From Seison nebaliae (taxonomy: Eukaryota): 64,000 nt of DNA. The notes under the pieces were generated by a model. It ran no database searches. It worked only from the letters and a program-made list of their open reading frames with translations, and had not been told where the DNA came from. Position 1 is the stretch's first letter; every line of letters starts with the position of its first letter. Positions 1-64,000 of the stretch are shown piece after piece. The stretch is from assembly GCA_023231475.1 (NCBI GenBank), contig JALJEE010002620.1:1-64000 (forward strand). The letters are read 5' to 3'. A program made the position numbers and the translations under genes.

Positions 1-2
1 TA

Positions 3-506
3 GATGACGAAGAAACCGACAACGAGGAGGAAATTTATAGTACGACTGTAGAAACTCCAAAGGTCAGGAAAGAATTCGTCACGCTAGGCGAAGCTAGCAT
101 TATGTATGGAGAAACCAATATAAGTTGCAAAAGTTTGACAATGAAGATAAAAGTCAATTGAGTGCCAACAAACTTCTTGGTAGACACAGGCGCTACCGCC
201 ACTGTAATCAGCAGAGAATTGGCAAGAAAATTGAAATTAAGGACAAAACCACAAGCTGGCTTGAAAATAATAACAGCTAATGGAGCCATATGGCTCCAAC
301 GGCAAAATGGTTTCCATATGGAAATCGATGGAACGGCAAAAATAACAATATCCGTTGATAATGAAGATATTGAACTTGAAAGCATCGTAATAGAAAAAGC
401 TAACCATTGCTTAATGGGATACGACCTCATGCAGAAATTGAACATTATAATCGACGTGGCAAACCGAAAACTATTTTCAGAAAAACGCGAAGGTAGAACT
501 GTGTAG
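3..506 (+). pseudogene. Decayed retropepsin-type aspartic protease, probably an LTR-retrotransposon gag-pol remnant; cut by the window start
   Basis: Frame 3 reads ...MKIKVN*VPTNFLVDTGATATVIS...CLMGYDLMQKLNIIID. DTGA is the retropepsin catalytic motif and LMGYDL matches the usual (I/L)LGxD(F/L) motif. TGA at 159-161 sits where these proteases normally have Gly (VNG). No RT or integrase follows the stop at 504-506. Confidence 0.75.
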
Positions 507-1055
507 AACTACCAGAAGTCTATACAGTAGAAAAAGCAAGTTCAAATGAAAAATGCAGAAAGTAGTTGCATAATGCAATAGCATTATTTGTTGTCCATGA
601 AAACTGTCCAGAATTCATTTTTCTTGAAATTCACAATATTTGAAGGATTTAGGATTTGAAAAGAGGAAATATTTACGATTACAACGCATTGTTCTACGTA
701 TTTTCTGACTATTGTTACTACTATTGTAAGATAGTTAGTTATATGATTCCATAGAATTTTAAAAAAAGAATGGTTTAATATTTTTATCATAATCCTTGTA
801 ACTAGTGCAGATGTACAATGACGTGATATAAGTGATAAAAATGATTTGGAAAAATCAACCGCAACTTCTTCGATCAGTTACAACATTCTATTAACATCGA
901 GTACGACAAGAAAATTATTCACTTATCCGACGGAATTGTTTTTAAATAATAAATAATATAATCGGATTGAATGTTTTGTGATACAACTCTATATTAATAA
1001 AATAACTGATATTAACCAACATCGTATATGCTTATCATTATTTTACAGAGTTCAT

Positions 1056-2420
1056 TTAATTTTTATTGATAATTCCTTGAATCCAACTTATATAATTCGG
1101 CAAGTTGGTATAAACACCGTAACCGTCGCAGTTAGTTGTTAATCCATAACTTGTGAGACCGTATAAAGTCCATTTTCCGTTTTCTTGTCGAGCCAATGGT
1201 CCACCACTATCGCCTCCACAAGAATCTTGGTTTTCATCCGGATCTCCAGCACATAACTGTGAAGTGGTTTCTGATGATGGTATGCTACAAGTGGCATCAG
1301 TTCTTGTATTGATTTCAACCGATCGTAAATCATTTGATGGTGCTCCAGTGCCATCTTCAATATACAAATTTCGAAGAAGGTGGTTAAGGATAATTTTTTG
1401 AAAATTAATTACGTATAACCTTCTGTTGTTCTTCCCCAACCAGATACTGTTACTTCATTATTTGCACCCAATTTAGTCGTACCCAAACACACGGGAGCAA
1501 TTCTATCCGTATAAGTCAAAGGACTTGATAATTTTATTAAGCTTATATCATTCACTAAACGTTGTTGAGTAGTTGTAAAACCAGAATGCTGCAAAGAAAA
1601 GATGAATTTTTATAAAAATAGAGCCAGAACTAAAATATCATTAACCGTAAAAGTTTTTGCAGATTTCTTCGTTACTTCTCCCGTATCAGGATCATCGATA
1701 TCACTGTTACCTGCTATTACTGTAATATCTCCAACACTGACAATAATTCAAAGTAAGAATATTTAAAAACAAAAAAAAATTAACGCATTTCTCAAACAAT
1801 GAGCGGCTGTTACTATCCAATACTCATTAATTATCGATCCACCACATAATCCAGTAATTCCTAATAGATATTGTGATAGAAAATATTCATATTTTTACTA
1901 ACCATTTTTAGTTATGAACAATGTAACAATATGTGGAACTGAAGTTGGTTGAACAACATTTCCATTAACTATTCTCGATTTAGCCGATCTTCCCACTCCA
2001 CAATCGATCGGAACTATTGAAAGACATTCAAAATTTGAATATTTACGGAGCATTTCGTGAAATTCTAACGAGAATTTGCTATGACATTTGCACTGTTACC
2101 AGTGACTGTTGTGTCAGACGCACTTGTTGCACTATTACTACTACTACTGCTACTTGCTGGAATAAAGTAAAATAAAAATATTCATAATAAAGGAAAACAA
2201 TCACTTGATCCATAAATTGCGGCAATGACTCCACCTATCACTGCTCCAACAAGCAATAACATGAGTAAACCGAAAATTCTAGAAAGATAAATATTGGCGA
2301 ATAATTTCAATTGATATCAAACAAGGCAGTAGGAATTCGTTTCTTACGAGGTTCTTGCACATAACCGAAATTATCATTGAATCCATAATAGTATAATGGG
2401 TAATCTGATATTGCATACAT
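1056..2420 (-). CDS. Type II transmembrane trypsin-like (S1A) serine protease, 8 exons
   Basis: Introns at 2279-2322, 2157-2198, 2014-2069, 1861-1902, 1737-1784, 1589-1645 and 1355-1419 (all GTT..AG on the - strand) give one frame: short N-tail, hydrophobic segment (LIFGLLMLLLVGAVIGGVIAAIY), Ser-rich stem, activation site CGVGRSAKSR-IVNG, then VTAAHC, NDISLIKL and QDSCGGDSGGP (Asp in the S1 pocket). Confidence 0.92.
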
Positions 2421-2509
2421 TATTCCTCAATAAATTTAAACTCATCAAATTTTCAAAACTTTAATTATTGGACATTTAATATCTTATCCAACTAACGCTT
2501 CTTTCGATT

Positions 2510-2534
2510 GTATGACGTGCCTCTTACGTCATAC
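2510..2534. promoter_or_regulatory. Inverted pair of CRE/ATF-like sites upstream of the protease gene
   Basis: gtatgacgt-gcctctt-acgtcatac is a perfect 9-bp inverted repeat, each arm carrying TGACGT, about 90 bp upstream of the ATG at 2420. Function is inferred only. Confidence 0.35.
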
Positions 2535-3125
2535 TAAAAGATTTGAATAATAATGTTTATTTTATCTACCAATTTCAATTGAGTTTCCTATTCCTATAAC
2601 CATCGTGTAGTCGATAGACATTAGCTAATCTGTATGTGTGACAAATCATGAAACTTAAATTTTCCTAAAATTATTACTGACCTCTTCAAGGAAAACATAT
2701 TAGTTAACATTCTAGAATTCAATTTTGTCATTTTATTAATTTTAACCAATAAATTTTAAAAAAATCTCCAAAAATATAATATACAAATTTTACTTGTAAG
2801 TAAAAATTTATTTGAATGGCAATTTCCAATTGATTAAAATATTTGCATTATAATACAATTATAAAATATATTTATCGATAACTATATCGCTAAAAGATAA
2901 CTTTCTCCAAAGCCATGTTCTTTTTATTAAGCCATTAATATTATTTTTAAATTAAACGAATTAAAGTCATTAAAAACAAATACTATAAAAACAATATATT
3001 ATATAAATTAATCAATATCATATTTGTAGAATGTTCAATTGAAACACACTTAAACGTCAAAAAATGGAGAATAATTTAATGGAGATTCCTTTAGGGATCG
3101 ATCGTCGTTGGTTCGGTGTACATAT

Positions 3126-4955
3126 TTAAATTTTACGAATTTTCACTTGATTAGAAATCTCCAGTCTCTTGTATGATGTAGGAGAAATTTTCCTTTTTGG
3201 TTCATTATAACCTTCAACTAAAACCGGTTTCACAATTTCTCGAAGTTGTTCAATATCTTTTCCATATGATACTTCTTCATGCCAAAATGTCTCGGTAATG
3301 ATGGCATTACTTAGCTCACTGCTATATTTACTAGATAGAACTCTTTTCAAATTTTTTACCTTATTCACATTATCATCATTTATTAAATACCATTCACTGA
3401 GTTCGGTAAACGATCTGACTATCGACATCGAATGACCTTCACCCTCAAAATATTTATTGCCAAATTTTATCGCTTTATTTCTCTTAATATTTTTCTTTGC
3501 TGCTTTCCGTCGATCGAACATCTCAATTACTGCAAGCATTTCATAATGTAATGCAGAATGAATAATATCTTTTATTTTCTTTTCAACCAGTTTAATCTGA
3601 TCCTCATTCAATTCATGAAGTTTATTCAAATCATATCTATTAAGTAATTCATTTCTACGCAATGAACGTATTTCGAATATATCATTAGTCCTTCTCATAC
3701 GAGAATTAAAAAGTTGGAAACCAAATGTCTTCGTTTCCAAACAGAAATGGAACGCGTATAGTTTATAAGACACTTTCTTATCATTTGAGTGGAAACCTCG
3801 AAATTGTTCTTGATTTATCAATTCGTTTCCATTCCATAAACGAGGAGATAATCTGGATCGATATGGTGAGAAAGTAATATTGTTTTGAGGAATTGGAAAG
3901 AAAATTTCATCGAGAATCGATTTTGTAATATTTTCATTCTCTTTTATTGTTTTAATTATGTTCTTGAACATTTTATCAATCTTTTTAATTGTACTTCGAG
4001 AAAGTTCAACAGTAAAATATTCGCCCAACCAACTACTTTCTGGAACAATAAAAATTTTCGGATAATCGAACTCTCTAACAATTTCACTACATTTCTCATT
4101 TACCCACGGTAAATGATCGAGTACTCTAGTGTTAAACAATTGATTGTTGAGAGAATCAAGATAATCTGATAATGTTCCATCTAAATTAATATAATGTTTC
4201 TGGACTTCTGCGGTTAAGAAATGTACGTGAAGTAAATGAATTGAAGGATAATAAGCAACAAAAGTGTTCTTTGGAAAAATTGAGAAAAGTTGAAAATTTC
4301 TCATTCGATGAATTTCTCCATTTTCAATGAAAATTATTTGTGCAGTTTCATTCCTCTCAATATCATCGGGTCCCAGAAACAGATGATGAATTAGAAAACT
4401 TAACGAGTTACTTAATTGCATTTGCAATTGACTCGATTGTAAAAATTTAAGAATATGTTTACATATTTCTCCTTGGATCATTGAAGAGTTTTGTGTTTGA
4501 TTTTTTCTTTTAACTATTTTTTCGGGATCATTCTTTTTGAAAGAAACTAATTTATAGAAATTATGTAGACAAAAACTTTCATTCCCAATATTTCCTTGGG
4601 AAGATGAATATCCATGAGAATATCGATCAGTTTTGTGCATTCCTCTTAATGTCAATACTTCATGCTTTAAAAACGTGTATGGAAAATGTGAAGGTAATTT
4701 GTAAATGTTGAAATATTCCGTAAAATTAATTCTGTTTAACAAATTACAAGTATCTCCTCGACATTCATTATTCTCCCATAGCTTTCTTAACAGAAAAGGA
4801 GAGAACATTATTATCTGCAGACAAGATATTGATAAACATTGTCCAAATGTATTACGAATAGCTGGTGGTGGAAGAAAAGGATTTCTAATTTCATCATTCT
4901 CTGATTCATCTTTCTCCAAATCGCCCTCTATAATCCTAGTTTTTCTTGTTAACAT
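3126..4955 (-). CDS. Hypothetical protein, 609 aa, single exon
   Basis: A 1.83-kb uninterrupted ATG-initiated ORF in very AT-rich DNA is unlikely by chance. I recognise no domain. Confidence 0.7.
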   Translation of the reverse strand: MLTRKTRIIEGDLEKDESENDEIRNPFLPPPAIRNTFGQCLSISCLQIIMFSPFLLRKLWENNECRGDTCNLLNRINFTEYFNIYKLPSHFPYTFLKHEVLTLRGMHKTDRYSHGYSSSQGNIGNESFCLHNFYKLVSFKKNDPEKIVKRKNQTQNSSMIQGEICKHILKFLQSSQLQMQLSNSLSFLIHHLFLGPDDIERNETAQIIFIENGEIHRMRNFQLFSIFPKNTFVAYYPSIHLLHVHFLTAEVQKHYINLDGTLSDYLDSLNNQLFNTRVLDHLPWVNEKCSEIVREFDYPKIFIVPESSWLGEYFTVELSRSTIKKIDKMFKNIIKTIKENENITKSILDEIFFPIPQNNITFSPYRSRLSPRLWNGNELINQEQFRGFHSNDKKVSYKLYAFHFCLETKTFGFQLFNSRMRRTNDIFEIRSLRRNELLNRYDLNKLHELNEDQIKLVEKKIKDIIHSALHYEMLAVIEMFDRRKAAKKNIKRNKAIKFGNKYFEGEGHSMSIVRSFTELSEWYLINDDNVNKVKNLKRVLSSKYSSELSNAIITETFWHEEVSYGKDIEQLREIVKPVLVEGYNEPKRKISPTSYKRLEISNQVKIRKI

Positions 4956-5293
4956 TAAACCTTAAGCTTACTGACACTAAAAACAATTTCTAAGACTATC
5001 TAATAACATAAAGAACAGTAAGAACTAAAATTTAAGAATGAAAAATGTAAATGAAAAACAAAATGTTAAGCAATTTGTTCTTGTCAAAAAAAAAAAATAA
5101 ACTAATTTCAATAGTGGAAACAATTAAGATTTGTCATAAATTGCCTTAACAATTTCCATATTTTGATTTACATTACAATTTTATAGTGAAATTGAAAATT
5201 TTTCAACTTGAACGATTAATATATATATATTAAAAGTGTAAATTCATTTAAACTATTTAAATAGTTGGCATCGGTTATAGTATCCTCAGTGAA

Positions 5294-6112
5294 ATGCCGA
5301 GAATCAATCACTTGAAGAATGCTAAAGGTACTGGTCCACATGCCTGGTGGCGATATGGTTATCTTCGTCAATTATATCGTCGAAGAGAACAAGCAGGTCC
5401 GGAAATCGAATTATTGAGATCTCAACAAACCAATTGGAATACTGTAGCAGAATTATCAGCTCTAAATGAAAGATTTGGTTTCAACAAGAGAATTATCAAT
5501 GAAAAATTTATCCATCAATCTCTATCGAAAAAGAAAGAGGAGATACAATTGAAAAAAATCGAAAGTTTCTTAAATGAAATGTGTAAAGAAGTATTTCCTA
5601 AATTGCCGAACAACAGACGAGATCGTTTAGTGGATTATCTTTGTAAGAATGAAACTTTGAAACAAATCGGAACTGATTATCATTTACATTCACTTCTTCC
5701 TAAAGGTGAAGATGTTTCTCTTATTATGATGTCACTTTTGGAGATATTATCGAAAGAATATGACGATGAATCGTTGAAGAGATTTTTAGTGAATTTCCAA
5801 TTGAAACGATTGATGGATGAAGATATAATTGATATCGTTATCGATTCGATTGATGATGGAAAATCAATAATGAAAGATTTATATGGAAATGAGTTAGAAC
5901 GACGATTAATTCATCGATGTATAAATGGAATTTATTCTTCTTTCATCATTGGACAATATGTTAATAGGAAGTTAGTGGGAGAAGGTTGTGGTGCTAGTTT
6001 GATGGAAGCGGAAGAGAATTCATTAATAGATGGAGTTATTCGTCATTTCGAATTGGATCTTTCCAATAATTTTCGTTTACATCGTTTACTTATGAGAAAT
6101 TTGAATAAATAA
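5294..6112 (+). CDS. MRPL44: Mitochondrial large-subunit ribosomal protein mL44
   Basis: RRREQAGPE..LRSQQTNWNTVAELSALNERFG resembles the conserved mL44 N-terminal block (GPE..PRS..NWNY.AEL.AF..RL). The C-terminal FIIGQYVNRKLVGEGCGASLMEAEE is a dsRBD-like end. Intronless. Confidence 0.85.
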   Translation: MPRINHLKNAKGTGPHAWWRYGYLRQLYRRREQAGPEIELLRSQQTNWNTVAELSALNERFGFNKRIINEKFIHQSLSKKKEEIQLKKIESFLNEMCKEVFPKLPNNRRDRLVDYLCKNETLKQIGTDYHLHSLLPKGEDVSLIMMSLLEILSKEYDDESLKRFLVNFQLKRLMDEDIIDIVIDSIDDGKSIMKDLYGNELERRLIHRCINGIYSSFIIGQYVNRKLVGEGCGASLMEAEENSLIDGVIRHFELDLSNNFRLHRLLMRNLNK

Positions 6113-6122
6113 AATTTTATTT
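6107..6122. terminator. Palindromic, bidirectional poly(A)-signal element between convergent genes
   Basis: aaataaaattttattt is a perfect 16-bp palindrome giving AATAAA on both strands. It overlaps the MRPL44 stop and abuts the xylosyltransferase stop; the two CDS ends are 9 bp apart. Confidence 0.6.
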
Positions 6123-8653
6123 TATGCTTCTAAATTTATTTCATTCAATTTCAAATAATTCCAAGAACAATTATTGGAGAATGATGAAATTAAATTTAAA
6201 TTTTCAATTTTCTTCCTCAATTCCCAATCGGAATTCTCATCAATTCTCATTTGACAATAATTGACATCGAATAAATTTCTCTCATAATATTTGGGAGTAT
6301 TTTGATGAAAATAATAAAAATATTGAAAGAATAATCCCAGCCAATTATCATCAATCCAAATTTCGAATATAATTCGAATTATATTCCCTGAAATATTTCC
6401 CATCAATTCAATTTCATCAATCAAAATTATCGATCTAGAATAAATTTCCGTTTGATTCGTTTCCAATTGAATGAGTTGTCCTTCTTTAATAATTTGATTC
6501 AATTCTCCATTCTCTTCTTTCAAACGTATTCGATAAGGAATATTCTCCTTCTTCATTTGGATCGATGTTATCCAGAGAACTAATGTCAATACTCGATATC
6601 GATTAATGATAGACAAAGGAATTTTTGATTTGAACGAATTGGAATGATAATCATAATCATAACCAAATCTGAATGATCTCAATTTGAACCATCCATTCTT
6701 CAAATCGAATATTTGAGAATTCAATTTGAAATTCTTTTGAGAATAAGTTAAATTGAGGAAAATGATGGAAATCAATTGACATCGTCTGATATGAGGGAAG
6801 AATATTCTCTCTTTAATTTCACTGAACAAATTAAATTGGAAGATGTATGATTGAAAATGATCTAAATTGAACAACTTTAACAATTTCATATTTGTCAAAT
6901 AGAAAAAATGATTTTTATTCATTTCCATTTTTATCCTCAATTTTCCATCAATCTTCCAATTGATGATATTGAATCGTTTTCTAATGATCTTTAAGAAAAT
7001 GTTATAGAATAATAAATCCGTTTCTTTTTCATTCGATTGTACGAATGTTTTCATTTGTAATCGATTCTTCATTTTTCTTAATCGAAAAATGACGAAATTT
7101 ATGATTTGTTGACTTTTTTCCTCGTCGAATTTCCTCGCCAACAAATAACCGTGGTTCTTCAATAGACTGTTCACAATCACTTGATCTGTCAATTGTTTAT
7201 TATGGAAATTCGTTAGAGAATTCCAAGTGAAAGTTTTCGGCGATTTCCCACAAACTTCACTTCGATATTGATTCCGTTTGAGACAATGTTTCTGATTCAT
7301 CTCCTTCTGATCGTCGATATTCCAATAAATAAATCTCAAATTATTTCCAATAACATTCTCACAATATCTCGTATTATATGTCACTAAATGGAAAAATGTC
7401 TAATTTTAATTGAATTATGAAAAATTGAATTATTAAGAAGGAAAAGAAACTTCTGAAGACATAAAACTATTTAAAGAGAATTTATAAAATTTGGAAACTA
7501 TCGAAAATTCTTTTTGAAAATTCTCGACTAAATATTCGATGAAATTTTTATTCAAAATAAACCAATCACTTCCACCTTCTAATAGGAAACCTGTTCAGAT
7601 GAAAAATGATAATTAATAAATAATTTAGAAAAAATTTTTAAATTTTCAACCGAAAGGGAAAGATCGATAATGGTCATGAATAACTTTCTCTTTTTCATGA
7701 TTCTCTCTGATCGAGAACGATATGGCTTGTGTTTGATAGAACTTGATAATTTGTTCGTTCAAATCATTCTTCTTCGTTTGATGAGATGATAAGAAATTCT
7801 TTTTTTTATTTACACATAGAAAATGTTGGATATATTCCAACGATTTCATGGGCAGATCAGATTCACTTAAATTAATGATAAAATTCCATGAAATATTTAG
7901 ATGAGTGATAATGTAATTGAATGAATAAAATTGCATTTCCAATATGGACATGCCTCCCCAAAGACAATTGAAACGACGTGGAAGGAAATAAATATTTGAA
8001 TATTTCTTCAGACGAAATTTGAACTCCCACAAATCATCTCCCAATTTCTCGTCGAGATGAATCAGATAAAGATGTTGAAATGAGTAAATGAGTTTTAATA
8101 AATTTATCATTTGTTGAGTTCGATGAGTTGAGAATTGGAGAAAGAAAATTATACGAAAATTCTTATCAGAACAATTTGTAATTTTATAATTTTGAATGAG
8201 TTCTTTAATATCGGATGAGATGACGGAATTGGATCGATATGAAGTTTTTAATATTGTGAATAAGTTTTTCGATTTTACAAGTGTCTCATTATCACTTGTC
8301 GATAATAATTCGTTAGAACAGAAACAACTTTTTTGAGAAAGTAATTTCTCATTTTCCAGATGATGATATGTTTCTTTTGTCCAATATGCAAATTTTGAAT
8401 GGAATGTGAAACAAATTCTCGCACAGAATTCAAACGATTTTGCATCATTTTTAATTAATCGATCGATATCTGATTTGATCAATTTGAAGGAAAATAATTT
8501 TTTCGTGTCATTGGAATGAAGTGGAACATTCTCTCTGATGATTTGCCATGATGAACCTGTTCGGAATAATTCACATTCACCACCAAATAAGAATTGATTT
8601 GTGAGAATTGGTGGATAATTAATTAATAATATGATCAATAATTCACTAAACAT
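6122..8653 (-). CDS. XYLT: Peptide O-xylosyltransferase (GT14; XYLT/oxt/sqv-6 family), 3 exons
   Basis: N-terminal hydrophobic segment and a Cys-rich WSC-like region, then GT14 motifs HLYLIHLD, WGGMSIL and WNFIINLSESDLP. Introns 7591-7650 and 7400-7450 restore GGSDWFILN and SSE|TFFHLV..C....NNLRFIYWN, followed by CGKSP and LARKFD. Confidence 0.85.
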
Positions 8654-9033
8654 GTTTGGGAATTATGAATAAGCATTCACTATTTTATTTCATTCTCACA
8701 TAATATTCTCATTCATCCATTGTGCAACTGTTAGAATTTATAATGAGACTTAATCATTCAGAAAGATCGTAACAGAGAATTTATGTGTTGAAATATTCCC
8801 ATTAATCTCTTTTACATTTCCATTAGTTTCACAAGGAAATTTTCTGTGGAGACTTCATTAGACATATCTTTCTACTCTTTGTTTTCATTTTCGACAATAG
8901 AAATGATTAATAACAATAACCAATTATGTGTTGGATGAATTACATTTCTCTCATTTTATTATTGAATTGATTAATTGAGAAATTTTTTATGGAATCATTT
9001 TAAGCTTAAATTCAAATTATTACCATGTTTATC

Positions 9034-9049
9034 TATATATATATATATA
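9034..9049. repeat. (TA)8 microsatellite
   Basis: tatatatatatatata in the intergenic region between XYLT and the 9424 ORF. Confidence 0.7.
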
Positions 9050-9423
9050 ATATATAAATTCATATAAAAATGTTAAGTCTTCTTAATGGTCATTAAGCTT
9101 CGAATGGATAAAAGGAAGAGATCTTATATTCATATTATTAAAATTGATTTTATCTTATTTTATGGGGCAATTTGATGAATATAAATTATTTTAATATAAA
9201 TTTCTAAAAATTTCTATGGAAACTGTTTGGGGATAAATGATTGATATGTATTGATTGGGAAAATAAAATTGAGTTTATCAATTAGGGGGGAAAATTTATT
9301 GTTTTTTTTGTTTCATTAACAATTTCAATTGATTTGAAGTCAAATCTATTTTTTGTTCTTTCTCCTCAATTTACTTTCAACTTATTTTAGTTATTATTAC
9401 ATCAATTCTTCTTTTTGTCCATA

Positions 9424-9900
9424 ATGAATACAAAGTGCCTTGTTGATCGGTGTGGTGCACCCAAACCAAGGTTAAGGGGAGAAGAATTATTGAGATATTT
9501 ACCGCAAGTTCGTCATGATAAAGAAGCTTTCGACGATGTTTGTGATTATAGTAGAAAGACGAGACACGTGAGAGATGAGAATTATCCAGGAAGAATGGCC
9601 GAAATGGCACAAAAAAGTAATATTCCATGTATGCATGAAACGATGAGATTTTGTCAAAAACCGAAAATTATGAAAGTCTCTAAATGTACAGGACCGATAG
9701 TGGACGATGAGATATCGTTGTCTGACAGTCTCCGCAAAGACATCGACCAATATAACACAACTGACAAGTCGAACATGAGTTCCCTATTGGCCAGTTTCAT
9801 CTACAACGTCAGTAATACAAATGGTGCTATCGATGTGACGGTACGGAAAAGGGAACTAGAAAAATTAGGAAAGTCGTGTAGGAATCCGTGTTGTCCATAA
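9424..9900 (+). CDS. Hypothetical protein, ~158 aa, single exon
   Basis: ATG at 9424 opens an ORF that is more GC-rich than its flanks and ends CRNPCCP. No recognised domain. Confidence 0.55.
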   Translation: MNTKCLVDRCGAPKPRLRGEELLRYLPQVRHDKEAFDDVCDYSRKTRHVRDENYPGRMAEMAQKSNIPCMHETMRFCQKPKIMKVSKCTGPIVDDEISLSDSLRKDIDQYNTTDKSNMSSLLASFIYNVSNTNGAIDVTVRKRELEKLGKSCRNPCCP

Positions 9901-10350
9901 CTTGTTACTACTGAATTGGAGGAGCAGATTGACAGATGAATTTTATTTTATATGTTAAATTTTCCAGAGACATAAGTGTAAATATATCATTTGATGGCAG
10001 TGTGTTTAGATCTACATTTCTCCATTTTAGCAAATAAAACAGAGGTTGACTACTCTTGATCTAATTTTCTAATCCTTCTATCAATACGAGAGAGCAGTTA
10101 GAATGATTGACTATCGTCAACTCATCTTCTCACTTTCATTTCTCTCTCCCTCCCCATTTCCATACATTTCTGTATCCGTATCATATTCAACATTTCTATA
10201 TCACACTAGAATGAAAGTGTTTGTCTAATGAGAATTAAGAGGTCTTATCAAAGAATCATGATCATTACCTTCTTAATTAGTCGAAAGATTAACTGATCAT
10301 ATCTAGCTTTGTTTCTCACTTCCATTCCCAACATAATACCATCAAGAACA

Positions 10351-13300
10351 ATGAAAGCGAAACGATTCCATGATAAGGATAGCTTTATAACGAAACGAAT
10401 TCAAATCTTCGAAAATGCTTCCAAATCTCAAGAATCATATTCAAATCTAAATAATAAATCCGTTGACGACAACGACGATATCGATCTATTTAGTCAACAA
10501 TTCAATAGTAAAATTTCAATTACATCCGACATTTTTTTCGAACCGAGTGTAATCGATAATTCTTATACGATGTCAAATCATCAACGATCACAACTTAATA
10601 ATTCGTCATCAGCGAGAAATAAATATTGTAACGAATCCATTCTCCAATCCTCCAAATTTAAAGATAATTTATGTACTTCAAATGAGTTTGCGAACGATCT
10701 GGTGAAATTGAAGTTCTTTTTCTACTTTTAACTTATTAATGATAATTAAACAATTTTCAAGTACATTGACAGAAGAATCTCTTCTCTGGTTATTGAAACA
10801 AAGATACGAAAATAAACTATTTTATGTTTTAATTTTTTATTTAATATATTTTTATTTCATTCCGATTTTAAAGACTTTCGCTGGTGAAATTTTGATTGCA
10901 ATCAATCCTTATTTTCCTATCGACATTTATAACAATACGATAATGCAAATGTATCAATCTCCACTCAATCGTTGTCTGCCACCGTTACTTTCTTGTCTTT
11001 CTGAAGATTTAATTTCATTAAATTTTCAATTATTTAAATTTATATTAGACATTTATTTTCCATTGGAAATAATGCTTATCGAAGATTGATGGAAAATTTC
11101 CATAATCAATGTATAGTCATTAGCGGAGAGAGTGGTTCGGGTAAAACGGAAAACTCGAAAATTCTCGTTCAATATTTATCAACGGTTGATTCTTAAATTA
11201 AATATCTAAATTTTAAATTTTATCAAATTTAAATCTTTTTCAAAAGTTAAATGAGAATAAAGATGGAAATCTTATTAAGCAGAAGATAATCGAAGCGAAT
11301 CCATTATTGGAATCATTCGGTAATGCGAAGACTCTTCACAACGACAATTCGAGTCGTTTCGGCAAATACTTGAAATTATATTTCTCTGAAAATGGAACAG
11401 TGAATGGAGCGAAGATTAATGAATATCTGTTAGAGAAATCTCGAATAGTGAAACAAGCGGATGGTGAGAGAAATTATCATATTTTCTACGAGATGTTAAG
11501 TGGAATTTCGTTAGAGAAGAAAGCAAAATATGGATTAAAATCTACTGGAAATTATAAATATCTTAATCAAGTTTTCAATTTTTTAATATTTTCACTCTAT
11601 CAAATTTTCTCTCTGTCTGGAAAAGGATTCAACATATTTTATTAAAAGTAAAAATGACAAATTGGATTTCTTAGCGACTTGTAACGCTCTCGATATTTTG
11701 GGTTTCACTTATTCGGAGAAGGAAGCCGTATATCAAGTTCTAGCAGCAATTCTCCATTTAGGCAATATAGAATTCCTTCAAAAAATTCACGAAGTTGACA
11801 ATCTCCTCCATTTTCCAATTCCATTAAATTTTCTTTTTTTTATAGTCTGAGAAAATTGTTACGGTTGATGGAGATAATAATTTGCAATGGGTTTCACTTC
11901 TGTTGGGAATTTCTTCTCACGAATTAATTCACCGATTGACACATAAGCAAATGGAGGCGCGTGATGAACGATTACAAACTCCTTTATCATTAGAACGAGC
12001 ACAAGATGTGAGGTTAGATAATGTATTTGAAATTGAATTATTTTATTGAACTTTCTTGTTAGAGATGCAGTTGCGAAAATATTATATTCCCGATTATTCT
12101 CGTGGTTAGTGAATCGAGTGAATCAAACACTTCATCCCAATAAATCATGGAATAAGAATGAGAATAATTTCTCTAATAAAAATAATAATAATTTGAAAAA
12201 TAAGTTGTCATGTCATCATAAGAATGTGTTGGTGAAAGCGCAACAATTGTTAAAAAAGACTAATCATCAGAATATGACGGGAATCAAAAAATCAATTTCG
12301 GTTCCCATCGACGATTTGAGAGAGATTCATGGGAAGAAATTACAGGAAGAAAGAATTATCGCTCTGTTAGACATTTTCGGATTTGAGAATTTCAAGAGAA
12401 ATAGTTTCGAACAATTGTGCATTAATTTTGCAAATGAATCATTCCAATCATTTTTCATCAAACACATCTTCGAACAAGAACAAAAGGATTATATGAGAGA
12501 GATGATTCAATGGAATGAGAATCGTGTCTCTTATACAGACAATACGGGATGTCTCGAATTGTTGATAGGGAAACCATGTGGAATTTTTCATATTTTAGAT
12601 GACGAAAGTAATTTCCCTCAATCGACCGATTATTCGTATTTGGACAAATGTCATTATACGCACGAAAGAAATGATTATTATATGAAACCGAGATTGATGA
12701 TAAATGAATTTGGAATTCGTCATTATGCCGGAGAAGTCTGGTATAATGTTGATGGAATGTTGGACAAGAATCGAGACACATTACAAACGGAAATTGTTGA
12801 TCTGTTGGCAGGAAGTGATAATGAAATGTTATCAAGAATGTTTAATGGTAATCGATTTATGAATTTCGAAAATCAAACAATAACTACGAAAGATTTAAAT
12901 TCATCCCGATATCGTCCACAGAAGACTCATCAGTCCAATAAATTCCATCATACCTCACGATTTCGTACGCCAACGGTAGCAGCTAAATTCTTCGAATCAT
13001 TATCCTTATTAATAAGCGAAGTGAGAAAGTTTATTTTAAATTTTATTTATTTAAATTATTTAAATTTTATTTTTTAGATGTCATCCACATTTTATTAGAT
13101 GTCTCAAACCGAATCAAGATAAATTACCCCATGTCTTCGAATCGAGAGTAATGTTACAACAATTGAAATATACGGGTATGTTGGATACGGTTCGAATACG
13201 TCAAATCGGATATCCCATCAGATATAAATATTCTCAATTTATTCAAAAATTTAATATGTTCCTACAAAATCCATTTCTGATGGACGGAATTTTAGAGATA

Positions 13301-16300
13301 AGAGATCATAAAAATCAAATTACAAATCAGATGCACAAATCATTGACACATCGAATTTGTGCACAATTACATCGAATTAATGATGATAATTCGAGATTGA
13401 ATTCATTATCCATTTCTCCTCTCAATATGACGGAATGGAATTTCGATAAAGAAGAAATTAATACGTTGCAGAAACAGAGGGAAATTTGTCAGAAAATCAT
13501 TTTCACTTCTCTCAAGAAATGTTACAAGAATAATAATCAGTTCAATATAAAAAATTATGAATATCGAAATGCTCAAGATATCATGTTCGATGGTTGCAAA
13601 CGGAATTATCAATTTGGTCGTCATCGAGTTAGTTTTCATATTTATTGTCTATTATTTCATTGAGTTGTTGTTGTAGATATTTCTACGTGAAGAATTAGAT
13701 AAACATTTACATATCATCAAGATCCGTTTGGAAATTGTAGCGGCGATTTCGATCCAAACCAAATTCCGCCAATATCGTCAACGGAAACATTATTTGTCGT
13801 TATTTGATAGTGTGCGAATATTGAAAGATTTCATAAGAACTTTCAAAATTTTAAAATATACCAACAATTTCATTCGTCCAACGAAACAAATTGCAACATC
13901 GAACCAAATCGAAACGTCAATGAAAATAAATGAAAAACAATCAAATTTAAAATTTAAACAATCTTCTTCGCCGATTAATCAATTGGCGGCACATATGGCG
14001 GAACATGTCATCATTCCGTTAACTATTCAATTAATTGAAAAAGAAATTACTTCGTTCTATTCGTTGGTGTCGAATGGAAAGAATTCTGATTTACCTTCAT
14101 ATATTATTAATTTATGTTCCATCGAAGAATTCTATAATAAATATGGATATAATCATCTGATCGATTGGAGAAATCAATCGATGATTGACTTGTCAAAACC
14201 ATTTCTTTATCAATCATCAAAAGATAACATGAAAATCGCTTTACGATTATTTGAGTTAGTGAGGAAATTTTGTGAGTCTCGTCAAATGAATGAACCGATC
14301 GAATTGGCAACGATGATTTTAGAGAACGTTCAATCGATTAATGATGGAATATTGAACGACGAATTATTCCTCCAAATCTGTTACAATACATTGCCATGGA
14401 ATGTGAAAGATATGGTTCCAGAGTATAATAATGAATTTGAATGGAGATCACGATCATGGTTATTGATGAATATGGCCCTCACCGTTCTTTCTCCCACAAA
14501 TCATGAATTATTAAAAACGATTTTAAAGTTCCATTTATCTATTTTTCAAATATTTAAATTTTCAAATTTTATTGTTGTTTAATTAAACAGATTCTCCGCC
14601 ATGAATTTCCAGAAGAATGTCTGGTGTCGATCGAATATTCGGGAATGTCTGTACAAGATTTATGGAATTATTCTTGAAAGTTCAGGAAATTCAAGATTTG
14701 TGAATTGGAATGGGTCGATTTTAGATTTGACGAAAAATTACTTTTTGAAGAATCGTCAATATATTCCTACGACTATTGAACGATTCCAATTGAGATCGAC
14801 ACATTTATATCAACGAAATGGTTCCATTTCCAAATATCAGAATATTTCAACTTGTTTGTCGATCGGATTATTTAAAGGTTTAGATTCTAAACATTTGAAA
14901 AAAATTAAAATTTTCAATTTATTGTAAAGGTAAAGTGTGTTATGTTGAAACGAATGCATGGTTGACATGTAACGAAGTGATTCGTTCCATCATTTTAGCT
15001 TGGTGTGCCATGCCACCATATGGTATCATAAATGAAATTGAATCGTCTCCGATGACTTCGAAATCGACACAAGATATAAAAATGGGAGATAATTATGAGA
15101 AGATAACGAAACGAATGTTAAGTAAATTCGATTTCAAAAATCTCCTTTATACTGATGGATGGATTATTGAAATTACTAATTATAATTCAAATAATAATCA
15201 TTCTCCCAATAATGTGAATAATAATGAGATTTGTAAGAATTTTATGGAATATATCGACTATTGTGAATATATTAATGATTATATGTTCATATCGAAAACA
15301 TCCGATTCATTGATGACCATTGATAATTCTTTACAAATGTTCTTTTCTTTTAATACGAATAATAATAATGATAATGACATTCATTCACCTCCCAAACCAA
15401 ACAGTTTATTATCAAATTCAACCGATGATATCTCTCAATTTTTCAACGAAGAAAAATCATGTAATGCGGAAAGTTGTGAGAAGATAATTATTACGAAATA
15501 TGAACCGAATAATTCGATAACTGAAAAACGGATTATCGATCCTATAAAAAAAATTACATCGATGCATGAACCATATTCATTGAATGAACCAATATCTATT
15601 TTACAAGAATGTAATCAATCTTGTTCGACGTTCACGAAAGAAGATGATTCGTCTTCCATTTTATCGTCATCGTCATCGAATTTATCATGTTCACACGAAG
15701 ATTTAATTTATCCAAATTGTTCGATGAGTGAGAGAAAAAAAGAATATTTTTATCAGATCGACAACCAAATTGATGATGACGATCAAGATGTCGATGACGA
15801 TGAATCATTTGATGATAATTCTTCGAAAGAAATTGACGATGATGATTCGAATAATTTTATGAGTTTGATCAATTCGTTAGTGAAAGCGAAAAATGATATA
15901 ATTTCTTCAATGATCAAATTTCCGATTGATCTCAATAATAATATTATTCAAATAAATCCTGACGATGAATCATCAAATACAACTCAACCAATTTATCGAC
16001 GACGGAAAAATGATATAAAGAAATATCTGGAGAATATCGGTGGATTCTCTTATATTCCAGCTGATGAAAATTCTGATTGTGAATATGATACAATCACATC
16101 TGATACAACAACTCTATCTCATTCATTCAATATCAATGTCAATGCTAATAACAATAATAATAACAACAACAATAAAGTTCGATCAAAGAATATCAATTTC
16201 AAAAAAAATAAAAGTTTAGGGAAAGATAAAATGTGTGTTATATCGGTTCATGATAAAATTTCAATTCCATCTAATTATCGAAATTCGAAAAAATGTTTAG

Positions 16301-18609
16301 AAAAGAAAAAGAAATTGAAAAAATCTCAAATGAAAAAATCTTTAGATTCTGGTATCGAATCAATCATGGAAGATAATCAAGAAACAAATCAATTTATAAC
16401 AACATCGTCGAATGAGCAAGAGGCGAGAAATATTCTGGTGTTCTCTTCTACTTTAGACATCGATATGAAAGAAAATGAATTAATGAAAAATAAATTATTC
16501 TATCAACGTTATCTTCATCATCATCAGTTGGTTAATAACGACAATAAGAATTTTCGGTCAAATGAAGAAGAAAAGAAGAAATCGAAACGATTCAAATTGG
16601 AATCGACATCCGTCGACAATATGACACATTCAGAATTCAATCGACAACATCTTGTGAATAATTTACAATATTCGAAGTTGGACGACAAGTCGAAATCCAA
16701 TTTAATGTTAACGAAACAACAAATATCACCAAAAAGTTTAAAAAGTTTTTAAACTAAACTTTGACTAATAATGTTTTGTAGATCGAAATTCAAATTTGCA
16801 ATTGAACAAAAAGAAAATGTTGAAAAATAAAACCGTCGTGAATGGTGTTGTTTGGCCACCTCAACGAAGTAATTCGGAAAAGATTGAAGGAAATTTTTCT
16901 TCAAAGAATCAACAAATATCAACAGATTTTTCTTCTACTTTGTCCACATGTTCGTCGGTTGCATCCTCACTCCCAATGGCAACGAAGAAAGAAAGAATAT
17001 CGGAAAAATTTTGCGAAGAAACAGACAATTCGTCAACTTGTTCAGAGATGTCGATGAATATAGGAAGAAATCGAACTAATACTATGGAACAGTTTACCAT
17101 CACGAATAACGAAACGACAACGGATGTTTCACATGAATTGAAGGAAACGAATAAACAGAAATCATCAAAAAATAAATTGTATTTGAAATATACGGACAGA
17201 CCACATTCAATGACGATAAGAAAACAGGTTTTTTTTTCTTTATTCCTACAATTTATTTTGAATTTATTCTAAAATTTTTCAGTATTTATATCCTCAAGAA
17301 TATTGTACTCTACAAAATTATTTTGATAGTTATTTTACGATTTACACGAAATATACAGATTTGGTAACGACGATGAAAATGAAAAAATCATTAAAAAATT
17401 CGAATAATTCTACAATAAAAAATCATTTGCTTAATAATAATGTGGAGAATTTTTCATTGGAGAAAGAATTGAAATCATTAGAAATATTATTAGCTTGGTT
17501 CAATTCGTTGGATGATAATCCATTTCTGAATTATGTTGAATTGATTTTCCATCAACTCTATTACGACGTCCAACAACATCTACAAGGAAAACAACAGAAT
17601 AGATTGAACATTATTATGCCAAGAGAATTGGCGACCATTTCTTGGATTGCAGGTTTTAAATAATTGTTTATTTCATGGTACAATTGAAATTTTTAGAAAG
17701 AAATAAGAATATTAATAATATTGACTTTAATACGAAAATCGTTCTAATTAATAAATCTACCAAATGGTTATTTTATCTACGATATATTTTCATTGGAGAA
17801 GTTATTCTTTTGATAATTTATCTATTCTCCTTTATCTGAAATTGTTAAGGTCAGTTATGTCAAATTTAAATCGGACAATGACAAAATTTATTATTATTTA
17901 ACAATAAATCATGAGGAAATTCAAATTTTATTAATCAAACAAAATAAGATGTTTGAATGTATCGATTGCATCCCGTTATTTTTTGATTCAATCCAATTCT
18001 TCATAAACTCTTTCGTTCATAGATGGATGGATGTTAAACATGTTCAATATTCTGCAAAATCGAAATGCATCGAAATTATTCTAAAAAGAAAATCGAATAA
18101 TATAATTTACGTGAAAGATTTAGAGAATCAATCAAACAAAAAAGTTCAACCGATTTTATTATTATTTTTTTATTTTAAAATAATTTCAGAATATTCTCAT
18201 TACAAATATCGCTCTCCAGAACTTCTATCGAAAGCAATTCGTCAATCATCAACATAATAATCATAATTTGTTCTTCAATAATAACAACAACAATAATGAG
18301 GATGAAGAAGATGATGATAATTATGAATTAATTTCATCTTATAGTGAATTATCCGAATGTAACATGACACATATCGACCACGAAATTGATCAGTTATTTG
18401 ATTATTCCAATTCGAATTACAACAACAATAATAACAATAGTAACTTGAAAGCATCTTCTCAAACGACATATGCGAATGAGAAAAATAACTTCGTGTTCGA
18501 TATCAAACATATTCAATTTAACATCGAACGATTCTTCCATCGAATCGAGTCGTTATGGAATGATCATAAACTGATGTTAAATACAACATTACAACGAACA
18601 AAACTTTAA
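10351..18609 (+). CDS. Unconventional myosin, class XV-like (Myo15/Myo10A-type motor, IQ, MyTH4-like region), ~18 exons
   Basis: Introns 10713-10761, 10826-10873, 10984-11048, 11185-11246, 11571-11625, 11794-11845, 12013-12062, 13029-13077, 13628-13676, 14528-14590, 14878-14929, 16736(or 16745)-16781, 17228-17282, 17653-17696, 17801-17849, 17975-18022 and 18144-18189 give one frame. Motifs: [32 protein letters not shown], class-XV-like [17 protein letters not shown] and [10 protein letters not shown] motif [12 protein letters not shown], MyTH4-like [15 protein letters not shown]. The tail exons are less certain. Confidence 0.85.
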
Positions 18610-18809
18610 AATTTCTTTTTATTTTCCATTTTATATCGAATAATTCTCTATATTCTGTTGTACAATAAATGTTGTTATGTAAATTGGTTTTTTTTGAGCA
18701 TTATCAAAATTTGAAAGTGCGCCAAATTCTTAAAATTAAAAGAGAATTTTTTATTCTAAAATTTGAATTAATAATTATTTTTTAATATTAAGCTTATATC
18801 AATTCAATC

Positions 18810-19484
18810 ATGAAACTCATAAATGGAAGATTATTATATAATTTAGTAAGAAGAAATGGAGACTGTTCTCGAATGCTCAAATATTTCTCCACCAAACCCC
18901 AATTGAAAGACAAAGAGGAAGTAAAAATAAATGAAAAAAAATTAGAAGAATTGAATTTGAATAAATACAAAGTCAAATTGGAGAAAGATGAAACGTTGAA
19001 AAAAGGTGAACATGTAATTTATGAATCGTCATTAATACGGATGGTGAAAGGTGTGAAATATTTCTCTTTAGGCTCCAGTCTTATCACATTAGCATGTCAG
19101 CCATATCTCCTGCCCAATATTTTATCAATGAACAATAATCTCTTTATTCAATGTTTCTATGGAAGTGTATCGACCTTCTTCATTTTCATCACTCCAACTC
19201 TCCTACATATGTTTTGTCGGAGGAATTTAATTCGATTAAAATACAACTACTCCAATCGACAATTCGAAATGACGACATTGTCCCTCATCGGCCGAGAAAA
19301 ACACGAAAAGTTTTCGTATGAAGATGTCAACGTTCCCGCCATATCAGGACCATTCACTTTATTCAAAGTGAGAGATCGTCCAATATTAGCGGAAGCGTCG
19401 GAATTTACGGATCCTTACATTTTTTGTAGAATGATGAAATTGGATGAACCGATCGACTACACAAAATATGACAAAACTGATTAA
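18810..19484 (+). CDS. TMEM70: Mitochondrial ATP synthase assembly factor TMEM70
   Basis: Basic presequence-like N-terminus, VIY..L...VKGVKYFSL.SS, two hydrophobic segments, TP.LLH, and C-terminal DVNVP...GPFT..F.D...F..MM..DEP.D typical of the family. AATAAA at 19505. Confidence 0.85.
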   Translation: MKLINGRLLYNLVRRNGDCSRMLKYFSTKPQLKDKEEVKINEKKLEELNLNKYKVKLEKDETLKKGEHVIYESSLIRMVKGVKYFSLGSSLITLACQPYLLPNILSMNNNLFIQCFYGSVSTFFIFITPTLLHMFCRRNLIRLKYNYSNRQFEMTTLSLIGREKHEKFSYEDVNVPAISGPFTLFKVRDRPILAEASEFTDPYIFCRMMKLDEPIDYTKYDKTD

Positions 19485-20517
19485 TTATTTTAAGAATTTT
19501 ATTGAATAAAATTTATTTGTATGAAAATTCAATTTGCGCATAATTTATTCAATCGCCAAAGAAAAGAGACGATGTTAATGATTATTAATCAATTCAATTC
19601 ATCTGCTCAATAATGTCACGTAAACTCATACATATTTAGCCTACAAAAATTTTTCTTGTTTTGTTGGTGGTGTGTAGGTGGTGAAAAGAAGATGAATTGA
19701 AGAGAAAAGCTTACTTTTTAAATAAGTAATTGTAATAAATGAAAATTTCCAAGGTCAATCAACACATGAGCATTCTCCAAGAACTTTTCTTTTGAAGAAA
19801 TACAAAGACGATTATATAACTTCTTTTGTTTATTGCAATTCTCTTTTATGTCATAGAAATCTGTGTTATGTGGAATAATTGTGAAGTTTTTAAATTATCT
19901 TATTTACTTATTCTACTCCTACATGTTTTGGTATGTGTTACTAATTTCTTAGTCTTTTACAGACATTTCATTTCGCTTAACTGATTGTTCTATCATGTAT
20001 ACAACATGTCTATTGCATAATTGACGTATATTCCAATTCAATCCATTTCTTAATTAACCGATAATATTTAGATAATATATTAAACATGTATAACATAAAA
20101 TTGCAATTTTAAACTGCATTACACTTTTTTTTTGCAAATTATAATAACAATTTCCAACTGATCTATAAATAAGAAGGAAATAAAAATGTATTTATAAGAA
20201 AATTTCATTTTTACTTTTCTTATAATATCATGTGAAAATGATGACGTAGAATGATAAGGGGTAAAACATTGTTTTCCAGAAATTATTAGAAGTTAATGGA
20301 AGAAGAAACGATGGAGATTTTCAGTGAGTGGAAAGTCGATGGAAGAATATAATGAAAGTGATTGATCGATTGCTCAATTAATAAGATACATTTAGAGAAG
20401 AATAATTTACTTTATCTTCTATTTTAAATTGAGAAGAATAATGAGAATGATTGATTCTGAAAAAAACACAGATTTTCTTTAAAAAAAATTATCTTTCTTT
20501 TTATCCATGGAATCAGT

Positions 20518-23195
20518 ATGAGAATGATTGAAGATAGTGTGCAACGATTGCAGACTTTGGAGAAGAAAGCATTTCCCACGAAATCTCCCGAAATAACTGA
20601 CGATTCGACAGCTAGTTGGCAGAAATATTTGAATGATAAAATCGAATTGACAGATACCGTTCGAAAATCATTGGAAACGATTACGAAAGAGAAACGAATT
20701 CGAACAATCGCCATTCATGATTTCAAGGCGAGAGATGGAGATGAATTATCATTTAAAATTGGTGATGAGATCGAAGTTGATTTCTCGTCGAAACATTATG
20801 GTTTGGGATTTTGGTATGGAAGATTGATATCTGATAAGAATGTCAAAGGATATTTCCCACATCAACATGTGAAATTGCCGATTTTAGAATCGTTGGAAAA
20901 TGATGGGAAATTCCGAAAGAATATTCCTCGTCAAAAATCGTCATATGAAAAACGAAAATTTTCACGTCGTTCACGTGAACAGAAACGAGCACAGACATCC
21001 ACTTTACAAATACCGATTACCCCAGAAAAAACGATCACTGTTGATGAGAAGAGTGAAGTGAAGGAATTAATTCCGATATTAGAAGAAACTCAATTAAGTC
21101 CAATTGATGATACAGTTCAATTGAGACGATTACCAAAATCTCAGAAAAAGAAGAGATTAGATAAAACGACGAGTATTTTATTAGCAGATGAAGTTGAAGA
21201 ATTTCCAAGAGATCAATTCAATTTAGATTGGAAAGATGGATTTTGTGGTGCCGGTGCTTATGGTTCTGTCTATTCAGCTAAATGGAATTATTTGGAAGAT
21301 AATCGAAAAAATTCGATTAAAGTCGCTGTGAAAATTCCAAATCAATCATTCACTAAAAATGATAATAAAGATGAAGTGGTGAAAGAAGCAAGTTATTGTC
21401 GATCACATAATGAATTGTCACATAAGAATATTGTTAAAATTTTCGGAATAGTCGAAATTGTGGAACGTCATAATTATGGAATAATTATGGAACTTTGTGC
21501 TGGTGGTACAGTATTCGATGCGATTCATACTCTACATAATTTATCGTCATCTGTCATTATTAATTGGGCATTACAAGTGGCGTCTGGTTTGAAATATTTA
21601 CATCATCATTGTCGTCCAGCCATCATTCATCGAGATATGAAGAGTCCGAATATTTTGATTTATGAACAAATGGATAATATTCGACAATTGGATGATAATG
21701 AATTGAAGAGATGTATATTGAAATTATCAGATTTCGGTGTAGCGAAAGAAATCGATTTCGATATCTGTTCGAGAGAAATCGTTTCGAAAATTGTTGGAAC
21801 AAATAGTTGGACAGCGCCTGAAACTTTCCGAGAACAATGTTATACGAAATATACAGATGTTTGGGCATTTGGTGTTTATGCTTGGGAATTGTTGACATGT
21901 GAAATTCCTTATAAAGATTTAATCGCTTGTCAAATCACTTATGGAGTGGCAGTGGGAAAAATTCAATTGATAATTCCATCAGATTGTCCTGATGATTATC
22001 GAACATTATTAGAGAATTGTTGGCATTATACGCCGAAAATGAGATGGGATTTTACAAGGATTTATGAAGAATTATTGAAAATGTCATCTGTTTCCTCGAG
22101 TGAAACATTTAAAATTAAAGATGAAAATTTCAATGGGGAAATTGAAGAGGAATTCGAACCACAACTCGATAGTGGTTATAATGATAATTATTTAGATAAT
22201 AAAGAAGAGAATATGAGAATATTATCGAGAGGACCAACGGCAATTATGATGGATTCCGATTCAGATGATATGTTAGCAGAAGAACATTTATTGAGTATTA
22301 GTAAACAAGATTTGAAAGCGAAACGGAAAAAATGGAAAGAAGAGAGTAGTGCACAATTGAGGAATGAAATGGAAATTTTAGAATGTGAAATTAATCAACA
22401 ACGTGAAATGAATATAAGAAATCGAATGAATATGGATACGACCGATACGTTATTGAGAGAGAAATTGTTGAAGAAAGAGAAAGAATATTTCTTTCGAGAA
22501 GTTCAACTTTATATGTTACAACAAGAACAGAAACCATGTCACAAAAATCAGCCAAAAGAATTTTTGAAAAATCTTTTAGGAAGAGTTCGATCAAAACGGA
22601 CACATCGATCAAAAGATTATCGTAATACATCCATTCAACGCGATATCTCTTCACCGACAAATTTCGAACATGTGAAAAATGTACGTCCATCAGATAGTAA
22701 GAGTGTAATGGAATTATCTCAATTAATTCCCGAACATAAACGTGAAGGTGAATCTCGTACTGCGTCGCGAATGCGAGCCGATTTGCCCAAATTGAGAACG
22801 AATTCGAAAAATCGATTAAATTCTCAAAGTTTTAAATTTTTTTTCAAATTCTTATTTTTCTCTTTTGTTAAGGTACTGATGTTTCAGATATTTCTCCCGT
22901 CAAATCCATTGGTGATAATACTCATGTTTTATTGAATTCTTTATTGGTGCCATCACCATCAATACAATCGTCCATTGGTACTAGTGATGATTCAAGAGAA
23001 TCATATGAAACTGCGTCCAATCTCTCTCAGTCAAAGAGTCCTCACACTAAACATCATCATCAAAATAATTGGAGAGTGGAGAACATAATCGATTCGATGA
23101 AAGATAACGACGTCTACAAACGGAAAGGTCAAATCGATTTCACTAAAAATTATATTGATATTCCAAATCAATTAAATTTGAATCAGAAGAAATGA
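20518..23195 (+). CDS. Mixed-lineage kinase (MAP3K9/10/11, slipper-like), 2 exons
   Basis: SH3 domain (AIHDFKARDGDELSFKIGD..GFWYG..GYFP), kinase motifs GAGAYGSV, VAVK, HRDMKSPN, DFG and WTAPE, a coiled-coil/zipper region, and CRIB motif ISSPTNFEH. One intron at 22829-22872. Confidence 0.9.
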
Positions 23196-23755
23196 ATTTC
23201 AATTAATTAGATATTTCAATTACTTGGACTCAATGTCAATAATATGATTTTCATTTAAATCGTCATGCAAAATAATTATAGTTCCAATAACTACATAATT
23301 CATTCTGTTAATTATCATATATGGGAATGTGGATATCAGCAAAAAAAAAAGATTTATTATAAATTTTCATTCACTATTCATCACGATCCTCTTCATCGAA
23401 ACAACAGATCGATAGATAGATACATCTATTTCTTCTCGTTTTTATCTGATTCATATTTTTTTCTATTTGAAATTATTTTTTAATAAACTAAAGTATACAA
23501 AAGACAATTGAATGTTTGTTGTGATTGGTTTGACTGGAAATTGCATTTAAATTGTTGAACCGTTTAAAATGACCCGTTTACTCATAATAATTACGTCTTT
23601 CAGGAGAATTATTTCATTTAACACATCTATATCATATTGACAGTTGTTTTAATATCATTCTTTAATATCATTCAATTTGAAAGGTGAATATAGAAATTTT
23701 TTTGAAATTTTATAGAAAGTCTTCTCGAAAATTTTCTCCAACATCCAACATAGAA

Positions 23756-26700
23756 ATGAATAAATATTTCTTCCTCCTAATTATTTTCGAGATTTTTTTC
23801 CGACAAATTATTGCCAATTGTCCCATTAGTCAAACAACGAAAAGAAATATTTGTTATTATTTGGACAGTGCAGTCTATCGAAAAGGAAAAGGATCATTTA
23901 CATTAGATCGAATCGATCCATGTTTATGTTCTCATGTCACTTATTCGTTCCTCGATCTGAGAAGTGACGGGAAATTAAAATTTACTGCTCGAGATGTAGG
24001 TTTCTGCTTTTTCTCTTTTGTTTTTTCTATTTCGAATTTAAATAAAGAAAATTTTAAAAAACTTCAAAATTTGAGGAAGACAAATCCAAATATAAAATTA
24101 GTGGTGGCACTAGGAGGCGCCAATGGTGATTTAAATACATTTCAATCCATCCTAAAAAATGGTGAACTGAAAACGAATTTAATGAGAGATGTAAATGGAA
24201 AATTGGAGGAATGGAATATGGATGGAATCGAATATGATTATGAATATCCTTCACAACAATATCGAGATTCGATCACACAATTCTTCCAACAATCTCGCAC
24301 TTCAATTATTGGAAATAAGGAAATTAGTATCGCTTTACCATTCGATGATCGTCGATTGGCTGCATTTGATTTGGAGAAATTACAACAGTTATCTCTATAT
24401 CATCAATATTAAATTATTTCTTAACAATATTTCCCATAATTAAGATCATTAGATTATATGACAATAATGTCATATGATATGCATGGAGCATGGGACAATA
24501 ATGTCGCACATCATTCAGACAAAGCAACTGGAGTTCGATATTATTTATATGGAAATTTATAATCAAAAATTTTTTTCCATCAATTATTCAGGAAAGGACA
24601 TTACAAAAATTTTTAAGTTCAAATGTCCAACCGAAAAAAATCAATTATGGATTAGCGACATATGGACGTACTAGTGGAAATATTGCAGGACCTTATTCCC
24701 AATCAGGAGGATTTCTTAGTTATATGGAAGTTTAGTTAATTGAAATTAAGTATTTGAAAATTTTGTTTTTCGAAAAGATTTGTGAGAAGAATTGTGAGAA
24801 TTGGAAACAAACTTCCACCAATTCCAATCCAACAATGTGCAATGGAGCGTCGTGTGTTCATTATGACACGAAATTTAGCATAAAAGATAAAGTTGAAATT
24901 TTTAAGTAGTAATTTTCCATTTTATCCTTATTTCATTGAGTGGTTAGGCAAATTTAGTTCATCAACATAACTTGGGAGGTTGTGCAATTTGGTCATTAGA
25001 GAATGATGATTTTGACGGTTCAGGATGTTGTAAAGGAAATTTCCCTCTAGTTTCTGCAGTAGTTCAGAAATTGATATTAAAAGATGAGGCAGTTGGCGAT
25101 AAAATTGATTGTAAATGTAACTCTAAATCGACGACAGATAATCATCAACCGATAACGACGAATGGTTAGTACTAACATATTTCAATTTGTCCACATATCT
25201 AGATATAGATCTATTAGAGAGTCTATTAGTTGCTGATTCGACGACAACGATAATAAATTTAAATATTCCAAATGATGAGAATGTTAAAAATGAGTCAATA
25301 AGAATGAAAAGACAAAAATCTCAAACTTATGTGAGAATGTGTTATTATACTTCATGGAATGGTGGAGTTCTACCATCTCAATATCTTTGTACTCATGTCA
25401 TCTATTCATTCGCTTCAATGTCTAATGGAGTATTAAGTGGAGTATCGTCTAATCCTCTCCTTTCACTCAAACGGAATGATCCAAATATAAAATTATTATG
25501 CGCGGTTGGAGGATGGACATTTGGAGTTAAGCCAATGGTCGACATGTTGAAAAGTGAGGAAAGTCGAAGCAAATTCGCTAAACATTCAGTGAAATGGTTG
25601 AGAAATTTGGGTTTTGATGGGTTGGATTTGGATTTCGAATATCCGGGAACTAATTATCCGAAATATAATCGTTATTCACCACCACAAGACAAACATCGAT
25701 TTACATTATTATGTAAAGTTTATTTTCGAAAATTATTTAAAAAAATTTTCCGCTTGAAAATTTATTATTTCAATGTAGCAAATTAAGGAAGAATTTGAAA
25801 AAGAATTAACTAGTAAACGGAAATTATTGTTGACTGTAGCTGTTGGTTGTCGAAAAATAGACATCGAACGAGGTTACGAAATAAAAGAATTGGCCAAGTT
25901 CATTTTAATGTAATTTTCAATTAGTTTATTTTTAAAATTTAGATATATCGATTATTTCAATTTGATGAGTTATGATTTGAGAGGTGGATTTGATTCATCT
26001 GCTGGTCATCACAGTGCTTTGTATGCAGGAAATCATGAGCATGGTAATGATCGGACATACAACATTGTTAACTATTAATTCATTACACTACGAGCGAATC
26101 ATATTTAAAGGATTGGGTCATTAAACACTTCACTACAAATGGAGCACCTAACAAGAAATTAGTTTTCGGTTTACCGACTTATGCAAAATCATTTCGATGT
26201 ACCACATCGACTTCTCATTGTGAATTTGGAGAGAGTGCCAAATTCGGAACTTGGGTAACTTACGGACAAGTTACATTAAATATGATTATTTTATTATATA
26301 ATTTTATTATTTTAGATTTGTAATATGATTTCAAATGGTTGGAAGAAAATTTGGCATACAGAAATGGCAGTTCCAAGTATTAGTCGAGGAAATGAGATTG
26401 TCGGTTATGATGATCTTAATAGTTTCGATTTGAAAGTTTGAAGTTTTTTAAGGAAATTTTAATTACAAATATTGATTAGTTGAAATATGTGAAATATCAT
26501 AATCTGGCAGGTGTAATGGTATGGAGTATTGCGCAAGATGACATTAATGGCGCATGTAATCAAGGAAAATTTCCGTTATTGACTAAAATGAAAAATGTTT
26601 TGGAAAGTTTTAATTTCGAATTAAATTTTTTTGAATTGTTATCATATTATTATTATTTATTTAATAATTATTATTAGATGATATTATCGATTTAGATGAT

Positions 26701-28110
26701 GTTGATGATGATGATGAAGAAGAAGAAGAAGAAATTGGTTCAAATGAAACTTTAGATGATGAAGATATCTTTTACGAACTATTAGAATATGAAATATAAA
26801 TTTTTTTATTCTTCTTTAAAATTCTCATAATTCTCTTTAGTATTAACATAGAAATAGATTTTTCTACTTTTTCCTAACTTGCTTCCATCTTATTACTTCC
26901 TTACTGTTGTATAAAGGACCTTGTGGAAATCGACGAACATATGAAGCTTATCCTCATCCTGAATGTCGTCGATATCGACATTGCAATGGATCATTATATG
27001 ATTGTCCAATAACTACCGTCTACTCCAACGACGCATCAACATGTATTAATTCAGCTAATTTTAATTGTAAATATAAAGTAGTCGATGTGACTACCATATC
27101 TACAACGATTCCAACTATTAAATCGAATACACCATCTTCACAATCTACTTCAATTTCATTATTGACAACTTCATCTTCACCCACAATATCTCAATCAATT
27201 TCTATTTCCACACTATCTCAATCAATTTCTTCTATTTTCCAATCTATCTCATCTGCCAAAACTCAAAGTTCTACTGTGCCTATTGGCACAACAAGTTAAT
27301 ATTTTTATATTTTTTTCGAAAATAATTTTTCAGAGGAATGTACCAATGAAGGTAAAACTGTGATTGATTCGACTGTCTCAACATGTCGACGATTTAAAAA
27401 ATGTGTTTCGGGAAAATATTCATATTTTCAATGTGGATCTAATGCGATTTATGATCAAGCCATTCAAAATTGTAATTGGGCTACTTTGTTCAATTGTATA
27501 AATGGGAGAGTTGAACGAATTTCAAAAGTTGCCACGACGATATTACCATCCACTACCGATTTATCAAGTTTGATATTATTCTCTATTAAATTCTTTATCA
27601 TCGACAGTTATTGATATTAATGAGATATCCAATTCTCAAAGCACATCGTCTCAATCATCAACTTCCACTTGTAGAGAGAGTGACAGTACATCAAAGCGAT
27701 ATGGAGCGGTCATTAATGATTGTCAGACATTTATCGATTGTTACACTAAACATAAATTCAAATGTGGACCAGGTACTTATTTCGATGATAAATATCAAAT
27801 CTGTAATTGGCCGTCTGCGGTTTCATGTGGAAAGAATCAGAAAAGATTAGCCGATCAACCGATTAATGAGCAACATGTTTGTTTCGATATCAATCAACGA
27901 TTCTCTGCCAATTTTTCAGATTGCAGATCTTTCTTTGATTGTTCGAAAATTCGACAGATCGAATCGGCACATCTAGTTTTAGGCAGAAGTGAACGATGCA
28001 AATCGAATGAAATGTTTAGCATCTATTCACAGACGTGTGTGAAGAGTGATGGTGGATTGTGTTTGTTAAGAACTGATATAAATTATGAATATAATTTTAA
28101 AATAATTTAA
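23756..28110 (+). CDS. Secreted chitinase with two GH18 domains and four C-terminal CBM14-like chitin-binding domains
   Basis: Signal peptide MNKYFFLLIIFEIFFRQIIA. GH18-1 has DGIEYDYEYP, MSYDMHGAW and GCAIWSLENDDF; GH18-2 has AVGGW, FDGLDLDFEYP, MSYDLRG and GVMVWSIAQDD. Then Cys-rich modules (e.g. CQTFIDC..FKCGPGTYFD...ICNWPSAVSC) with Ser/Thr linkers. Introns 24000-24047, 24388-24444, 24533-24591, 24730-24777, 24892-24947, 25165-25208 (or 25202), 25718-25778, 25898-25942, 26067-26110, 26270-26315, 26436-26479, 26607-26677, 26738-26916 (tentative), 27295-27333 and 27568-27607. Confidence 0.85.
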
Positions 28111-28837
28111 TATTTCCCTTTCTTCCCCCTAATGAAATTCGACTGAGAATTTTCTCTTTTTATGTTAAACAAACTCTGTAAATTTTGAAGATGGTACAAA
28201 AGCGATTTATCAATAATTGTCTGTTGTTGTGATTATTATTTTATGATAACCGCAAACGATAAACAAGAATTATTAGTTTTTTTTGTAGATTAAGGAAATT
28301 GTCGGAGAATGGATTCTATAACTTTTTATTTTCGTACAACTTTAATTAAAGAAACAGAACTTTTCGTTCGATTTCAGCACACGTCTGTCAGCAATTTGTG
28401 GAGAACGCTATATCAGTTCCTTAAAAAGAATTATTCTCTATCTAAAAGGGAAAGTGGGAAAGCGTTTATTAAACTTTCGATCGGTTATGAACGGTTCGAA
28501 TTGCAAACTTACTAACAACCAAAAAAGAAAACTCATCAACAGTTCTCTCCTGTTACTCATTAAAATTCTTTAAAATTCAGAATAGAGAAGATGTTGGAGA
28601 GGAGAATCAGTCAAGACATTTCCAATATTTATTGTGAAACGAATGTAAATTAATGGAAAGATTTGGACCAAAACACCGAGGATAAAGGGAGAAGATGCAT
28701 TCGTTTATGATAAGTGGAGAGATGAGCATTTCGTTTCAAAAAAAAAAGTTTCTTAAGAGATCTCCTATTTCACAATATACACATACGAACACGTCTACGT
28801 TATTGATGAGTAAACGAAACGTCAGTTAATAGCTATT

Positions 28838-28847
28838 CCTTTTTAGG
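28838..28847. promoter_or_regulatory. CArG box (SRF site) upstream of actin
   Basis: CCTTTTTAGG fits CC(A/T)6GG and lies ~335 bp upstream of the actin ATG; CArG boxes are well known in actin promoters. A possible 5'UTR intron (GTT at 29023 to TTTTAG at 29139) lies between. Confidence 0.55.
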
Positions 28848-29175
28848 AAATATTTTCCAACATCTATTATATTGATGATTAGTGCTGCATTATATTCGAA
28901 CATGCATCATGCATTTCCATCGAATATAAGAAGCAGATGTGAAATTGGAAAGAATACAATTCTAAACTATTCTTTTCTTATTTACTATCGTGATTAGCAT
29001 ATTCATCAGTTTCTCAGAGAAAGTTCTTATTTACTGAACAGAACTTCTTTCTGTCATCTCACTGCAATTCTACTTCCATTTCCATACACTTCTATTCCAT
29101 CCTATCTTTTAACGTTCTCTCGTCAACTTTCTCTTTTAGATCTGATAATTTTTTGTGTTTAATTTCAATTCCTAA

Positions 29176-30386
<1,211 letters not shown>

Positions 30387-30687
30387 ACGAATTGAATTGC
30401 ACAAGAACTATCTTTTCCTAATTACTTTCTACTCATATAAACTCTTACTCACTTCACCCTATCTTTCAATTCTTTCTGTCTTAAAAATAAATTGAAATTC
30501 GTGCTCTCCTCTCATATTTTGATCATAATTGCCAAGAACTCGTTAATAAATGCTTCTTCATCTTCTATGGTTTCTCATTCAATTCTTCCAATATAAAACT
30601 TTCTATTAGAATATTATTCAAATAAAAGTTTTTCTTTTCATCTTTAACTAAATTCAAATTATTTCGAAATGTTCATTTGAAAAACAA

Positions 30688-33600
30688 ATGAAGGAAATAT
30701 TAATACTTTTATGGATTCTTCCAATTCTATTCATCGATCTTATTTCATCATCTTCCTCATTCGATTGTGAGAAGAATAAAGGTTTTTTTTTGAAAATGAA
30801 TTATTTTTCATTTTCAAACTCATTCCTAAAAAGGTACATTAAAAAACATTGTTCGATTTGTTGAAAAATATTGGTTCACTGTTACGGAAAGTTCTTCATT
30901 TGTGTTGAATTGGACGAATGTTTAATATCACTTTTTTTTAGAAAATGAAAATGTCATTGACAAAGTTCGAGAGATAATAGTTAAAATGAAGGAATGTAAT
31001 GTGAATTTTGCCACAAAGTTCATTTTAGTTTCAGTTTGACTTTAAAAGATATTCTCGACACATTCAGATGTGGACCGTTTGATGGAGCATGTTTAAACGA
31101 CGGACAATGCTTAGAAAATAGTGTAGGAACATTCTACTGTAAATGTTCCGATGGATTCGAAGGAGTGATTTGTGAAAAAACGGTTAAGCAACCAAAGAAA
31201 CCGGTAGGGAAGATCAGGGTAAAAAAATGGACTCCGCAATTCGATTGTACATTGAACACTTGTCGAAATGGTGGAACTTGTACTGTGAATGGCTGTCTTT
31301 GTCGAAAGGAATTTTTTGGACCAATCTGTCAATATTTGAAAAGTCGATATATGAGAAGAAAAAAGTGTTTGGCCCGTCCGTGCAAAAATGGAGCTCGTTG
31401 TAGAATTGCAAAGAATTCGAGAGGTTTCCGATGTATTTGCGCGAAAGGTTATACCGGTCAGTTCTGTGAGAAAGAATCGAAATGCAAAAATAATGGACAT
31501 TTGGAAGACGACAAATGTTATTGTTTGCCGAATTTCACTGGAGAGTTTTGTGAATTCCATTCTGGATGTTTAACTAGTACATGTGATTCCAAACTAGATT
31601 GTGTTTTGAATTCGGAATCGAAAACTTACGAATGTCAATGTAAGAAAGGTTATAAAGGAGAAACATGTGAACCGGTCGGTTTATGTCGATTGAACAGTTG
31701 CTACAACGATGGTCGTTGTATTGAGAGAAGTAATGGATTTAGTTGTAATTGTAAAATAGGTTATACGGGAAAGTTCTGTCAAATTATCGATATTTGTTTA
31801 AAGAGTCCGTGTTTGAATGGTGGGTCGTGTACATATTCTAGTAATAATCAATATTATTGTTCGTGTTTAAGTGACTATGCTGGTGAACATTGTGAAAGAT
31901 GGTTAAGTTGTGAAAAGTTGAAATGTGTTCATGGAAGATGTGCCCGATGGGAACATTCGAGTGGTGAATTGACATGTGCATGTGAGAAAGGTTATTATGG
32001 GAAGAGATGTAATCGGAAATCACCATGTCTCTATCAGAAATGTAGTGATCATGGTAAATGTATCGATATTAAATTGGAGACGACCAATGACGACAGTTCC
32101 GCCACATATTATCAGTGTTTATGTGAACCTGGATTCACTGGCAGTAATTGTGAAGTTAATATTAATTGTCTCAATTTACATTGTCAGAATGACGGGAAGT
32201 GTATGAGGAAAATGAATGGCGATTATTATTGTGCTTGTTGCCATGGTTACTCGGGTTCAATGTGCGAAATAGCCATCGGATGTAACGCAAAACCTTGTAA
32301 GAATAATGGCCAATGTGTCTCGTCTACTAGTGTGGTGAGAAGTTACGTGTGTTTTTGTCGTTCATCATATGTTGGTAATCATTGTGAAATTCCGAAAATC
32401 TGTTGGCCGAACAAATGTCAGAATTCCGGTGAATGTTTCGAATATAACGGAAGTTACAAATGTAAATGTTCGACGGATTTCTCGGGGAAACATTGTGAAA
32501 TTCCTGTGAAATGTAATCCTGATCCATGCAATAATCACGGGAAATGCATAGCGGCACCGCATTTGTCCGATGGATTCGAATGTGTGTGCAATGTTTTATG
32601 GACCGGTAAATTTTGTGATAGTGAAGCGATTTGTGATTCTCAGCCATGTCAAAATGGTGGAACGTGTAATGCAGTGACACCGGAACGTCTTCAATGTTTA
32701 TGTCAACGAGATTATACTGGGAAATTCTGTGAATTTAATGTGCATTGTTATGATAATCCGTGTCGAAACGGAGGTAAATGTAAACCGGTTTTTTCTGGTC
32801 TTATTAAATTCGAATGTATTTGTAAATCCGCATTCCGAGGACAATTTTGTGAAGATTTGATAATTTGTCTAGCTAATCCTTGCAAGAATGGAGGAACATG
32901 TCGTCCAACAACGGAAGGAAATTATTTTTGTAATTGTATCGAAGGATTTCATGGGAAACATTGTGAACAATCGATTGGCTGTGATTCATATCCTTGTATG
33001 AATGGCGGTAAATGTGTTTCTTATTCTTCGGCTGGATTCTATTCATGTCAATGCAATTTCGGTTATAGTGGTATGTATTGTGAATTACCTCCCAATTGTG
33101 ATAACGAACAATGTAACAATCATGGAATTTGTGTGATGAATAAGGAGAAAGTTGTGAAGTGTAAATGTCATTCGAAGTATGTTGGGGATAAATGTGATAC
33201 TCATCAATTGTGTTCATCGAATCCGTGTAAGAATGGAGGGACGTGTTTGACTAGTGAATCTTATTATGATTCCACCATTATTAGTTGTGCTTGTTCGTCG
33301 GAGTTTAGTGGGGAATATTGTGAAGTTCCACAATCCTGTCTCTCCAATCCTTGTCGACATGGTGGCACTTGTTCCACGAATGTTAATGGTGGATATCTCT
33401 GTCAATGCACGAAAGATTATGAAGGAATTAATTGTGAGACATCGAGAACTTGTATCGGAGTTCCATGTAAAAATGGAGGAACGTGTGTAAATGTCCAAAT
33501 TCCTGATCAAAAGAATCATTATCGTTGTATTTGTAACGGGAATTATCGGGGAAATCAATGTGAAATTCCAATAACATGCAATTCACATCCATGCAAGAAC

Positions 33601-36600
33601 AATGGTAAATGTCTACAAGTCAGAGAAGGTTCGTTAGATATTTATTGTAAATGTTCTAAAGAATTTACCGGACGATATTGTGAAACTCCCATGGAATGTT
33701 TATCGAAACCTTGTCAGAATAACGGTCGTTGTGTACAGAATGGTCAAAGTGGATTGGATTATGCGTGTTTATGTTCGAAAGATTTTTATGGAAAATATTG
33801 TGACATTCCTCGATTATGTCAAACCGATCCATGTCTGAATGGAGGGAAATGTGTGCAAAAATCATTGGTCAGTGTTGATTTTATGTGTGTGTGCGATGCG
33901 TTGTTTGTGGGCAGATATTGTGAGATTCCCATTTCTTGTCAATCCAATCCATGTTTGAATGGTGGGAAATGTGTGAAACCGTTATATGGTAAAGTCGGTT
34001 TTATGTGTTATTGTGCCAATGGGTTTTATGGTGATAATTGTCAACAACCAGTTGCTTGTAAATCGGATCCATGTCAGAACGGTGGAAGTTGTGTCCAAAG
34101 TTTTCACAACAATTTACCGTATACCTGTAAATGTACCGTTCATTTCACGGGACATAATTGTGTCTCACCAATGACGTGTCATTCGAATCCTTGTCGAAAT
34201 GGAGGAACATGTTCTTCCGCTTCATCTAATGAATATCATTATTTATGCACTTGTCTCCCGATGTTCACGGGGAAAAATTGTGAATCGTACAAAGTTTGCG
34301 CGGAAGAACCGTGCAGTAATGGAGGGACGTGCATTCTAGATGAGAAAAGAGGTTACAAACGTGTTTGTCAATGTCAATCTCAATTTACCGGTAAGAATTG
34401 TGAGTATGAAGTGGCTTGTTCGTCTCTACCGTGTAAGAATAATGGCGTTTGTCGCACGGCGGGTGACAATTTCAAATGTGAATGTAGTGGTGGATTTACG
34501 GGACGGACGTGTGAGAAATTGATGGATTGTATTCCAAATCCTTGTATGAATCGCGGTAGATGTATTCAACGATATCCTGGTTCTACTATTTATAAGTGTA
34601 ATTGCCTTCCCCAATACACCGGTCCCATTTGTAAGACGTTCATCAAATGCTTTCCCAATCCGTGTCGCAATGAAGGAAAATGTATTCCAGACGGTGATAA
34701 TTTTATTTGTGAATGTTCGTTAGGTTTCCTCGGACGATATTGTGAACGACTGATGAATTGCGAATCAAATCCTTGCAGGAATTTGGGAACCTGCAGACAG
34801 AAAGTTGACGGATCCACAGACATCGTATGTGAGTGTCTCTCGTCGTATACGGGAAATCAATGTGAACTTTTTATTCCGTGTCAACAGAATCCTTGCGGTT
34901 CTCATGGTCGATGCGTACCGAAAGGAAGTTTGTTCAAATGTGAATGTGACGATTATCATACGGGCGATACATGTGAAATTGTGCGTGCATGTATATCGAA
35001 TCCTTGTGAAAATGGTGCAACATGTACACAACATTGGAATAATGTGGGAACTTTCTCTTGTCTTTGTTTAGCTCAATTCACTGGCAAGAGATGTGAGATA
35101 CCTTTGGCTTGTATATCACGACCATGTCGAAATGAAGGAGAATGTTTAGTTCATCCACTCAATATTAATTCTTATTCTTGTCGATGTCGGAAGGAGTTTG
35201 AAGGAAATAATTGTGAATCATTTCGATTATGTAAATCGAATCCTTGTGAGAATCATGGTAAATGTGCACCGAATAAACATTTTAATACTTTCGTTTGTCT
35301 ATGTCTCACTGGTTTCACTGGACATTATTGTAATGAATTGATTAATTGCCGACCAAATCCTTGTATGAATAACGGACGATGTGAAGGAAAGGCAATCGGA
35401 TCAACCGAATTCGTTTGTGTTTGTACACGAGGTTACACCGGTCAATTGTGTGACAACTTCATTTCTTGTAATCATCATAAATGTAGAAATGGTGGAAGGT
35501 GTAAACAGAAACATGACGGTTCGTTGAATTATCGTTGTGAATGTCCCATCAATTATCGTGGGCGATATTGTGAAGTTTTCATTCCTTGTTTGGCGATCGA
35601 ATGTTTAAACGAAGGTCAATGTATCGCCCAATATGAAGGTAGTTCTCAAGTTCAATGTATTTGTAAGAAATATTACACGGGACAATATTGCGAACATTAT
35701 ATCCCATGTGATATTAGACCATGTTTGAATGGTGGAACATGTTTATCCAATCTCAAAGTTTCCGGTTCATTCATTTGTACTTGTCTATCCGGTTTCACTG
35801 GGGAACGATGTGAAACTTTAGAGATATGTCAAACGAATCCGTGCGGAAAACACGGACGTTGCGAACAAGCGAGTATCGCGAAAACTGATTATGTCTGTCG
35901 ATGTAACGCGTATCATGAAGGAAAGCATTGTGATATGGCCACGGTTTGTATAAAGAATCCTTGCTCCAATAACGGCGTTTGTTATGTGGCTGAAAGTGAA
36001 CCATATAAATATTTATGTCGATGTAAAACACATTTCACGGGGACACGTTGTATCGATTTAGTGGAATGTAACACATTGAAATGTGAAAATGGGGGAATGT
36101 GTGTGCAAAAAGAAGCAAATTCACCAAATGCCATTTGTAGATGTCGGCCCGGATTTTCTGGTAAGAATTGTGAATATATCATTGGTTGTTTGAGTGCTCC
36201 TTGTCTGAATGGCGGGAGGTGTCGAACGAAGAGTTTGCATTCCATCGAAGTAGTTTGTGATTGTCCCAACGGTTACATCGGAACGAAATGTCAAGAATTA
36301 TCAGCATGTCTGTCCAATCCGTGCAAGAATGACGGGAAGTGTTTCGTTAATAGTTTCAATCAATATAAATGTGAATGTGTCAACGGGAATTTCGGTCGTA
36401 ATTGTGAAATTGATGCAATTTGTTTCGGCATTTCATGTCATAATGGAGGGAAATGTATCGTAAAGAATAAACTACCCAAATGTCAATGTACCGCCAATTT
36501 TAAGGGAAATCATTGTGAATCATTAATTTCTTGCATTCCAAATCCTTGTGAGAATGATGGAGTATGTTACAGGAATTATCCTGGTTTTACTTATCGTTGT

Positions 36601-39600
36601 GAATGTAATGTCGGTTATTCAGGTAAGAGATGTGAGATAGCTAAAGCTTGTGCCATTAAGCCATGTAAGAATGAAGGAAAATGTTTGACTGTCACTCAAT
36701 ATCCGTCATTATATCAATGTAAGTGTAAAAGTGGATATATCGGGAGAAATTGTGAATTCCTAGAAATATGTGTTCAAAACTTGTGTGAGAATGGAGGAAC
36801 ATGTGTACCGTCATATCCAGGTGCCAGAACATATCGATGTATATGTCCTGAAGGATACAATGGGCCTCGATGTGAAATATTTCACAAATGTCTCCCATCG
36901 CCTTGTAAGAATGAGGGGAAATGTCTACCGATATTTGGGTCATTGTCGTTGTTCCGATGTCAATGTCCGATAGGTTTCATCGGAAAGTTATGTGAACAAT
37001 CGATTTTATGTATAAAGAATCCGTGCTTGAATGGTGGGAAGTGTCGAGCGGTGAATAATCAAATTCGATGTGAATGTAATTCCAATATTTGGATGGGCAC
37101 TCGGTGTGAAATTTCTGTGAAATGTTTGTCGTATCCGTGTTTGAATGGTGGAACATGTCGTTATGATATGAAGAAAGATATTTCTTGTTCTTGTTTACCT
37201 GGTTTTACGGGAAAGGTTTGTGAAATGATAAGTAGTTGTCAAATCAATCCGTGTAAGAATAACGGAAAATGTATTCAGAGAAATATAAACACACCAGAAT
37301 ATATGTGTAAATGTTCGCCTTATTATTTTGGAATTCATTGTGAAATTCCAACAGCGTGCGCATCCAATCCTTGTTTAAATAACGGAAATTGTATTTTTGA
37401 CGGAACTTTAACTTATCGTTGTGAATGTATTAATGGATTCACCGGCAATCATTGTCAATTACCCAATACTTGTAAATCGAATCCATGCAAGAATGGTGGG
37501 ACGTGTATGGTTTTCGGGAATAATATATCAGCGTTCAAATGTTTATGTCGTTCTCTGTTTACTGGAAAATATTGTGAAAATCGAAAAGTCTGTTCGCCTA
37601 ATCCCTGTCTGAATAATGGAATCTGTAAAATGAACATTAGACATTCCTATCGTTGTTTATGTCAAATCGGTTTCAAAGGTAATCAGTGTGAATTTTCGAA
37701 AATCTGTCAACCCGATTCGTGTAAGAACAATGGTCAATGTATTGAGAATAATTTTGATGGTTTCATTTGTAAATGCAATCACGGTTTCCAAGGCGATCGA
37801 TGTGAAATGTTAACATCGTGCTTATCGAAACCATGTTTAAACGGTGGAAGCTGTTTACAGAAACTGAATTATGTCAACGATTATTATTGTAAATGTGCCA
37901 TCGGTTTCATTGGGAGAATATGCCAGAACAAAACCTCCTGTATTTCCAACATTTGTCAGAACGGAGGTACTTGTCAAGTCAGTTCGAGTAATCGATTATA
38001 TTGCCTTTGTCGTTCCGGATATACTGGTGTACAATGTGAAAATTTTATTAATTGTAATCCAAATCCGTGTAGTAATCATGGAAAATGTGTACCGATAAAT
38101 TCTTTGTCAATTTTACATAAATGCATTTGTCAACCGAATTTTACGGGAATTGATTGTAGCATTTCCGTAGCGTGTCTCTCCCTACCATGTAAACATCATT
38201 CGACTTGTATTCCATTGATTTCAGCTCCATCTTCCCGAAATTATCAATGTATCTGCCAAATTGGTTATACCGGTATCAATTGCGAGAATGTGATGGTTTG
38301 TCAAAGTGCACCTTGTGTGAATGGAGGGAAATGTAGACGTGACATTAGTAATCAACAATCGTATATTTGTCAATGTCCTTCCCAATTTACGGGAAAACAT
38401 TGTGAAACTACAGTGATTTGTTTGCATAATCCGTGTAAAAATGGTGGAATTTGTACTTCGGTGGTGGGTAATAAATATTCATGTAATTGTAGATTTAGTT
38501 ACAAAGGTGAACATTGTGAGCAATTTATTCCGTGTGAGAAATTCAATTGTCAGAATGGCGGAATTTGTCAACCACAATTCATTGGTTCACCTATGCCAAT
38601 TTGTACTTGTCCATTTGGGTATGTCGGTTCGAATTGTGAAATTTTTTCATCCTGTTACCCTAATCCATGTGGTGCAAACGGAAAGTGTATTCCTGATCCG
38701 GTTCATTCAGGAAAAGCGAAATGTTTATGTAACCAGTATTTTGGAGGTCTACATTGTGAAACATTTCTGCCTTGTAATTCCACGGCGCCATGTCTCAATG
38801 GTGGAACTTGTCGTTATACGACAGCATCATCAATCCTTTCTCATCGAATGTGTTATTGCCCACCGGATTTCACAGGTAAAAGATGCGAGACATCTTTAGT
38901 TTGTATGTATCATCCATGTGAGAATGGCGGCACTTGTCAATATGACAGTCATGGTTCCATCGAGAAAAGGAAATGTTTATGTCAAATTAGTTGGGAAGGA
39001 GTCGATTGTCATATTTTTCACAAGTGCACGAATAATCCTTGTAAGAATCATGGTCATTGTACTCCAAATGCAGATAAGACGAACTTCAAATGTAATTGTC
39101 GAAAACCATATTATGGTCGTTTATGCGAAAAGTTTCTCCCATGCGAATCAGTCAAATGTAGTAATGGAGGACATTGTGTGCCTTATTATCCCGGAAGTTC
39201 CGAATATTTATGTAAATGCAAAGTTGGTTACATCGGAGAGCATTGTGAATATAATTCCAGATGTCTACCAAATCCTTGTTTAAATGGCGGTGTTTGTAAT
39301 GTGAGATATTCACAAATTCATTGTAAATGCATCAAAGGTTGGAAAGGCAGTCATTGTGAAATATTCGGACCGTGTGAAACATACAAGTGTCTAAACGGAG
39401 GCAAATGTGCAAAAGATGAGCACGATCAAATTTCTTGTCTTTGCACTGGCAGTTTCACAGGGAAACATTGTGAAACATTTGTGGATTGTCTAAAATATCC
39501 ATGTCTGAATGGAGGTGAATGTGAATTTGATAAGAATTTTGTGAAAAGGTGTGTCTGCAAAAATAATTATATTGGAGATAATTGTGAAATTTATGAACCG

Positions 39601-42600
39601 TGCCAGAAAAATCGATGTCTGAATGGAGCGACATGTATCAGTAGTCCATCAGAGAAAAAATTAAGAAAGTGTCAATGCACAACTGGATTCTATGGAGATG
39701 ATTGTCAACATCCGATTGGTTGTCGTGCTAACCCTTGTCATAATAATGGTAAATGTTATGCTTTTTTGAATAATCCATTAGAAATCAGATGTGAATGTCT
39801 CCACGAATATACCGGGAAACATTGTAAAACATCTGTTCATTGTCTACCGAATCCGTGTAAGAATAACGGAATATGTTCCTACGATTTACACCATCACTTA
39901 ACCAAGTGTAAATGTACCAAACTATTCACCGGACCGTTCTGTGATGAATTTAAATTGTGTCTATCAAATCCATGCAAACATAATGGAATTTGCAAGACAA
40001 CATCCATTTCTCCACCTCAATTCAAATGCATTTGTCGTTCCGGTTTTACTGGCACTACCTGCGAATCATATTCAGCATGTATTCCGAATTTGTGTGATAA
40101 TGGTGGGAAATGTATTGCCAATGAACAGTTTCCCTTAATCGTTCGTTGTTTATGTCAGCCGGAATTTACCGGAGAATTTTGTGATTCATTCCGATTATGT
40201 ATTCCTAATCCATGTAAGAATTATGGAATTTGCAGTAAATTCGGTTCCCACTATAAATGTTCTTGTCGTTTCGGATATACGGGTCATAGCTGTGAATCGT
40301 TAGTTGCTTGTACGTCGAATCCGTGTATGAATGGTGGTTCGTGCATTCCAAGTGCATCAATGATTGGCACGTTTAATTGTCGTTGTGCTCATTCTTATTC
40401 GGGAAGATTCTGTGAACATCATATAAATTGTCTAAATGGTTACTGTATGAATGGAGGTAGTTGTTTCACTAAAAATGGAGAACCACATTGTCGATGTACC
40501 CCATTATTTTTGGGGATTAAATGTGCAACGCCCATTATTTGCAGATCTGCTCCTTGTGCTAATAACGGTACTTGCATAACGGCTCCATTCTCACCACACG
40601 GTTACAAGTGTTTATGTCAAACCGGTTTCGTTGGACGATATTGTAAATTACCTGCCAAATGTGTCCCAAATCCTTGTTTGAATCATGGAAAATGTGGTAG
40701 CGATAGTATAAATCCGAAGGACATTCGATGTCAATGTAATAATAATTTTGTGGGTAAAAGTTGCGAAATATTCAAGCCGTGTCTCAGTCATCCATGTCAG
40801 AATGGTGGGAAGTGTCAACCTAGAAAGAATTCATTTTACCAATATAAATGTGTGTGCAAAACCGGATTTGAAGGACATTTTTGTGAGAGAGTAACTGTTT
40901 GTAAAACGAAACCTTGTCTACATAGAGGTCAGTGTCACATCAAAATTAATGATCCATTTACACCTTTATGTAAATGTAAACCTGCGTTTTATGGTGATCG
41001 GTGTCAGTTGGCTAGAATATGTGATGTTAATCCATGTTTACATGGAGGCAAATGTTCTCCTCATCCGGCTAACCCTAATATGGCATTTTGTAGATGTCAA
41101 TTAGGATTTGAAGGGAAATTCTGCGAATTGTCAATTGAGTGTAAGAGGAAACCTTGTCTTCACAATGGCACTTGCAAATGGGGATTAGATGGATATAATA
41201 GAGCGAGTTGTATTTGTACGAAAGAGTTCGTGGGGAAACGTTGTCAAATTCCGAAGATTTGTGTAAACTATCAATGTAACTTTGGGAAATGTTATGTGAA
41301 GAAAACAGATTTATCAAAACCTCATTGTTTGTGTTTGAAAGATTATACGGGATCAAAATGTTTAACGCCAAAAATATGTCAATCGTCTCCGTGTAAAAAT
41401 GGAGGTAGTTGTTTCGTTACCGATATTAAGCTAGGTTATCAATGTAGTTGCACCGAACATTATGGTGGGAAGAATTGCGAAATATTTTTACCTTGTCAAA
41501 TTAATCGTTGTTTAAATGGAGGACGATGTGTGGAGAAACCTGGACATATGATCTTCTGTCAATGTTCTAATGATTATCATGGAAAGTTTTGTGAGAAACC
41601 GAAAGCCTGTCTGAGTAAGCCGTGTAAGAATAATGGAATTTGTATTTCTTCTTCGACCAATTCCATATTCGTACCATATTCATGTGTGTGTCAACCTGGT
41701 TTCCAAGGTTTTTTTTGCGATACACCAATTGTATGTTTAATGTCGCCGTGTTTGAACGGTGGGAAATGTTCGGTTAGTAAAAGCGACGCTTTCAGTGTCG
41801 TTTGTACTTGTACACCGAAATATACAGGTCGTTATTGTGAAAGTCTTCAAGAATGTGTATCGAATCCATGTAAGAATGAAGGAATTTGTTCACAATCTTT
41901 AATTGTTCACGATAAAATATCTTGTCATTGCCAACGAGGATTTACTGGTAGTCTATGTGAAGTTATATTGGCTTGTTCACCGAACCCTTGTGAAAATAAT
42001 GGGACTTGTATCGCATTGAACAAACGTTCAACTGTACCCAAATGTGTATGTCTGAATGATTTCGAAGGAAATACTTGTGAAATCTACAAGAAATGTGAGC
42101 CGAATCCTTGTCAGAATGGTGGTGTTTGTTTAAAATATGGGACTACGTACAAGTGTCAATGTTCGAAGAGTTTTACCGGTCGTATTTGTGAGAATATGAT
42201 TGCTTGCTTCTCTAATCCTTGTCATCATAATGGAAAGTGTGTACCATTATATTCAGGCAGTTCCGAATATAAGTGTCGTTGCAAAACGGCTTTTGTCGGG
42301 AAATATTGTAAAGTTCCTGTGGCTTGTCTACCTAATCCATGTAATAATAATGGTAAATGTGCTTATTCGCCTAACTCAAGTTTTGGGTATAAATGTGTTT
42401 GTCCTAACAGTTATGTCGGAAAGAATTGTAATGAATTGAAATTATGTGCTCAACATAATCCGTGTTTAAACGGTGGAAGATGTATCGAATATCCTCCATC
42501 ATCTCGCCAATACAAATGTATTTGTAAATCGGAATTTGAAGGAACTAACTGTGAAATAATATCCATTTGTTCTCCGAATCCTTGTCAAAATAATGGCAAG

Positions 42601-45600
42601 TGCCAATTGAATAAAGCCAAACCTTATCAGTATGAGTGTAAATGTCAAATTTCGTATGAAGGAAAACATTGTGAAATTATAAAGAAATGCCAACCGAATC
42701 CGTGTAAGAATGGTGGGATTTGTACATCGTTAGCTAATGGTGTGGTTACTTGTAAATGTTCAATGGATTATGTTGGCAGCCATTGTGAAAAGTTGAAAGT
42801 GTGTCAATCAAACCCTTGTGGTAATAATGGGAAATGTGTGCAAATTAATGAATTTTCCACTTTATTCCGATGTGAATGTTTGAGGAATTATGTCGGAACA
42901 TTCTGTTCCTATTATTTGCCATGCCAAAAGAGTCCGTGCTTCAACGGTGGGACTTGTGTGCCTAATAAAAGGAATGGAAGAAAATGTATTTGCACTCCAA
43001 AATTCACTGGGAAACGTTGTTATTATCCGATACGTTGCATACCAAATCCCTGTAAGAATAACGGTGTTTGCCGTCCGGAAGGATATGGTTCGATTGAATT
43101 GCGATGTATTTGTAAAGGAAATTTTGTAGGAAAATTCTGCGAAATACATCGAGTTTGTCTTCCCAATCCTTGCGTTAATAAAGGAACATGTGATGCACAA
43201 ATGACACATCTTCAAATAAGACCCAAATGTAAATGTTTATCAGGTTACACGGGGGAACTATGTGAGACACCGACGAATTGTTTATATTCACCTTGCAAGA
43301 ATAGAGGACGTTGTGTGGGTGATCATGTTCATGGTTATATGTGTATCTGTCTACCCGGTTTCTTAGGTAAACATTGTGAAATAGTGAGTGGATGTCGACC
43401 AAATCCTTGTAAGAATAACGGGAAATGTCTCCCCAAATTCTATAAAATGAACAAAATTAAATGTATTTGCAAACCAGGTTTCACCGGTTTGAATTGTGAA
43501 TATTCGATTTCTTGTTTATCTCATCCATGCATGAATGGTGGTACTTGTGTAGGTACATATTCTTCTATCATATGTAAATGTCTACCCATTTTCACTGGTC
43601 GACGTTGTGAAACATTAACCGCCTGCATCAATAATCCATGTGCAAACGGTGGGATGTGTGAAATGCTTTATACCGGTGCTACTACCGCCCATTGTAAATG
43701 TAAACCAGGTTTTGTCGGGAAATATTGCAGGAAATTATTATCATGTTATCCGAATCCATGTGCTCCGAATGGAAAATGTAAACCGATTCAACCTGGTTCA
43801 ACCAATTACCGATGTGATTGTCTAAAAGAATTTATTGGTCCCAAATGCAACATACTAAAAAGCTGTGTAAAGAACCCTTGTCAAAATGGTGGTAGTTGTG
43901 TATCTGAATGGGTTGGTTCAAAACGTTACAAATGTTTATGTCTTAAAAGTTTCACGGGAAAGAACTGCGAGAAAGCATTGGCATGTCTTGTCAATCCATG
44001 TCGTAACGGAGGAACGTGTAGTGGTGCCCAAGATATGAATATCATCGACTTCACTTGTAAATGCAAACCGGAATATGCAGGAATGTTATGTGAACTATTA
44101 AAATTATGTGAACCAAATCCTTGTAAGAATTATGGTGAATGTGTACCCAAATTTGTAGGTTCAACTGAGAAAAAATGTCTATGTAAACCAGGTTATGTGG
44201 GAGATCATTGTGAAAAACTGAAGGAATGTGAAAATAACACCTGTAACGGTCATGGAGAATGTGTGGCGAAATATGCAAATTTACCTGTAGTTCATTGTAT
44301 TTGTAATTCGGGTTACACAGGAAAATTTTGTCAATATTCACTTACCTGTATAAGGAAACCATGTTTCAATGGAGGTACTTGTAAAGTTTCCGAATCTTCG
44401 ACAATAAATCGAATCATTTGTATATGTCCTCCGGAATTCACAGGTGCACGTTGCGGCAAGTTGAAAGTATGTGTACAGAAACCATGTAAGAATAATGGAA
44501 AGTGTAAACCGTTGTGGAAAGGTTCCACTCAATTTAAATGTGTTTGCACCAAAGACTTCACAGGTCTCTATTGCGAACAATATATCAGTTGTCTGAATAA
44601 TCCTTGTAGAAATGGCGGTTCCTGTCAACACCAAATAATGAAACATCCTTCCTACATTTGTCTGTGTCCTAATGGATTTACGGGCAAAAGTTGCGAATCA
44701 TTAAAAAGTTGTTTCCCAAACCCTTGCTTAAATGGAGGTAAGTGTCAACCAGCATGGTTAGGTGCTACAACCGCTAAATGTGTATGTAAAGGTGACTTTG
44801 GTGGGGCATATTGCGAAAAGTTTATTAAATGTTATCCTAATCCTTGCAAATATAACGGCCATTGTTCATATGACACCACACATAATATTAAATGTTCATG
44901 CAAACCAGAATTCACCGGTCCCAAATGTGAAACAATTATTGGGTGTACAATGAAACCATGTCGAAATAATGGGAGTTGTATATACGACCCCACAAAAGAC
45001 GTAAAATATAGATGTCATTGTTCTTCACAATTTATCGGGGATTATTGTCAAAATGCTATTGCCTGTGTTCCTAATCCATGCTACAATAGTGGCACATGTA
45101 AATTTGATCAGAATTTACATAAAACCGTATGTATCTGTCGTTTGTATTATACGGGGAAGTTGTGTGAGAAATCGATCGCTTGTTTATCCAATCCGTGTAA
45201 AAATCAAGGATTGTGTAAAATGGATAAGTTGAAATTCATCTGTCAATGCCAATCCGGATTCATTGGCACTTATTGTGAAAAGTTGAGAGAATGTGAACCT
45301 AATCCATGTAGAAATGGAGGAATTTGTGCACCCATTTGGCCTGGTTCCTCCCAACATGTGTGTAAGTGCAAAAATGGTTTCACAGGTCCTCTATGTGAAA
45401 ATTTCCTGAATTGTCTGTCAAGTCCATGTAAGAATGGTGGAACTTGTTTATCGAATGGTGGCTGTAAATGTTTGAATGAATTTATTGGATCTTATTGTGA
45501 ACATTATAAAGGTTGTTCACCAAATCCCTGTAAGAATGGAGGACAATGTTCGGCTTATTTGTACAATGGGCAATATGTTTTACGATGTGCATGTAAGGTT

Positions 45601-48600
45601 GGTTATACGGGGAAATATTGTACGACCATAATAGCCTGTTCCCCAAATCCATGTCTAAATAATGGAAAATGTAAGATAAAAAAATTGAACGTTTTCGATT
45701 TCACATGTGAATGCGAGAAGAAATTTACGGGAAATCGTTGTGAATTACCATCAATCTGTTTAAATAATCCGTGTAGGAATAATGGGAAATGTATCAGCGG
45801 TGTCCACCAACTGTTTAAATGTATTTGTCCCGTTGGATTCATTGGCGATAGATGCCAGAATGTGGCAGCTTGCCAACCTAATCCCTGTCAAAATAATGGT
45901 CGTTGTTCCATATCGAAATTGGGATATGGTTATCAATGTTTCTGCACGACGGACTATTATGGTGATAATTGTGAATTGCCTACGATTTGCCGCCCGAAAC
46001 CTTGTAAGAATTCCGGTATATGTTTTGTGAAAGATGGTAAATTGAAATGTTTATGTAAATATGGTTACACAGGTATTCTTTGTGATAAAGCTCTTGCTTG
46101 TCAAACAGCACCTTGTCTTAACGGAGCCACTTGCATTCCTTCACCTACCTTATACGGTGATTTCAAATGTTTATGTCCGCCTAATTTCACTGGTCGACAT
46201 TGTAATTCTCCATTAATTTGTTTAACGAAACCATGCAGTAATGGTGGATCTTGTTTGAAGAATGACACAACTGGAATAACTTATAAATGTCTTTGTTCGA
46301 AAGGTTTCACGGGCAACAACTGTAATGTTTTAGCCGCGTGCGTCCAAAAACCTTGTGAAAACGGAGGTACGTGTTCGCCAGCTTGGTATGGAACTACCAA
46401 ATATAAATGTGTTTGTCCTCCCGGTTTTTCCGGAACTCATTGCAAGAAATTTCTTCCTTGCTTCCCTAATCCTTGTCTGAATTTCGGTATTTGTGGAAAT
46501 AAACCATTACCGGCGCTGGATTTTGAATGCAAATGCAAAAAACCGTTCAAAGGTAAATTATGTGAAATTGCCAAAATTTGTGAGAGAAAAATCTGTTTTA
46601 ATGGCGCACAATGTGTGGCTAATGCAAATTTGAAATTACCATTTAAATGTATTTGTAAACCTGGATATTTTGGGAGGAGATGTGGTCGGTTAAAGGCGTG
46701 TTATCCTAATCCTTGTGAAAATGGAGGAAAATGTAGACCGATAACTGCAGGATCTACTGAAATAAAATGTGTTTGCTCACCCGGATATACTGGTGCGACT
46801 TGTAATTTAATTTCGAGTTGTATACCAAATCCTTGTATGAATTTGGGTAAATGTCAAATGAGAAAAGATGCTCCTACTTCATTCCAATGTGTTTGTGGCA
46901 AGGAATATACTGGAAAGACATGTAAACTATTGAAAATATGTTTGAACAATCCTTGTCAAAATGGTGGTAGTTGTGTCCAACATCAATGGAATTCTCCCAT
47001 TCATAAATGTTTATGTCCGAAAGAATTCGTGGGAAATAAATGTGAAATTTTCAAAGGTTGTTCACCGAATCCATGTAAGAATGATGGACTATGTTCGTTT
47101 AGACCTCCAAATATATTCCATTGTAAATGCAAAGAATATTTTTATGGAAATCATTGTGAGAGGTTGGTAAAATGTAGTAAGAATCCTTGTAAGAATGGAG
47201 GGTCATGTAAACAAGTCACTCCTGGTTCAACTGAATATGAATGTGTTTGTCAATCCAATTATGGTGGTAAAAATTGTGAAGTTTCAATTCAATGTCAGAA
47301 AATTGAATGTTTGAATGGAGGAACTTGTAAGGTGGTTAACACCACAACTGCCAAATGTGAATGTTCGAAAGAGTTTTATGGAAATCATTGTGAGAATCTC
47401 AGAATATGTCGACAGAAACCATGTTTAAATGGTGGAACATGTCGACAGTCACAAGCGGCCTCCACAAAGTTCATATGTGATTGCGCTCCTGGATTCAGCG
47501 GTAGTCATTGTCAAATATTATCAAATTGTGCAAATAATCCATGTTTGTACGGAGGTAAATGTATACCGAACCCCAAAGATCAGACAAAGGTTTTATGTCA
47601 ATGTAATAACTTTTATACGGGAGATAAATGTGAAACTCTGAAGCATTGTTTGATGAAACCTTGCAAAAATGGTGGAACTTGTCTCTCAATACCATTAAAG
47701 ATTGGTTTGTATAAATGTGTTTGTTCGAAAGGTTATATAGGTCAACATTGTGAACAACTATTAAGTTGTCAATCTAATCCTTGTTCCAATGGTGGAACGT
47801 GTGTTCCTGCTTGGGATAAGTCTGTAGATTTCAAGTGTTTATGTTCCGAATATTTCGTGGGTAAATTATGTGAGTTACCAAAAATTTGCCGACCCAACCC
47901 ATGTTTAAATCTTGGAAAATGTCATGTACATGCTGTGGATAAGAAAAAATATTTGTGCCAATGTGTCTTAACGTATTTTGGTGATAATTGTGAGAAATAC
48001 AAACCGTGTTATCCTAATCCGTGCGGTAAACATGGAACGTGCATTAAACCTTTGGATCATACAAGTTATAAATGTATCTGCGCTCCACATTATACGGGAA
48101 GTGATTGCTCATTGGCAATTGGTTGTTCCCCCAATGTTTGTTTGAATAGTGGAAAATGCGGTTTATCTGAAAAGGGAGACCAAATAATTTGTAATTGTAC
48201 TGTCGATTACTACGGACGGTTATGTGAATCATTAAAAGTTTGTAAGAGTAATCCGTGCCTGAACGGAGGTATTTGTAAATTACCTTTCCCAATTTCAACA
48301 AATTATTTATGTGCTTGCAAACCCGGGTTTAATGGGCAACGATGTGAAATATTAAAAGCCTGTATACCCAACCCGTGTTTGAATAAAGGTGTCTGCTCAT
48401 CTATTACACCCGGTTCATCTGCAATCATGTGTAACTGTAAATCGGATTTCGTGGGGAGTAAATGCGAAACTTATGTACCTTGTTTTCCGAATCCTTGTCG
48501 CAATTCAGGGAAATGTCGTAAAAATATTGGGAAACCTAAAAAATATGAATGTATCTGTACTCGTTATTACATTGGGGAACATTGTGAAGTTCCACAAAAG

Positions 48601-51600
48601 TGTTTGGTGCCACCTTGTAAGAATCATGGGACATGTCAACCGATAATTTCAGCACCGTTCTTCAAGTGTTTGTGCATTGCAAATTTCGTGGGAGAACTTT
48701 GTGAGAAATTTAAAAAATGTCAACCTAATCCTTGTTTGAATGGTGGCATATGTGGAGTAATGGATTCAATAGGAACTGATTTTAAATGTACCTGTCCTCC
48801 TGATTATCAAGGAAAGAAGTGTCAAATTTATAGATATTGCTTGCCCACTATCTGTGCTAATGGGGGAACGTGTATCCCAATAAAAACTAATGAAAAATTC
48901 AAATGTCAATGCACTGATAAATTCAAAGGGAAACGTTGTGAGAAGAGAATTGTTTGTAAATTTGCTCAATGCAAGAACGGGGCAACATGTCAACCAATGA
49001 CAGATACAACATACAAATGTAATTGTCCTTCAGGATTTTTCGGGAATTATTGCGAAATTAAAAGTTCGTGTTCCACGAAGAACCTCTGTCAAAATGGAGG
49101 AACTTGTTCAGATATTTTAATTCCACCATATTATGAATGTAAATGTCGAAGGATATTTAAAGGAAAACATTGTGAAATACAAATTCCATCATGTCAATTA
49201 GGGTTATGTAAGAACGGAGCGACATGCAAGCAACATCCTGATTTGAAGCAGTTTCGGTGTATTTGTATCCAACCCTTCGGTGGTCGTTATTGTATAAAGA
49301 ATGTTGGATTTTGTCATTATAAACCGTGTGTGAACGGAGGAATTTGTAAGAATGTTAATCATAACTCTGGTTTTGTTTGTCAATGTCCGAAACCGTATAT
49401 TGGTAAGAGATGTGAATCAAGCTTGGGTATATGTACAATTCTCCCGTGCAAGAATCATGGCACCTGTTTACAGAATGAAATCAATAACATGATTTATAAA
49501 TGTCAATGTCATGCTCCATTTTATGGTGATTCGTGTGAATTAGTTAATCATCATTGTGATATGAATCCTTGTAAGTATTATGGGAAATGTATACCGGTAA
49601 TCAATGGTCGTTATAGATGTAAATGTCGAGAAGGTTTTTCAGGTGAACATTGTGAAAATAAATTAGTTTGCTATAGTAATCCGTGTAAGAATAATGGAAT
49701 GTGCATAAAAGATCCGAAAACGGATCGATTTAAATGTATTTGCAAAATACCATATCATGGTCGACGATGTGAATTGAAGATGGGAAAATGTTACAGTAAA
49801 CCGTGTAAGAATAAAGGGAAATGTAACGAATTCGATGAAACGTTCTCTTGTGAATGTCCTTTGCCATATACTGGACGTATCTGTGAATTGGAATTAACCG
49901 CATGTTCATTCCATCCGTGTTTAAATGGCGGTCGATGTATTCAAAGTATCACCAGTAAACGGAAATACAGATGTGCCTGTTTGAAACTATTTACAGGTAT
50001 TAATTGTGAAAACCGTTTGAGCGCTTGTGTAGTTAGACCATGTAAAAATGGCGGAACTTGTATTGTCGATCCATCAGATCTCAGTAAATTTAGATGTGTG
50101 TGTGGTAGGATTTTTACCGGAACCACATGTCAAACTAGTTTAGGGGCCTGTTCATTGAAACCATGTGCTAATGGTGGAAAATGTGAAAATTCACCTGATA
50201 AAAAGCAATTCCGATGTATTTGTGTTAAACCGTTTTCTGGTGCTCAATGTCAGAAGAATGACGGTGTTTGCAAATCAGTGAAACCATGTTTGAATAATGG
50301 AAAATGTATCGATTTAGGTGGCTTGAACTATCAATGTATCTGTTTAAAAGGTTACCATGGCGACAGATGTGAGATAAAAAGTGCTTGTCTCAGTAATCCG
50401 TGTTTGAATGATGGTACATGTGTCAAACAACCGAACGATTATAAATGTATTTGCAAATCGCCCTTTGTCGGCAAACGATGTGAATTACGACAACATCCTT
50501 GTAAATCGCTACCATGTCTCAATAGTGGAACGTGCATTTTGGCGGCAAATTTTGATTATAAATGTGTTTGCAAACTACCGTTTCATGGAAGACGGTGTGG
50601 GAAGAATGCTGGTTCTTGTTCGTTAAAACCGTGTTTGAATGGAGGAAAATGTTTGCAACATAAAGATCTCATCCAATTCAAATGTCAATGTTCGAATTTA
50701 TTCACTGGACAATTATGTGAGAGAATAATTAGTCCGTGTGAGACCAAGCCTTGTTTGAATAATGGAAACTGTTTAATAATCGATGAGAAGAATTATAAAT
50801 GTGAATGTCCTCCACAATTCACTGGAGTGAAATGCGAGAAATTATTTGATGTTTGTACATTATCTCAATGTAAAAATGGTGGGACGTGTGAAGCGGTTGG
50901 TTTCGATCAATACAAATGTCTTTGTTCAATCGATTATTATGGAAATTTATGTGAAAATGAAAAAGTGTGTAAGACGACCAGTTGTTTGAATGAGGGGAAA
51001 TGTGTGGTGATCAATGAATTAGAATTTCAATGTGAATGTAATTTGAACTTTGGAGGGAAGATATGTGAACATGCCAATCCGTGTAAGAGTAATTCCTGTC
51101 TAAATAATGGCGTATGTTTTCCTCAATATTCGGATAAGGTTTCTTTCTTGTGTGAATGTACGGAAAAATTTGAAGGAAAAAATTGTGAGAAATATGTCAA
51201 TCCGTGCAGGAATATTCAGTGTCTGAACGAAGGAACTTGTAAAAATCAGGGACATGCCAAATTCGTTTGTAAATGTCCTGTGAAATTCACCGGTCGATTA
51301 TGTGAAGTTGAAATTCCAATTTGTGAGAGTAAACCATGTAAAAACGATGGTATTTGCACTTCAGATGATTTCAACGAAGAATTCACTTGTAATTGTCCTC
51401 CGAAATATACGGGGAAGTTTTGTGAAAAAATTAAATTATGTACTAAACATCCGTGCAAGAATGATGGAATTTGTACGGATTATTTGAATTCATTCGAATG
51501 CGAATGTACTATACCGTTTTATGGAGCGAAATGTGAGAAAGAAATTTGTAAGCCGAATCCATGCAAGAATAAAGGCGTTTGTGAAATCGTCAATGAACAA

Positions 51601-54600
51601 GGCGATTATATTTGTAATTGTGTTCCGCCTTATACTGGACGAATCTGTTCGAGAAAATCTGGAGATTGTTCAATCGGCTCATGTTTACATGACGGTCAAT
51701 GTCTATTCGATGAAGAAACGACGAAATATTCTTGCACTTGTAACGAACCGTTTTATGGTAATAAGTGCGAGAAGATGAGAACAGTTTGCGATCAGAAACC
51801 ATGTCTCAATGGAGCGAAATGTAAAGTGATTGGAGATAATTATTTCGAATGTATTTGTAAAAATGGATATGCCGGACGGTTATGTGACATACCTCCCGAT
51901 CCATGTCGACCGAATAAATGTCTGAATAATGGTATTTGTGAAATGACAAGTAGTAAAAATTTCAAATGTGAATGTACTCCAATTTTCACGGGAAGATTAT
52001 GTGAGAAACGAATTTTTATTTGTAAATCAAAACCATGCAAAAACGATGGAAGTTGTTTGGACAATAAAGATGGAACATATGAATGCATTTGTAGTGTCGG
52101 TTTTAAAGGCTTAACATGTGACATCGAAGCTCCTTGTAGTAAGAAACCGTGTAAGAATAGTGGTTATTGTAGTTTGATAGGAGAAGGTAAATATAAATGC
52201 GAATGTTCATTACCATACTATGGCGAACGATGTGAGAAGCATTTATGTAAACCGAATCCTTGTAAAAACGGCGCATCTTGTGAATTGTTACATCGAGATA
52301 CGGAATTTCGATGTATCTGTCGAGTACCATTTACGGGTCTTTATTGCAAAATAAAAGCCGGATCATGTACCCCAACTACTTGTAAGAATGAGGGAGAATG
52401 CATTTTCGATTACGATACGGGAACATATCGATGTCAATGTGGTAGAATATTTTATGGTGAACATTGTGAAAAGACGAAAAGTGGTTGTGATAGACGACCT
52501 TGTTTGAATAAAGGGAAATGTAAATCGTTAACTTTCCCCCGATATCAATGTATATGTGTCAATGGGTTTAGTGGGCGACGTTGTGGCATTCCACCAAATC
52601 CATGTGAACCGAACATCTGTAAAAATAATGGAAATTGTCAGCTTATGGGAAATTCAAAATTCTCTTGTGAATGTCCTCCAATTTTCACAGGGAGATTATG
52701 TGAAACAGAAATATTGGTATGTAAAAGTCAACCGTGCAAGAACGGTGCACTATGTATCGACAATAAAGATGGGACATTCATATGTCAATGTAAGATTGGA
52801 TTTATCGGTGATTTCTGTCAATTGGTAGCGCCGTGTGCAAGTGTGCCATGTAGGAATGACGGAGTGTGTCATGTGCGATTAGGTGCAATTGAGTGTGAAT
52901 GTGTTTATCCGTTTCATGGTGTGCGTTGTGAGAAAGAGTATTGTAAACCGAATCCATGTCACAATCGAGGGCAATGTGAATTGGTTAATAATAATATTGG
53001 ATATCGATGTCGATGTATTCCACCATATATGGATCTTCTTTGTAATGTGAAAGCGGGCTATTGTACACCAACAACGTGTGCTAATGGTGGATATTGTGTG
53101 TTCGATGAGGAAAGACGACAATATATATGTCAATGTCCCTCACCATATTACGGTAAGAGTTGTAAGAAATTTAGAACGCCTTGTAATGAGAAACCTTGTC
53201 TTAATGGAGGTAAATGTAAACCGATCGGATTCGACAATTATGAATGTCAATGTGTTAATGGTTATAGTGGGATGAATTGTGGGCGCCCACCAGATTTGTG
53301 TTTTCCTAGCAAATGTCAAAATAGTGGCAGATGTGAAATGATAAATGTGAAACAATTCGTTTGTTATTGTCCCCCGATCTTCACCGGAACGTATTGTGAG
53401 ACTCGAATTCTGATCTGTAAAAAGAAACCCTGTCAAAATAATGGAGTATGTGTCGACAATATGGATGGAACATTTAATTGTGAATGCAAATTAGGATTCT
53501 TTGGAGATTATTGTGAGAAACGAAACTATTGTGCGAATGATCCTTGTAAGAATGGAGGAGCATGTAGACTTGTCGATGGGATACTGGAGTGTTCTTGTAA
53601 ATTTCCGTTTTATGGTAAACGATGTAAGAAACAAATTTGTCATCCGAATCCTTGTCAGAATAAAGGAGTTTGTGATGTGTTGGAAGAGAAAGAAACTTAT
53701 AATTGTAATTGTGTTCCACCATTTATCGGTAAGAATTGTCAGATTCGTGCAGGAACTTGTTCCATCACTTCCTGTTTGAATGGAGGAATTTGTATGTTCA
53801 ATGTTGAATTAGATACATTCCAATGTGAATGTAATGAACCGTTTTATGGTAAGAAATGTGAAAAGGTTTTCACCATTTGCAGTGGGAAACCATGTCAAAA
53901 TGGAGCATTGTGTAAACCGAAAAGTTCGAATGAATTTGATTGTGTTTGTAAGAATGGATATTCAGGGAAATTGTGTACAATCCCACCATCGATTTGTAAC
54001 CCGAACAAATGTCAGAATGGTGGGCATTGTCAAATAGTTTCGAGGAATAAGTTCCGTTGCGATTGTCCTCCACCATTCATCGGACGATTATGTGAAAAGA
54101 GAATTTATGTGTGCAAAAGTTCTTCTTGTAAGAATGATGGGAAATGTCAGGACAATAATGATGGAACATTTTCGTGTCTATGCAAGAAAGGATTTGTTGG
54201 ATTGTTGTGTGAGAATCAAAAACTTTGTGATCAACATCCATGTAAGCGAGATGGAATTTGTAGAGAGGTGGATGGACATATCATATGTGAATGTTCATTT
54301 CCGTTTTATGGTGAAAAATGTGAGAAAGAACTGTGTAAACCAAATCCTTGTCAGAATGACGGTGAATGCAATATAATTAATATCGAATCAAATTATCGAT
54401 GTAATTGTCGTCCTCCGTTTATTGGACGACATTGTGAAACGAGTATCGGAAAATGTTCCCGAACGTCATGTCTCAATAATGGTCAATGTATTTTCAATTC
54501 AGAAGTTCACTATTTCCAATGTCAATGTATTCGACCGTATTATGGTGATAATTGTGAGAAATTTTTCACCGTCTGTGATGCAAATCAATGTCTCAATGGA

Positions 54601-56096
54601 GGTGTTTGTAGAATTGTCGATACAACTAATTTTGCATGTGAATGTGTCCACGGATTTAGTGGCGAACGTTGTGCAATTCCACCCAATTTATGTCGTTCTC
54701 ATATTTGTCAAAATAACGGCGAATGTCAAATGGTGAGTGCGGCGGATATCGTTTGTAAATGTCTACCACGATTCACCGGTAAATTTTGCGAAACGAGAGT
54801 GTCAATTTGTCAAACGATAATTTGTTTGAATGGAGGAACATGTGAAGAAATCTATAATGATGATTTTCATTGTTCTTGTCCATCAGGATTCTTCGGGAAA
54901 TTATGTGAACAACTTGATATTTGTTCTACAAATCCTTGTCAAAATAATGGAATATGTCAATTGACAAGTGAGAATAACGACCATTATTCATGTCGTTGTT
55001 TACCAGTTTATTATGGGAAGAATTGCGAAGAACGAATAAGTCCGTGTATGAAAGGTTTATGTAAGAATGGTGGAAGTTGTGTAATTGTGGCAGAAAGTAA
55101 ATTCAAATGTGAATGTCAATCAGATTTTGAAGGAACATTCTGTGAAGTAGTAATTGGTTGCCAAACAAATCCTTGTTTGAATAAAGGCAAATGTACGAAA
55201 CATTCTCATTTCGATTTATATAGATGTGAATGTCCGATAAACTTCCAGGGTAGAAGATGTGAACATCATCTCGATCATTGTTCATCAACTGTGTGCTTTA
55301 ACGGAGGACGTTGTGGTCAGTATTCGAGAAATGGACAGATAATTATTTATTGTGAATGTCTACCCAATTTCGGTGGGCAACATTGTGAAAGAGATGAGAG
55401 TTGTTTAGTAAATAATTGTGCGAATGGAGGAAGTTGTGTTGAAACACCGACATCTTTCGGCTTTATTTGTTTATGTCCATTGGAATTCTTTGGAAAAGCT
55501 TGTCAATATAAACGAGATCAATGTCCAAATAATCCTTGTAAAAATAATGCACATTGCTACTTTACTAACGGAAGAATTCACTGCAAATGCTCCAACGGAT
55601 ATTATGGATTATATTGTCAACATTTTAAAAAGGTATGTGATATTAAGGAAGAACAAACATTCGTTATCGCTTCAGTAAATCTCAATTATTACAAACATAC
55701 ATCTTCCAAATTCGTAAGTTTCTTTGTTCATGATGAGAATCCATTTAATCGGCGCAACTGTCAATTTAATTACACTCCTCAAAGGTTCATTTAGATATTA
55801 ACACTTGAAAACTCTTTAATAATCTTAACAAATATTATTCTAGTTGTGATGACCGATTTTGTAGCATGAACGGGAAATGTTATTTATGTGCAAATGGAAA
55901 TTATCGTTGTGATTGTAATAAATTCTTCGAGGGTAAAACATGCAATGTACGTCGGAAACATTCAATCGGGAAATTTGTAACTAAAATCGAAACCGACTCA
56001 TTGACTTTATTAAGTACAACTGGCACTCGGAGAGATTTCTTCATCTATGAAACCGATTATATAATAACATCGAAAGATAATCTGTGTTATGTTTAA
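30688..56096 (+). CDS. Giant secreted multi-EGF protein, ~8,398 aa, about 200 tandem EGF-like domains, 5 exons
   Basis: Exons 30688-30781 (signal peptide MKEILILLWILPILFIDLISS), 30834-30890, 30942-31017, 31068-55784 and 55844-56096 total 25,197 nt in one frame. Continuous C-x2-(N/K)PC-x-NxGxC..CxCxxxF/YxGxxCE modules. No transmembrane segment seen; AATAAA at 56097. EGF count is estimated from length, not counted. Confidence 0.9.
51547..55026 (+). repeat. Five diverged tandem six-EGF super-repeats (~696 bp) within the giant gene
   Basis: Equivalent C(K/H)PNPC modules start at 51547, 52246, 52942, 53638 and 54334 (spacing 699, 696, 696, 696 nt), with the same order of module types in each unit. 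Confidence 0.85.
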
Positions 56097-56692
56097 AATA
56101 AATTATGCGATTAAAATTCTATATTCACTTCTATAAAACTTTGAATGAAATTTTGCTTGGCGACTAAAAAATTGAAAATATTTGTCTTATAGTTTTTATT
56201 ATTTGTATAATTTATGTTTGTGTAACTCTGTATATGACCGTAAAACAAGAATAATTACAACTTTAACAGTCCATATTAATCATGTACTAATTCTCTGTTT
56301 TCCCATTCACATATCTATTATTTGTTCTGGTCATGTTTTTTTAATGTGAAATTATTGCTGTATCTATTAACCCAAAAATCCTTTATTTTAAATGTTCTCA
56401 AAGGAACCAGATGATTTAATTATGTTTAATAATTCTTCTCATCGTTCATATCTACCGATAGATCGCACCTACACATTCTATGACAATTGTTCATCTTTTT
56501 TTCAACCACTTGTTAGTTTTTTACATTTTTCACTAATTACGCTAACAATCATAACATTGTAAGAGTAATATCATAAAAAGCATATATTCTTGGAGTATTT
56601 TTTCTCCTTTATCCAATGATGTCCATTACGCTATGTGTGATGAAATATAATAAAACTGGGATCAGTAATATAACATGTGAGGTATAGCTATA

Positions 56693-56900
56693 CAGTATGT
56701 TCGATTGATTCTCGGACATCGGCATTTAGATCTTATTATACATTACTAATTTTTGATTTTTATGCAACTTGATTGATAATTATTCATTGTGTGGATTATT
56801 CATCACATAATAGATGAACTAAAAAATTCACAAAATAACTTTTCTCAACGATGAATTTTACCCAAAATTCTCCAAAATTCCAAATCAATCGAACATACTG
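56693..56900. mobile_element. 208-bp non-autonomous MITE, Tc1/mariner-type
   Basis: Perfect 18-bp terminal inverted repeats cagtatgttcgattgatt (56693-56710) and aatcaatcgaacatactg (56883-56900). They start CAGT and are flanked by TA on both sides (56691-92, 56901-02). No internal ORF. Confidence 0.75.
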
Positions 56901-57400
56901 TATGTGTACATATTAGCTACATGACCGACATTTTATATTCACTGTCATCGTCAGATATTATGATCTATCAAGTAATATTTGTGTTCATAATTCTTAAGAT
57001 TTCATATTCTCCTTCGATCCTTCATCTACAATACTGATTATCCGAGAGTTCTTCGATTGACTATATTTGTCATTGACAACGAACACGACCGCAATTTTGT
57101 CTAACTCATTTTAAAACACTCCGAGAGAAATTTTAATAACTAATAATAATAAAATTCACAATTTAAAACATTGAAATTATTTTCCTGACTTTCATCGATT
57201 TTTGATAAATTTTAAGGAAAAAATATTATTAATTTTCCTTTTTTCTATAGGAAACCGATTAATTAACATAAAAGTTTAGTTTAAATGAAAATGAGAAAAA
57301 TAAATAATAGGAAGAATAATAAACTTTTAATATTTTCCACAAATCTTATTCTGTGAATGAGGAAGAAATGGAATCGATGAATCAAATCATTTAATTGGAA

Positions 57401-60400
57401 ATGAAGAAAATAAAATACAAGAAATGTTTGAAAGTTGAGAAGGAGAATGGGAATACTTTAAATTTGTCGAATGTGATCGGATGTTCCATCACTTATCTTC
57501 ATGGAAGTAACAACCATTACGCTTATATTGCTGGTGCGACAGTTGTGGTGTACGATTTGAAGAGGAATCGGAATCGATATTTTATTTCGAAACTCTCCAA
57601 AGCAATATGCTGTACTGCTATCTCTCCAAACGAGAAATTGTTAGCAGCTTCTCATAGTGGTCGTCCATCACATATCATTGTCTGGTCAATGAATGATCAA
57701 AAGATAACGAGTGAAATGTTTAACGAGAATATATTCGGAATTAATCGTTTAATATTTGATAGTTCATCAAAATATCTAATTAGTTTGAGTAATGTAAATA
57801 ATCGATCCGTTCGACTTTGGGATATTAAGAGAAGAGAAATTTTATCGTCTTGTAATATTTTATGGAATGTAAATGATATTGATATTAATTCAAATAATCA
57901 ATATTTTATCGCTGTCGGTATTGGACAGGTGAGATATTGGAAATTGAATTTTAATAATAAAAATTTGATATGTTCAGGATCGTCGATAAATATGCATCAT
58001 TATCGAATGAAGAATTTCATTGGAATCGCTTGTGGGAAAGGATTACAAAATGAAAATAGTTATGTGATTAGTAGTTGTGGGAAAGTATTCAAAATTGACA
58101 AGACATTTCAATTGGCTTGTGTCATTCAATTGCGCAGTAAACATGCATTCTCTATTCAAACGAATGACGATTATGTTGTTGTTGGTGGAGATGAAGGAGA
58201 AATTTATTTATTAAACATTATCGATTTGGATTATATTCGATCCATTTTCAAACCATCAACAATGACGTTACCTGTACATATGGATTCGATGAGTGGGGGA
58301 AATAGTTTGTCGAAAATATTCTCCTCAAATCAATCGATGATGTTCGATGGGAGAATGAATGAATCGATTTTGAGAATGAAAATCAATTCGCAAATGATGA
58401 CGCTCAATAAATTAATTAATAAAGATCGGAAACGATCGATGTTTACGGTGAAAGCGTCCGTCGTCGGTCTAGTCATTCATGAGGAGATGTCAACATTAAC
58501 ATGTATTTATAACGATAATTCGATATATTCATGGAATATTTCTTCACAAACTCCGTTTTGTGTTGGAGAACGTTTGTTCCATTCGAACGGTATTTGGGGA
58601 ATGGAATCGATTGATAATAATAATCGATCATTAATCGTTGAATGTCTCAATGATCAATGTCAACATTTAATTAGTTGTTCTGATGATTTAACAATTCGAT
58701 TATGGCATCAAGATGGAATAAATCATAAAATGAATAATTTCAAAGAGAATAATTACAATCATTTATCACCATATACCCAAACAACAACAACAACAACAAC
58801 AAATAATTCGATTATGTCATTATCATTAGATTCATATCAATCCAATAGATTGATAATAAATCCACCATCAGAACCATCAGAAAATCATCATCATCAAAAA
58901 CAACAACAACAATCAAATCGAGATAGTCCAATAAAATTATTGACGTCCATTTGTATCGATACCACACAATTGATGACACAACAAATATCATCGTCACAAC
59001 AAATTAATGGAATTCGATGTTTGAAATTCTCTTCACGTCTTCGACATTTAGCCGTTGGATATTTGAATGGAATGATCGGAATTTTTTGTATCGATACATT
59101 CGAACAGAAATTCTTATTAGAAGACGTTCATGAACAAGAAGTGCTCTCTATTGATTATAGTGACGTAATTCATCAGAATACACTTTTATTCGTCTCATCA
59201 TCACGAGATCGTCAAATTCATATATCGAATGCGATGAAACAATATCAATTAATTCAATCCATCACTGATTATTCTTCACCGACCAACATCCTCCAATTCT
59301 TCTCGTTAAATCAATTAATTGATATCTCTCTATTGAGCAACAACAACAACAACAATAACAACAACAACGTTAATAATATTGAAAATTTATTTCGTAATCG
59401 AACCAGATCATCAAGTCGTGAGATGTCCACGAAAATTTTATCAACAACAGAATCATCATCATCGATACCAAAATCATGTAATAATTTTGTACATCAATCC
59501 AATTTTCTAATTTGTTGCGGTTGGGGTAAATCGTTAAATATCCGTCAAATGAAAATTGATGAAAATGAAAATATCAGTTTTGAAGTTTATCGAAATATTA
59601 TCGAGAAATATTCCATGAACACTTTCTGCACCGACCAAATAACGAACCATATCTATATCGGAAGTCAAGACGGTTTCCTTCGAATTTACGATATCGTTTC
59701 AGGTCGACAAATTAAAAGTTTTCGTATAACATCAACCGATGGCGATGTAATGCAACGAATCGTCGTCAATCATATGGCGACAATAATTGCTGTAGCAACA
59801 TCGAATAAAATTATAAAACTTTTCGATTTGAATTCTTCAAAATTCATTTCACAAATTCACGGACATTCCCAACGAATCACATCTCTCAAATTTGTCCATG
59901 AAAGAAATAAATTAATTTCATCTTCTTTAGATGGAACTATTTTCTGTTGGAATCTTCCAACAAATTTTCAAAATAATTCGAAAAATTTTTCCACAAATTC
60001 TCTCGCCAAATCTATCAGTATCAGTAACGGTCTTTCAAATAAATCACTCACCGATTCCATTTATGAATCGATGTCGGAAATTAATGAAACAATCGTTGGA
60101 GGAGAAAATATTCCTGATATTATTACGACAACTAATCTCCATCAAAATCAGATCGAACGCCAAAAAAAACCATTATTTACATCAACCAAAAAATCATTTA
60201 ATCAAACTTCTTCTTTGCTACCAATGAAATCATCAACTTTATCTGACAATGAAACACATCGTCAGAAAGGTAGTCGCGAATGGGCAATTAGTCCCAAACA
60301 TAACTATTGGAATGAATTACATTCACCTTCTAAAAAACAAGATGTCGATGTCATCCAATTAGCTACACAATTACGAGATCATCTATCGGTAAAGAAAATT

Positions 60401-60469
60401 GATGACAAAGAAATTAAATATCATCTAAATATCATTTTACAAGAAATCAAGACTCAACTCAATATTTAA
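57401..60469 (+). CDS. WD40-repeat protein, WDR62/MAPKBP1 family, single exon
   Basis: Family-typical blocks L.NVIG, AYIAGATVVVYD, AISPNEKLLA..HSG..SHIIVW, LFHSNGIW, SCSDDLTIRLW, HEQEVLSIDYS, SSSRDRQIHI and GHSQRITSLKF..LISSSLDGTIFCW, with poly-N/T/Q insertions. The start codon is uncertain. Confidence 0.85.
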   Translation: MKKIKYKKCLKVEKENGNTLNLSNVIGCSITYLHGSNNHYAYIAGATVVVYDLKRNRNRYFISKLSKAICCTAISPNEKLLAASHSGRPSHIIVWSMNDQKITSEMFNENIFGINRLIFDSSSKYLISLSNVNNRSVRLWDIKRREILSSCNILWNVNDIDINSNNQYFIAVGIGQVRYWKLNFNNKNLICSGSSINMHHYRMKNFIGIACGKGLQNENSYVISSCGKVFKIDKTFQLACVIQLRSKHAFSIQTNDDYVVVGGDEGEIYLLNIIDLDYIRSIFKPSTMTLPVHMDSMSGGNSLSKIFSSNQSMMFDGRMNESILRMKINSQMMTLNKLINKDRKRSMFTVKASVVGLVIHEEMSTLTCIYNDNSIYSWNISSQTPFCVGERLFHSNGIWGMESIDNNNRSLIVECLNDQCQHLISCSDDLTIRLWHQDGINHKMNNFKENNYNHLSPYTQTTTTTTTNNSIMSLSLDSYQSNRLIINPPSEPSENHHHQKQQQQSNRDSPIKLLTSICIDTTQLMTQQISSSQQINGIRCLKFSSRLRHLAVGYLNGMIGIFCIDTFEQKFLLEDVHEQEVLSIDYSDVIHQNTLLFVSSSRDRQIHISNAMKQYQLIQSITDYSSPTNILQFFSLNQLIDISLLSNNNNNNNNNNVNNIENLFRNRTRSSSREMSTKILSTTESSSSIPKSCNNFVHQSNFLICCGWGKSLNIRQMKIDENENISFEVYRNIIEKYSMNTFCTDQITNHIYIGSQDGFLRIYDIVSGRQIKSFRITSTDGDVMQRIVVNHMATIIAVATSNKIIKLFDLNSSKFISQIHGHSQRITSLKFVHERNKLISSSLDGTIFCWNLPTNFQNNSKNFSTNSLAKSISISNGLSNKSLTDSIYESMSEINETIVGGENIPDIITTTNLHQNQIERQKKPLFTSTKKSFNQTSSLLPMKSSTLSDNETHRQKGSREWAISPKHNYWNELHSPSKKQDVDVIQLATQLRDHLSVKKIDDKEIKYHLNIILQEIKTQLNI
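59339..59368 (+). repeat. Coding (AAC/AAT)10 repeat encoding poly-Asn
   Basis: aacaacaacaacaacaataacaacaacaac in the WD40 gene. Similar poly-Asn tracts occur in the myosin tail (~16147-16173 and ~18277-18297). Confidence 0.8.
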
Positions 60470-62988
60470 TTTTCGTTCTCTTCTAATTTATTTCTGTACT
60501 TGTATATTTTCCTTTTGTCGCTTCATATTATTTTCCTTGCAAATTATCTCATATTTAAGAATTTTTGAAATTCTTTAAGAAATTTAGAATTCTCAACTTT
60601 AAATGTTGTATTTCCAATCCCAATAAACAGTGAAAAAAGAACCGCAAAAATATTCATGTTTTATATCAAATATTTAGTACATAAAAAAAAGAATGAAAAC
60701 ATCGGAATTAGTTGGTGATTCTAACATTGTAATGTCGATGTTCAGATGGTAAATCATAAGAACTTATGAAATTAAAATTTTGTCAAAAATTTCTCTACCA
60801 GAAAAACCACGAAAAAGTGAAACTTATTTATTTAAACTAATCAACACTAACATAACAAAACATATTGTAAAAGAAGTTGGATAAAAATAATTGGTTCATG
60901 TAGTAGTAAAAAATTGTAAGTGAAAATAATTTTCAAATTTTTATTACAGTATCTTTGAGATACGAAATAGAGTAGAAGATACTCTAAAAATATGACGTCA
61001 AGCACGGCAATAAAGACACATTGAAAATAAAACACGATTGTACGACATGTGGCAGTTGATCCACGCGGCAGTCGAAATTTTTCAACTTTTTTTTTAAACC
61101 TCATTTTCTATCAGAAATATTTAACTTACCATTTTAAATTTAATATATTTAGAAAGAGCTCGAAATGCTCTACAACACAGTTATTTCTACTTTTCATTTT
61201 ATTCTAAAAATCTAATCATAATTAAGAGTTTTTTAGTTAAACATATTTTAAAAAATCAATTTTTCATAAGACTTTAAGTTTGAAGTTCAAACTTGGTCTT
61301 ATGGGTCTTATGTGGTTCTTATATTGGTTCGATTTTCTTGACATTTTTGTTATAACTTTAGACCATCCTTCTGATGTATTTTTAAAAACAAAATGAAGTA
61401 AATCCGTTCATTTTGAAAATATGGACGAAATCCCCACCAGACATTTTCCTTATTTTTTGTGAAAACGGACAAACAGGATAAAGAGAAAAACGATCATGGA
61501 CATGTACATTTTTTCATTCTATAATTCCGTTGGTGTAATAGGACTTTGTAGTACTCTTATTCGAATTGTTTTTGTGGTTAGGCAAAATTCCCAAAATTAC
61601 AAAGAATTCCTACTAAATTTACAGAAATAACTGATAATTTAGGTCATTCCATGATATTTTCTGATGATAGTGGAAAATTCTGTTCATTCTAATATCTTGT
61701 TTATATATTTATTATGTCTGATTGTTACAATTTTAATGATGTTATTGATTATATTAATGACATTATGCAATCTTATGTACAGTATCCATTATAGTTGTAT
61801 GAACATTTTTTGTATAATTCCAGTCTAAAAAAGTCAACGGGAAAATCTCTCTTTTATATCTTGCTATTGTTCCAAATGACTAATTGATTAAAATTATTGA
61901 AACAACTTCTGAAAAATCGATATGCAGTTCAACATTTTCGATGTAAATATTTTTCAATTATAATTTACTTATCATGTATTATTACCATGATTTCCTTGTC
62001 ATATATACAGAAATCATCATTACTAACCATTCCCTGGTAAGTTTCCATTCTGTTTGGCTGGTATTTATGTTGGCATTTATGTTCTCTCTGAGCAAACAAG
62101 CACTTAACCTTCACATCTTCTTCTCTTTAAACGGCATTTAAATATTATCAGTTCGATCTCAGACTCTGACATATTTCCTCCACCATATTCTTAATAGGAA
62201 AGATTAGCGTCAATGAATTTGTTTCAGTTCTTATTGAGTAACATAAGAGAATATATTTCAAATTTATATATCTCGGTTTATCCTAATGATTCTGTTCTAA
62301 TTAGCGATCAATTACTCTTGCCGGAATTTTTCTCAAACTATTCTTAATTCAGAAATTGAACATACTAATTGACAAGAATGACAGTTGTTCAATTTCATAT
62401 TATTGCTCTGAGCAATAATTACCATTGTTTACTACTGTAATATGAACAATTTGTTCATATATGTTTGCTGATTAATTTTTTGCACAATTTCGATATATTT
62501 CAGAAAGTAGAAACAGAAAAAGAAGAATAAGGATATTAATCCTTTCTCATAAGATAATTAAATCCTGTGTCAATGTTTTTTCTTTTCGAATATGAAACAT
62601 AAATTTAATTTTGTAACTTAACAGATGAAAATGATTAGAAGTTTCATTACAAAATTTATGGTCGACATAATATTGTGTGTATTGAATGCAAACATAGGTT
62701 ATGGGAACCTAAACTTCAGGCACCATATTATTTCTAAGACTGTGAATGCATTAAAGTTGAAAAACTGCTTGGAAAAACTTCTTTAATACCACTTAAAATA
62801 TCAGTAGAATCATCATAAACAGCTAGCTAATTGTTGAGTTGGACATTTTTTTTTATTTCTTTCGTTCTGTATAAACTTACACATTATTATACATTAAATC
62901 ATACTACATTGTTATACAGTTAGATGGTAAGATTAGTCTTAAAGAGAGAATAGAATGAAGTACAGGGTGTTTGCGATGTTCACTTTGG

Positions 62989-62998
62989 ATGACGTCAT
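62989..62998. promoter_or_regulatory. Full CRE palindrome just upstream of the GalNAc-transferase
   Basis: atgacgtcat, a 10-bp palindrome containing TGACGTCA. A second TGACGTCA is at 60993-61000. Confidence 0.4.
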
Positions 62999-63009
62999 AT
63001 TGAGTATGA

Positions 63010-64000
63010 ATGATGTTGAAGAAAAATAATAACTATCAATTGAACGAATTAGAAATAATGATACGTCGTAAACTTTCATCACTAGAATTCTATATTCTTC
63101 TGATTATTTTCTTCTATTTCATATTACTCCATTATAAATACCTCAACAAATTGGAACGGTCTGATGAACCAAAAAATAAAAAAATATTTGCGTTACGTAC
63201 CACATCACGGGATCAACCATTCTTTCACAAAGAACATGAATTTCAAAAAAAAGAAATTGATTTAGCAACCAAATTTAAAGGAGAACAATTGAAGTTCCAA
63301 TTTAATCAACAGGATGACCCCAAATCATTAGTCGAATATGATCGATCGATGTTGGGGAATTATGAGTCGGAATTATTCAAAACAGATTCTTCCGTTTTAG
63401 GTTTCCTTCATTATCCAAGAGAAGAAATATAATATAGCATTTAATAGGCCAAAATGGAGTTGCTGTTGATGATCGACTAGTGGTTGATCAGAATGAAAAA
63501 GGAACATTACAAAGGAAATATGGTTTTAATATTGCACTCTCAAATAAAATACCATTAAATCGGTCCATTATCGATAATCGACATTATACGTTTACATTAT
63601 TTTTTTGAATTAATTTTACAAATGATCATTTAATTTTAGATGTAAATATTGGCATTATCCACCCGTCGAACAATTACCAACCGCTTCAATTATCATCGTA
63701 TTTTATAATGAAGGATTATCTGTCGTCCTGAGAACGATTCATTCAGCTTTACAAACATCTCCTCCAGCACTCATCAAAGATGTAGTGTTATTTGATGATC
63801 ATAGTGACGAAGGTTAATTTAAAATTATATTTCATTTTACATTATTTATATTTAGAATATATTACGAATGGAGACTTACAAAAATATTTGAATACTCATT
63901 TCGACAACAAAGTCATATTTCATCGAAATCATGAACGTCTCGGATTAATAAAAGTTTCATTTTTTGAATATAATTTAAAAGTTCTTTCTATTATTCTCAT
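63010..64000 (+). CDS. Polypeptide N-acetylgalactosaminyltransferase (GT27, GALNT7/pgant7-like), 5' part; runs off the window
   Basis: Type II anchor (FYILLIIFFYFILLHY). Introns 63401-63447, 63590-63639, 63813-63855 and one starting at 63954 give YGFNIALSNKIPLNRSIIDNR, CKYWHYP..LPTASIIIVFYNEG..VVLRTIHS, VVLFDDHSD and RNHERLGLI. The start may be 63010 or 63058. Confidence 0.9.

Follow-up and report, generated by a model that had tools for sequence, protein, structure and literature searches.

Introns starting with GTT in the rotifer Seison nebaliae: a likely rewritten 5' splice signal, most likely read through U1 RNA

In animal genes, few features are as strongly conserved as the 5' splice signal and the U1 sequence by which it is recognized. 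Roca and Krainer reportedly described, in 2009, atypical human 5' splice sites used in a shifted register. The standard U2-type consensus is given as (A/C)AG|GURAGU in the available part of PMC3488318. The accessible text of bioRxiv 10.1101/2022.06.08.495308 reports that Entamoeba donors read GUUUGU(U) and have a co-evolved U1 with the sequence ACAAAC. Excerpts of PMC11732430 describe a U5 class of 5' splice sites with a strong exon end and weak +4 to +6 positions and, together with those of PMC10581693, a METTL16/SNRNP27K-linked +4 switch in yeasts. Our literature search found a +3 U donor lineage only in Entamoeba and no description of a GTT-donor switch in Seison or any animal.

Seison nebaliae is a tiny rotifer (Seisonidea, Rotifera) that rides on crustaceans. 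We analyzed one 64-kb stretch of its genome (the window), which carries eight unrelated genes on both strands. Our results suggest that the splicing machinery of Seison has likely changed so as to recognize a new start signal, most likely via U1 RNA.

Intron reconstruction in eight genes

We rebuilt the introns and obtained the same 50 donors in eight genes that had been reported in the initial annotation, all of them compatible with GTT. They represent 49 complete introns and a GalNAc-transferase (GALNT) donor at 63954, the acceptor of which lies outside the window. Junctions were placed on the basis of deposited gene models, reading frame and homologue alignment. The genes and introns are as follows.

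1056..2420, minus strand: trypsin-like protease (SNEBB_010663; Pfam Trypsin), deposited proteins P0305/P0309 mapping at 324/324 residues; 7 introns, 2322-2279, 2198-2157 (or 2204-2157), 2069-2014, 1902-1861, 1784-1737, 1645-1589, 1419-1355
2157..2204, minus strand: protease tandem donor, GTG at 2204 and GTT at 2198 with common acceptor 2157; KAI3380090.1 (324 aa, GTG) and KAI3380091.1 (326 aa, GTT)
6122..8653, minus strand: xylosyltransferase-like gene (Pfam Branch), open spliced frame of 806 aa; 2 GTT introns, 7650-7591, 7450-7400
10351..18609, plus strand: myosin XV-like gene (SNEBB_010668), supported by deposited protein P0169 (KAI3380096.1), foreign myosins and orthologous positions; 17 GTT introns, 10713-10761, 10826-10873, 10984-11048, 11185-11246, 11571-11625, 11794-11845, 12013-12062, 13029-13077, 13628-13676, 14528-14590, 14878-14929, 16736-16781, 17228-17282, 17653-17696, 17801-17849, 17975-18022, 18144-18189
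20518..23195, plus strand: SH3 and kinase (MLK-like) gene (Pfam SH3, PK_Tyr_Ser-Thr); 1 frame-breaking GTT intron, 22829-22872
23756..28110, plus strand: two-domain GH18 chitinase (SNEBB_010671), supported by deposited protein P0001 (KAI3380099.1), foreign chitinases and domain alignment; 14 GTT introns, 24000-24047, 24388-24444, 24533-24591, 24730-24777, 24892-24947, 25165-25202, 25718-25778, 25898-25942, 26067-26110, 26270-26315, 26436-26479, 26607-26916, 27295-27333, 27568-27607
29182..30386, plus strand: actin, exon 1 gapless against solved actins up to the junction; 1 GTT intron, 29801-29868
30688..56096, plus strand: EGF-repeat gene (Pfam EGF), from parse enumeration; 4 introns, 30782-30833, 30891-30941, 31018-31067 (alternatively GTA 30996-31048), 55785-55843
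63010..64000, plus strand: GalNAc-transferase running off the window, open spliced frame; GTT introns 63401-63447, 63590-63639, 63813-63855 and GTT donor 63954

The 49 complete introns are 38-68 nt long, with a single outlier of 310 nt, and are U-rich and 81% AT. GT...AG ends restore the reading frame in all 49, and read-through is impossible (frameshift or stop) for 46. Deposited proteins of three genes map onto 38 introns, comprising 37 GTT introns and one tandem site with GTG and GTT isoforms. Motif-free mapping of the deposited myosin and chitinase proteins yielded a sole GT-AG placement for 31/31 introns, all GTT. When foreign proteins were aligned without a preference at +3, all 36 well-anchored calls fell on eight annotated GTT introns.

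Exon 1 of the xylosyltransferase-like gene matches human xylosyltransferase 1 (E 1e-14), and neither of its introns has a non-GTT alternative. The same is true of the frame-breaking actin intron and of the MLK-like intron, the latter at a junction without a homologue anchor. In the GalNAc-transferase, an in-frame GTG 9 nt upstream of 63813 was rejected; the alignment of exon 3 to solved GALNTs extends up to a D-D-x-S-D stretch that precedes the 63813 donor.

Donor signal in Seison and in bdelloid-like loci

The GTT start of Seison introns in this window is real, although "every" is slightly too strong a word for it. All 45 anchored introns begin with GTT, an excess over both the frequency among all GT in the window (0.362, p = 1e-20) and that among GT inside introns (0.537, p = 7e-13); the first three introns of the EGF gene, which have no homology anchor, were left out of these statistics. 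A +3 purine occurs in 0/45, with the GTG isoform lying outside this set. GTC is likewise absent (0/45; p = 2.5e-4 on the assumption that either pyrimidine is acceptable).

The initial annotation stated that all 50 introns, in eight genes and on both strands, start with GTT and that +3 U is fixed. The same donors were recovered and the outgroup described below provides a control; +3 U is nonetheless near-fixed rather than absolute, as the deposited GTG isoform at the tandem donor (2204/2198) is the one exception on record. EGF intron 3 reads equally well as GTA 30996-31048 or GTT 31018-31067. The tandem site had also been presented as the only one with an in-frame GTG alternative, which proved incorrect: 9/49 introns have an in-frame GTA, GTG or GTC donor for the same acceptor. 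Deposited proteins or homologues favor GTT for most of these nine, and 30/45 non-EGF introns lack any non-GTT alternative.

Downstream of GTT, the signal has largely collapsed. Both +4 A (16/45) and +6 T (20/45) are at background level, +4 T occurs in 18/45 and no donor reads GTTTGT (0/49). The reported count of about 9/50 donors with +5 G was reproduced (9/49), and it represents a residual signal (9/45 vs 6.3% background, p = 0.002), so the earlier description of +4 to +6 information as lost applies to +4 and +6 only. A +5 purine is also raised (28/45, p = 0.002), as is +9 T (35/45, p = 3e-4 before correction for ~10 positions). The exon side is kept, with -2 A in 31/45 donors, a normal-register signal of z = 4.6 and an enrichment of A at -3 to -1, opposite U5 loop 1 (z = 5.0). 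At -1, A is raised (22/45, p = 0.04) and G occurs in 15/45; -1 G and +5 G are both missing from 24/45 donors, and no trade-off between the two is visible (p = 1.0, n = 45).

These donors thus depart from the U2-type consensus GTRAGT (+3 purine 0/45, +5 G 9/45), and the U12-type donor RTATCCTT is absent from the 27 donor hexamers of the 49 introns. We found no constrained branch-point motif, with 6/7 tested 4-mers showing no enrichment; TTGA is enriched in introns (13 vs 4.3), yet its positions are scattered.

Donors were compared with those of relatives. The outgroup comprises one gene (myosin XV), 12 positions and nine metagenome loci called bdelloid solely from 81-96% protein identity. GTT is found in 45/45 Seison donors vs 9/53 bdelloid-like donors (Fisher p = 5e-19). 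Outgroup introns resemble those of Seison in composition, and 43/53 of their donors have +3 A (81% GTA). The intron-side donor signal is z = 0.9 in Seison vs 7.2 in bdelloid-like loci, and the mean match to canonical U1 is 4.3/9 vs 5.8.

Six myosin introns (10826, 10984, 11185, 11571, 12013, 13628) lie at the same position and in the same phase as introns of the bdelloid-like loci; the alignable region holds nine introns in all. At these positions Seison has GTT in 6/6 and the bdelloid-like copies have GTA in 26/27, indicating that old introns were converted from GTA to GTT and are not new mobile insertions. In the chitinase, three intron positions are common to the two GH18 domains, which are 28% identical. 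All nine outgroup GTT donors follow a -1 G. Seison and the bdelloid-like loci have in common a weak -1 G and many AAG acceptors (~27%), and only part of the degeneracy is therefore Seison-specific.

Among introns with nearby unused GT decoys, canonical U1 scores a decoy better than the true donor in 12/27 Seison introns vs 4/35 outgroup introns (p = 0.007). Changing the +3 partner of the guide lowers decoy wins to 7/27 and raises the mean score from 10.7 to 12.7. This gain is partly circular, and decoys still win in 7/27.

Candidate readers of the GUU signal

The near-universal GTT in Seison, old introns included, may well arise from a U1 5' end with A opposite +3, a reading to which we assign a probability of about 0.5. 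The predicted change is ACUUAC to ACUAAC, which would allow U1 to pair with G-U-U instead of G-U-A. The absence of GTC (0/45) favors adenine as the partner of +3, or else a protein that recognizes U, over a G partner. Also in favor of a U1 change are the poor canonical fit, the decoy excess and the normal exon-side register (z = 4.6 vs 1.5 shifted). In Entamoeba, the sole +3 U lineage that our search found in print, U1 carries a compensating change (ACAAAC) and the U6 ACAGA box has stayed the same, although canonical U1 is kept in most altered-donor lineages, including yeasts, Giardia, Trichomonas, Thecamonas and Micromonas (available text of bioRxiv 10.1101/2022.06.08.495308). Two observations within the window also count against a U1 change: a U1 reading GUUAGU predicts +4 A and +6 T, both at background (16 and 20 of 45), and the GTG isoform (2204) would be unpairable by A at that U1 position. 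The 64-kb window contains no snRNA genes.

From the sequence patterns, a fuller scenario can be sketched. The introns would belong to the major spliceosome and be picked by intron definition, with a narrow length range, U-richness, GUU and HAG as cues. U1 and U5 loop 1 would pair with the end of the exon, and U6 ACAGA pairing at +4 to +6 may by now be mostly dispensable. An intermediate stage would correspond to the outgroup, in which GTT is a minority class found solely after exonic G. Tentatively, and with the odds somewhat against the combination as a whole, we propose that the Seison major spliceosome was recoded by a rewritten U1 5' end reading three-letter GUU, that U6 pairing at +4 to +6 was largely abandoned and that ancestral introns changed genome-wide from GTA to GTT via the GTT-after-G minority class still present in bdelloids.

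Alternatively, the snRNAs could be canonical and a diverged protein could read G-U-U (U1C, LUC7, PRP8, SNRNP27K, or a TIA-1/Nam8-like U-binding factor aided by the U-rich intron start). A choice of U alone could reflect a protein pocket no less than an A partner, even a changed U1 would find little to pair with (24/45 donors lack -1 G as well as +5 G), and +9 T is enriched with the uncorrected p value given above. C. elegans SNRNP27K mutants alter +3 preference (excerpts of PMC11732430), but the RNA-level change in Entamoeba (bioRxiv 10.1101/2022.06.08.495308, available text) speaks against a protein reader, which we consider unlikely. U6 is a more doubtful candidate. Either a G44-to-A change in its ACAGAGA box would pair with +3 U, or a G-U wobble by canonical G44 would offset the lost +4 to +6 pairs. 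This box belongs to the catalytic core, which counts against such a reader, as does the missing aggregate +4 T/+5 G/+6 T signal (z = -0.3). Canonical G44 should take C better than U, so the absence of GTC (p = 2.5e-4) disfavors its pairing alone. In the accessible parts of the sources, +3 faces U6 G44 with normally weak pairing (PMC11732430), and for Entamoeba GUUUGU is said to pair potentially better with ACAGA, yet the box is unchanged there (bioRxiv 10.1101/2022.06.08.495308).

GTT might be merely a large class genome-wide, with GTA and GTG introns missed by self-trained models and by frame reading. In favor of this, besides the GTG isoform and the possible GTA start of EGF intron 3, are 19 intron-like in-frame candidates inside exons, 12 of them non-GTT, and three in-frame GTG/GTA "introns" that foreign myosins predict at 12118 (12/12 queries), 12232 (7/12) and 12848 (12/12). 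These three, however, are open in frame, A-rich and located in variable loops, and they score -0.04, -0.24 and -0.05, no higher than the lowest-scoring true intron (-0.04; tenth percentile, 0.025). As 46/49 introns are frame-forced, a hidden class should for the most part have come to light, and the 36 foreign-protein calls on annotated GTT introns, like the spread over both strands and eight unrelated genes, make a local or annotation effect improbable. Canonical U1 in a +1 shifted or bulged register, with +3 U pairing at the usual place of +2 U, would account for fixed +3 U with no snRNA change and for the raised -1 A and +5 purine; such registers are described for human sites in the available part of PMC4856993. 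The predicted -2 C and +6 G occur in just 6 and 2 of 45 donors, though, the enriched base is +5 G and not +6 G, the full shifted pattern (-2 C, -1 A, +4 A, +5 A, +6 G, +7 T) reaches only z = 1.5 and the intron side of either register has z ~1, leaving this already disfavored reading very improbable. Finally, short uniform lengths and an AT-rich genome could suggest recent copies of a GTT-starting mobile introner, or simple AT bias. Pairwise intron similarity slightly exceeds shuffles at the 99th percentile (33.7 vs 29.5), but the best pair scores 40 where shuffles reach 50, and the means are 17.5 vs 16.8. AT bias would raise A no less than T, and the outgroup, with introns of similar composition, has 81% GTA. 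Shared positions, in 6/9 alignable myosin introns and at three sites between the GH18 domains, refute this explanation here.

Implications and comparison with known systems

A switch of this kind requires thousands of donors to change in step with the factor that reads them. Seison would offer an animal system in which to ask how donors are chosen with so little pairing and whether U1, U6 or a protein is the step that fixes +3. It would also be a test case for the route of the switch, because the same introns in bdelloids are in the state that preceded it and genomes, transcriptomes and small-RNA data for the group are public. Gene finders that rely on a generic model of animal donors will put those of Seison in the wrong place.

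Compared with standard U2-type introns, represented by bdelloid-like myosin XV, Seison introns are alike in GT-AG ends, lengths of ~50 nt, shared positions, -2 A, weak -1 G and AAG acceptors; they differ at +3, which is A in 43/53 bdelloid-like donors and T in 45/45 Seison donors. Human shifted-register sites also start with GUU, often behind exonic A, but they are rare, and in them a complete consensus lies one base further downstream (-2 C, +6 G); Seison has no such consensus. Like U5-class sites, Seison donors carry information on the exon side that pairs with U5 loop 1 and little on the U6 side. In the excerpts available, U5-class sites and yeasts differ in keeping a +3 purine and needing -1 G, and in yeasts the base that switches, to U, is +4, while +5 G is fixed.

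Entamoeba, as described in the available text, is similar in its near-fixed +3 U, GT-AG major-type and AT-rich introns and host-associated lifestyle. It gains information, with 88-90% GUUUGU, 97-99% GUUUGN and a constrained branch point, and is intron-poor. In contrast, Seison is an animal with 14-17 introns in some genes that keeps GUU alone, with +4 and +6 at background and +5 G at 20% (+4 T 18, +5 G 9, +6 T 20 of 45). While the Entamoeba signal grew stricter, that of Seison shortened to about three intron letters.

Gene content and intron donors

According to the available text of PMC8351084, the epizoic rotifer Seison (Seisonidea) has compact genes and a genome of about 44 Mb with 31.9% G+C. 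The window has a G+C content of 33% and closely spaced genes. Homologue searches matched a chitinase exon at 99% identity to the deposited Seison nebaliae protein SNEBB_010671 and identified the myosin as SNEBB_010668 and the protease as SNEBB_010663; all three lie on one 74,454-base contig. Introns cluster in 8 of the 13 genes of the window. The five apparently intron-less genes comprise, by Pfam, two without a match, an mL44-like gene, a TMEM70 gene and a MABP1/WDR62-like WD40 gene. An exact look-up of these single-exon ORFs among deposited proteins gave no match for four of the five.

Apparently intron-less genes of the window
3126-4961, minus strand, single-exon gene
5261-6112, plus strand, single-exon gene
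9391-9900, plus strand, single-exon gene
18792-19484, plus strand, single-exon gene
57401-60469, plus strand, single-exon gene

Among genes with 50-nt introns, the EGF-repeat gene has one exon of ~24.7 kb (31068-55784, plus strand) encoding ~8,240 residues of EGF repeats. A fragment of a retroviral-type aspartyl protease at 162-506 (plus strand) is probably the remnant of a retrotransposon. No relative of solved structure was found for the last exon of the xylosyltransferase-like gene (XYLT).

We mapped deposited proteins back onto the window without any splice motif and enumerated every gap placement that yields the exact protein. The 31 introns of the myosin (17) and the chitinase (14) each have a single GT-AG placement, and all 31 begin GTT. 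Deposited protease isoforms place GTT at six introns and define one tandem donor site, where the donor is GTG at 2204 in KAI3380090.1 and GTT at 2198 in KAI3380091.1. The six-base difference between these isoforms suggests that transcript evidence stands behind the deposited models, and the GTG donor at 2204 is thus probably usable. Our own gene models contribute the introns of actin (1), XYLT (2), the GalNAc-transferase GALNT (three complete ones and the donor of a further one, at 63954), the MLK-like kinase (1) and the EGF-repeat gene (4). Together with the introns of the deposited proteins they rebuild the set of 50 donors in the initial annotation.

Reading through is precluded in 46 of the 49 complete introns. 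The initial annotation had recognized an in-frame non-GTT alternative for only one intron; we find a frame-keeping one for the same acceptor in 9 of 49. Such a donor is absent altogether for 30 of the 45 non-EGF introns (a count made without the EGF gene, where alternative-donor counts are unreliable). In the EGF gene the three introns nearest the 5' end have no anchor, and for intron 3 a GTA donor (30996-31048) fits equally well; placing this intron at 31018-31048 breaks the frame.

Setting aside the three 5' EGF introns and the protease tandem site leaves 45 anchored introns, 37 placed by deposited proteins and 8 by our own models. All 45 begin GTT, with a chance probability of 1e-20 against the window GT background (0.362) and 7e-13 against intron-internal GT (0.537). 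The proposal that every intron starts GTT stands for the anchored donors, but not for the deposited GTG isoform or for EGF intron 3, which can equally be read as GTA. The pattern very probably extends across the Seison genome.

The donors were also called with a spliced aligner restricted to GT/GC and AG cues, whose queries were foreign proteins (12 myosins and 11 chitinases). Each of the 19 annotated donors in the tested regions was found again by between 3 and 12 of the queries, and every one of the 36 well-anchored calls coincides with an annotated GTT intron. The foreign myosins additionally produced frame-keeping gaps with GTG/GTA donors at 12118 (12/12 queries), 12232 (7/12) and 12848 (12/12). 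All three gaps lack stops, are rich in A, fall within variable loops and score no higher than the true intron that looks least like one; they probably represent inserted coding sequence. Contigs of four runs covering 10400-12120 (part of the myosin) contain no joints and are uninformative for or against GTT. Low-depth contigs from runs X1 and X2 match 11242-11350 and 11692-11798 at ~86% identity in myosin exons, with unlike introns, and point to a diverged second copy (paralogue or second strain). One low-depth X1 contig matches 107 bases of exon at ~86% identity, continues through the donor GTTGA (11794-11798) and then diverges, a weak hint that this copy keeps GTT. A purely local pattern or an annotation effect is improbable.

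Comparison with bdelloid-like myosin XV loci

Adineta steineri (bdelloid) myosin XV retrieved 71 metagenome loci, of which 15 were aligned and 9 counted (L001, L002, L003, L005, L019, L026, L032, L036 and L040; 81-96% identity to bdelloid proteins). We left out L027, a near-copy of L026; the non-rotifer loci L004, L050, L055, L057 and L058 (48-62% identity); and two calls at the start of L003 that were not gap-free. With the same GT/GC-AG aligner as for Seison, 53 introns were well anchored; they occupy 12 positions, and are similar to those of Seison in composition and in length (median 54 versus 49 nt).

The comparison with related taxa suggested by the initial annotation separates the two groups: +3 is A in 43, T in 9, C in 1 and G in none of the 53 bdelloid-like donors versus T in 45/45 in Seison (Fisher p = 5e-19, with same-position copies non-independent). 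By position, the outgroup is mostly GTA at 10 of 12. Within the part of the myosin that can be aligned, six of the nine Seison introns match outgroup introns in both position and phase, and at these six positions GTA occurs in 26/27 outgroup copies and GTT in 6/6 Seison introns. Within the chitinase, three intron positions are common to GH18 domains of only 28% identity, and the mutual similarity of Seison introns does not exceed that of shuffles. Because of these shared positions and the absence of likeness beyond shuffles, the sequence comparison indicates old introns converted to GTT rather than new ones, and rules out an introner burst. AT bias is rejected as the cause, as outgroup introns of similar composition have mostly A at +3; introners or base bias together are scarcely credible. 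A G at -1 precedes GTT in 9/9 outgroup cases and 15/45 in Seison, and the outgroup class of GTT after an exonic G may represent a stage on the path to the pattern of Seison.

Splice signals around the GTT donors

On the exon side, the 45 donors have A/C at -3 in 32, A at -2 in 31, and A (22) or G (15) at -1. On the intron side, +4 is A in 16 and T in 18, +5 is A in 19 and G in 9, +6 is T in 20 and A in 17, and T is raised at +9 (35/45). The suggested loss of information from +4 to +6 holds at +4 and +6, which carry no signal against the intron background, but not at +5, where G is enriched threefold (p = 0.002). The intron-side consensus score (z) is 0.9 in Seison versus 7.2 in the outgroup, while the exon-side signal is retained; 24 of 45 Seison donors lack both -1 G and +5 G.

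Seison acceptors are TAG (22), AAG (13), CAG (10) and GAG (0). AAG is similarly frequent in the bdelloid-like loci (14/53, versus 13/45), a weak donor -1 G is common to both groups, and the pyrimidine preference at acceptor -3 looks relaxed in both. No branch motif tied to position was found in Seison introns; TTGA is enriched, but is not position-bound. A U12 type was rejected for these introns. The last protease intron (1355-1419, minus strand; donor GTTATA) holds TCCTTAAC, the minor-intron branch consensus in the available text of PMC3488318, ~25 nt before its acceptor; this is one of 49 introns and possibly chance. At 26607-26799 (plus strand), the 310-nt chitinase intron likely holds an alternative last exon with an acceptor at 26677 and an open acidic tail of ~40 residues, whose stop ends at 26799. 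Spliced from the same GTT donor, its product would be without chitin-binding domains.

Candidate readers of +3 U

The first partner of donor +3 is a U (pseudouridine) in U1. It then lies opposite U6 G44, where pairing is weak according to the accessible portion of PMC11732430. Canonical U1 matches Seison donors at 4.3 of 9 positions and outgroup donors at 5.8, and would favour an unused neighbouring GT in 12/27 Seison cases versus 4/35 in the outgroup (p = 0.007). GTC is absent among the 45 Seison donors (p = 2.5e-4), which makes a G an unlikely partner and favours either an A or a U-specific protein. In Entamoeba, +3 U goes together with a U1 that matches it, whereas U6 is normal, as described in the available text of bioRxiv 10.1101/2022.06.08.495308. 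Given the poor canonical U1 fit, the lack of GTC, the Entamoeba precedent and the failure of a shifted U1 register, we place first a predicted U1 that carries A opposite +3 and would thereby read G-U-U, at a probability of about one half.

Three points weigh against this altered U1: canonical U1 is kept in most altered-donor lineages (same preprint, available text), +4 A and +6 T are not enriched, and one deposited protease isoform uses GTG. A protein that reads G-U-U is compatible with the absence of GTC if it is U-specific, but seems unlikely as the main reader; U6 is a still weaker candidate, since the missing GTC speaks against its G partner. The shifted register is very improbable, as it predicts -2 C and +6 G, a consensus that Seison donors lack. 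An Rfam search of the 64-kb window returned 0 matches, hence no snRNA gene lies there.

We found no description of GTT donors for Seison, rotifers, acanthocephalans or any other animal in literature searches and in the accessible portions of Seison, Pomphorhynchus and intron-survey papers (including PMC10125929, PMC12256650, PMC11347168, PMC10599564, PMC7310846 and PMC3488318); Hagemann et al. 2024 (doi 10.1007/s10750-023-05268-6), which deals with the annotation of these genomes, could mention them. The accessible text of the Seison genome paper (PMC8351084) gives no donor consensus, and its two supplements contain none of six splicing terms; in the part of PMC10639083 available, Seison appears only in a supplementary species list. 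Entamoeba is the only +3 U lineage found in the literature searched, as far as its available text extends. It shares +3 U with Seison, but Seison donors fail its strict GUUUGU. Seison introns behave like ordinary major introns and occupy the same positions, yet fail their donor consensus.

Follow-up and report, generated by a model that had tools for sequence, protein, structure and literature searches.

GTT donors in all modelled introns of a Seison nebaliae contig suggest a spliceosome that requires U at position +3

Genes and introns of the window

The window analysed here comprises positions 1-64,000 (forward strand) of contig JALJEE010002620.1 in assembly GCA_023231475.1 of the seisonid rotifer Seison nebaliae, a small marine animal for which genome and mRNA data are public (PMC8351084). 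It holds the 3' part of a trypsin-like protease gene on the minus strand (1059..2156; five introns counted) and, on the plus strand, a myosin gene (10351..18609; 17 introns, compared with a profile of 94 other myosins), a two-domain GH18 chitinase with chitin-binding domains (23756..28110; 14 introns), a single actin intron with the donor CAG/GTTCAT (29801..29806), a giant EGF-repeat gene of 8398 aa as modelled (30688..56096; four introns) and the 5' part of a GalNAc-transferase-like gene (63058..63953; three introns counted). Every one of these introns begins with GTT. A single exon of the EGF gene runs for 24.7 kb (31068-55784, plus strand, as are the decoys discussed below and the donors paired with them) and contains many canonical-looking donors. 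The open reading frame at 3129-4955 drew weak leads only from an Atlas look-up, and the 64-kb window gave 0 Rfam matches, with no snRNA seen there.

The intron set comprises 45 introns from this single contig, 34 taken from public gene models and 11 placed in this analysis. Two candidate 5' protease introns (2365 and 2198, minus strand), whose reading frame did not close, and a GalNAc-transferase donor truncated at the edge of the window were left out of it; by eye, these three donors are also GTT. All 45 introns have GT..AG termini, their removal leaves open frames in seven genes, and 44 of them are 38-68 nt long. GC donors were permitted in the gene-model mappings, and none was chosen for any of the 45.

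The donor signal and its third position

Few signals in animal genes are as conserved as the purine at donor position +3 and the G at +5, and minor (U12-type) introns carry a fixed RTATCCT donor. At the level of DNA, position +3 is T in 45 of the 45 modelled introns, with no A, G or C, so that neither the +3 purine of a typical U2 donor nor the +3 A of the U12-type donor occurs once. Measured against the typical consensus of +3 purine, +4 A and +5 G (bioRxiv 10.1101/2022.06.08.495308), this mismatch lowers the case for a typical U2 donor, not the case for splicing by the major spliceosome. Only 29 of the 51 GTs that lie within intron bodies have T as the next base; with that rate as the background, or with the frequency of T behind HT in the same bodies, 45 of 45 has a probability of 1e-11 to 2e-11.

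Three further lines of evidence bear on the placement of these donors. For 33 of the 45 introns, removal is needed, yet no GTA or GTG donor within 30 nt can be joined in frame to any AG within 30 nt. Scored with the profile of other myosins, the GTT model comes out best at myosin introns 1-8, six of which have alternatives (2.7-33.7 bits lower) and two of which have none, while at intron 9 the profile is uninformative. Finally, low-depth contigs of a relative cease to match at +6, +4 and +3 of the chitinase donors 24000, 25718 and 26607, respectively, and all 12 indels shown in that relative fall inside modelled introns. Given that all of the modelled introns begin with GTT, the splicing machinery likely requires U as the third letter, and we consider it highly probable that +3 U is obligatory or nearly so in Seison. 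The initial annotation had proposed that +3 U is preferred rather than merely tolerated; this is well supported, although by the contrast between donors (45/45) and intron-body background (29/51) rather than by the examples it chose.

The rest of the donor signal lies mainly on the exon side. Specifically, -2 is A in 33 and -1 is A or G in 38 of the 45 exon ends, and T is disfavoured at both positions (-1 T in two, -2 T in four; 13.9 expected each). Within the intron, +4 and +6 are at background (+4 A in 16 and +5 A in 19 of 45, 15.0 expected each; +6 G in two against 2.6), +5 G is found in eight against 2.6 expected, and +9 is T in 35 against 22.2 (p 9e-5). Intron bodies are about 50% T. The branch-point motif CTRAY was found just twice in the 44 short introns, and looser motifs showed no positional peak.

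Decoy donors beside and within exons

The initial annotation drew attention to three GTA sites, each upstream of a modelled GTT donor, and all six motifs (three GTA, three GTT) are present where it placed them. At the first, GAT/GTAGGT (23996..24001) lies 4 nt before the donor TAG/GTTTCT of chitinase intron 1 (24000..24047; 48 nt, stop-free and in frame, ending AAAG; public model P0001). Tandem donors 4 nt apart have the form GYNNGY, a geometry that any exon with GTAG at its end produces, as here. A canonical spliceosome would find the better U1 match upstream (7 of 11 positions of the canonical U1 complement, against 5 of 11 at 24000), whereas in Seison both reading frame and homology point to the GTT that lies downstream: retention of intron 1 would open a gap of 10-15 residues relative to solved chitinases, and the relative's contigs cease to match at 24005 and have 185 letters in place of 172 in the window. 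The claim that use of 23996 would frameshift the chitinase holds for the acceptor at 24047, which gives a product of 88 aa, but not for the AG at 24079, which keeps the frame and deletes 12 residues.

At the second site, TAT/GTAAAG (25713..25718) stands 5 nt before AAA/GTTTAT, the donor of intron 7 (25718..25778; 61 nt, ending GTAG), up to which the homology extends; the relative's contig ceases to match at 25721. This decoy is out of phase, as had been claimed, leading to a stop with all five AGs tried, but it is weak (+5 A, -1 T), and to call GTAAAG canonical-looking was an overstatement because it lacks the +5 G. Neither chitinase site is an artefact of assembly, since contigs from each of the four DNA runs aligned to 22700-26635 match it with 0 differences. 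These contigs contain no spliced joint, which speaks neither for nor against decoy use, and of seven runs listed none is recorded as RNA.

The third site lies in the EGF gene, where TTC/GTAAGT (55714..55719) precedes by 71 nt the donor AAG/GTTCAT of the last intron (55785..55843; 59 nt, ending CTAG; placed in this analysis) and would define a 130-nt intron. The interval 55560-55812 contains ten GTs, of which 55785 alone connects in frame to the complete last EGF, as the initial annotation had argued, and 55714 is out of frame as a donor. That it must be exonic is put slightly too strongly, since a formal in-frame intron of 105 nt (55633-55737), exon-like at a GC of 0.30, would place it within an intron; the donor of that intron, AAG/GTATGT (55633..55638), is a stronger decoy and had not been listed. 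The last EGF is itself divergent, scoring 15 bits against a profile of the gene's own repeats, where 30 of 30 held-out repeats score 23-48, and Pfam gave no EGF match on the last exon at E 0.001. The best 120 of 131 matches included no public model for this giant gene, and the two Seison paralogues cannot serve as a check on this site because their C-termini are unrelated.

The sequence favours the three GTT donors over their GTA neighbours as the probable sites of cleavage, and the likelier case is that GTA decoys near GTT donors are used at under 5%. Nearby GTA and GTG sites are likely skipped because the spliceosome likely requires +3 U. Nevertheless, as natural competition experiments the three sites are weak, and in themselves they are of minor importance. 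They fail to separate the effect of +3 from that of the exon ends, which (GAT, TAT and TTC) are of the avoided kinds; in addition, GTAAAG hardly counts as canonical, an intron from 55714 would be twice the usual length, and such pairs occur at chance level. The 30 exon bases that precede each of the 45 donors contain GTA or GTG 19 times in total against 20.8 expected; these triplets are not purged there, and a GTA beside a GTT is therefore no signal in itself. Some modelled donors have a GTR alternative that is in frame, so that decay would not conceal its use, as at 26255 for 26270, 25910 for 25898 and 63804 for 63813. A better competition is offered in the myosin gene by GAA/GTGAGA (13021..13026), out of frame and 8 nt before the modelled AAA/GTTTAT (13029), where both exon ends are of the favoured kind; GAT/GTGAGG (12008..12013) likewise stands 5 nt before the modelled GAG/GTTAGA (12013). 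Further, a pseudo-intron with the donor CAG/GTGAGA and the end TTCAG (57929..57977; 49 nt, GC 0.20) lies in the first WD40 propeller of a WDR62/MAPKBP1-like open reading frame, whose frame is conserved and which its removal would shorten from 1022 aa to 179. Decoys with good exon ends thus persist at 13021, 55633 and 57929-57977, and the coding exons hold 45 sites of the form A-purine/GTR with at least 7 of 11 U1 matches. GTT can likewise go unused after a good exon end: such sites lie close to donors, and an AAA/GTT pseudo-intron of 44 nt is present out of frame inside a 611-aa open reading frame. GTT is therefore not sufficient, and the non-use of any single GTR site is not decisive.

Two expectations for exonic sequence fared less well in the 49.9 kb of coding sequence in the window. 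Exonic GTRAGT, predicted to be undepleted, is mildly depleted at 11 against about 19: a plain synonymous shuffle gives 39.9 expected, retention of codon-junction bias gives 10 against 17.2 (p 0.01) plus 1 against 1.9, and Markov expectations are 17.5-18.5. The deficit is a hint that complete canonical donors continue to be recognized and do damage, with the qualification that many words were tested and that EGF repeats are not independent. Conversely, exonic GTT upstream of an AG, predicted to be depleted, is not: an AG follows 588 of 927 at a distance of 38-68 nt, a proportion no different from that of control triplets (58-63%), and A-purine/GTT is at 86 against 66.5 in the EGF gene and 37 against 35.7 elsewhere. 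Pseudo-introns scoring at least 0 showed no difference between GTT (11 against 14.2) and GTR (16 against 15.5) in a comparison of little power. Two apparent signals were discarded. A large exonic depletion of GTA and AR/GTA reflected codon-junction bias and vanished once junctions were kept, and a shortage of GTR in intron bodies (14 against 23.4) reflected dinucleotide bias (14 against 13.0 when corrected).

A possible basis for +3 U, its rivals and its precedents

We favour, at a probability of about 0.6, the reading that GTA and GTG sites are passed over by a spliceosome that requires +3 U, probably because an snRNA base opposite that position has changed. Under this model, a U-rich, G-poor body of 38-68 nt ending in HAG, a composition observed in the modelled introns, would mark the intron. 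The cut would then be set by the A-rich exon end, with its consensus (A/C)-A-(A/G), together with GUU; the exon end may be read by U5 loop 1 and U1, with +4 and +6 free and +5 G almost gone. Finally, the U6 ACAGA-box base opposite +3 (human G44, yeast G50) would most likely now be A, its A-U pair replacing the lost pairing of +4 to +6, and GUA or GUG would fail this check however well matched to canonical U1; the second candidate is an altered U1, as in Entamoeba. An snRNA base change as the cause of +3 U has slightly better than even odds, its location in U6 is a tentative proposal, and its location in U1 is a more doubtful one still. Human U6 G44 touches +3, with U5 loop 1 making up for weak U6 pairing (PMC9803359), and yeast U6 position 50 lies opposite +3, where G50A gives an extra pair to the A3U donor (PMC3632134).

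Among the alternatives, low to moderate use of GTA decoys under a strong preference for +3 U, with degradation of the frameshifted products, seems unlikely. The mild shortage of exonic GTRAGT would fit it, as would the premature stops that all three decoys give with the shared acceptor, which mean that DNA cannot show decoy non-use; transcripts with a shifted frame might arise and be destroyed without trace. Yet a working GTR should by drift appear among the donors, where there are 0 of 45, GTR is not purged beside them, and the 57929 pseudo-intron survives in a conserved frame. It is improbable that an unchanged U1 makes +3 U obligatory by pairing in a shifted or bulged register that matches A7 of U1 to +3 U and A1 to +9 U. 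Such registers occur in human donors that likewise begin GUU (PMC4856993), and both the invariant +3 T and the enriched +9 T would fit them, as would mean matches in the two registers slightly above the null (p 0.02). However, in humans they are a minority and rely on +6 G, the anchor of the shifted helix facing U1 C4, which in Seison is at background; +4 A and +5 A are not enriched, and the leftover +5 G suggests the normal register.

It is very improbable that +3 goes unread and is merely tolerated, with exon end, length and U-richness choosing the donors and GTT following from T-rich introns. The half-T bodies, the background composition at +4 and +6 and the poor exon ends of the three decoys, which on the exon side alone suffice to explain them, are as this would have it, but 45 of 45 departs from a background of 0.49-0.58 (p 1e-11 or lower), and the decoys at 13021 and 57929 combine good exon ends with an intron-like context. 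There is next to no chance that a GTT-trained gene predictor and our own choice of sites created the pattern. Public and newly placed introns alike are DNA-based, yet the GTT pattern is not an annotation artefact, because frame (33/45), the myosin profile and the relative's contigs agree.

For a required +3 U, the closest precedent is Entamoeba, with GUUUGU donors (96.9-98.5% GUUUGN) and a co-evolved U1 (ACAAAC; bioRxiv 10.1101/2022.06.08.495308). In both, U replaces the +3 purine of GT-AG introns, genome-wide in Entamoeba and at 45 of 45 donors of one window in Seison. The former, an amoeba with few introns, has retained +5 G within a tighter consensus that spans +3 to +7, whereas the latter is an intron-rich animal in which +3 alone is fixed, GTTTGN occurs at two and +5 G at eight of 45 donors, and information has shifted to the exon side. 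A second parallel is the AG//GU type of 5' splice site, which relies on U5 loop 1 and gains favour upon loss of U6 m6A; in C. elegans mett-10 mutants, choice shifts from UU//GUGAG to AA//GUUGU (PMC9803359, PMC11347140), the same direction as in the Seison competitions proposed by the initial annotation. Seison shares its strong exon-side A/G and weak +4/+5 pairing, but AG//GU makes up one class out of two, or else a change seen in mutants, and has +4 as the key base, while Seison has a single type with an invariant +3 U and -1 A more often than G. The openly available literature searched, including the text of PMC8351084, PMC10125929 and PMC11347168, yielded no report of GTT donors in an animal.

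About 35% of BUSCO Metazoa genes are missing from the Seison genome, a figure that Augustus retraining barely altered (PMC8351084). Standard splice models may under-call genes in this lineage. Extended genome-wide, the reading is tentative, at somewhat less than even odds: the invariant donor would have grown from GU to GUU, pairing at +4 to +6 would be abandoned through a rewired U6 ACAGA box (G to A) or U1, and GUAAGU would be inert. The snRNA contact facing +3 is otherwise near-invariant. If true, an animal with an invariant +3 U and hardly any +5 G would offer a natural experiment to show which of U1, U5 and U6 sets the start of an intron.

Donor sites across the modelled introns

We compared 45 introns in seven genes, 34 of them taken from public models (chitinase 14, myosin 17, glycosyltransferase 3) and 11 placed in this analysis (actin 1, kinase 1, EGF-repeat gene 4, protease 5), with three further candidates left out. 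Every one of the 45 starts with GTT. In the bodies of these introns, 29 of 51 GT dinucleotides have T as the next base, such that 45/45 would have a p of about 1e-11 if position +3 were free. The bases at +4 and +6 match background composition, with G at +5 in 8/45 (2.6 expected) and at +6 in 2/45. On the exon side, A is favored at -2 (33/45), and T is scarce at both -2 (4/45) and -1 (2/45), against 13.9 expected at each. The acceptors have T, A, C, and G at -3 in 21, 14, 10, and 0 cases, respectively, with AAG unusually common; no branch-point motif stood out across the 45 introns, whose bodies are about 50% T and 6% G. There is also an excess of T at +9 (35/45 versus 22.2 expected, p 9e-5), which would fit pairing with the first U1 base in a shifted or bulged register.

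The public Seison chitinase model (1139 aa), the one relative found for the reading frame at 23756, and myosin model P0123 (2458 aa) map letter for letter onto the window, as does the glycosyltransferase model, for the gene at 63058, up to the window end. In the chitinase region, contigs from four DNA runs back the assembly, with 0 differences over 22700-26635. Contigs of lower depth (2-5 versus 13-28), about 85% alike across exons over 22700-28300, point to a second lineage or a paralogous chitinase. The chitinase model has a single long intron, of 310 nt (26607-26916, + strand), in which an AG and a stop flank an acidic open stretch (about 26680-26800), possibly an alternative last exon.

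The GTT pattern is independent of the annotation. For 33 of the 45 introns, retention is impossible and no GTA or GTG donor up to 30 nt away gives an in-frame join to any AG within 30 nt; an in-frame alternative exists for nine, and retention is possible for three. A profile built from 94 other myosins placed the GTT model first at myosin introns 1-8 (six with alternatives, two without) and did not discriminate between models at the ninth. The low-depth contigs diverge from the window just past +6 of donor 24000, +4 of 25718, and +3 of 26607; another breaks off at +3 of 24388, though close to the end of that contig, and others continue further, into intron 26067. Among the rows listed for these contigs (13 more lie beyond them), 12 of 12 indels fall inside introns 2 and 3. 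A GUU-only donor code in Seison is, from the sequence of this one contig, well supported, and the initial annotation's proposal that splicing prefers +3 U stands on evidence other than the three sites on which it was built.

The three paired sites

Those sites set decoys, canonical-looking GTA donors at 23996, 25713, and 55714, against GTT donors at 24000, 25718, and 55785, and all six motifs are present there. In the chitinase, use of 23996 was said to cause a frameshift, which it does with the shared acceptor (stop at 88 aa) but not with the AG at 24079, which keeps the frame with a loss of 12 residues. Because intron 1 (donor 24000) is stop-free and 48 nt long, it needed separate support: keeping it in puts a gap of 10-15 residues into the comparison with solved chitinases, and the match of the low-depth relative or paralogue, about 85% alike, ends at 24005, with 185 letters in place of the window's 172 (a change of 13). 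Donor 25713 is indeed out of phase, reaching a stop with all five AGs tried, but its GTAAAG lacks the +5 G and is hardly canonical-looking.

The third decoy lies in the EGF gene. A single 24.7-kb exon of this gene (31068-55784, + strand), set in a genome with introns of 50 nt, encodes tandem EGF repeats (204 as counted with a simple pattern) over about 8,240 aa; Seison also has two paralogues, 5,433 and 5,677 aa long. That 55714 must be exonic is right insofar as only 55785, among 10 GTs, joins the whole last EGF, but a formal in-frame intron at 55633-55737, itself exon-like, would make it intronic. The last EGF is divergent: it scores 15 bits, against 23-48 for 30 repeats held out, and the other frames reach no more than 0. 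Use of donor 55714 would need a 130-nt intron, while 44/45 introns are 38-68 nt.

The three decoys are likely ignored by splicing, and they are weak tests of +3. The decoys carry disfavored exon ends (GAT, TAT, and TTC) and their rivals favored ones (TAG, AAA, and AAG), so the supposed natural competition experiments are confounded; an exon-side reading alone would choose the same winners. GTA/GTG neighbors near donors are, moreover, expected (19 versus 20.8 within the last 30 exon bases before the 45 donors).

Likely unused donors in exons

Better natural experiments occur elsewhere. At 13021, GAA/GTGAGA (slash, exon-intron boundary) lies 8 nt before AAA/GTTTAT at 13029; each follows an exon end of the favored kind, and use of the GTG site would break the frame. 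From 57929, a 49-nt pseudo-intron (CAG/GTGAGA...TTCAG, 20% GC) without a GTT rival scores 5.9, within the range of real introns. A single unbroken Pfam match to the WDR62 propeller (residues 41-296) spans it, and its excision would shorten 1022 aa to 179. Of the GTA and GTG sites in coding exons, 45 follow A-purine and match canonical U1 at 7 or more of 11 positions; the 24.7-kb EGF exon holds 31 of these. Four exons start with GT right behind the acceptor AG, at 14930, 22873, 30834, and 17850 (AG/GTAAAG, AG/GTACTG, AG/GTACAT, and AG/GTCAG), three of these being GTA preceded by a perfect AAG, further unused canonical-looking donors.

Exonic GTRAGT (R, A or G) was predicted to be undepleted, which fails against a plain synonymous shuffle (11 versus 39.9 in 49.9 kb of coding sequence). 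With codon junctions preserved, the EGF gene shows 10 versus 17.2 (p 0.01), against 1 versus 1.9 elsewhere. This deficit can be taken only as a hint of a remaining cost of full canonical donors in exons, because the EGF repeats are not independent and the test covered about 29 words. Nor was the converse borne out, that exonic GTT about 50 nt upstream of an AG is depleted: 588 of 927 are followed by a suitable AG, a share equal to that of control triplets, and GTT preceded by A-purine is not depleted (86 versus 66.5 in the EGF gene, 37 versus 35.7 elsewhere). GTT sites that follow good exon ends but are not used occur near donors as well, and a 44-nt AAA/GTT...AAAG pseudo-intron (4533-4576, - strand) sits, out of frame, in an ORF of 611 aa, for which no Pfam family was found and Atlas leads were weak; GTT is therefore likely necessary but not sufficient. 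The highest intron score among "exonic" sites, 11.1, belongs to AAA/GTT...TTCAG (about 6822-6875, - strand; 54 nt, in frame, stop-free) inside the 6125-7399 ORF, a site that may be a real unannotated intron.

Possible basis and known donor codes

Consensus and composition suggest that the intron would be defined by its short U-rich body, likely the main marker, with the exon end read by U5 loop 1 and U1 and +3 U obligatory. In the activated spliceosome, U6 G44 touches +3, and weak U6 pairing is offset by U5 loop 1 pairing (PMC9803359); yeast U6 position 50 lies opposite +3, and G50A gains a pair with a +3 U reporter (PMC3632134). An invariant +3 with +4 to +6 left free resembles a check made at the catalytic stage, so a U6 G-to-A change ranks first as a candidate cause, albeit tentatively, and a U1 change, slightly more doubtful, comes next. 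Protein changes would rank after both, as would a shifted U1 register, which fits +3 U and +9 U but predicts a +6 G enrichment that is missing.

A donor code with +3 U is of a known kind, since Entamoeba has near-universal GUUUGU donors with matching U1 (bioRxiv 10.1101/2022.06.08.495308). Seison, an epizoic seisonid rotifer with a genome of roughly 46 Mb (PMC8351084), differs in being an intron-rich animal in which +3 alone is fixed (GTTTGN in 2/45). Literature titles and abstract openings, and the main-text portions of PMC8351084, PMC10125929, and PMC11347168, held no description of GTT donors for Seison or another animal, while supplements could hold splice-site logos. In C. elegans, mett-10 mutants shift from GUGAG to AA//GUUGU sites (PMC11347140), which shows that a move toward GUU can be made in animals.

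What the first reader, a model, noticed from the sequence alone, without database searches (positions are those of the whole stretch)
30688..56096. ~8,400-aa secreted protein of ~200 uninterrupted EGF domains: candidate giant adhesive or structural fibre
Seen: signal peptide, short unique leader, ~8,180 aa of back-to-back EGF modules and a short tail. No TM, ZP, vWF, CUB, LamG or Notch-type domain is visible. The modules lack the calcium-binding (D/N)-x-(D/N)-E-C start and are rich in Lys, Pro, Gly and aromatics (CKPNPCKN-type). Established: Notch has 36 EGFs and fibrillin ~47; Dumpy has more but mixes other modules and is membrane-anchored. Mussel byssal plaque protein Mfp-2 is a short array of similar basic non-calcium EGFs. 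Inference: an extended disulfide-rich rod, possibly hundreds of nm long, acting as glue, cement, egg coat or cuticle scaffold.
Basis: partly seen in the sequence, partly recalled or inferred. Interest (0 to 1): 0.85.

Follow-up and report, generated by a model that had tools for sequence, protein, structure and literature searches.

The report
Giant 209-EGF secreted rotifer protein
A gene of the crustacean-dwelling rotifer Seison nebaliae holds one unbroken 24.7-kb reading frame with over 200 EGF modules in a row; it is predicted to make a secreted, positively charged 8,400-residue chain that likely serves as a glue or coat fibre gripping the host's chitin, built like mussel glue protein Mfp-2 but more than ten times longer.

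Summary
The window is Seison nebaliae DNA (a neighbouring kinase is 100% identical to a named protein). 30688-56096 is not one ORF. It is best read as five exons with four 51-59-nt GT-AG introns (inferred, no RNA), one exon being 24.7 kb. The model has 8,397 aa, 928 kDa, pI 8.6 and 209 EGF-type modules, 204 of them joined by linkers of 6 aa or less. It has no calcium consensus, no transmembrane stretch and no other Pfam domain. DNA contigs span the 3' half gap-free, no exact repeat reaches 28 nt, and internal copies show dN/dS 0.2-0.55, so it is an old, selected gene and not an artefact. It had the most EGF modules of 376 relatives examined (next: 128) and was absent from three protein searches. 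No orthologue was found. Function is untested. Best reading (0.40): an Mfp-2-like multivalent glue or cement fibre for the chitin cuticle of the host Nebalia. Close rival (0.35): a structural coat or matrix scaffold. Verdict: new variant of a known kind; interest 0.55.

The parts
30688..30781 (+). Exon 1 (inferred): ATG, hydrophobic signal-peptide-like N-terminus, lone Cys27
   Evidence: hydropathy peak 2.33
30782..30833 (+). Intron 1, 52 nt, GT..AG (inferred)
   Evidence: present in 14 of the 15 top-scoring splice models printed
30834..30890 (+). Exon 2 (inferred), unique leader
30891..30941 (+). Intron 2, 51 nt (inferred)
   Evidence: present in 13 of the 15 top models printed
30942..30995 (+). 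Exon 3 (inferred), unique leader
30996..31048 (+). Intron 3, 53 nt (inferred; least certain junction, chosen by hand to keep the first EGF intact)
31049..55784 (+). Giant exon 4, 24,736 nt: 207 six-Cys EGF modules, one 4-Cys remnant, two basic spacers near the start, non-EGF insert at the end
   Evidence: DNA contigs cover 44500-56718 gap-free
51424..54906 (+). Five copies of a 6-module super-repeat (modules 172-201, 232-233 aa each, 44-56% identical)
55633..55784 (+). About 50-aa non-EGF insert with a Cys pair; no family found; could partly be an intron
55785..55843 (+). Intron 4, 59 nt, 20% GC (inferred; the only listed donor whose phase joins the last EGF in frame)
55844..56096 (+). Exon 5 (inferred): last EGF module with an extra Cys, 50-aa tail with a lone Cys third from the end, stop codon
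56097..56102 (+). AATAAA directly after the stop (candidate poly(A) signal; exact position within 1 base)

Best explanation
This is a real, intact Seison nebaliae gene with over 200 tandem non-calcium EGF modules, predicted to encode a secreted ~930-kDa basic chain that likely acts as a multivalent glue or cement fibre fixing the animal or its eggs to the chitin cuticle of its crustacean host. Shown: the frame, the modules, the charge (+1.8 per module), the lack of calcium sites and other Pfam domains, purifying selection among internal copies. Inferred: splicing and secretion. Inferred by analogy: each disulfide-locked module binds GlcNAc weakly and ~200 modules give high avidity, as measured for mussel Mefp-2 on chitosan; the positive charge would add attraction to anionic surfaces and biofilm; four Cys without an obvious partner (residue 27, module 9, the last module, residue 8395) would cross-link chains, mostly near their ends, into a network. 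Speculative: 43 O-GlcNAc consensus sites could put the ligand on the chain itself and give cohesion. Contour length would be up to about 0.5-0.6 micrometre (2.5-3 nm per module, recalled), less if kinked.
For: Architecture equals the Mfp-2 plan: N-terminal hydrophobic stretch, short leader, EGF-only array. Mytilus Mfp-2 sequences read in the supplement show the same 4-5-n-1-8 spacing, by eye. pI 8.6 against 9.14 for Mefp-2. Net charge per module +1.84 against a median of -1.86 in 154 fetched EGF-array proteins, of which 12 are positive and 1 is higher. Mefp-2 adheres to chitosan at 41.8 mJ/m2, less after deacetylation and not at all after GlcNAc blocking, and the authors invoke multivalency (PMC11697411). 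Seison lives on Nebalia gills. Giant glue proteins exist in other microscopic spiralians: Mlig-ap1 5,407 aa, basic, with EGFs; Mlig-ap2 14,794 aa (PMC8621496 passages). A foot ending in an adhesive disc with glands, and eggs fixed to the host, are recalled; I did not find them in the library.
Against: No expression, localisation or binding data. The features shared with Mfp-2 are generic to non-calcium EGFs, and human EGF also bound chitosan in that paper, so they do not single out glue. Tyr is only 338 of 8,264 residues, 152 of them at two structural positions, so a DOPA glue is not indicated. Known EGF adhesives are short (up to 16 in the list parts seen, 19 in the text). Seison has at least three other giant EGF proteins, two of them apparently membrane-bound, and free-living rotifers have ~4,200-aa ones, so giant EGF arrays in this phylum are not tied to an epizoic life. 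Described flatworm glue genes often carry long near-identical repeats, whereas these modules are old and diverged. 64 O-fucose and 44 O-glucose consensus sites are Notch-like.
Confidence: 0.4

Rival explanations
1. A secreted structural scaffold of the animal itself, working like the EGF part of Dumpy or like fibropellin: a long disulfide-rich tether in the outer coat, egg shell, sperm capsule or the chitinous jaw and foregut lining, giving tensile strength or spacing and not attachment to the host.
For: Same architecture data. Regular 5-aa linkers with a hydrophobic third residue in 78% of 160 cases suggest calcium-free domain packing, as in a stiff fibre. Confident multi-module model, pLDDT 92.9, pTM 0.65. 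Dumpy uses over 300 EGFs in apical matrix and some carry O-GlcNAc (PMC8520396 passages). Old, diverged, length-stable array. Chitinase-type genes lie 3-7 kb upstream, though linkage in a compact genome means little.
Against: No known polymerisation or anchoring domain (ZP, vWF, CUB, avidin, TB) by Pfam. The strong positive charge is unusual among the fetched matrix EGF proteins. No orthologue found in other rotifers, where a core matrix protein might be expected.
Confidence: 0.35
2. A membrane-tethered receptor, ligand or cell-surface stalk whose anchor lies in an exon or splice form I missed, like the other rotifer giant EGF proteins.
For: SNEBB_005763 ends in a transmembrane-like stretch, SNEBB_008263 carries phosphatase domains, and the bdelloid and Brachionus giants have C-terminal hydrophobic stretches. 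An alternative acceptor at 55794 would give a short hydrophobic C-terminus. No RNA tests the 3' end.
Against: The last exon encodes a proper EGF module, then a stop with AATAAA right behind it. The alternative hydrophobic frame is mostly the 20%-GC intron and scores negative for codon use (-3.6). Only 1.3 kb, holding a transposon remnant, separates the stop from the next gene's frame. The negative scores of downstream frames are circular, because that DNA was in the training set, and are not counted.
Confidence: 0.08
3. A gamete- or partner-recognition coat protein, in which many different EGF loops act as a binding or identity code (ascidian vitelline-coat VC70 is the recalled model).
For: Seisonids are strictly sexual and distinct lineages co-occur (PMC8351084). 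The module loops are very diverse.
Against: No ZP domain. Only 1 difference in 12.2 kb between the window and a second sample, so no sign of high polymorphism.
Confidence: 0.08
4. A polyprotein precursor that is cut into many small EGF peptides acting on the host or on own tissues.
For: 17 linkers hold a dibasic pair, and there are basic clusters near the N-terminus.
Against: No R-x-K/R-R site in the whole protein. Linkers are 4-6 aa and hydrophobic, likely buried. About 190 linkers lack a dibasic pair.
Confidence: 0.06
5. An assembly artefact or a dead repeat array.
For: No matching protein among the listed hits of three searches. The 5' part (30688-44499) was not checked against reads.
Against: Single gap-free contigs over 44500-56718 in 3 of 4 runs from two studies and flat depth (one study may be the window's source). 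No exact repeat of 28 nt or more in the frame. 8,264 codons without a stop, near-perfect Cys pattern, dN/dS below 1 in 10 of 10 pairs.
Confidence: 0.02

Closest known systems
Mussel foot protein 2 (Mfp-2 / Mefp-2, adhesive plaque matrix protein 2) and ark-clam bcbp-1/2
   Same: Signal-type N-terminus plus tandem non-calcium EGF modules of the same Cys spacing; basic pI; little else in the chain.
   Different: 209 modules against 11-12 (Mytilus) and 16-19 (bcbp); linkers mostly 5-6 aa against about 4; no acidic leader; orthology not tested and unlikely; DOPA and localisation unknown.
Drosophila Dumpy
   Same: Giant extracellular chain with hundreds of EGFs; O-GlcNAc consensus sites.
   Different: Dumpy has over 300 EGFs mixed with 185 DPY and about 40 PIGSFEAST repeats and is membrane-anchored; its ZP domain is recalled. 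This protein is EGF-only with no anchor, and has fewer EGFs in total.
Rotifer giant EGF proteins (Seison SNEBB_005763, SNEBB_000637, SNEBB_008263; bdelloid and Brachionus ~4,200-aa 'Delta-like' and Reeler/FN2-EGF proteins)
   Same: Same phylum; very long, largely non-calcium EGF arrays; top scores in all three searches at 28-39% identity.
   Different: They have at most 114 anchors, irregular modules, long extra domains and often a membrane anchor, and are net acidic; module order is not clearly shared.
Notch, fibrillin, EYS, Crumbs, SNED1
   Same: EGF fold (single module rmsd 1.0-1.9 A to solved EGFs); O-fucose and O-glucose consensus sites.
   Different: No calcium consensus, no EGF_CA, LNR, ankyrin, LamG, TB or FN3 match, no TM; predicted joints differ from Notch rods.
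Macrostomum adhesion proteins ap1 / ap2
   Same: Giant size, positive charge (ap1), EGF modules, microscopic spiralian.
   Different: ap1 has C-lectin, vWD, C8, TIL, up to 18 EGFs in the species listed and a low-complexity K/R region; none of these extra parts is here.

Membership tests
EGF-like domain proteins (PF00008) | Six-Cys EGF module and fold | tested here: met
   PF00008 1,259 and 1,317 bits; 207 modules; model pLDDT 92.9, single-module rmsd 1.0-1.9 A
Mfp-2-type adhesive plaque proteins | Signal peptide plus tandem non-calcium EGF array without other domains | tested here: met
   signal peptide by hydropathy only, on an inferred exon
Mfp-2-type adhesive plaque proteins | Basic protein | tested here: met
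   pI 8.6, +1.84 per module; Mefp-2 pI 9.14
Mfp-2-type adhesive plaque proteins | About 11-12 EGF repeats, ~50 kDa | tested here: not met
   209 modules, 928 kDa against 11-12
Mfp-2-type adhesive plaque proteins | Present in the adhesive secretion; binds GlcNAc polymers; carries DOPA | not testable with these tools
   no RNA, protein or binding data; Cys5 and a following Gly are kept (205 of 206) but are generic and the paper's text does not say which Gly
Mfp-2-type adhesive plaque proteins | Orthology to Mytilus Mfp-2 | not tested
   Mfp-2 was only read in a supplement, not aligned
Calcium-binding EGF arrays (Notch, fibrillin) | D/N-x-D/N-E/Q calcium consensus and beta-hydroxylation motif | tested here: not met
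   0 and 1 of 207; no PF07645 match
Notch receptors and DSL ligands | LNR, ankyrin, DSL or C2 domains and a transmembrane helix | tested here: not met
   Pfam finds none in exons 4 and 5 or exon 1; no second hydrophobic stretch; exons 2-3 (37 aa) not scanned
Dumpy | DPY repeats, ZP domain, membrane anchor | tested here: not met
   linkers of 4-6 aa leave no room for DPY units; no ZP match; no TM
Fibropellins | CUB domain and C-terminal avidin-like domain (recalled) | tested here: not met
   the tail is only 50 aa
Rotifer giant EGF proteins | Shared non-EGF ends (C2/DSL-like head, long tail, TM, Reeler, FN2) | tested here: not met
Rotifer giant EGF proteins | Colinear module order | tested here: inconclusive
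   2 of 9 proteins just above the best of 8 shuffles (P0001 10.4 vs 9.3; P0182 7.3 vs 7.0), 7 not
Macrostomum ap1 | C-lectin, vWD, C8, TIL domains and K/R-rich region | tested here: not met

The most novel reading that the evidence does not exclude
The longest pure EGF polymer known in an animal: a single ~0.5-micrometre, end-cross-linked, calcium-independent 'Velcro' fibre with ~200 chitin-binding modules that is the main DOPA-free glue by which a rotifer holds on to its host, and the first molecular handle on the attachment step between free-living rotifers and parasitic thorny-headed worms.
Probability: 0.25. Interest if true: 0.85.

Novelty: new variant of a known kind. Interest (0 to 1): 0.55.

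Why it matters
The array is about ten times longer than any EGF adhesive in the list I could read, and the longest EGF run among 376 relatives examined. It did not turn up in the protein collections searched, so it seems to have been overlooked. If it is glue, it tests the proposal that EGF arrays adhere through GlcNAc with avidity rising with length, in an animal whose natural substrate is chitin, and it gives about 200 natural sequence variants of one binding module. It would also be a first candidate attachment molecule for seisonids, the proposed epizoic sister group of acanthocephalan parasites. If it is a matrix scaffold, it is still an extreme case for folding and export: about 625 disulfides in one chain from one 24.7-kb exon in a genome with ~50-nt introns.

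Tried and rejected
No RNA holder was listed; this says nothing about expression. The 5' part of the gene has no read check. Metagenome scan: 27 pattern matches, 1 confirmed, 0 loci returned. Single-sequence fold of the last 174 residues of the frame gave pLDDT 43.6, unusable. Atlas: generic EGF clusters for the end of exon 4, no usable hit for the tail. Pfam: nothing for the insert or exon 1. phmmer of the unique pieces against 240 fetched proteins: best E 0.38 for the leader; the output was cut at 30 rows, so results for the other three pieces were not seen. A profile of the protein's own modules ranked SNED1-like and tunicate proteins highest and rotifer giants no higher, which reflects closeness to the generic consensus, not kinship. 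Automatic ranking of 602 5' splice models put 4-intron models that break the first EGF on top; I rejected them by hand. Codon-use scores of downstream frames are circular. No solved multi-EGF chain matched the predicted joints (best Z 7.8, rmsd 10.2 A); this does not show a new fold. Literature: ten searches listed no paper on this gene or on seisonid glue; most morphological work on Seison is outside the library. Earlier scan notes: nothing by place, sequence or first word set. No complex prediction was run, as no partner is known.
Full report
Source. The window is 30% GC, gene-dense animal DNA. The SH3-kinase frame at 20.5-23.2 kb is 100% identical to SNEBB_010670 of Seison nebaliae, the next hit being 33%. 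Seison is an epizoic rotifer up to 2.5 mm long that lives on the crustacean Nebalia, is strictly sexual and has compact genes (PMC8351084: abstract, sections 3, 6, 9 and passages). Specimens are stirred off the host's gills (PMC3919803 passage).

The gene. The stop-to-stop frame is 31000-55794 (8,264 codons). Three short 5' exons and one 3' exon, joined by GT-AG introns of 52, 51, 53 and 59 nt, give 25,194 coding bases and 8,397 aa, 928 kDa, pI 8.6, 1,258 Cys. These introns are inferred. Introns 1 and 2 recur in 14 and 13 of the 15 top models printed out of 602. Intron 3 was chosen by hand. Intron 4 uses the only listed donor whose phase puts the last EGF in frame. The kinase's 44-nt GTT..AG intron shows the same style. 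AATAAA follows the stop.

It is real. A frame this long has a chance of about 10^-276, and the other + frames have 302 and 927 stops. Contigs of four DNA-type runs (two samples, two studies) cover 44500-56718 with flat depth: three in one gap-free piece, one in two overlapping pieces, with one substitution in all. One study may be the window's own source. The 5' part has no such check. No 28-mer occurs twice in the frame, so repeat collapse or expansion in assembly is unlikely. Modules 172-201 form five copies of a six-module unit (lag-6 similarity 0.30 against 0.05-0.08), 44-56% identical, with dN 0.39-0.53 and dS 0.97-2.28. All 10 pairs have dN/dS of 0.18-0.55, though dS is near saturation. 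The first 150 modules show no clear period. The array grew by old duplications and has been kept intact since.

Anatomy. A hydrophobic N-terminus, a ~50-aa leader, then EGF modules from residue 76. 207 fit the six-Cys pattern, 199 of them with identical core spacing; with a 4-Cys remnant and a 7-Cys last module there are 209 anchors. 203 of 206 linkers are 4-6 aa. Pfam finds only EGF-type families. Calcium consensus 0 of 207, beta-hydroxylation 1, O-fucose 64, O-glucose 44, O-GlcNAc 43 (motifs recalled). Where calcium EGFs have acidic residues, the 5-aa linkers have Glu first and a hydrophobic third residue in 78% of 160 cases. In the long frame K+R is 992 and D+E 624. Four Cys lack an obvious partner: residue 27, the extra Cys of module 9, the extra Cys of the last module and residue 8395. 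There is no RGD, no furin site and no second hydrophobic stretch. An eight-module piece folded on an alignment of 35 internal blocks gave pLDDT 92.9, pTM 0.65. Single modules match solved EGFs at 1.0-1.9 A, while three-module Notch rods match at only 7.5-8.8 A. The joints are thus predicted to differ from calcium rods.

Relatives. Three searches (234 hits, 120 listed; 2,301, 120 listed; 16,750, 150 listed) returned no copy of this protein and nothing close (best local identities 42% or lower for long matches). Top scores go to other long EGF arrays: Seison SNEBB_005763 and SNEBB_000637, bdelloid and Brachionus ~4,200-aa proteins, echinoderm proteins and an unnamed record P0004. Among the 376 fetched proteins examined (29 kinases left out), the highest anchor counts are 128, 114 and 101, against 209; longest runs 98 against 208. 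Dumpy-sized proteins lay outside the length window, and Dumpy has over 300 EGFs mixed with other repeats (PMC8520396 passages), so the claim is about an unbroken, EGF-only run, not the total. Net charge per module is +1.84; 12 of 154 comparison proteins are positive and one is higher. Module order was not clearly shared with 9 tested giants. No orthologue was identified.

How it likely works. The plan is that of mussel Mfp-2: secreted, basic, non-calcium, EGF-only. PMC11697411 (abstract, introduction, results and most of the discussion; parts 1-2 of 3 of Supplementary Data 2) reports Mefp-2 adhesion to chitosan of 41.8 mJ/m2 that falls with deacetylation and vanishes with GlcNAc blocking, and credits multivalency. 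Its list tops out at 16 EGFs, the text at 19. For an animal clinging to a chitin-clad host in a gill current, a 200-valent version is a fitting glue or egg cement, with the lone Cys as cross-links. Flatworm glues show that microscopic spiralians use giant adhesive proteins (PMC8621496 passages). This step is analogy. The shared features are generic, rotifers have other giant EGF proteins with other likely jobs, and nothing here shows where the gene is expressed. I give glue or cement 0.40, own-body scaffold 0.35, missed membrane anchor 0.08, recognition coat 0.08, cleaved precursor 0.06, artefact 0.02.

Novelty. Ten literature searches listed no paper on this gene. Word searches in PMC8351084, PMC12256650 and PMC12690905 found no 'EGF' in their main texts, and PMC8878817 mentions only single-EGF lectins; their supplements were not read. 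PMC3426538 and PMC5098970 were seen as passages only and gave nothing on seisonid glue. An unchecked earlier scan note describes another giant-exon EGF-type protein in an annelid, which hints that such genes recur in Spiralia. It is not a member of Notch, fibrillin, Dumpy, fibropellin or ap1 by their defining features, and too long to file as Mfp-2, though it may work like it. Verdict: a new variant of a known kind, extreme in scale, function open; interest 0.55.

Noticed in passing
window 56690-56903: Small non-coding element with perfect 21-nt inverted ends that begin with TA and about fivefold depth in all four runs: likely a Tc1/mariner-type miniature transposon between the giant gene and the WD40 gene.
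   Followed up: partly
window 29183-30386: Actin gene with one short intron; its stop lies only ~300 nt before the giant gene's ATG on the same strand, leaving very little room for a promoter.
   Followed up: no
window 23681-28110: Two GH18 chitinase-type frames and a chitin-binding CBM14 frame 3-7 kb upstream of the giant gene; possibly one multi-domain chitinase; link to the giant gene untested.
   Followed up: no
window 20524-23195: SH3-kinase (MLK-like) gene identical to SNEBB_010670, with one 44-nt intron at 22831-22874.
   Followed up: yes
window 57395-60469: WDR62/MAPKBP1-like WD40 frame of 1,024 codons.
   Followed up: no
window 3126-18609: Myosin head frame (12037-13663), core-2 branching enzyme, mL44-like and TMEM70-like frames, and three long frames without a Pfam match (3126-4961, 6122-7399, 14899-16752).
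   Followed up: no
window 49107 and 50928: Loose contig ends of 255 letters in three to four runs point to other genomic places with short similarity to the array, perhaps further EGF-array genes.
   Followed up: no
window 49597: The only substitution between the window and run X2 over 12.2 kb; it changes Val to Leu in a variable loop.
   Followed up: partly
P0004: Unnamed 5,645-aa record with 128 EGF anchors, strongly acidic, ending in a transmembrane-like stretch: a second extreme EGF array of unknown origin.
   Followed up: partly
P0001, P0002, P0214: Three more giant Seison EGF proteins (101 and 114 anchors; one with tyrosine-phosphatase domains): the compact genome keeps several very long EGF genes.
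   Followed up: partly
P0150-P0169: Bdelloid and monogonont rotifers share ~4,200-aa EGF giants of two types (DSL-bearing with a membrane stretch; Reeler/FN2 with ~70 non-calcium EGFs), all unnamed in the sources.
   Followed up: partly
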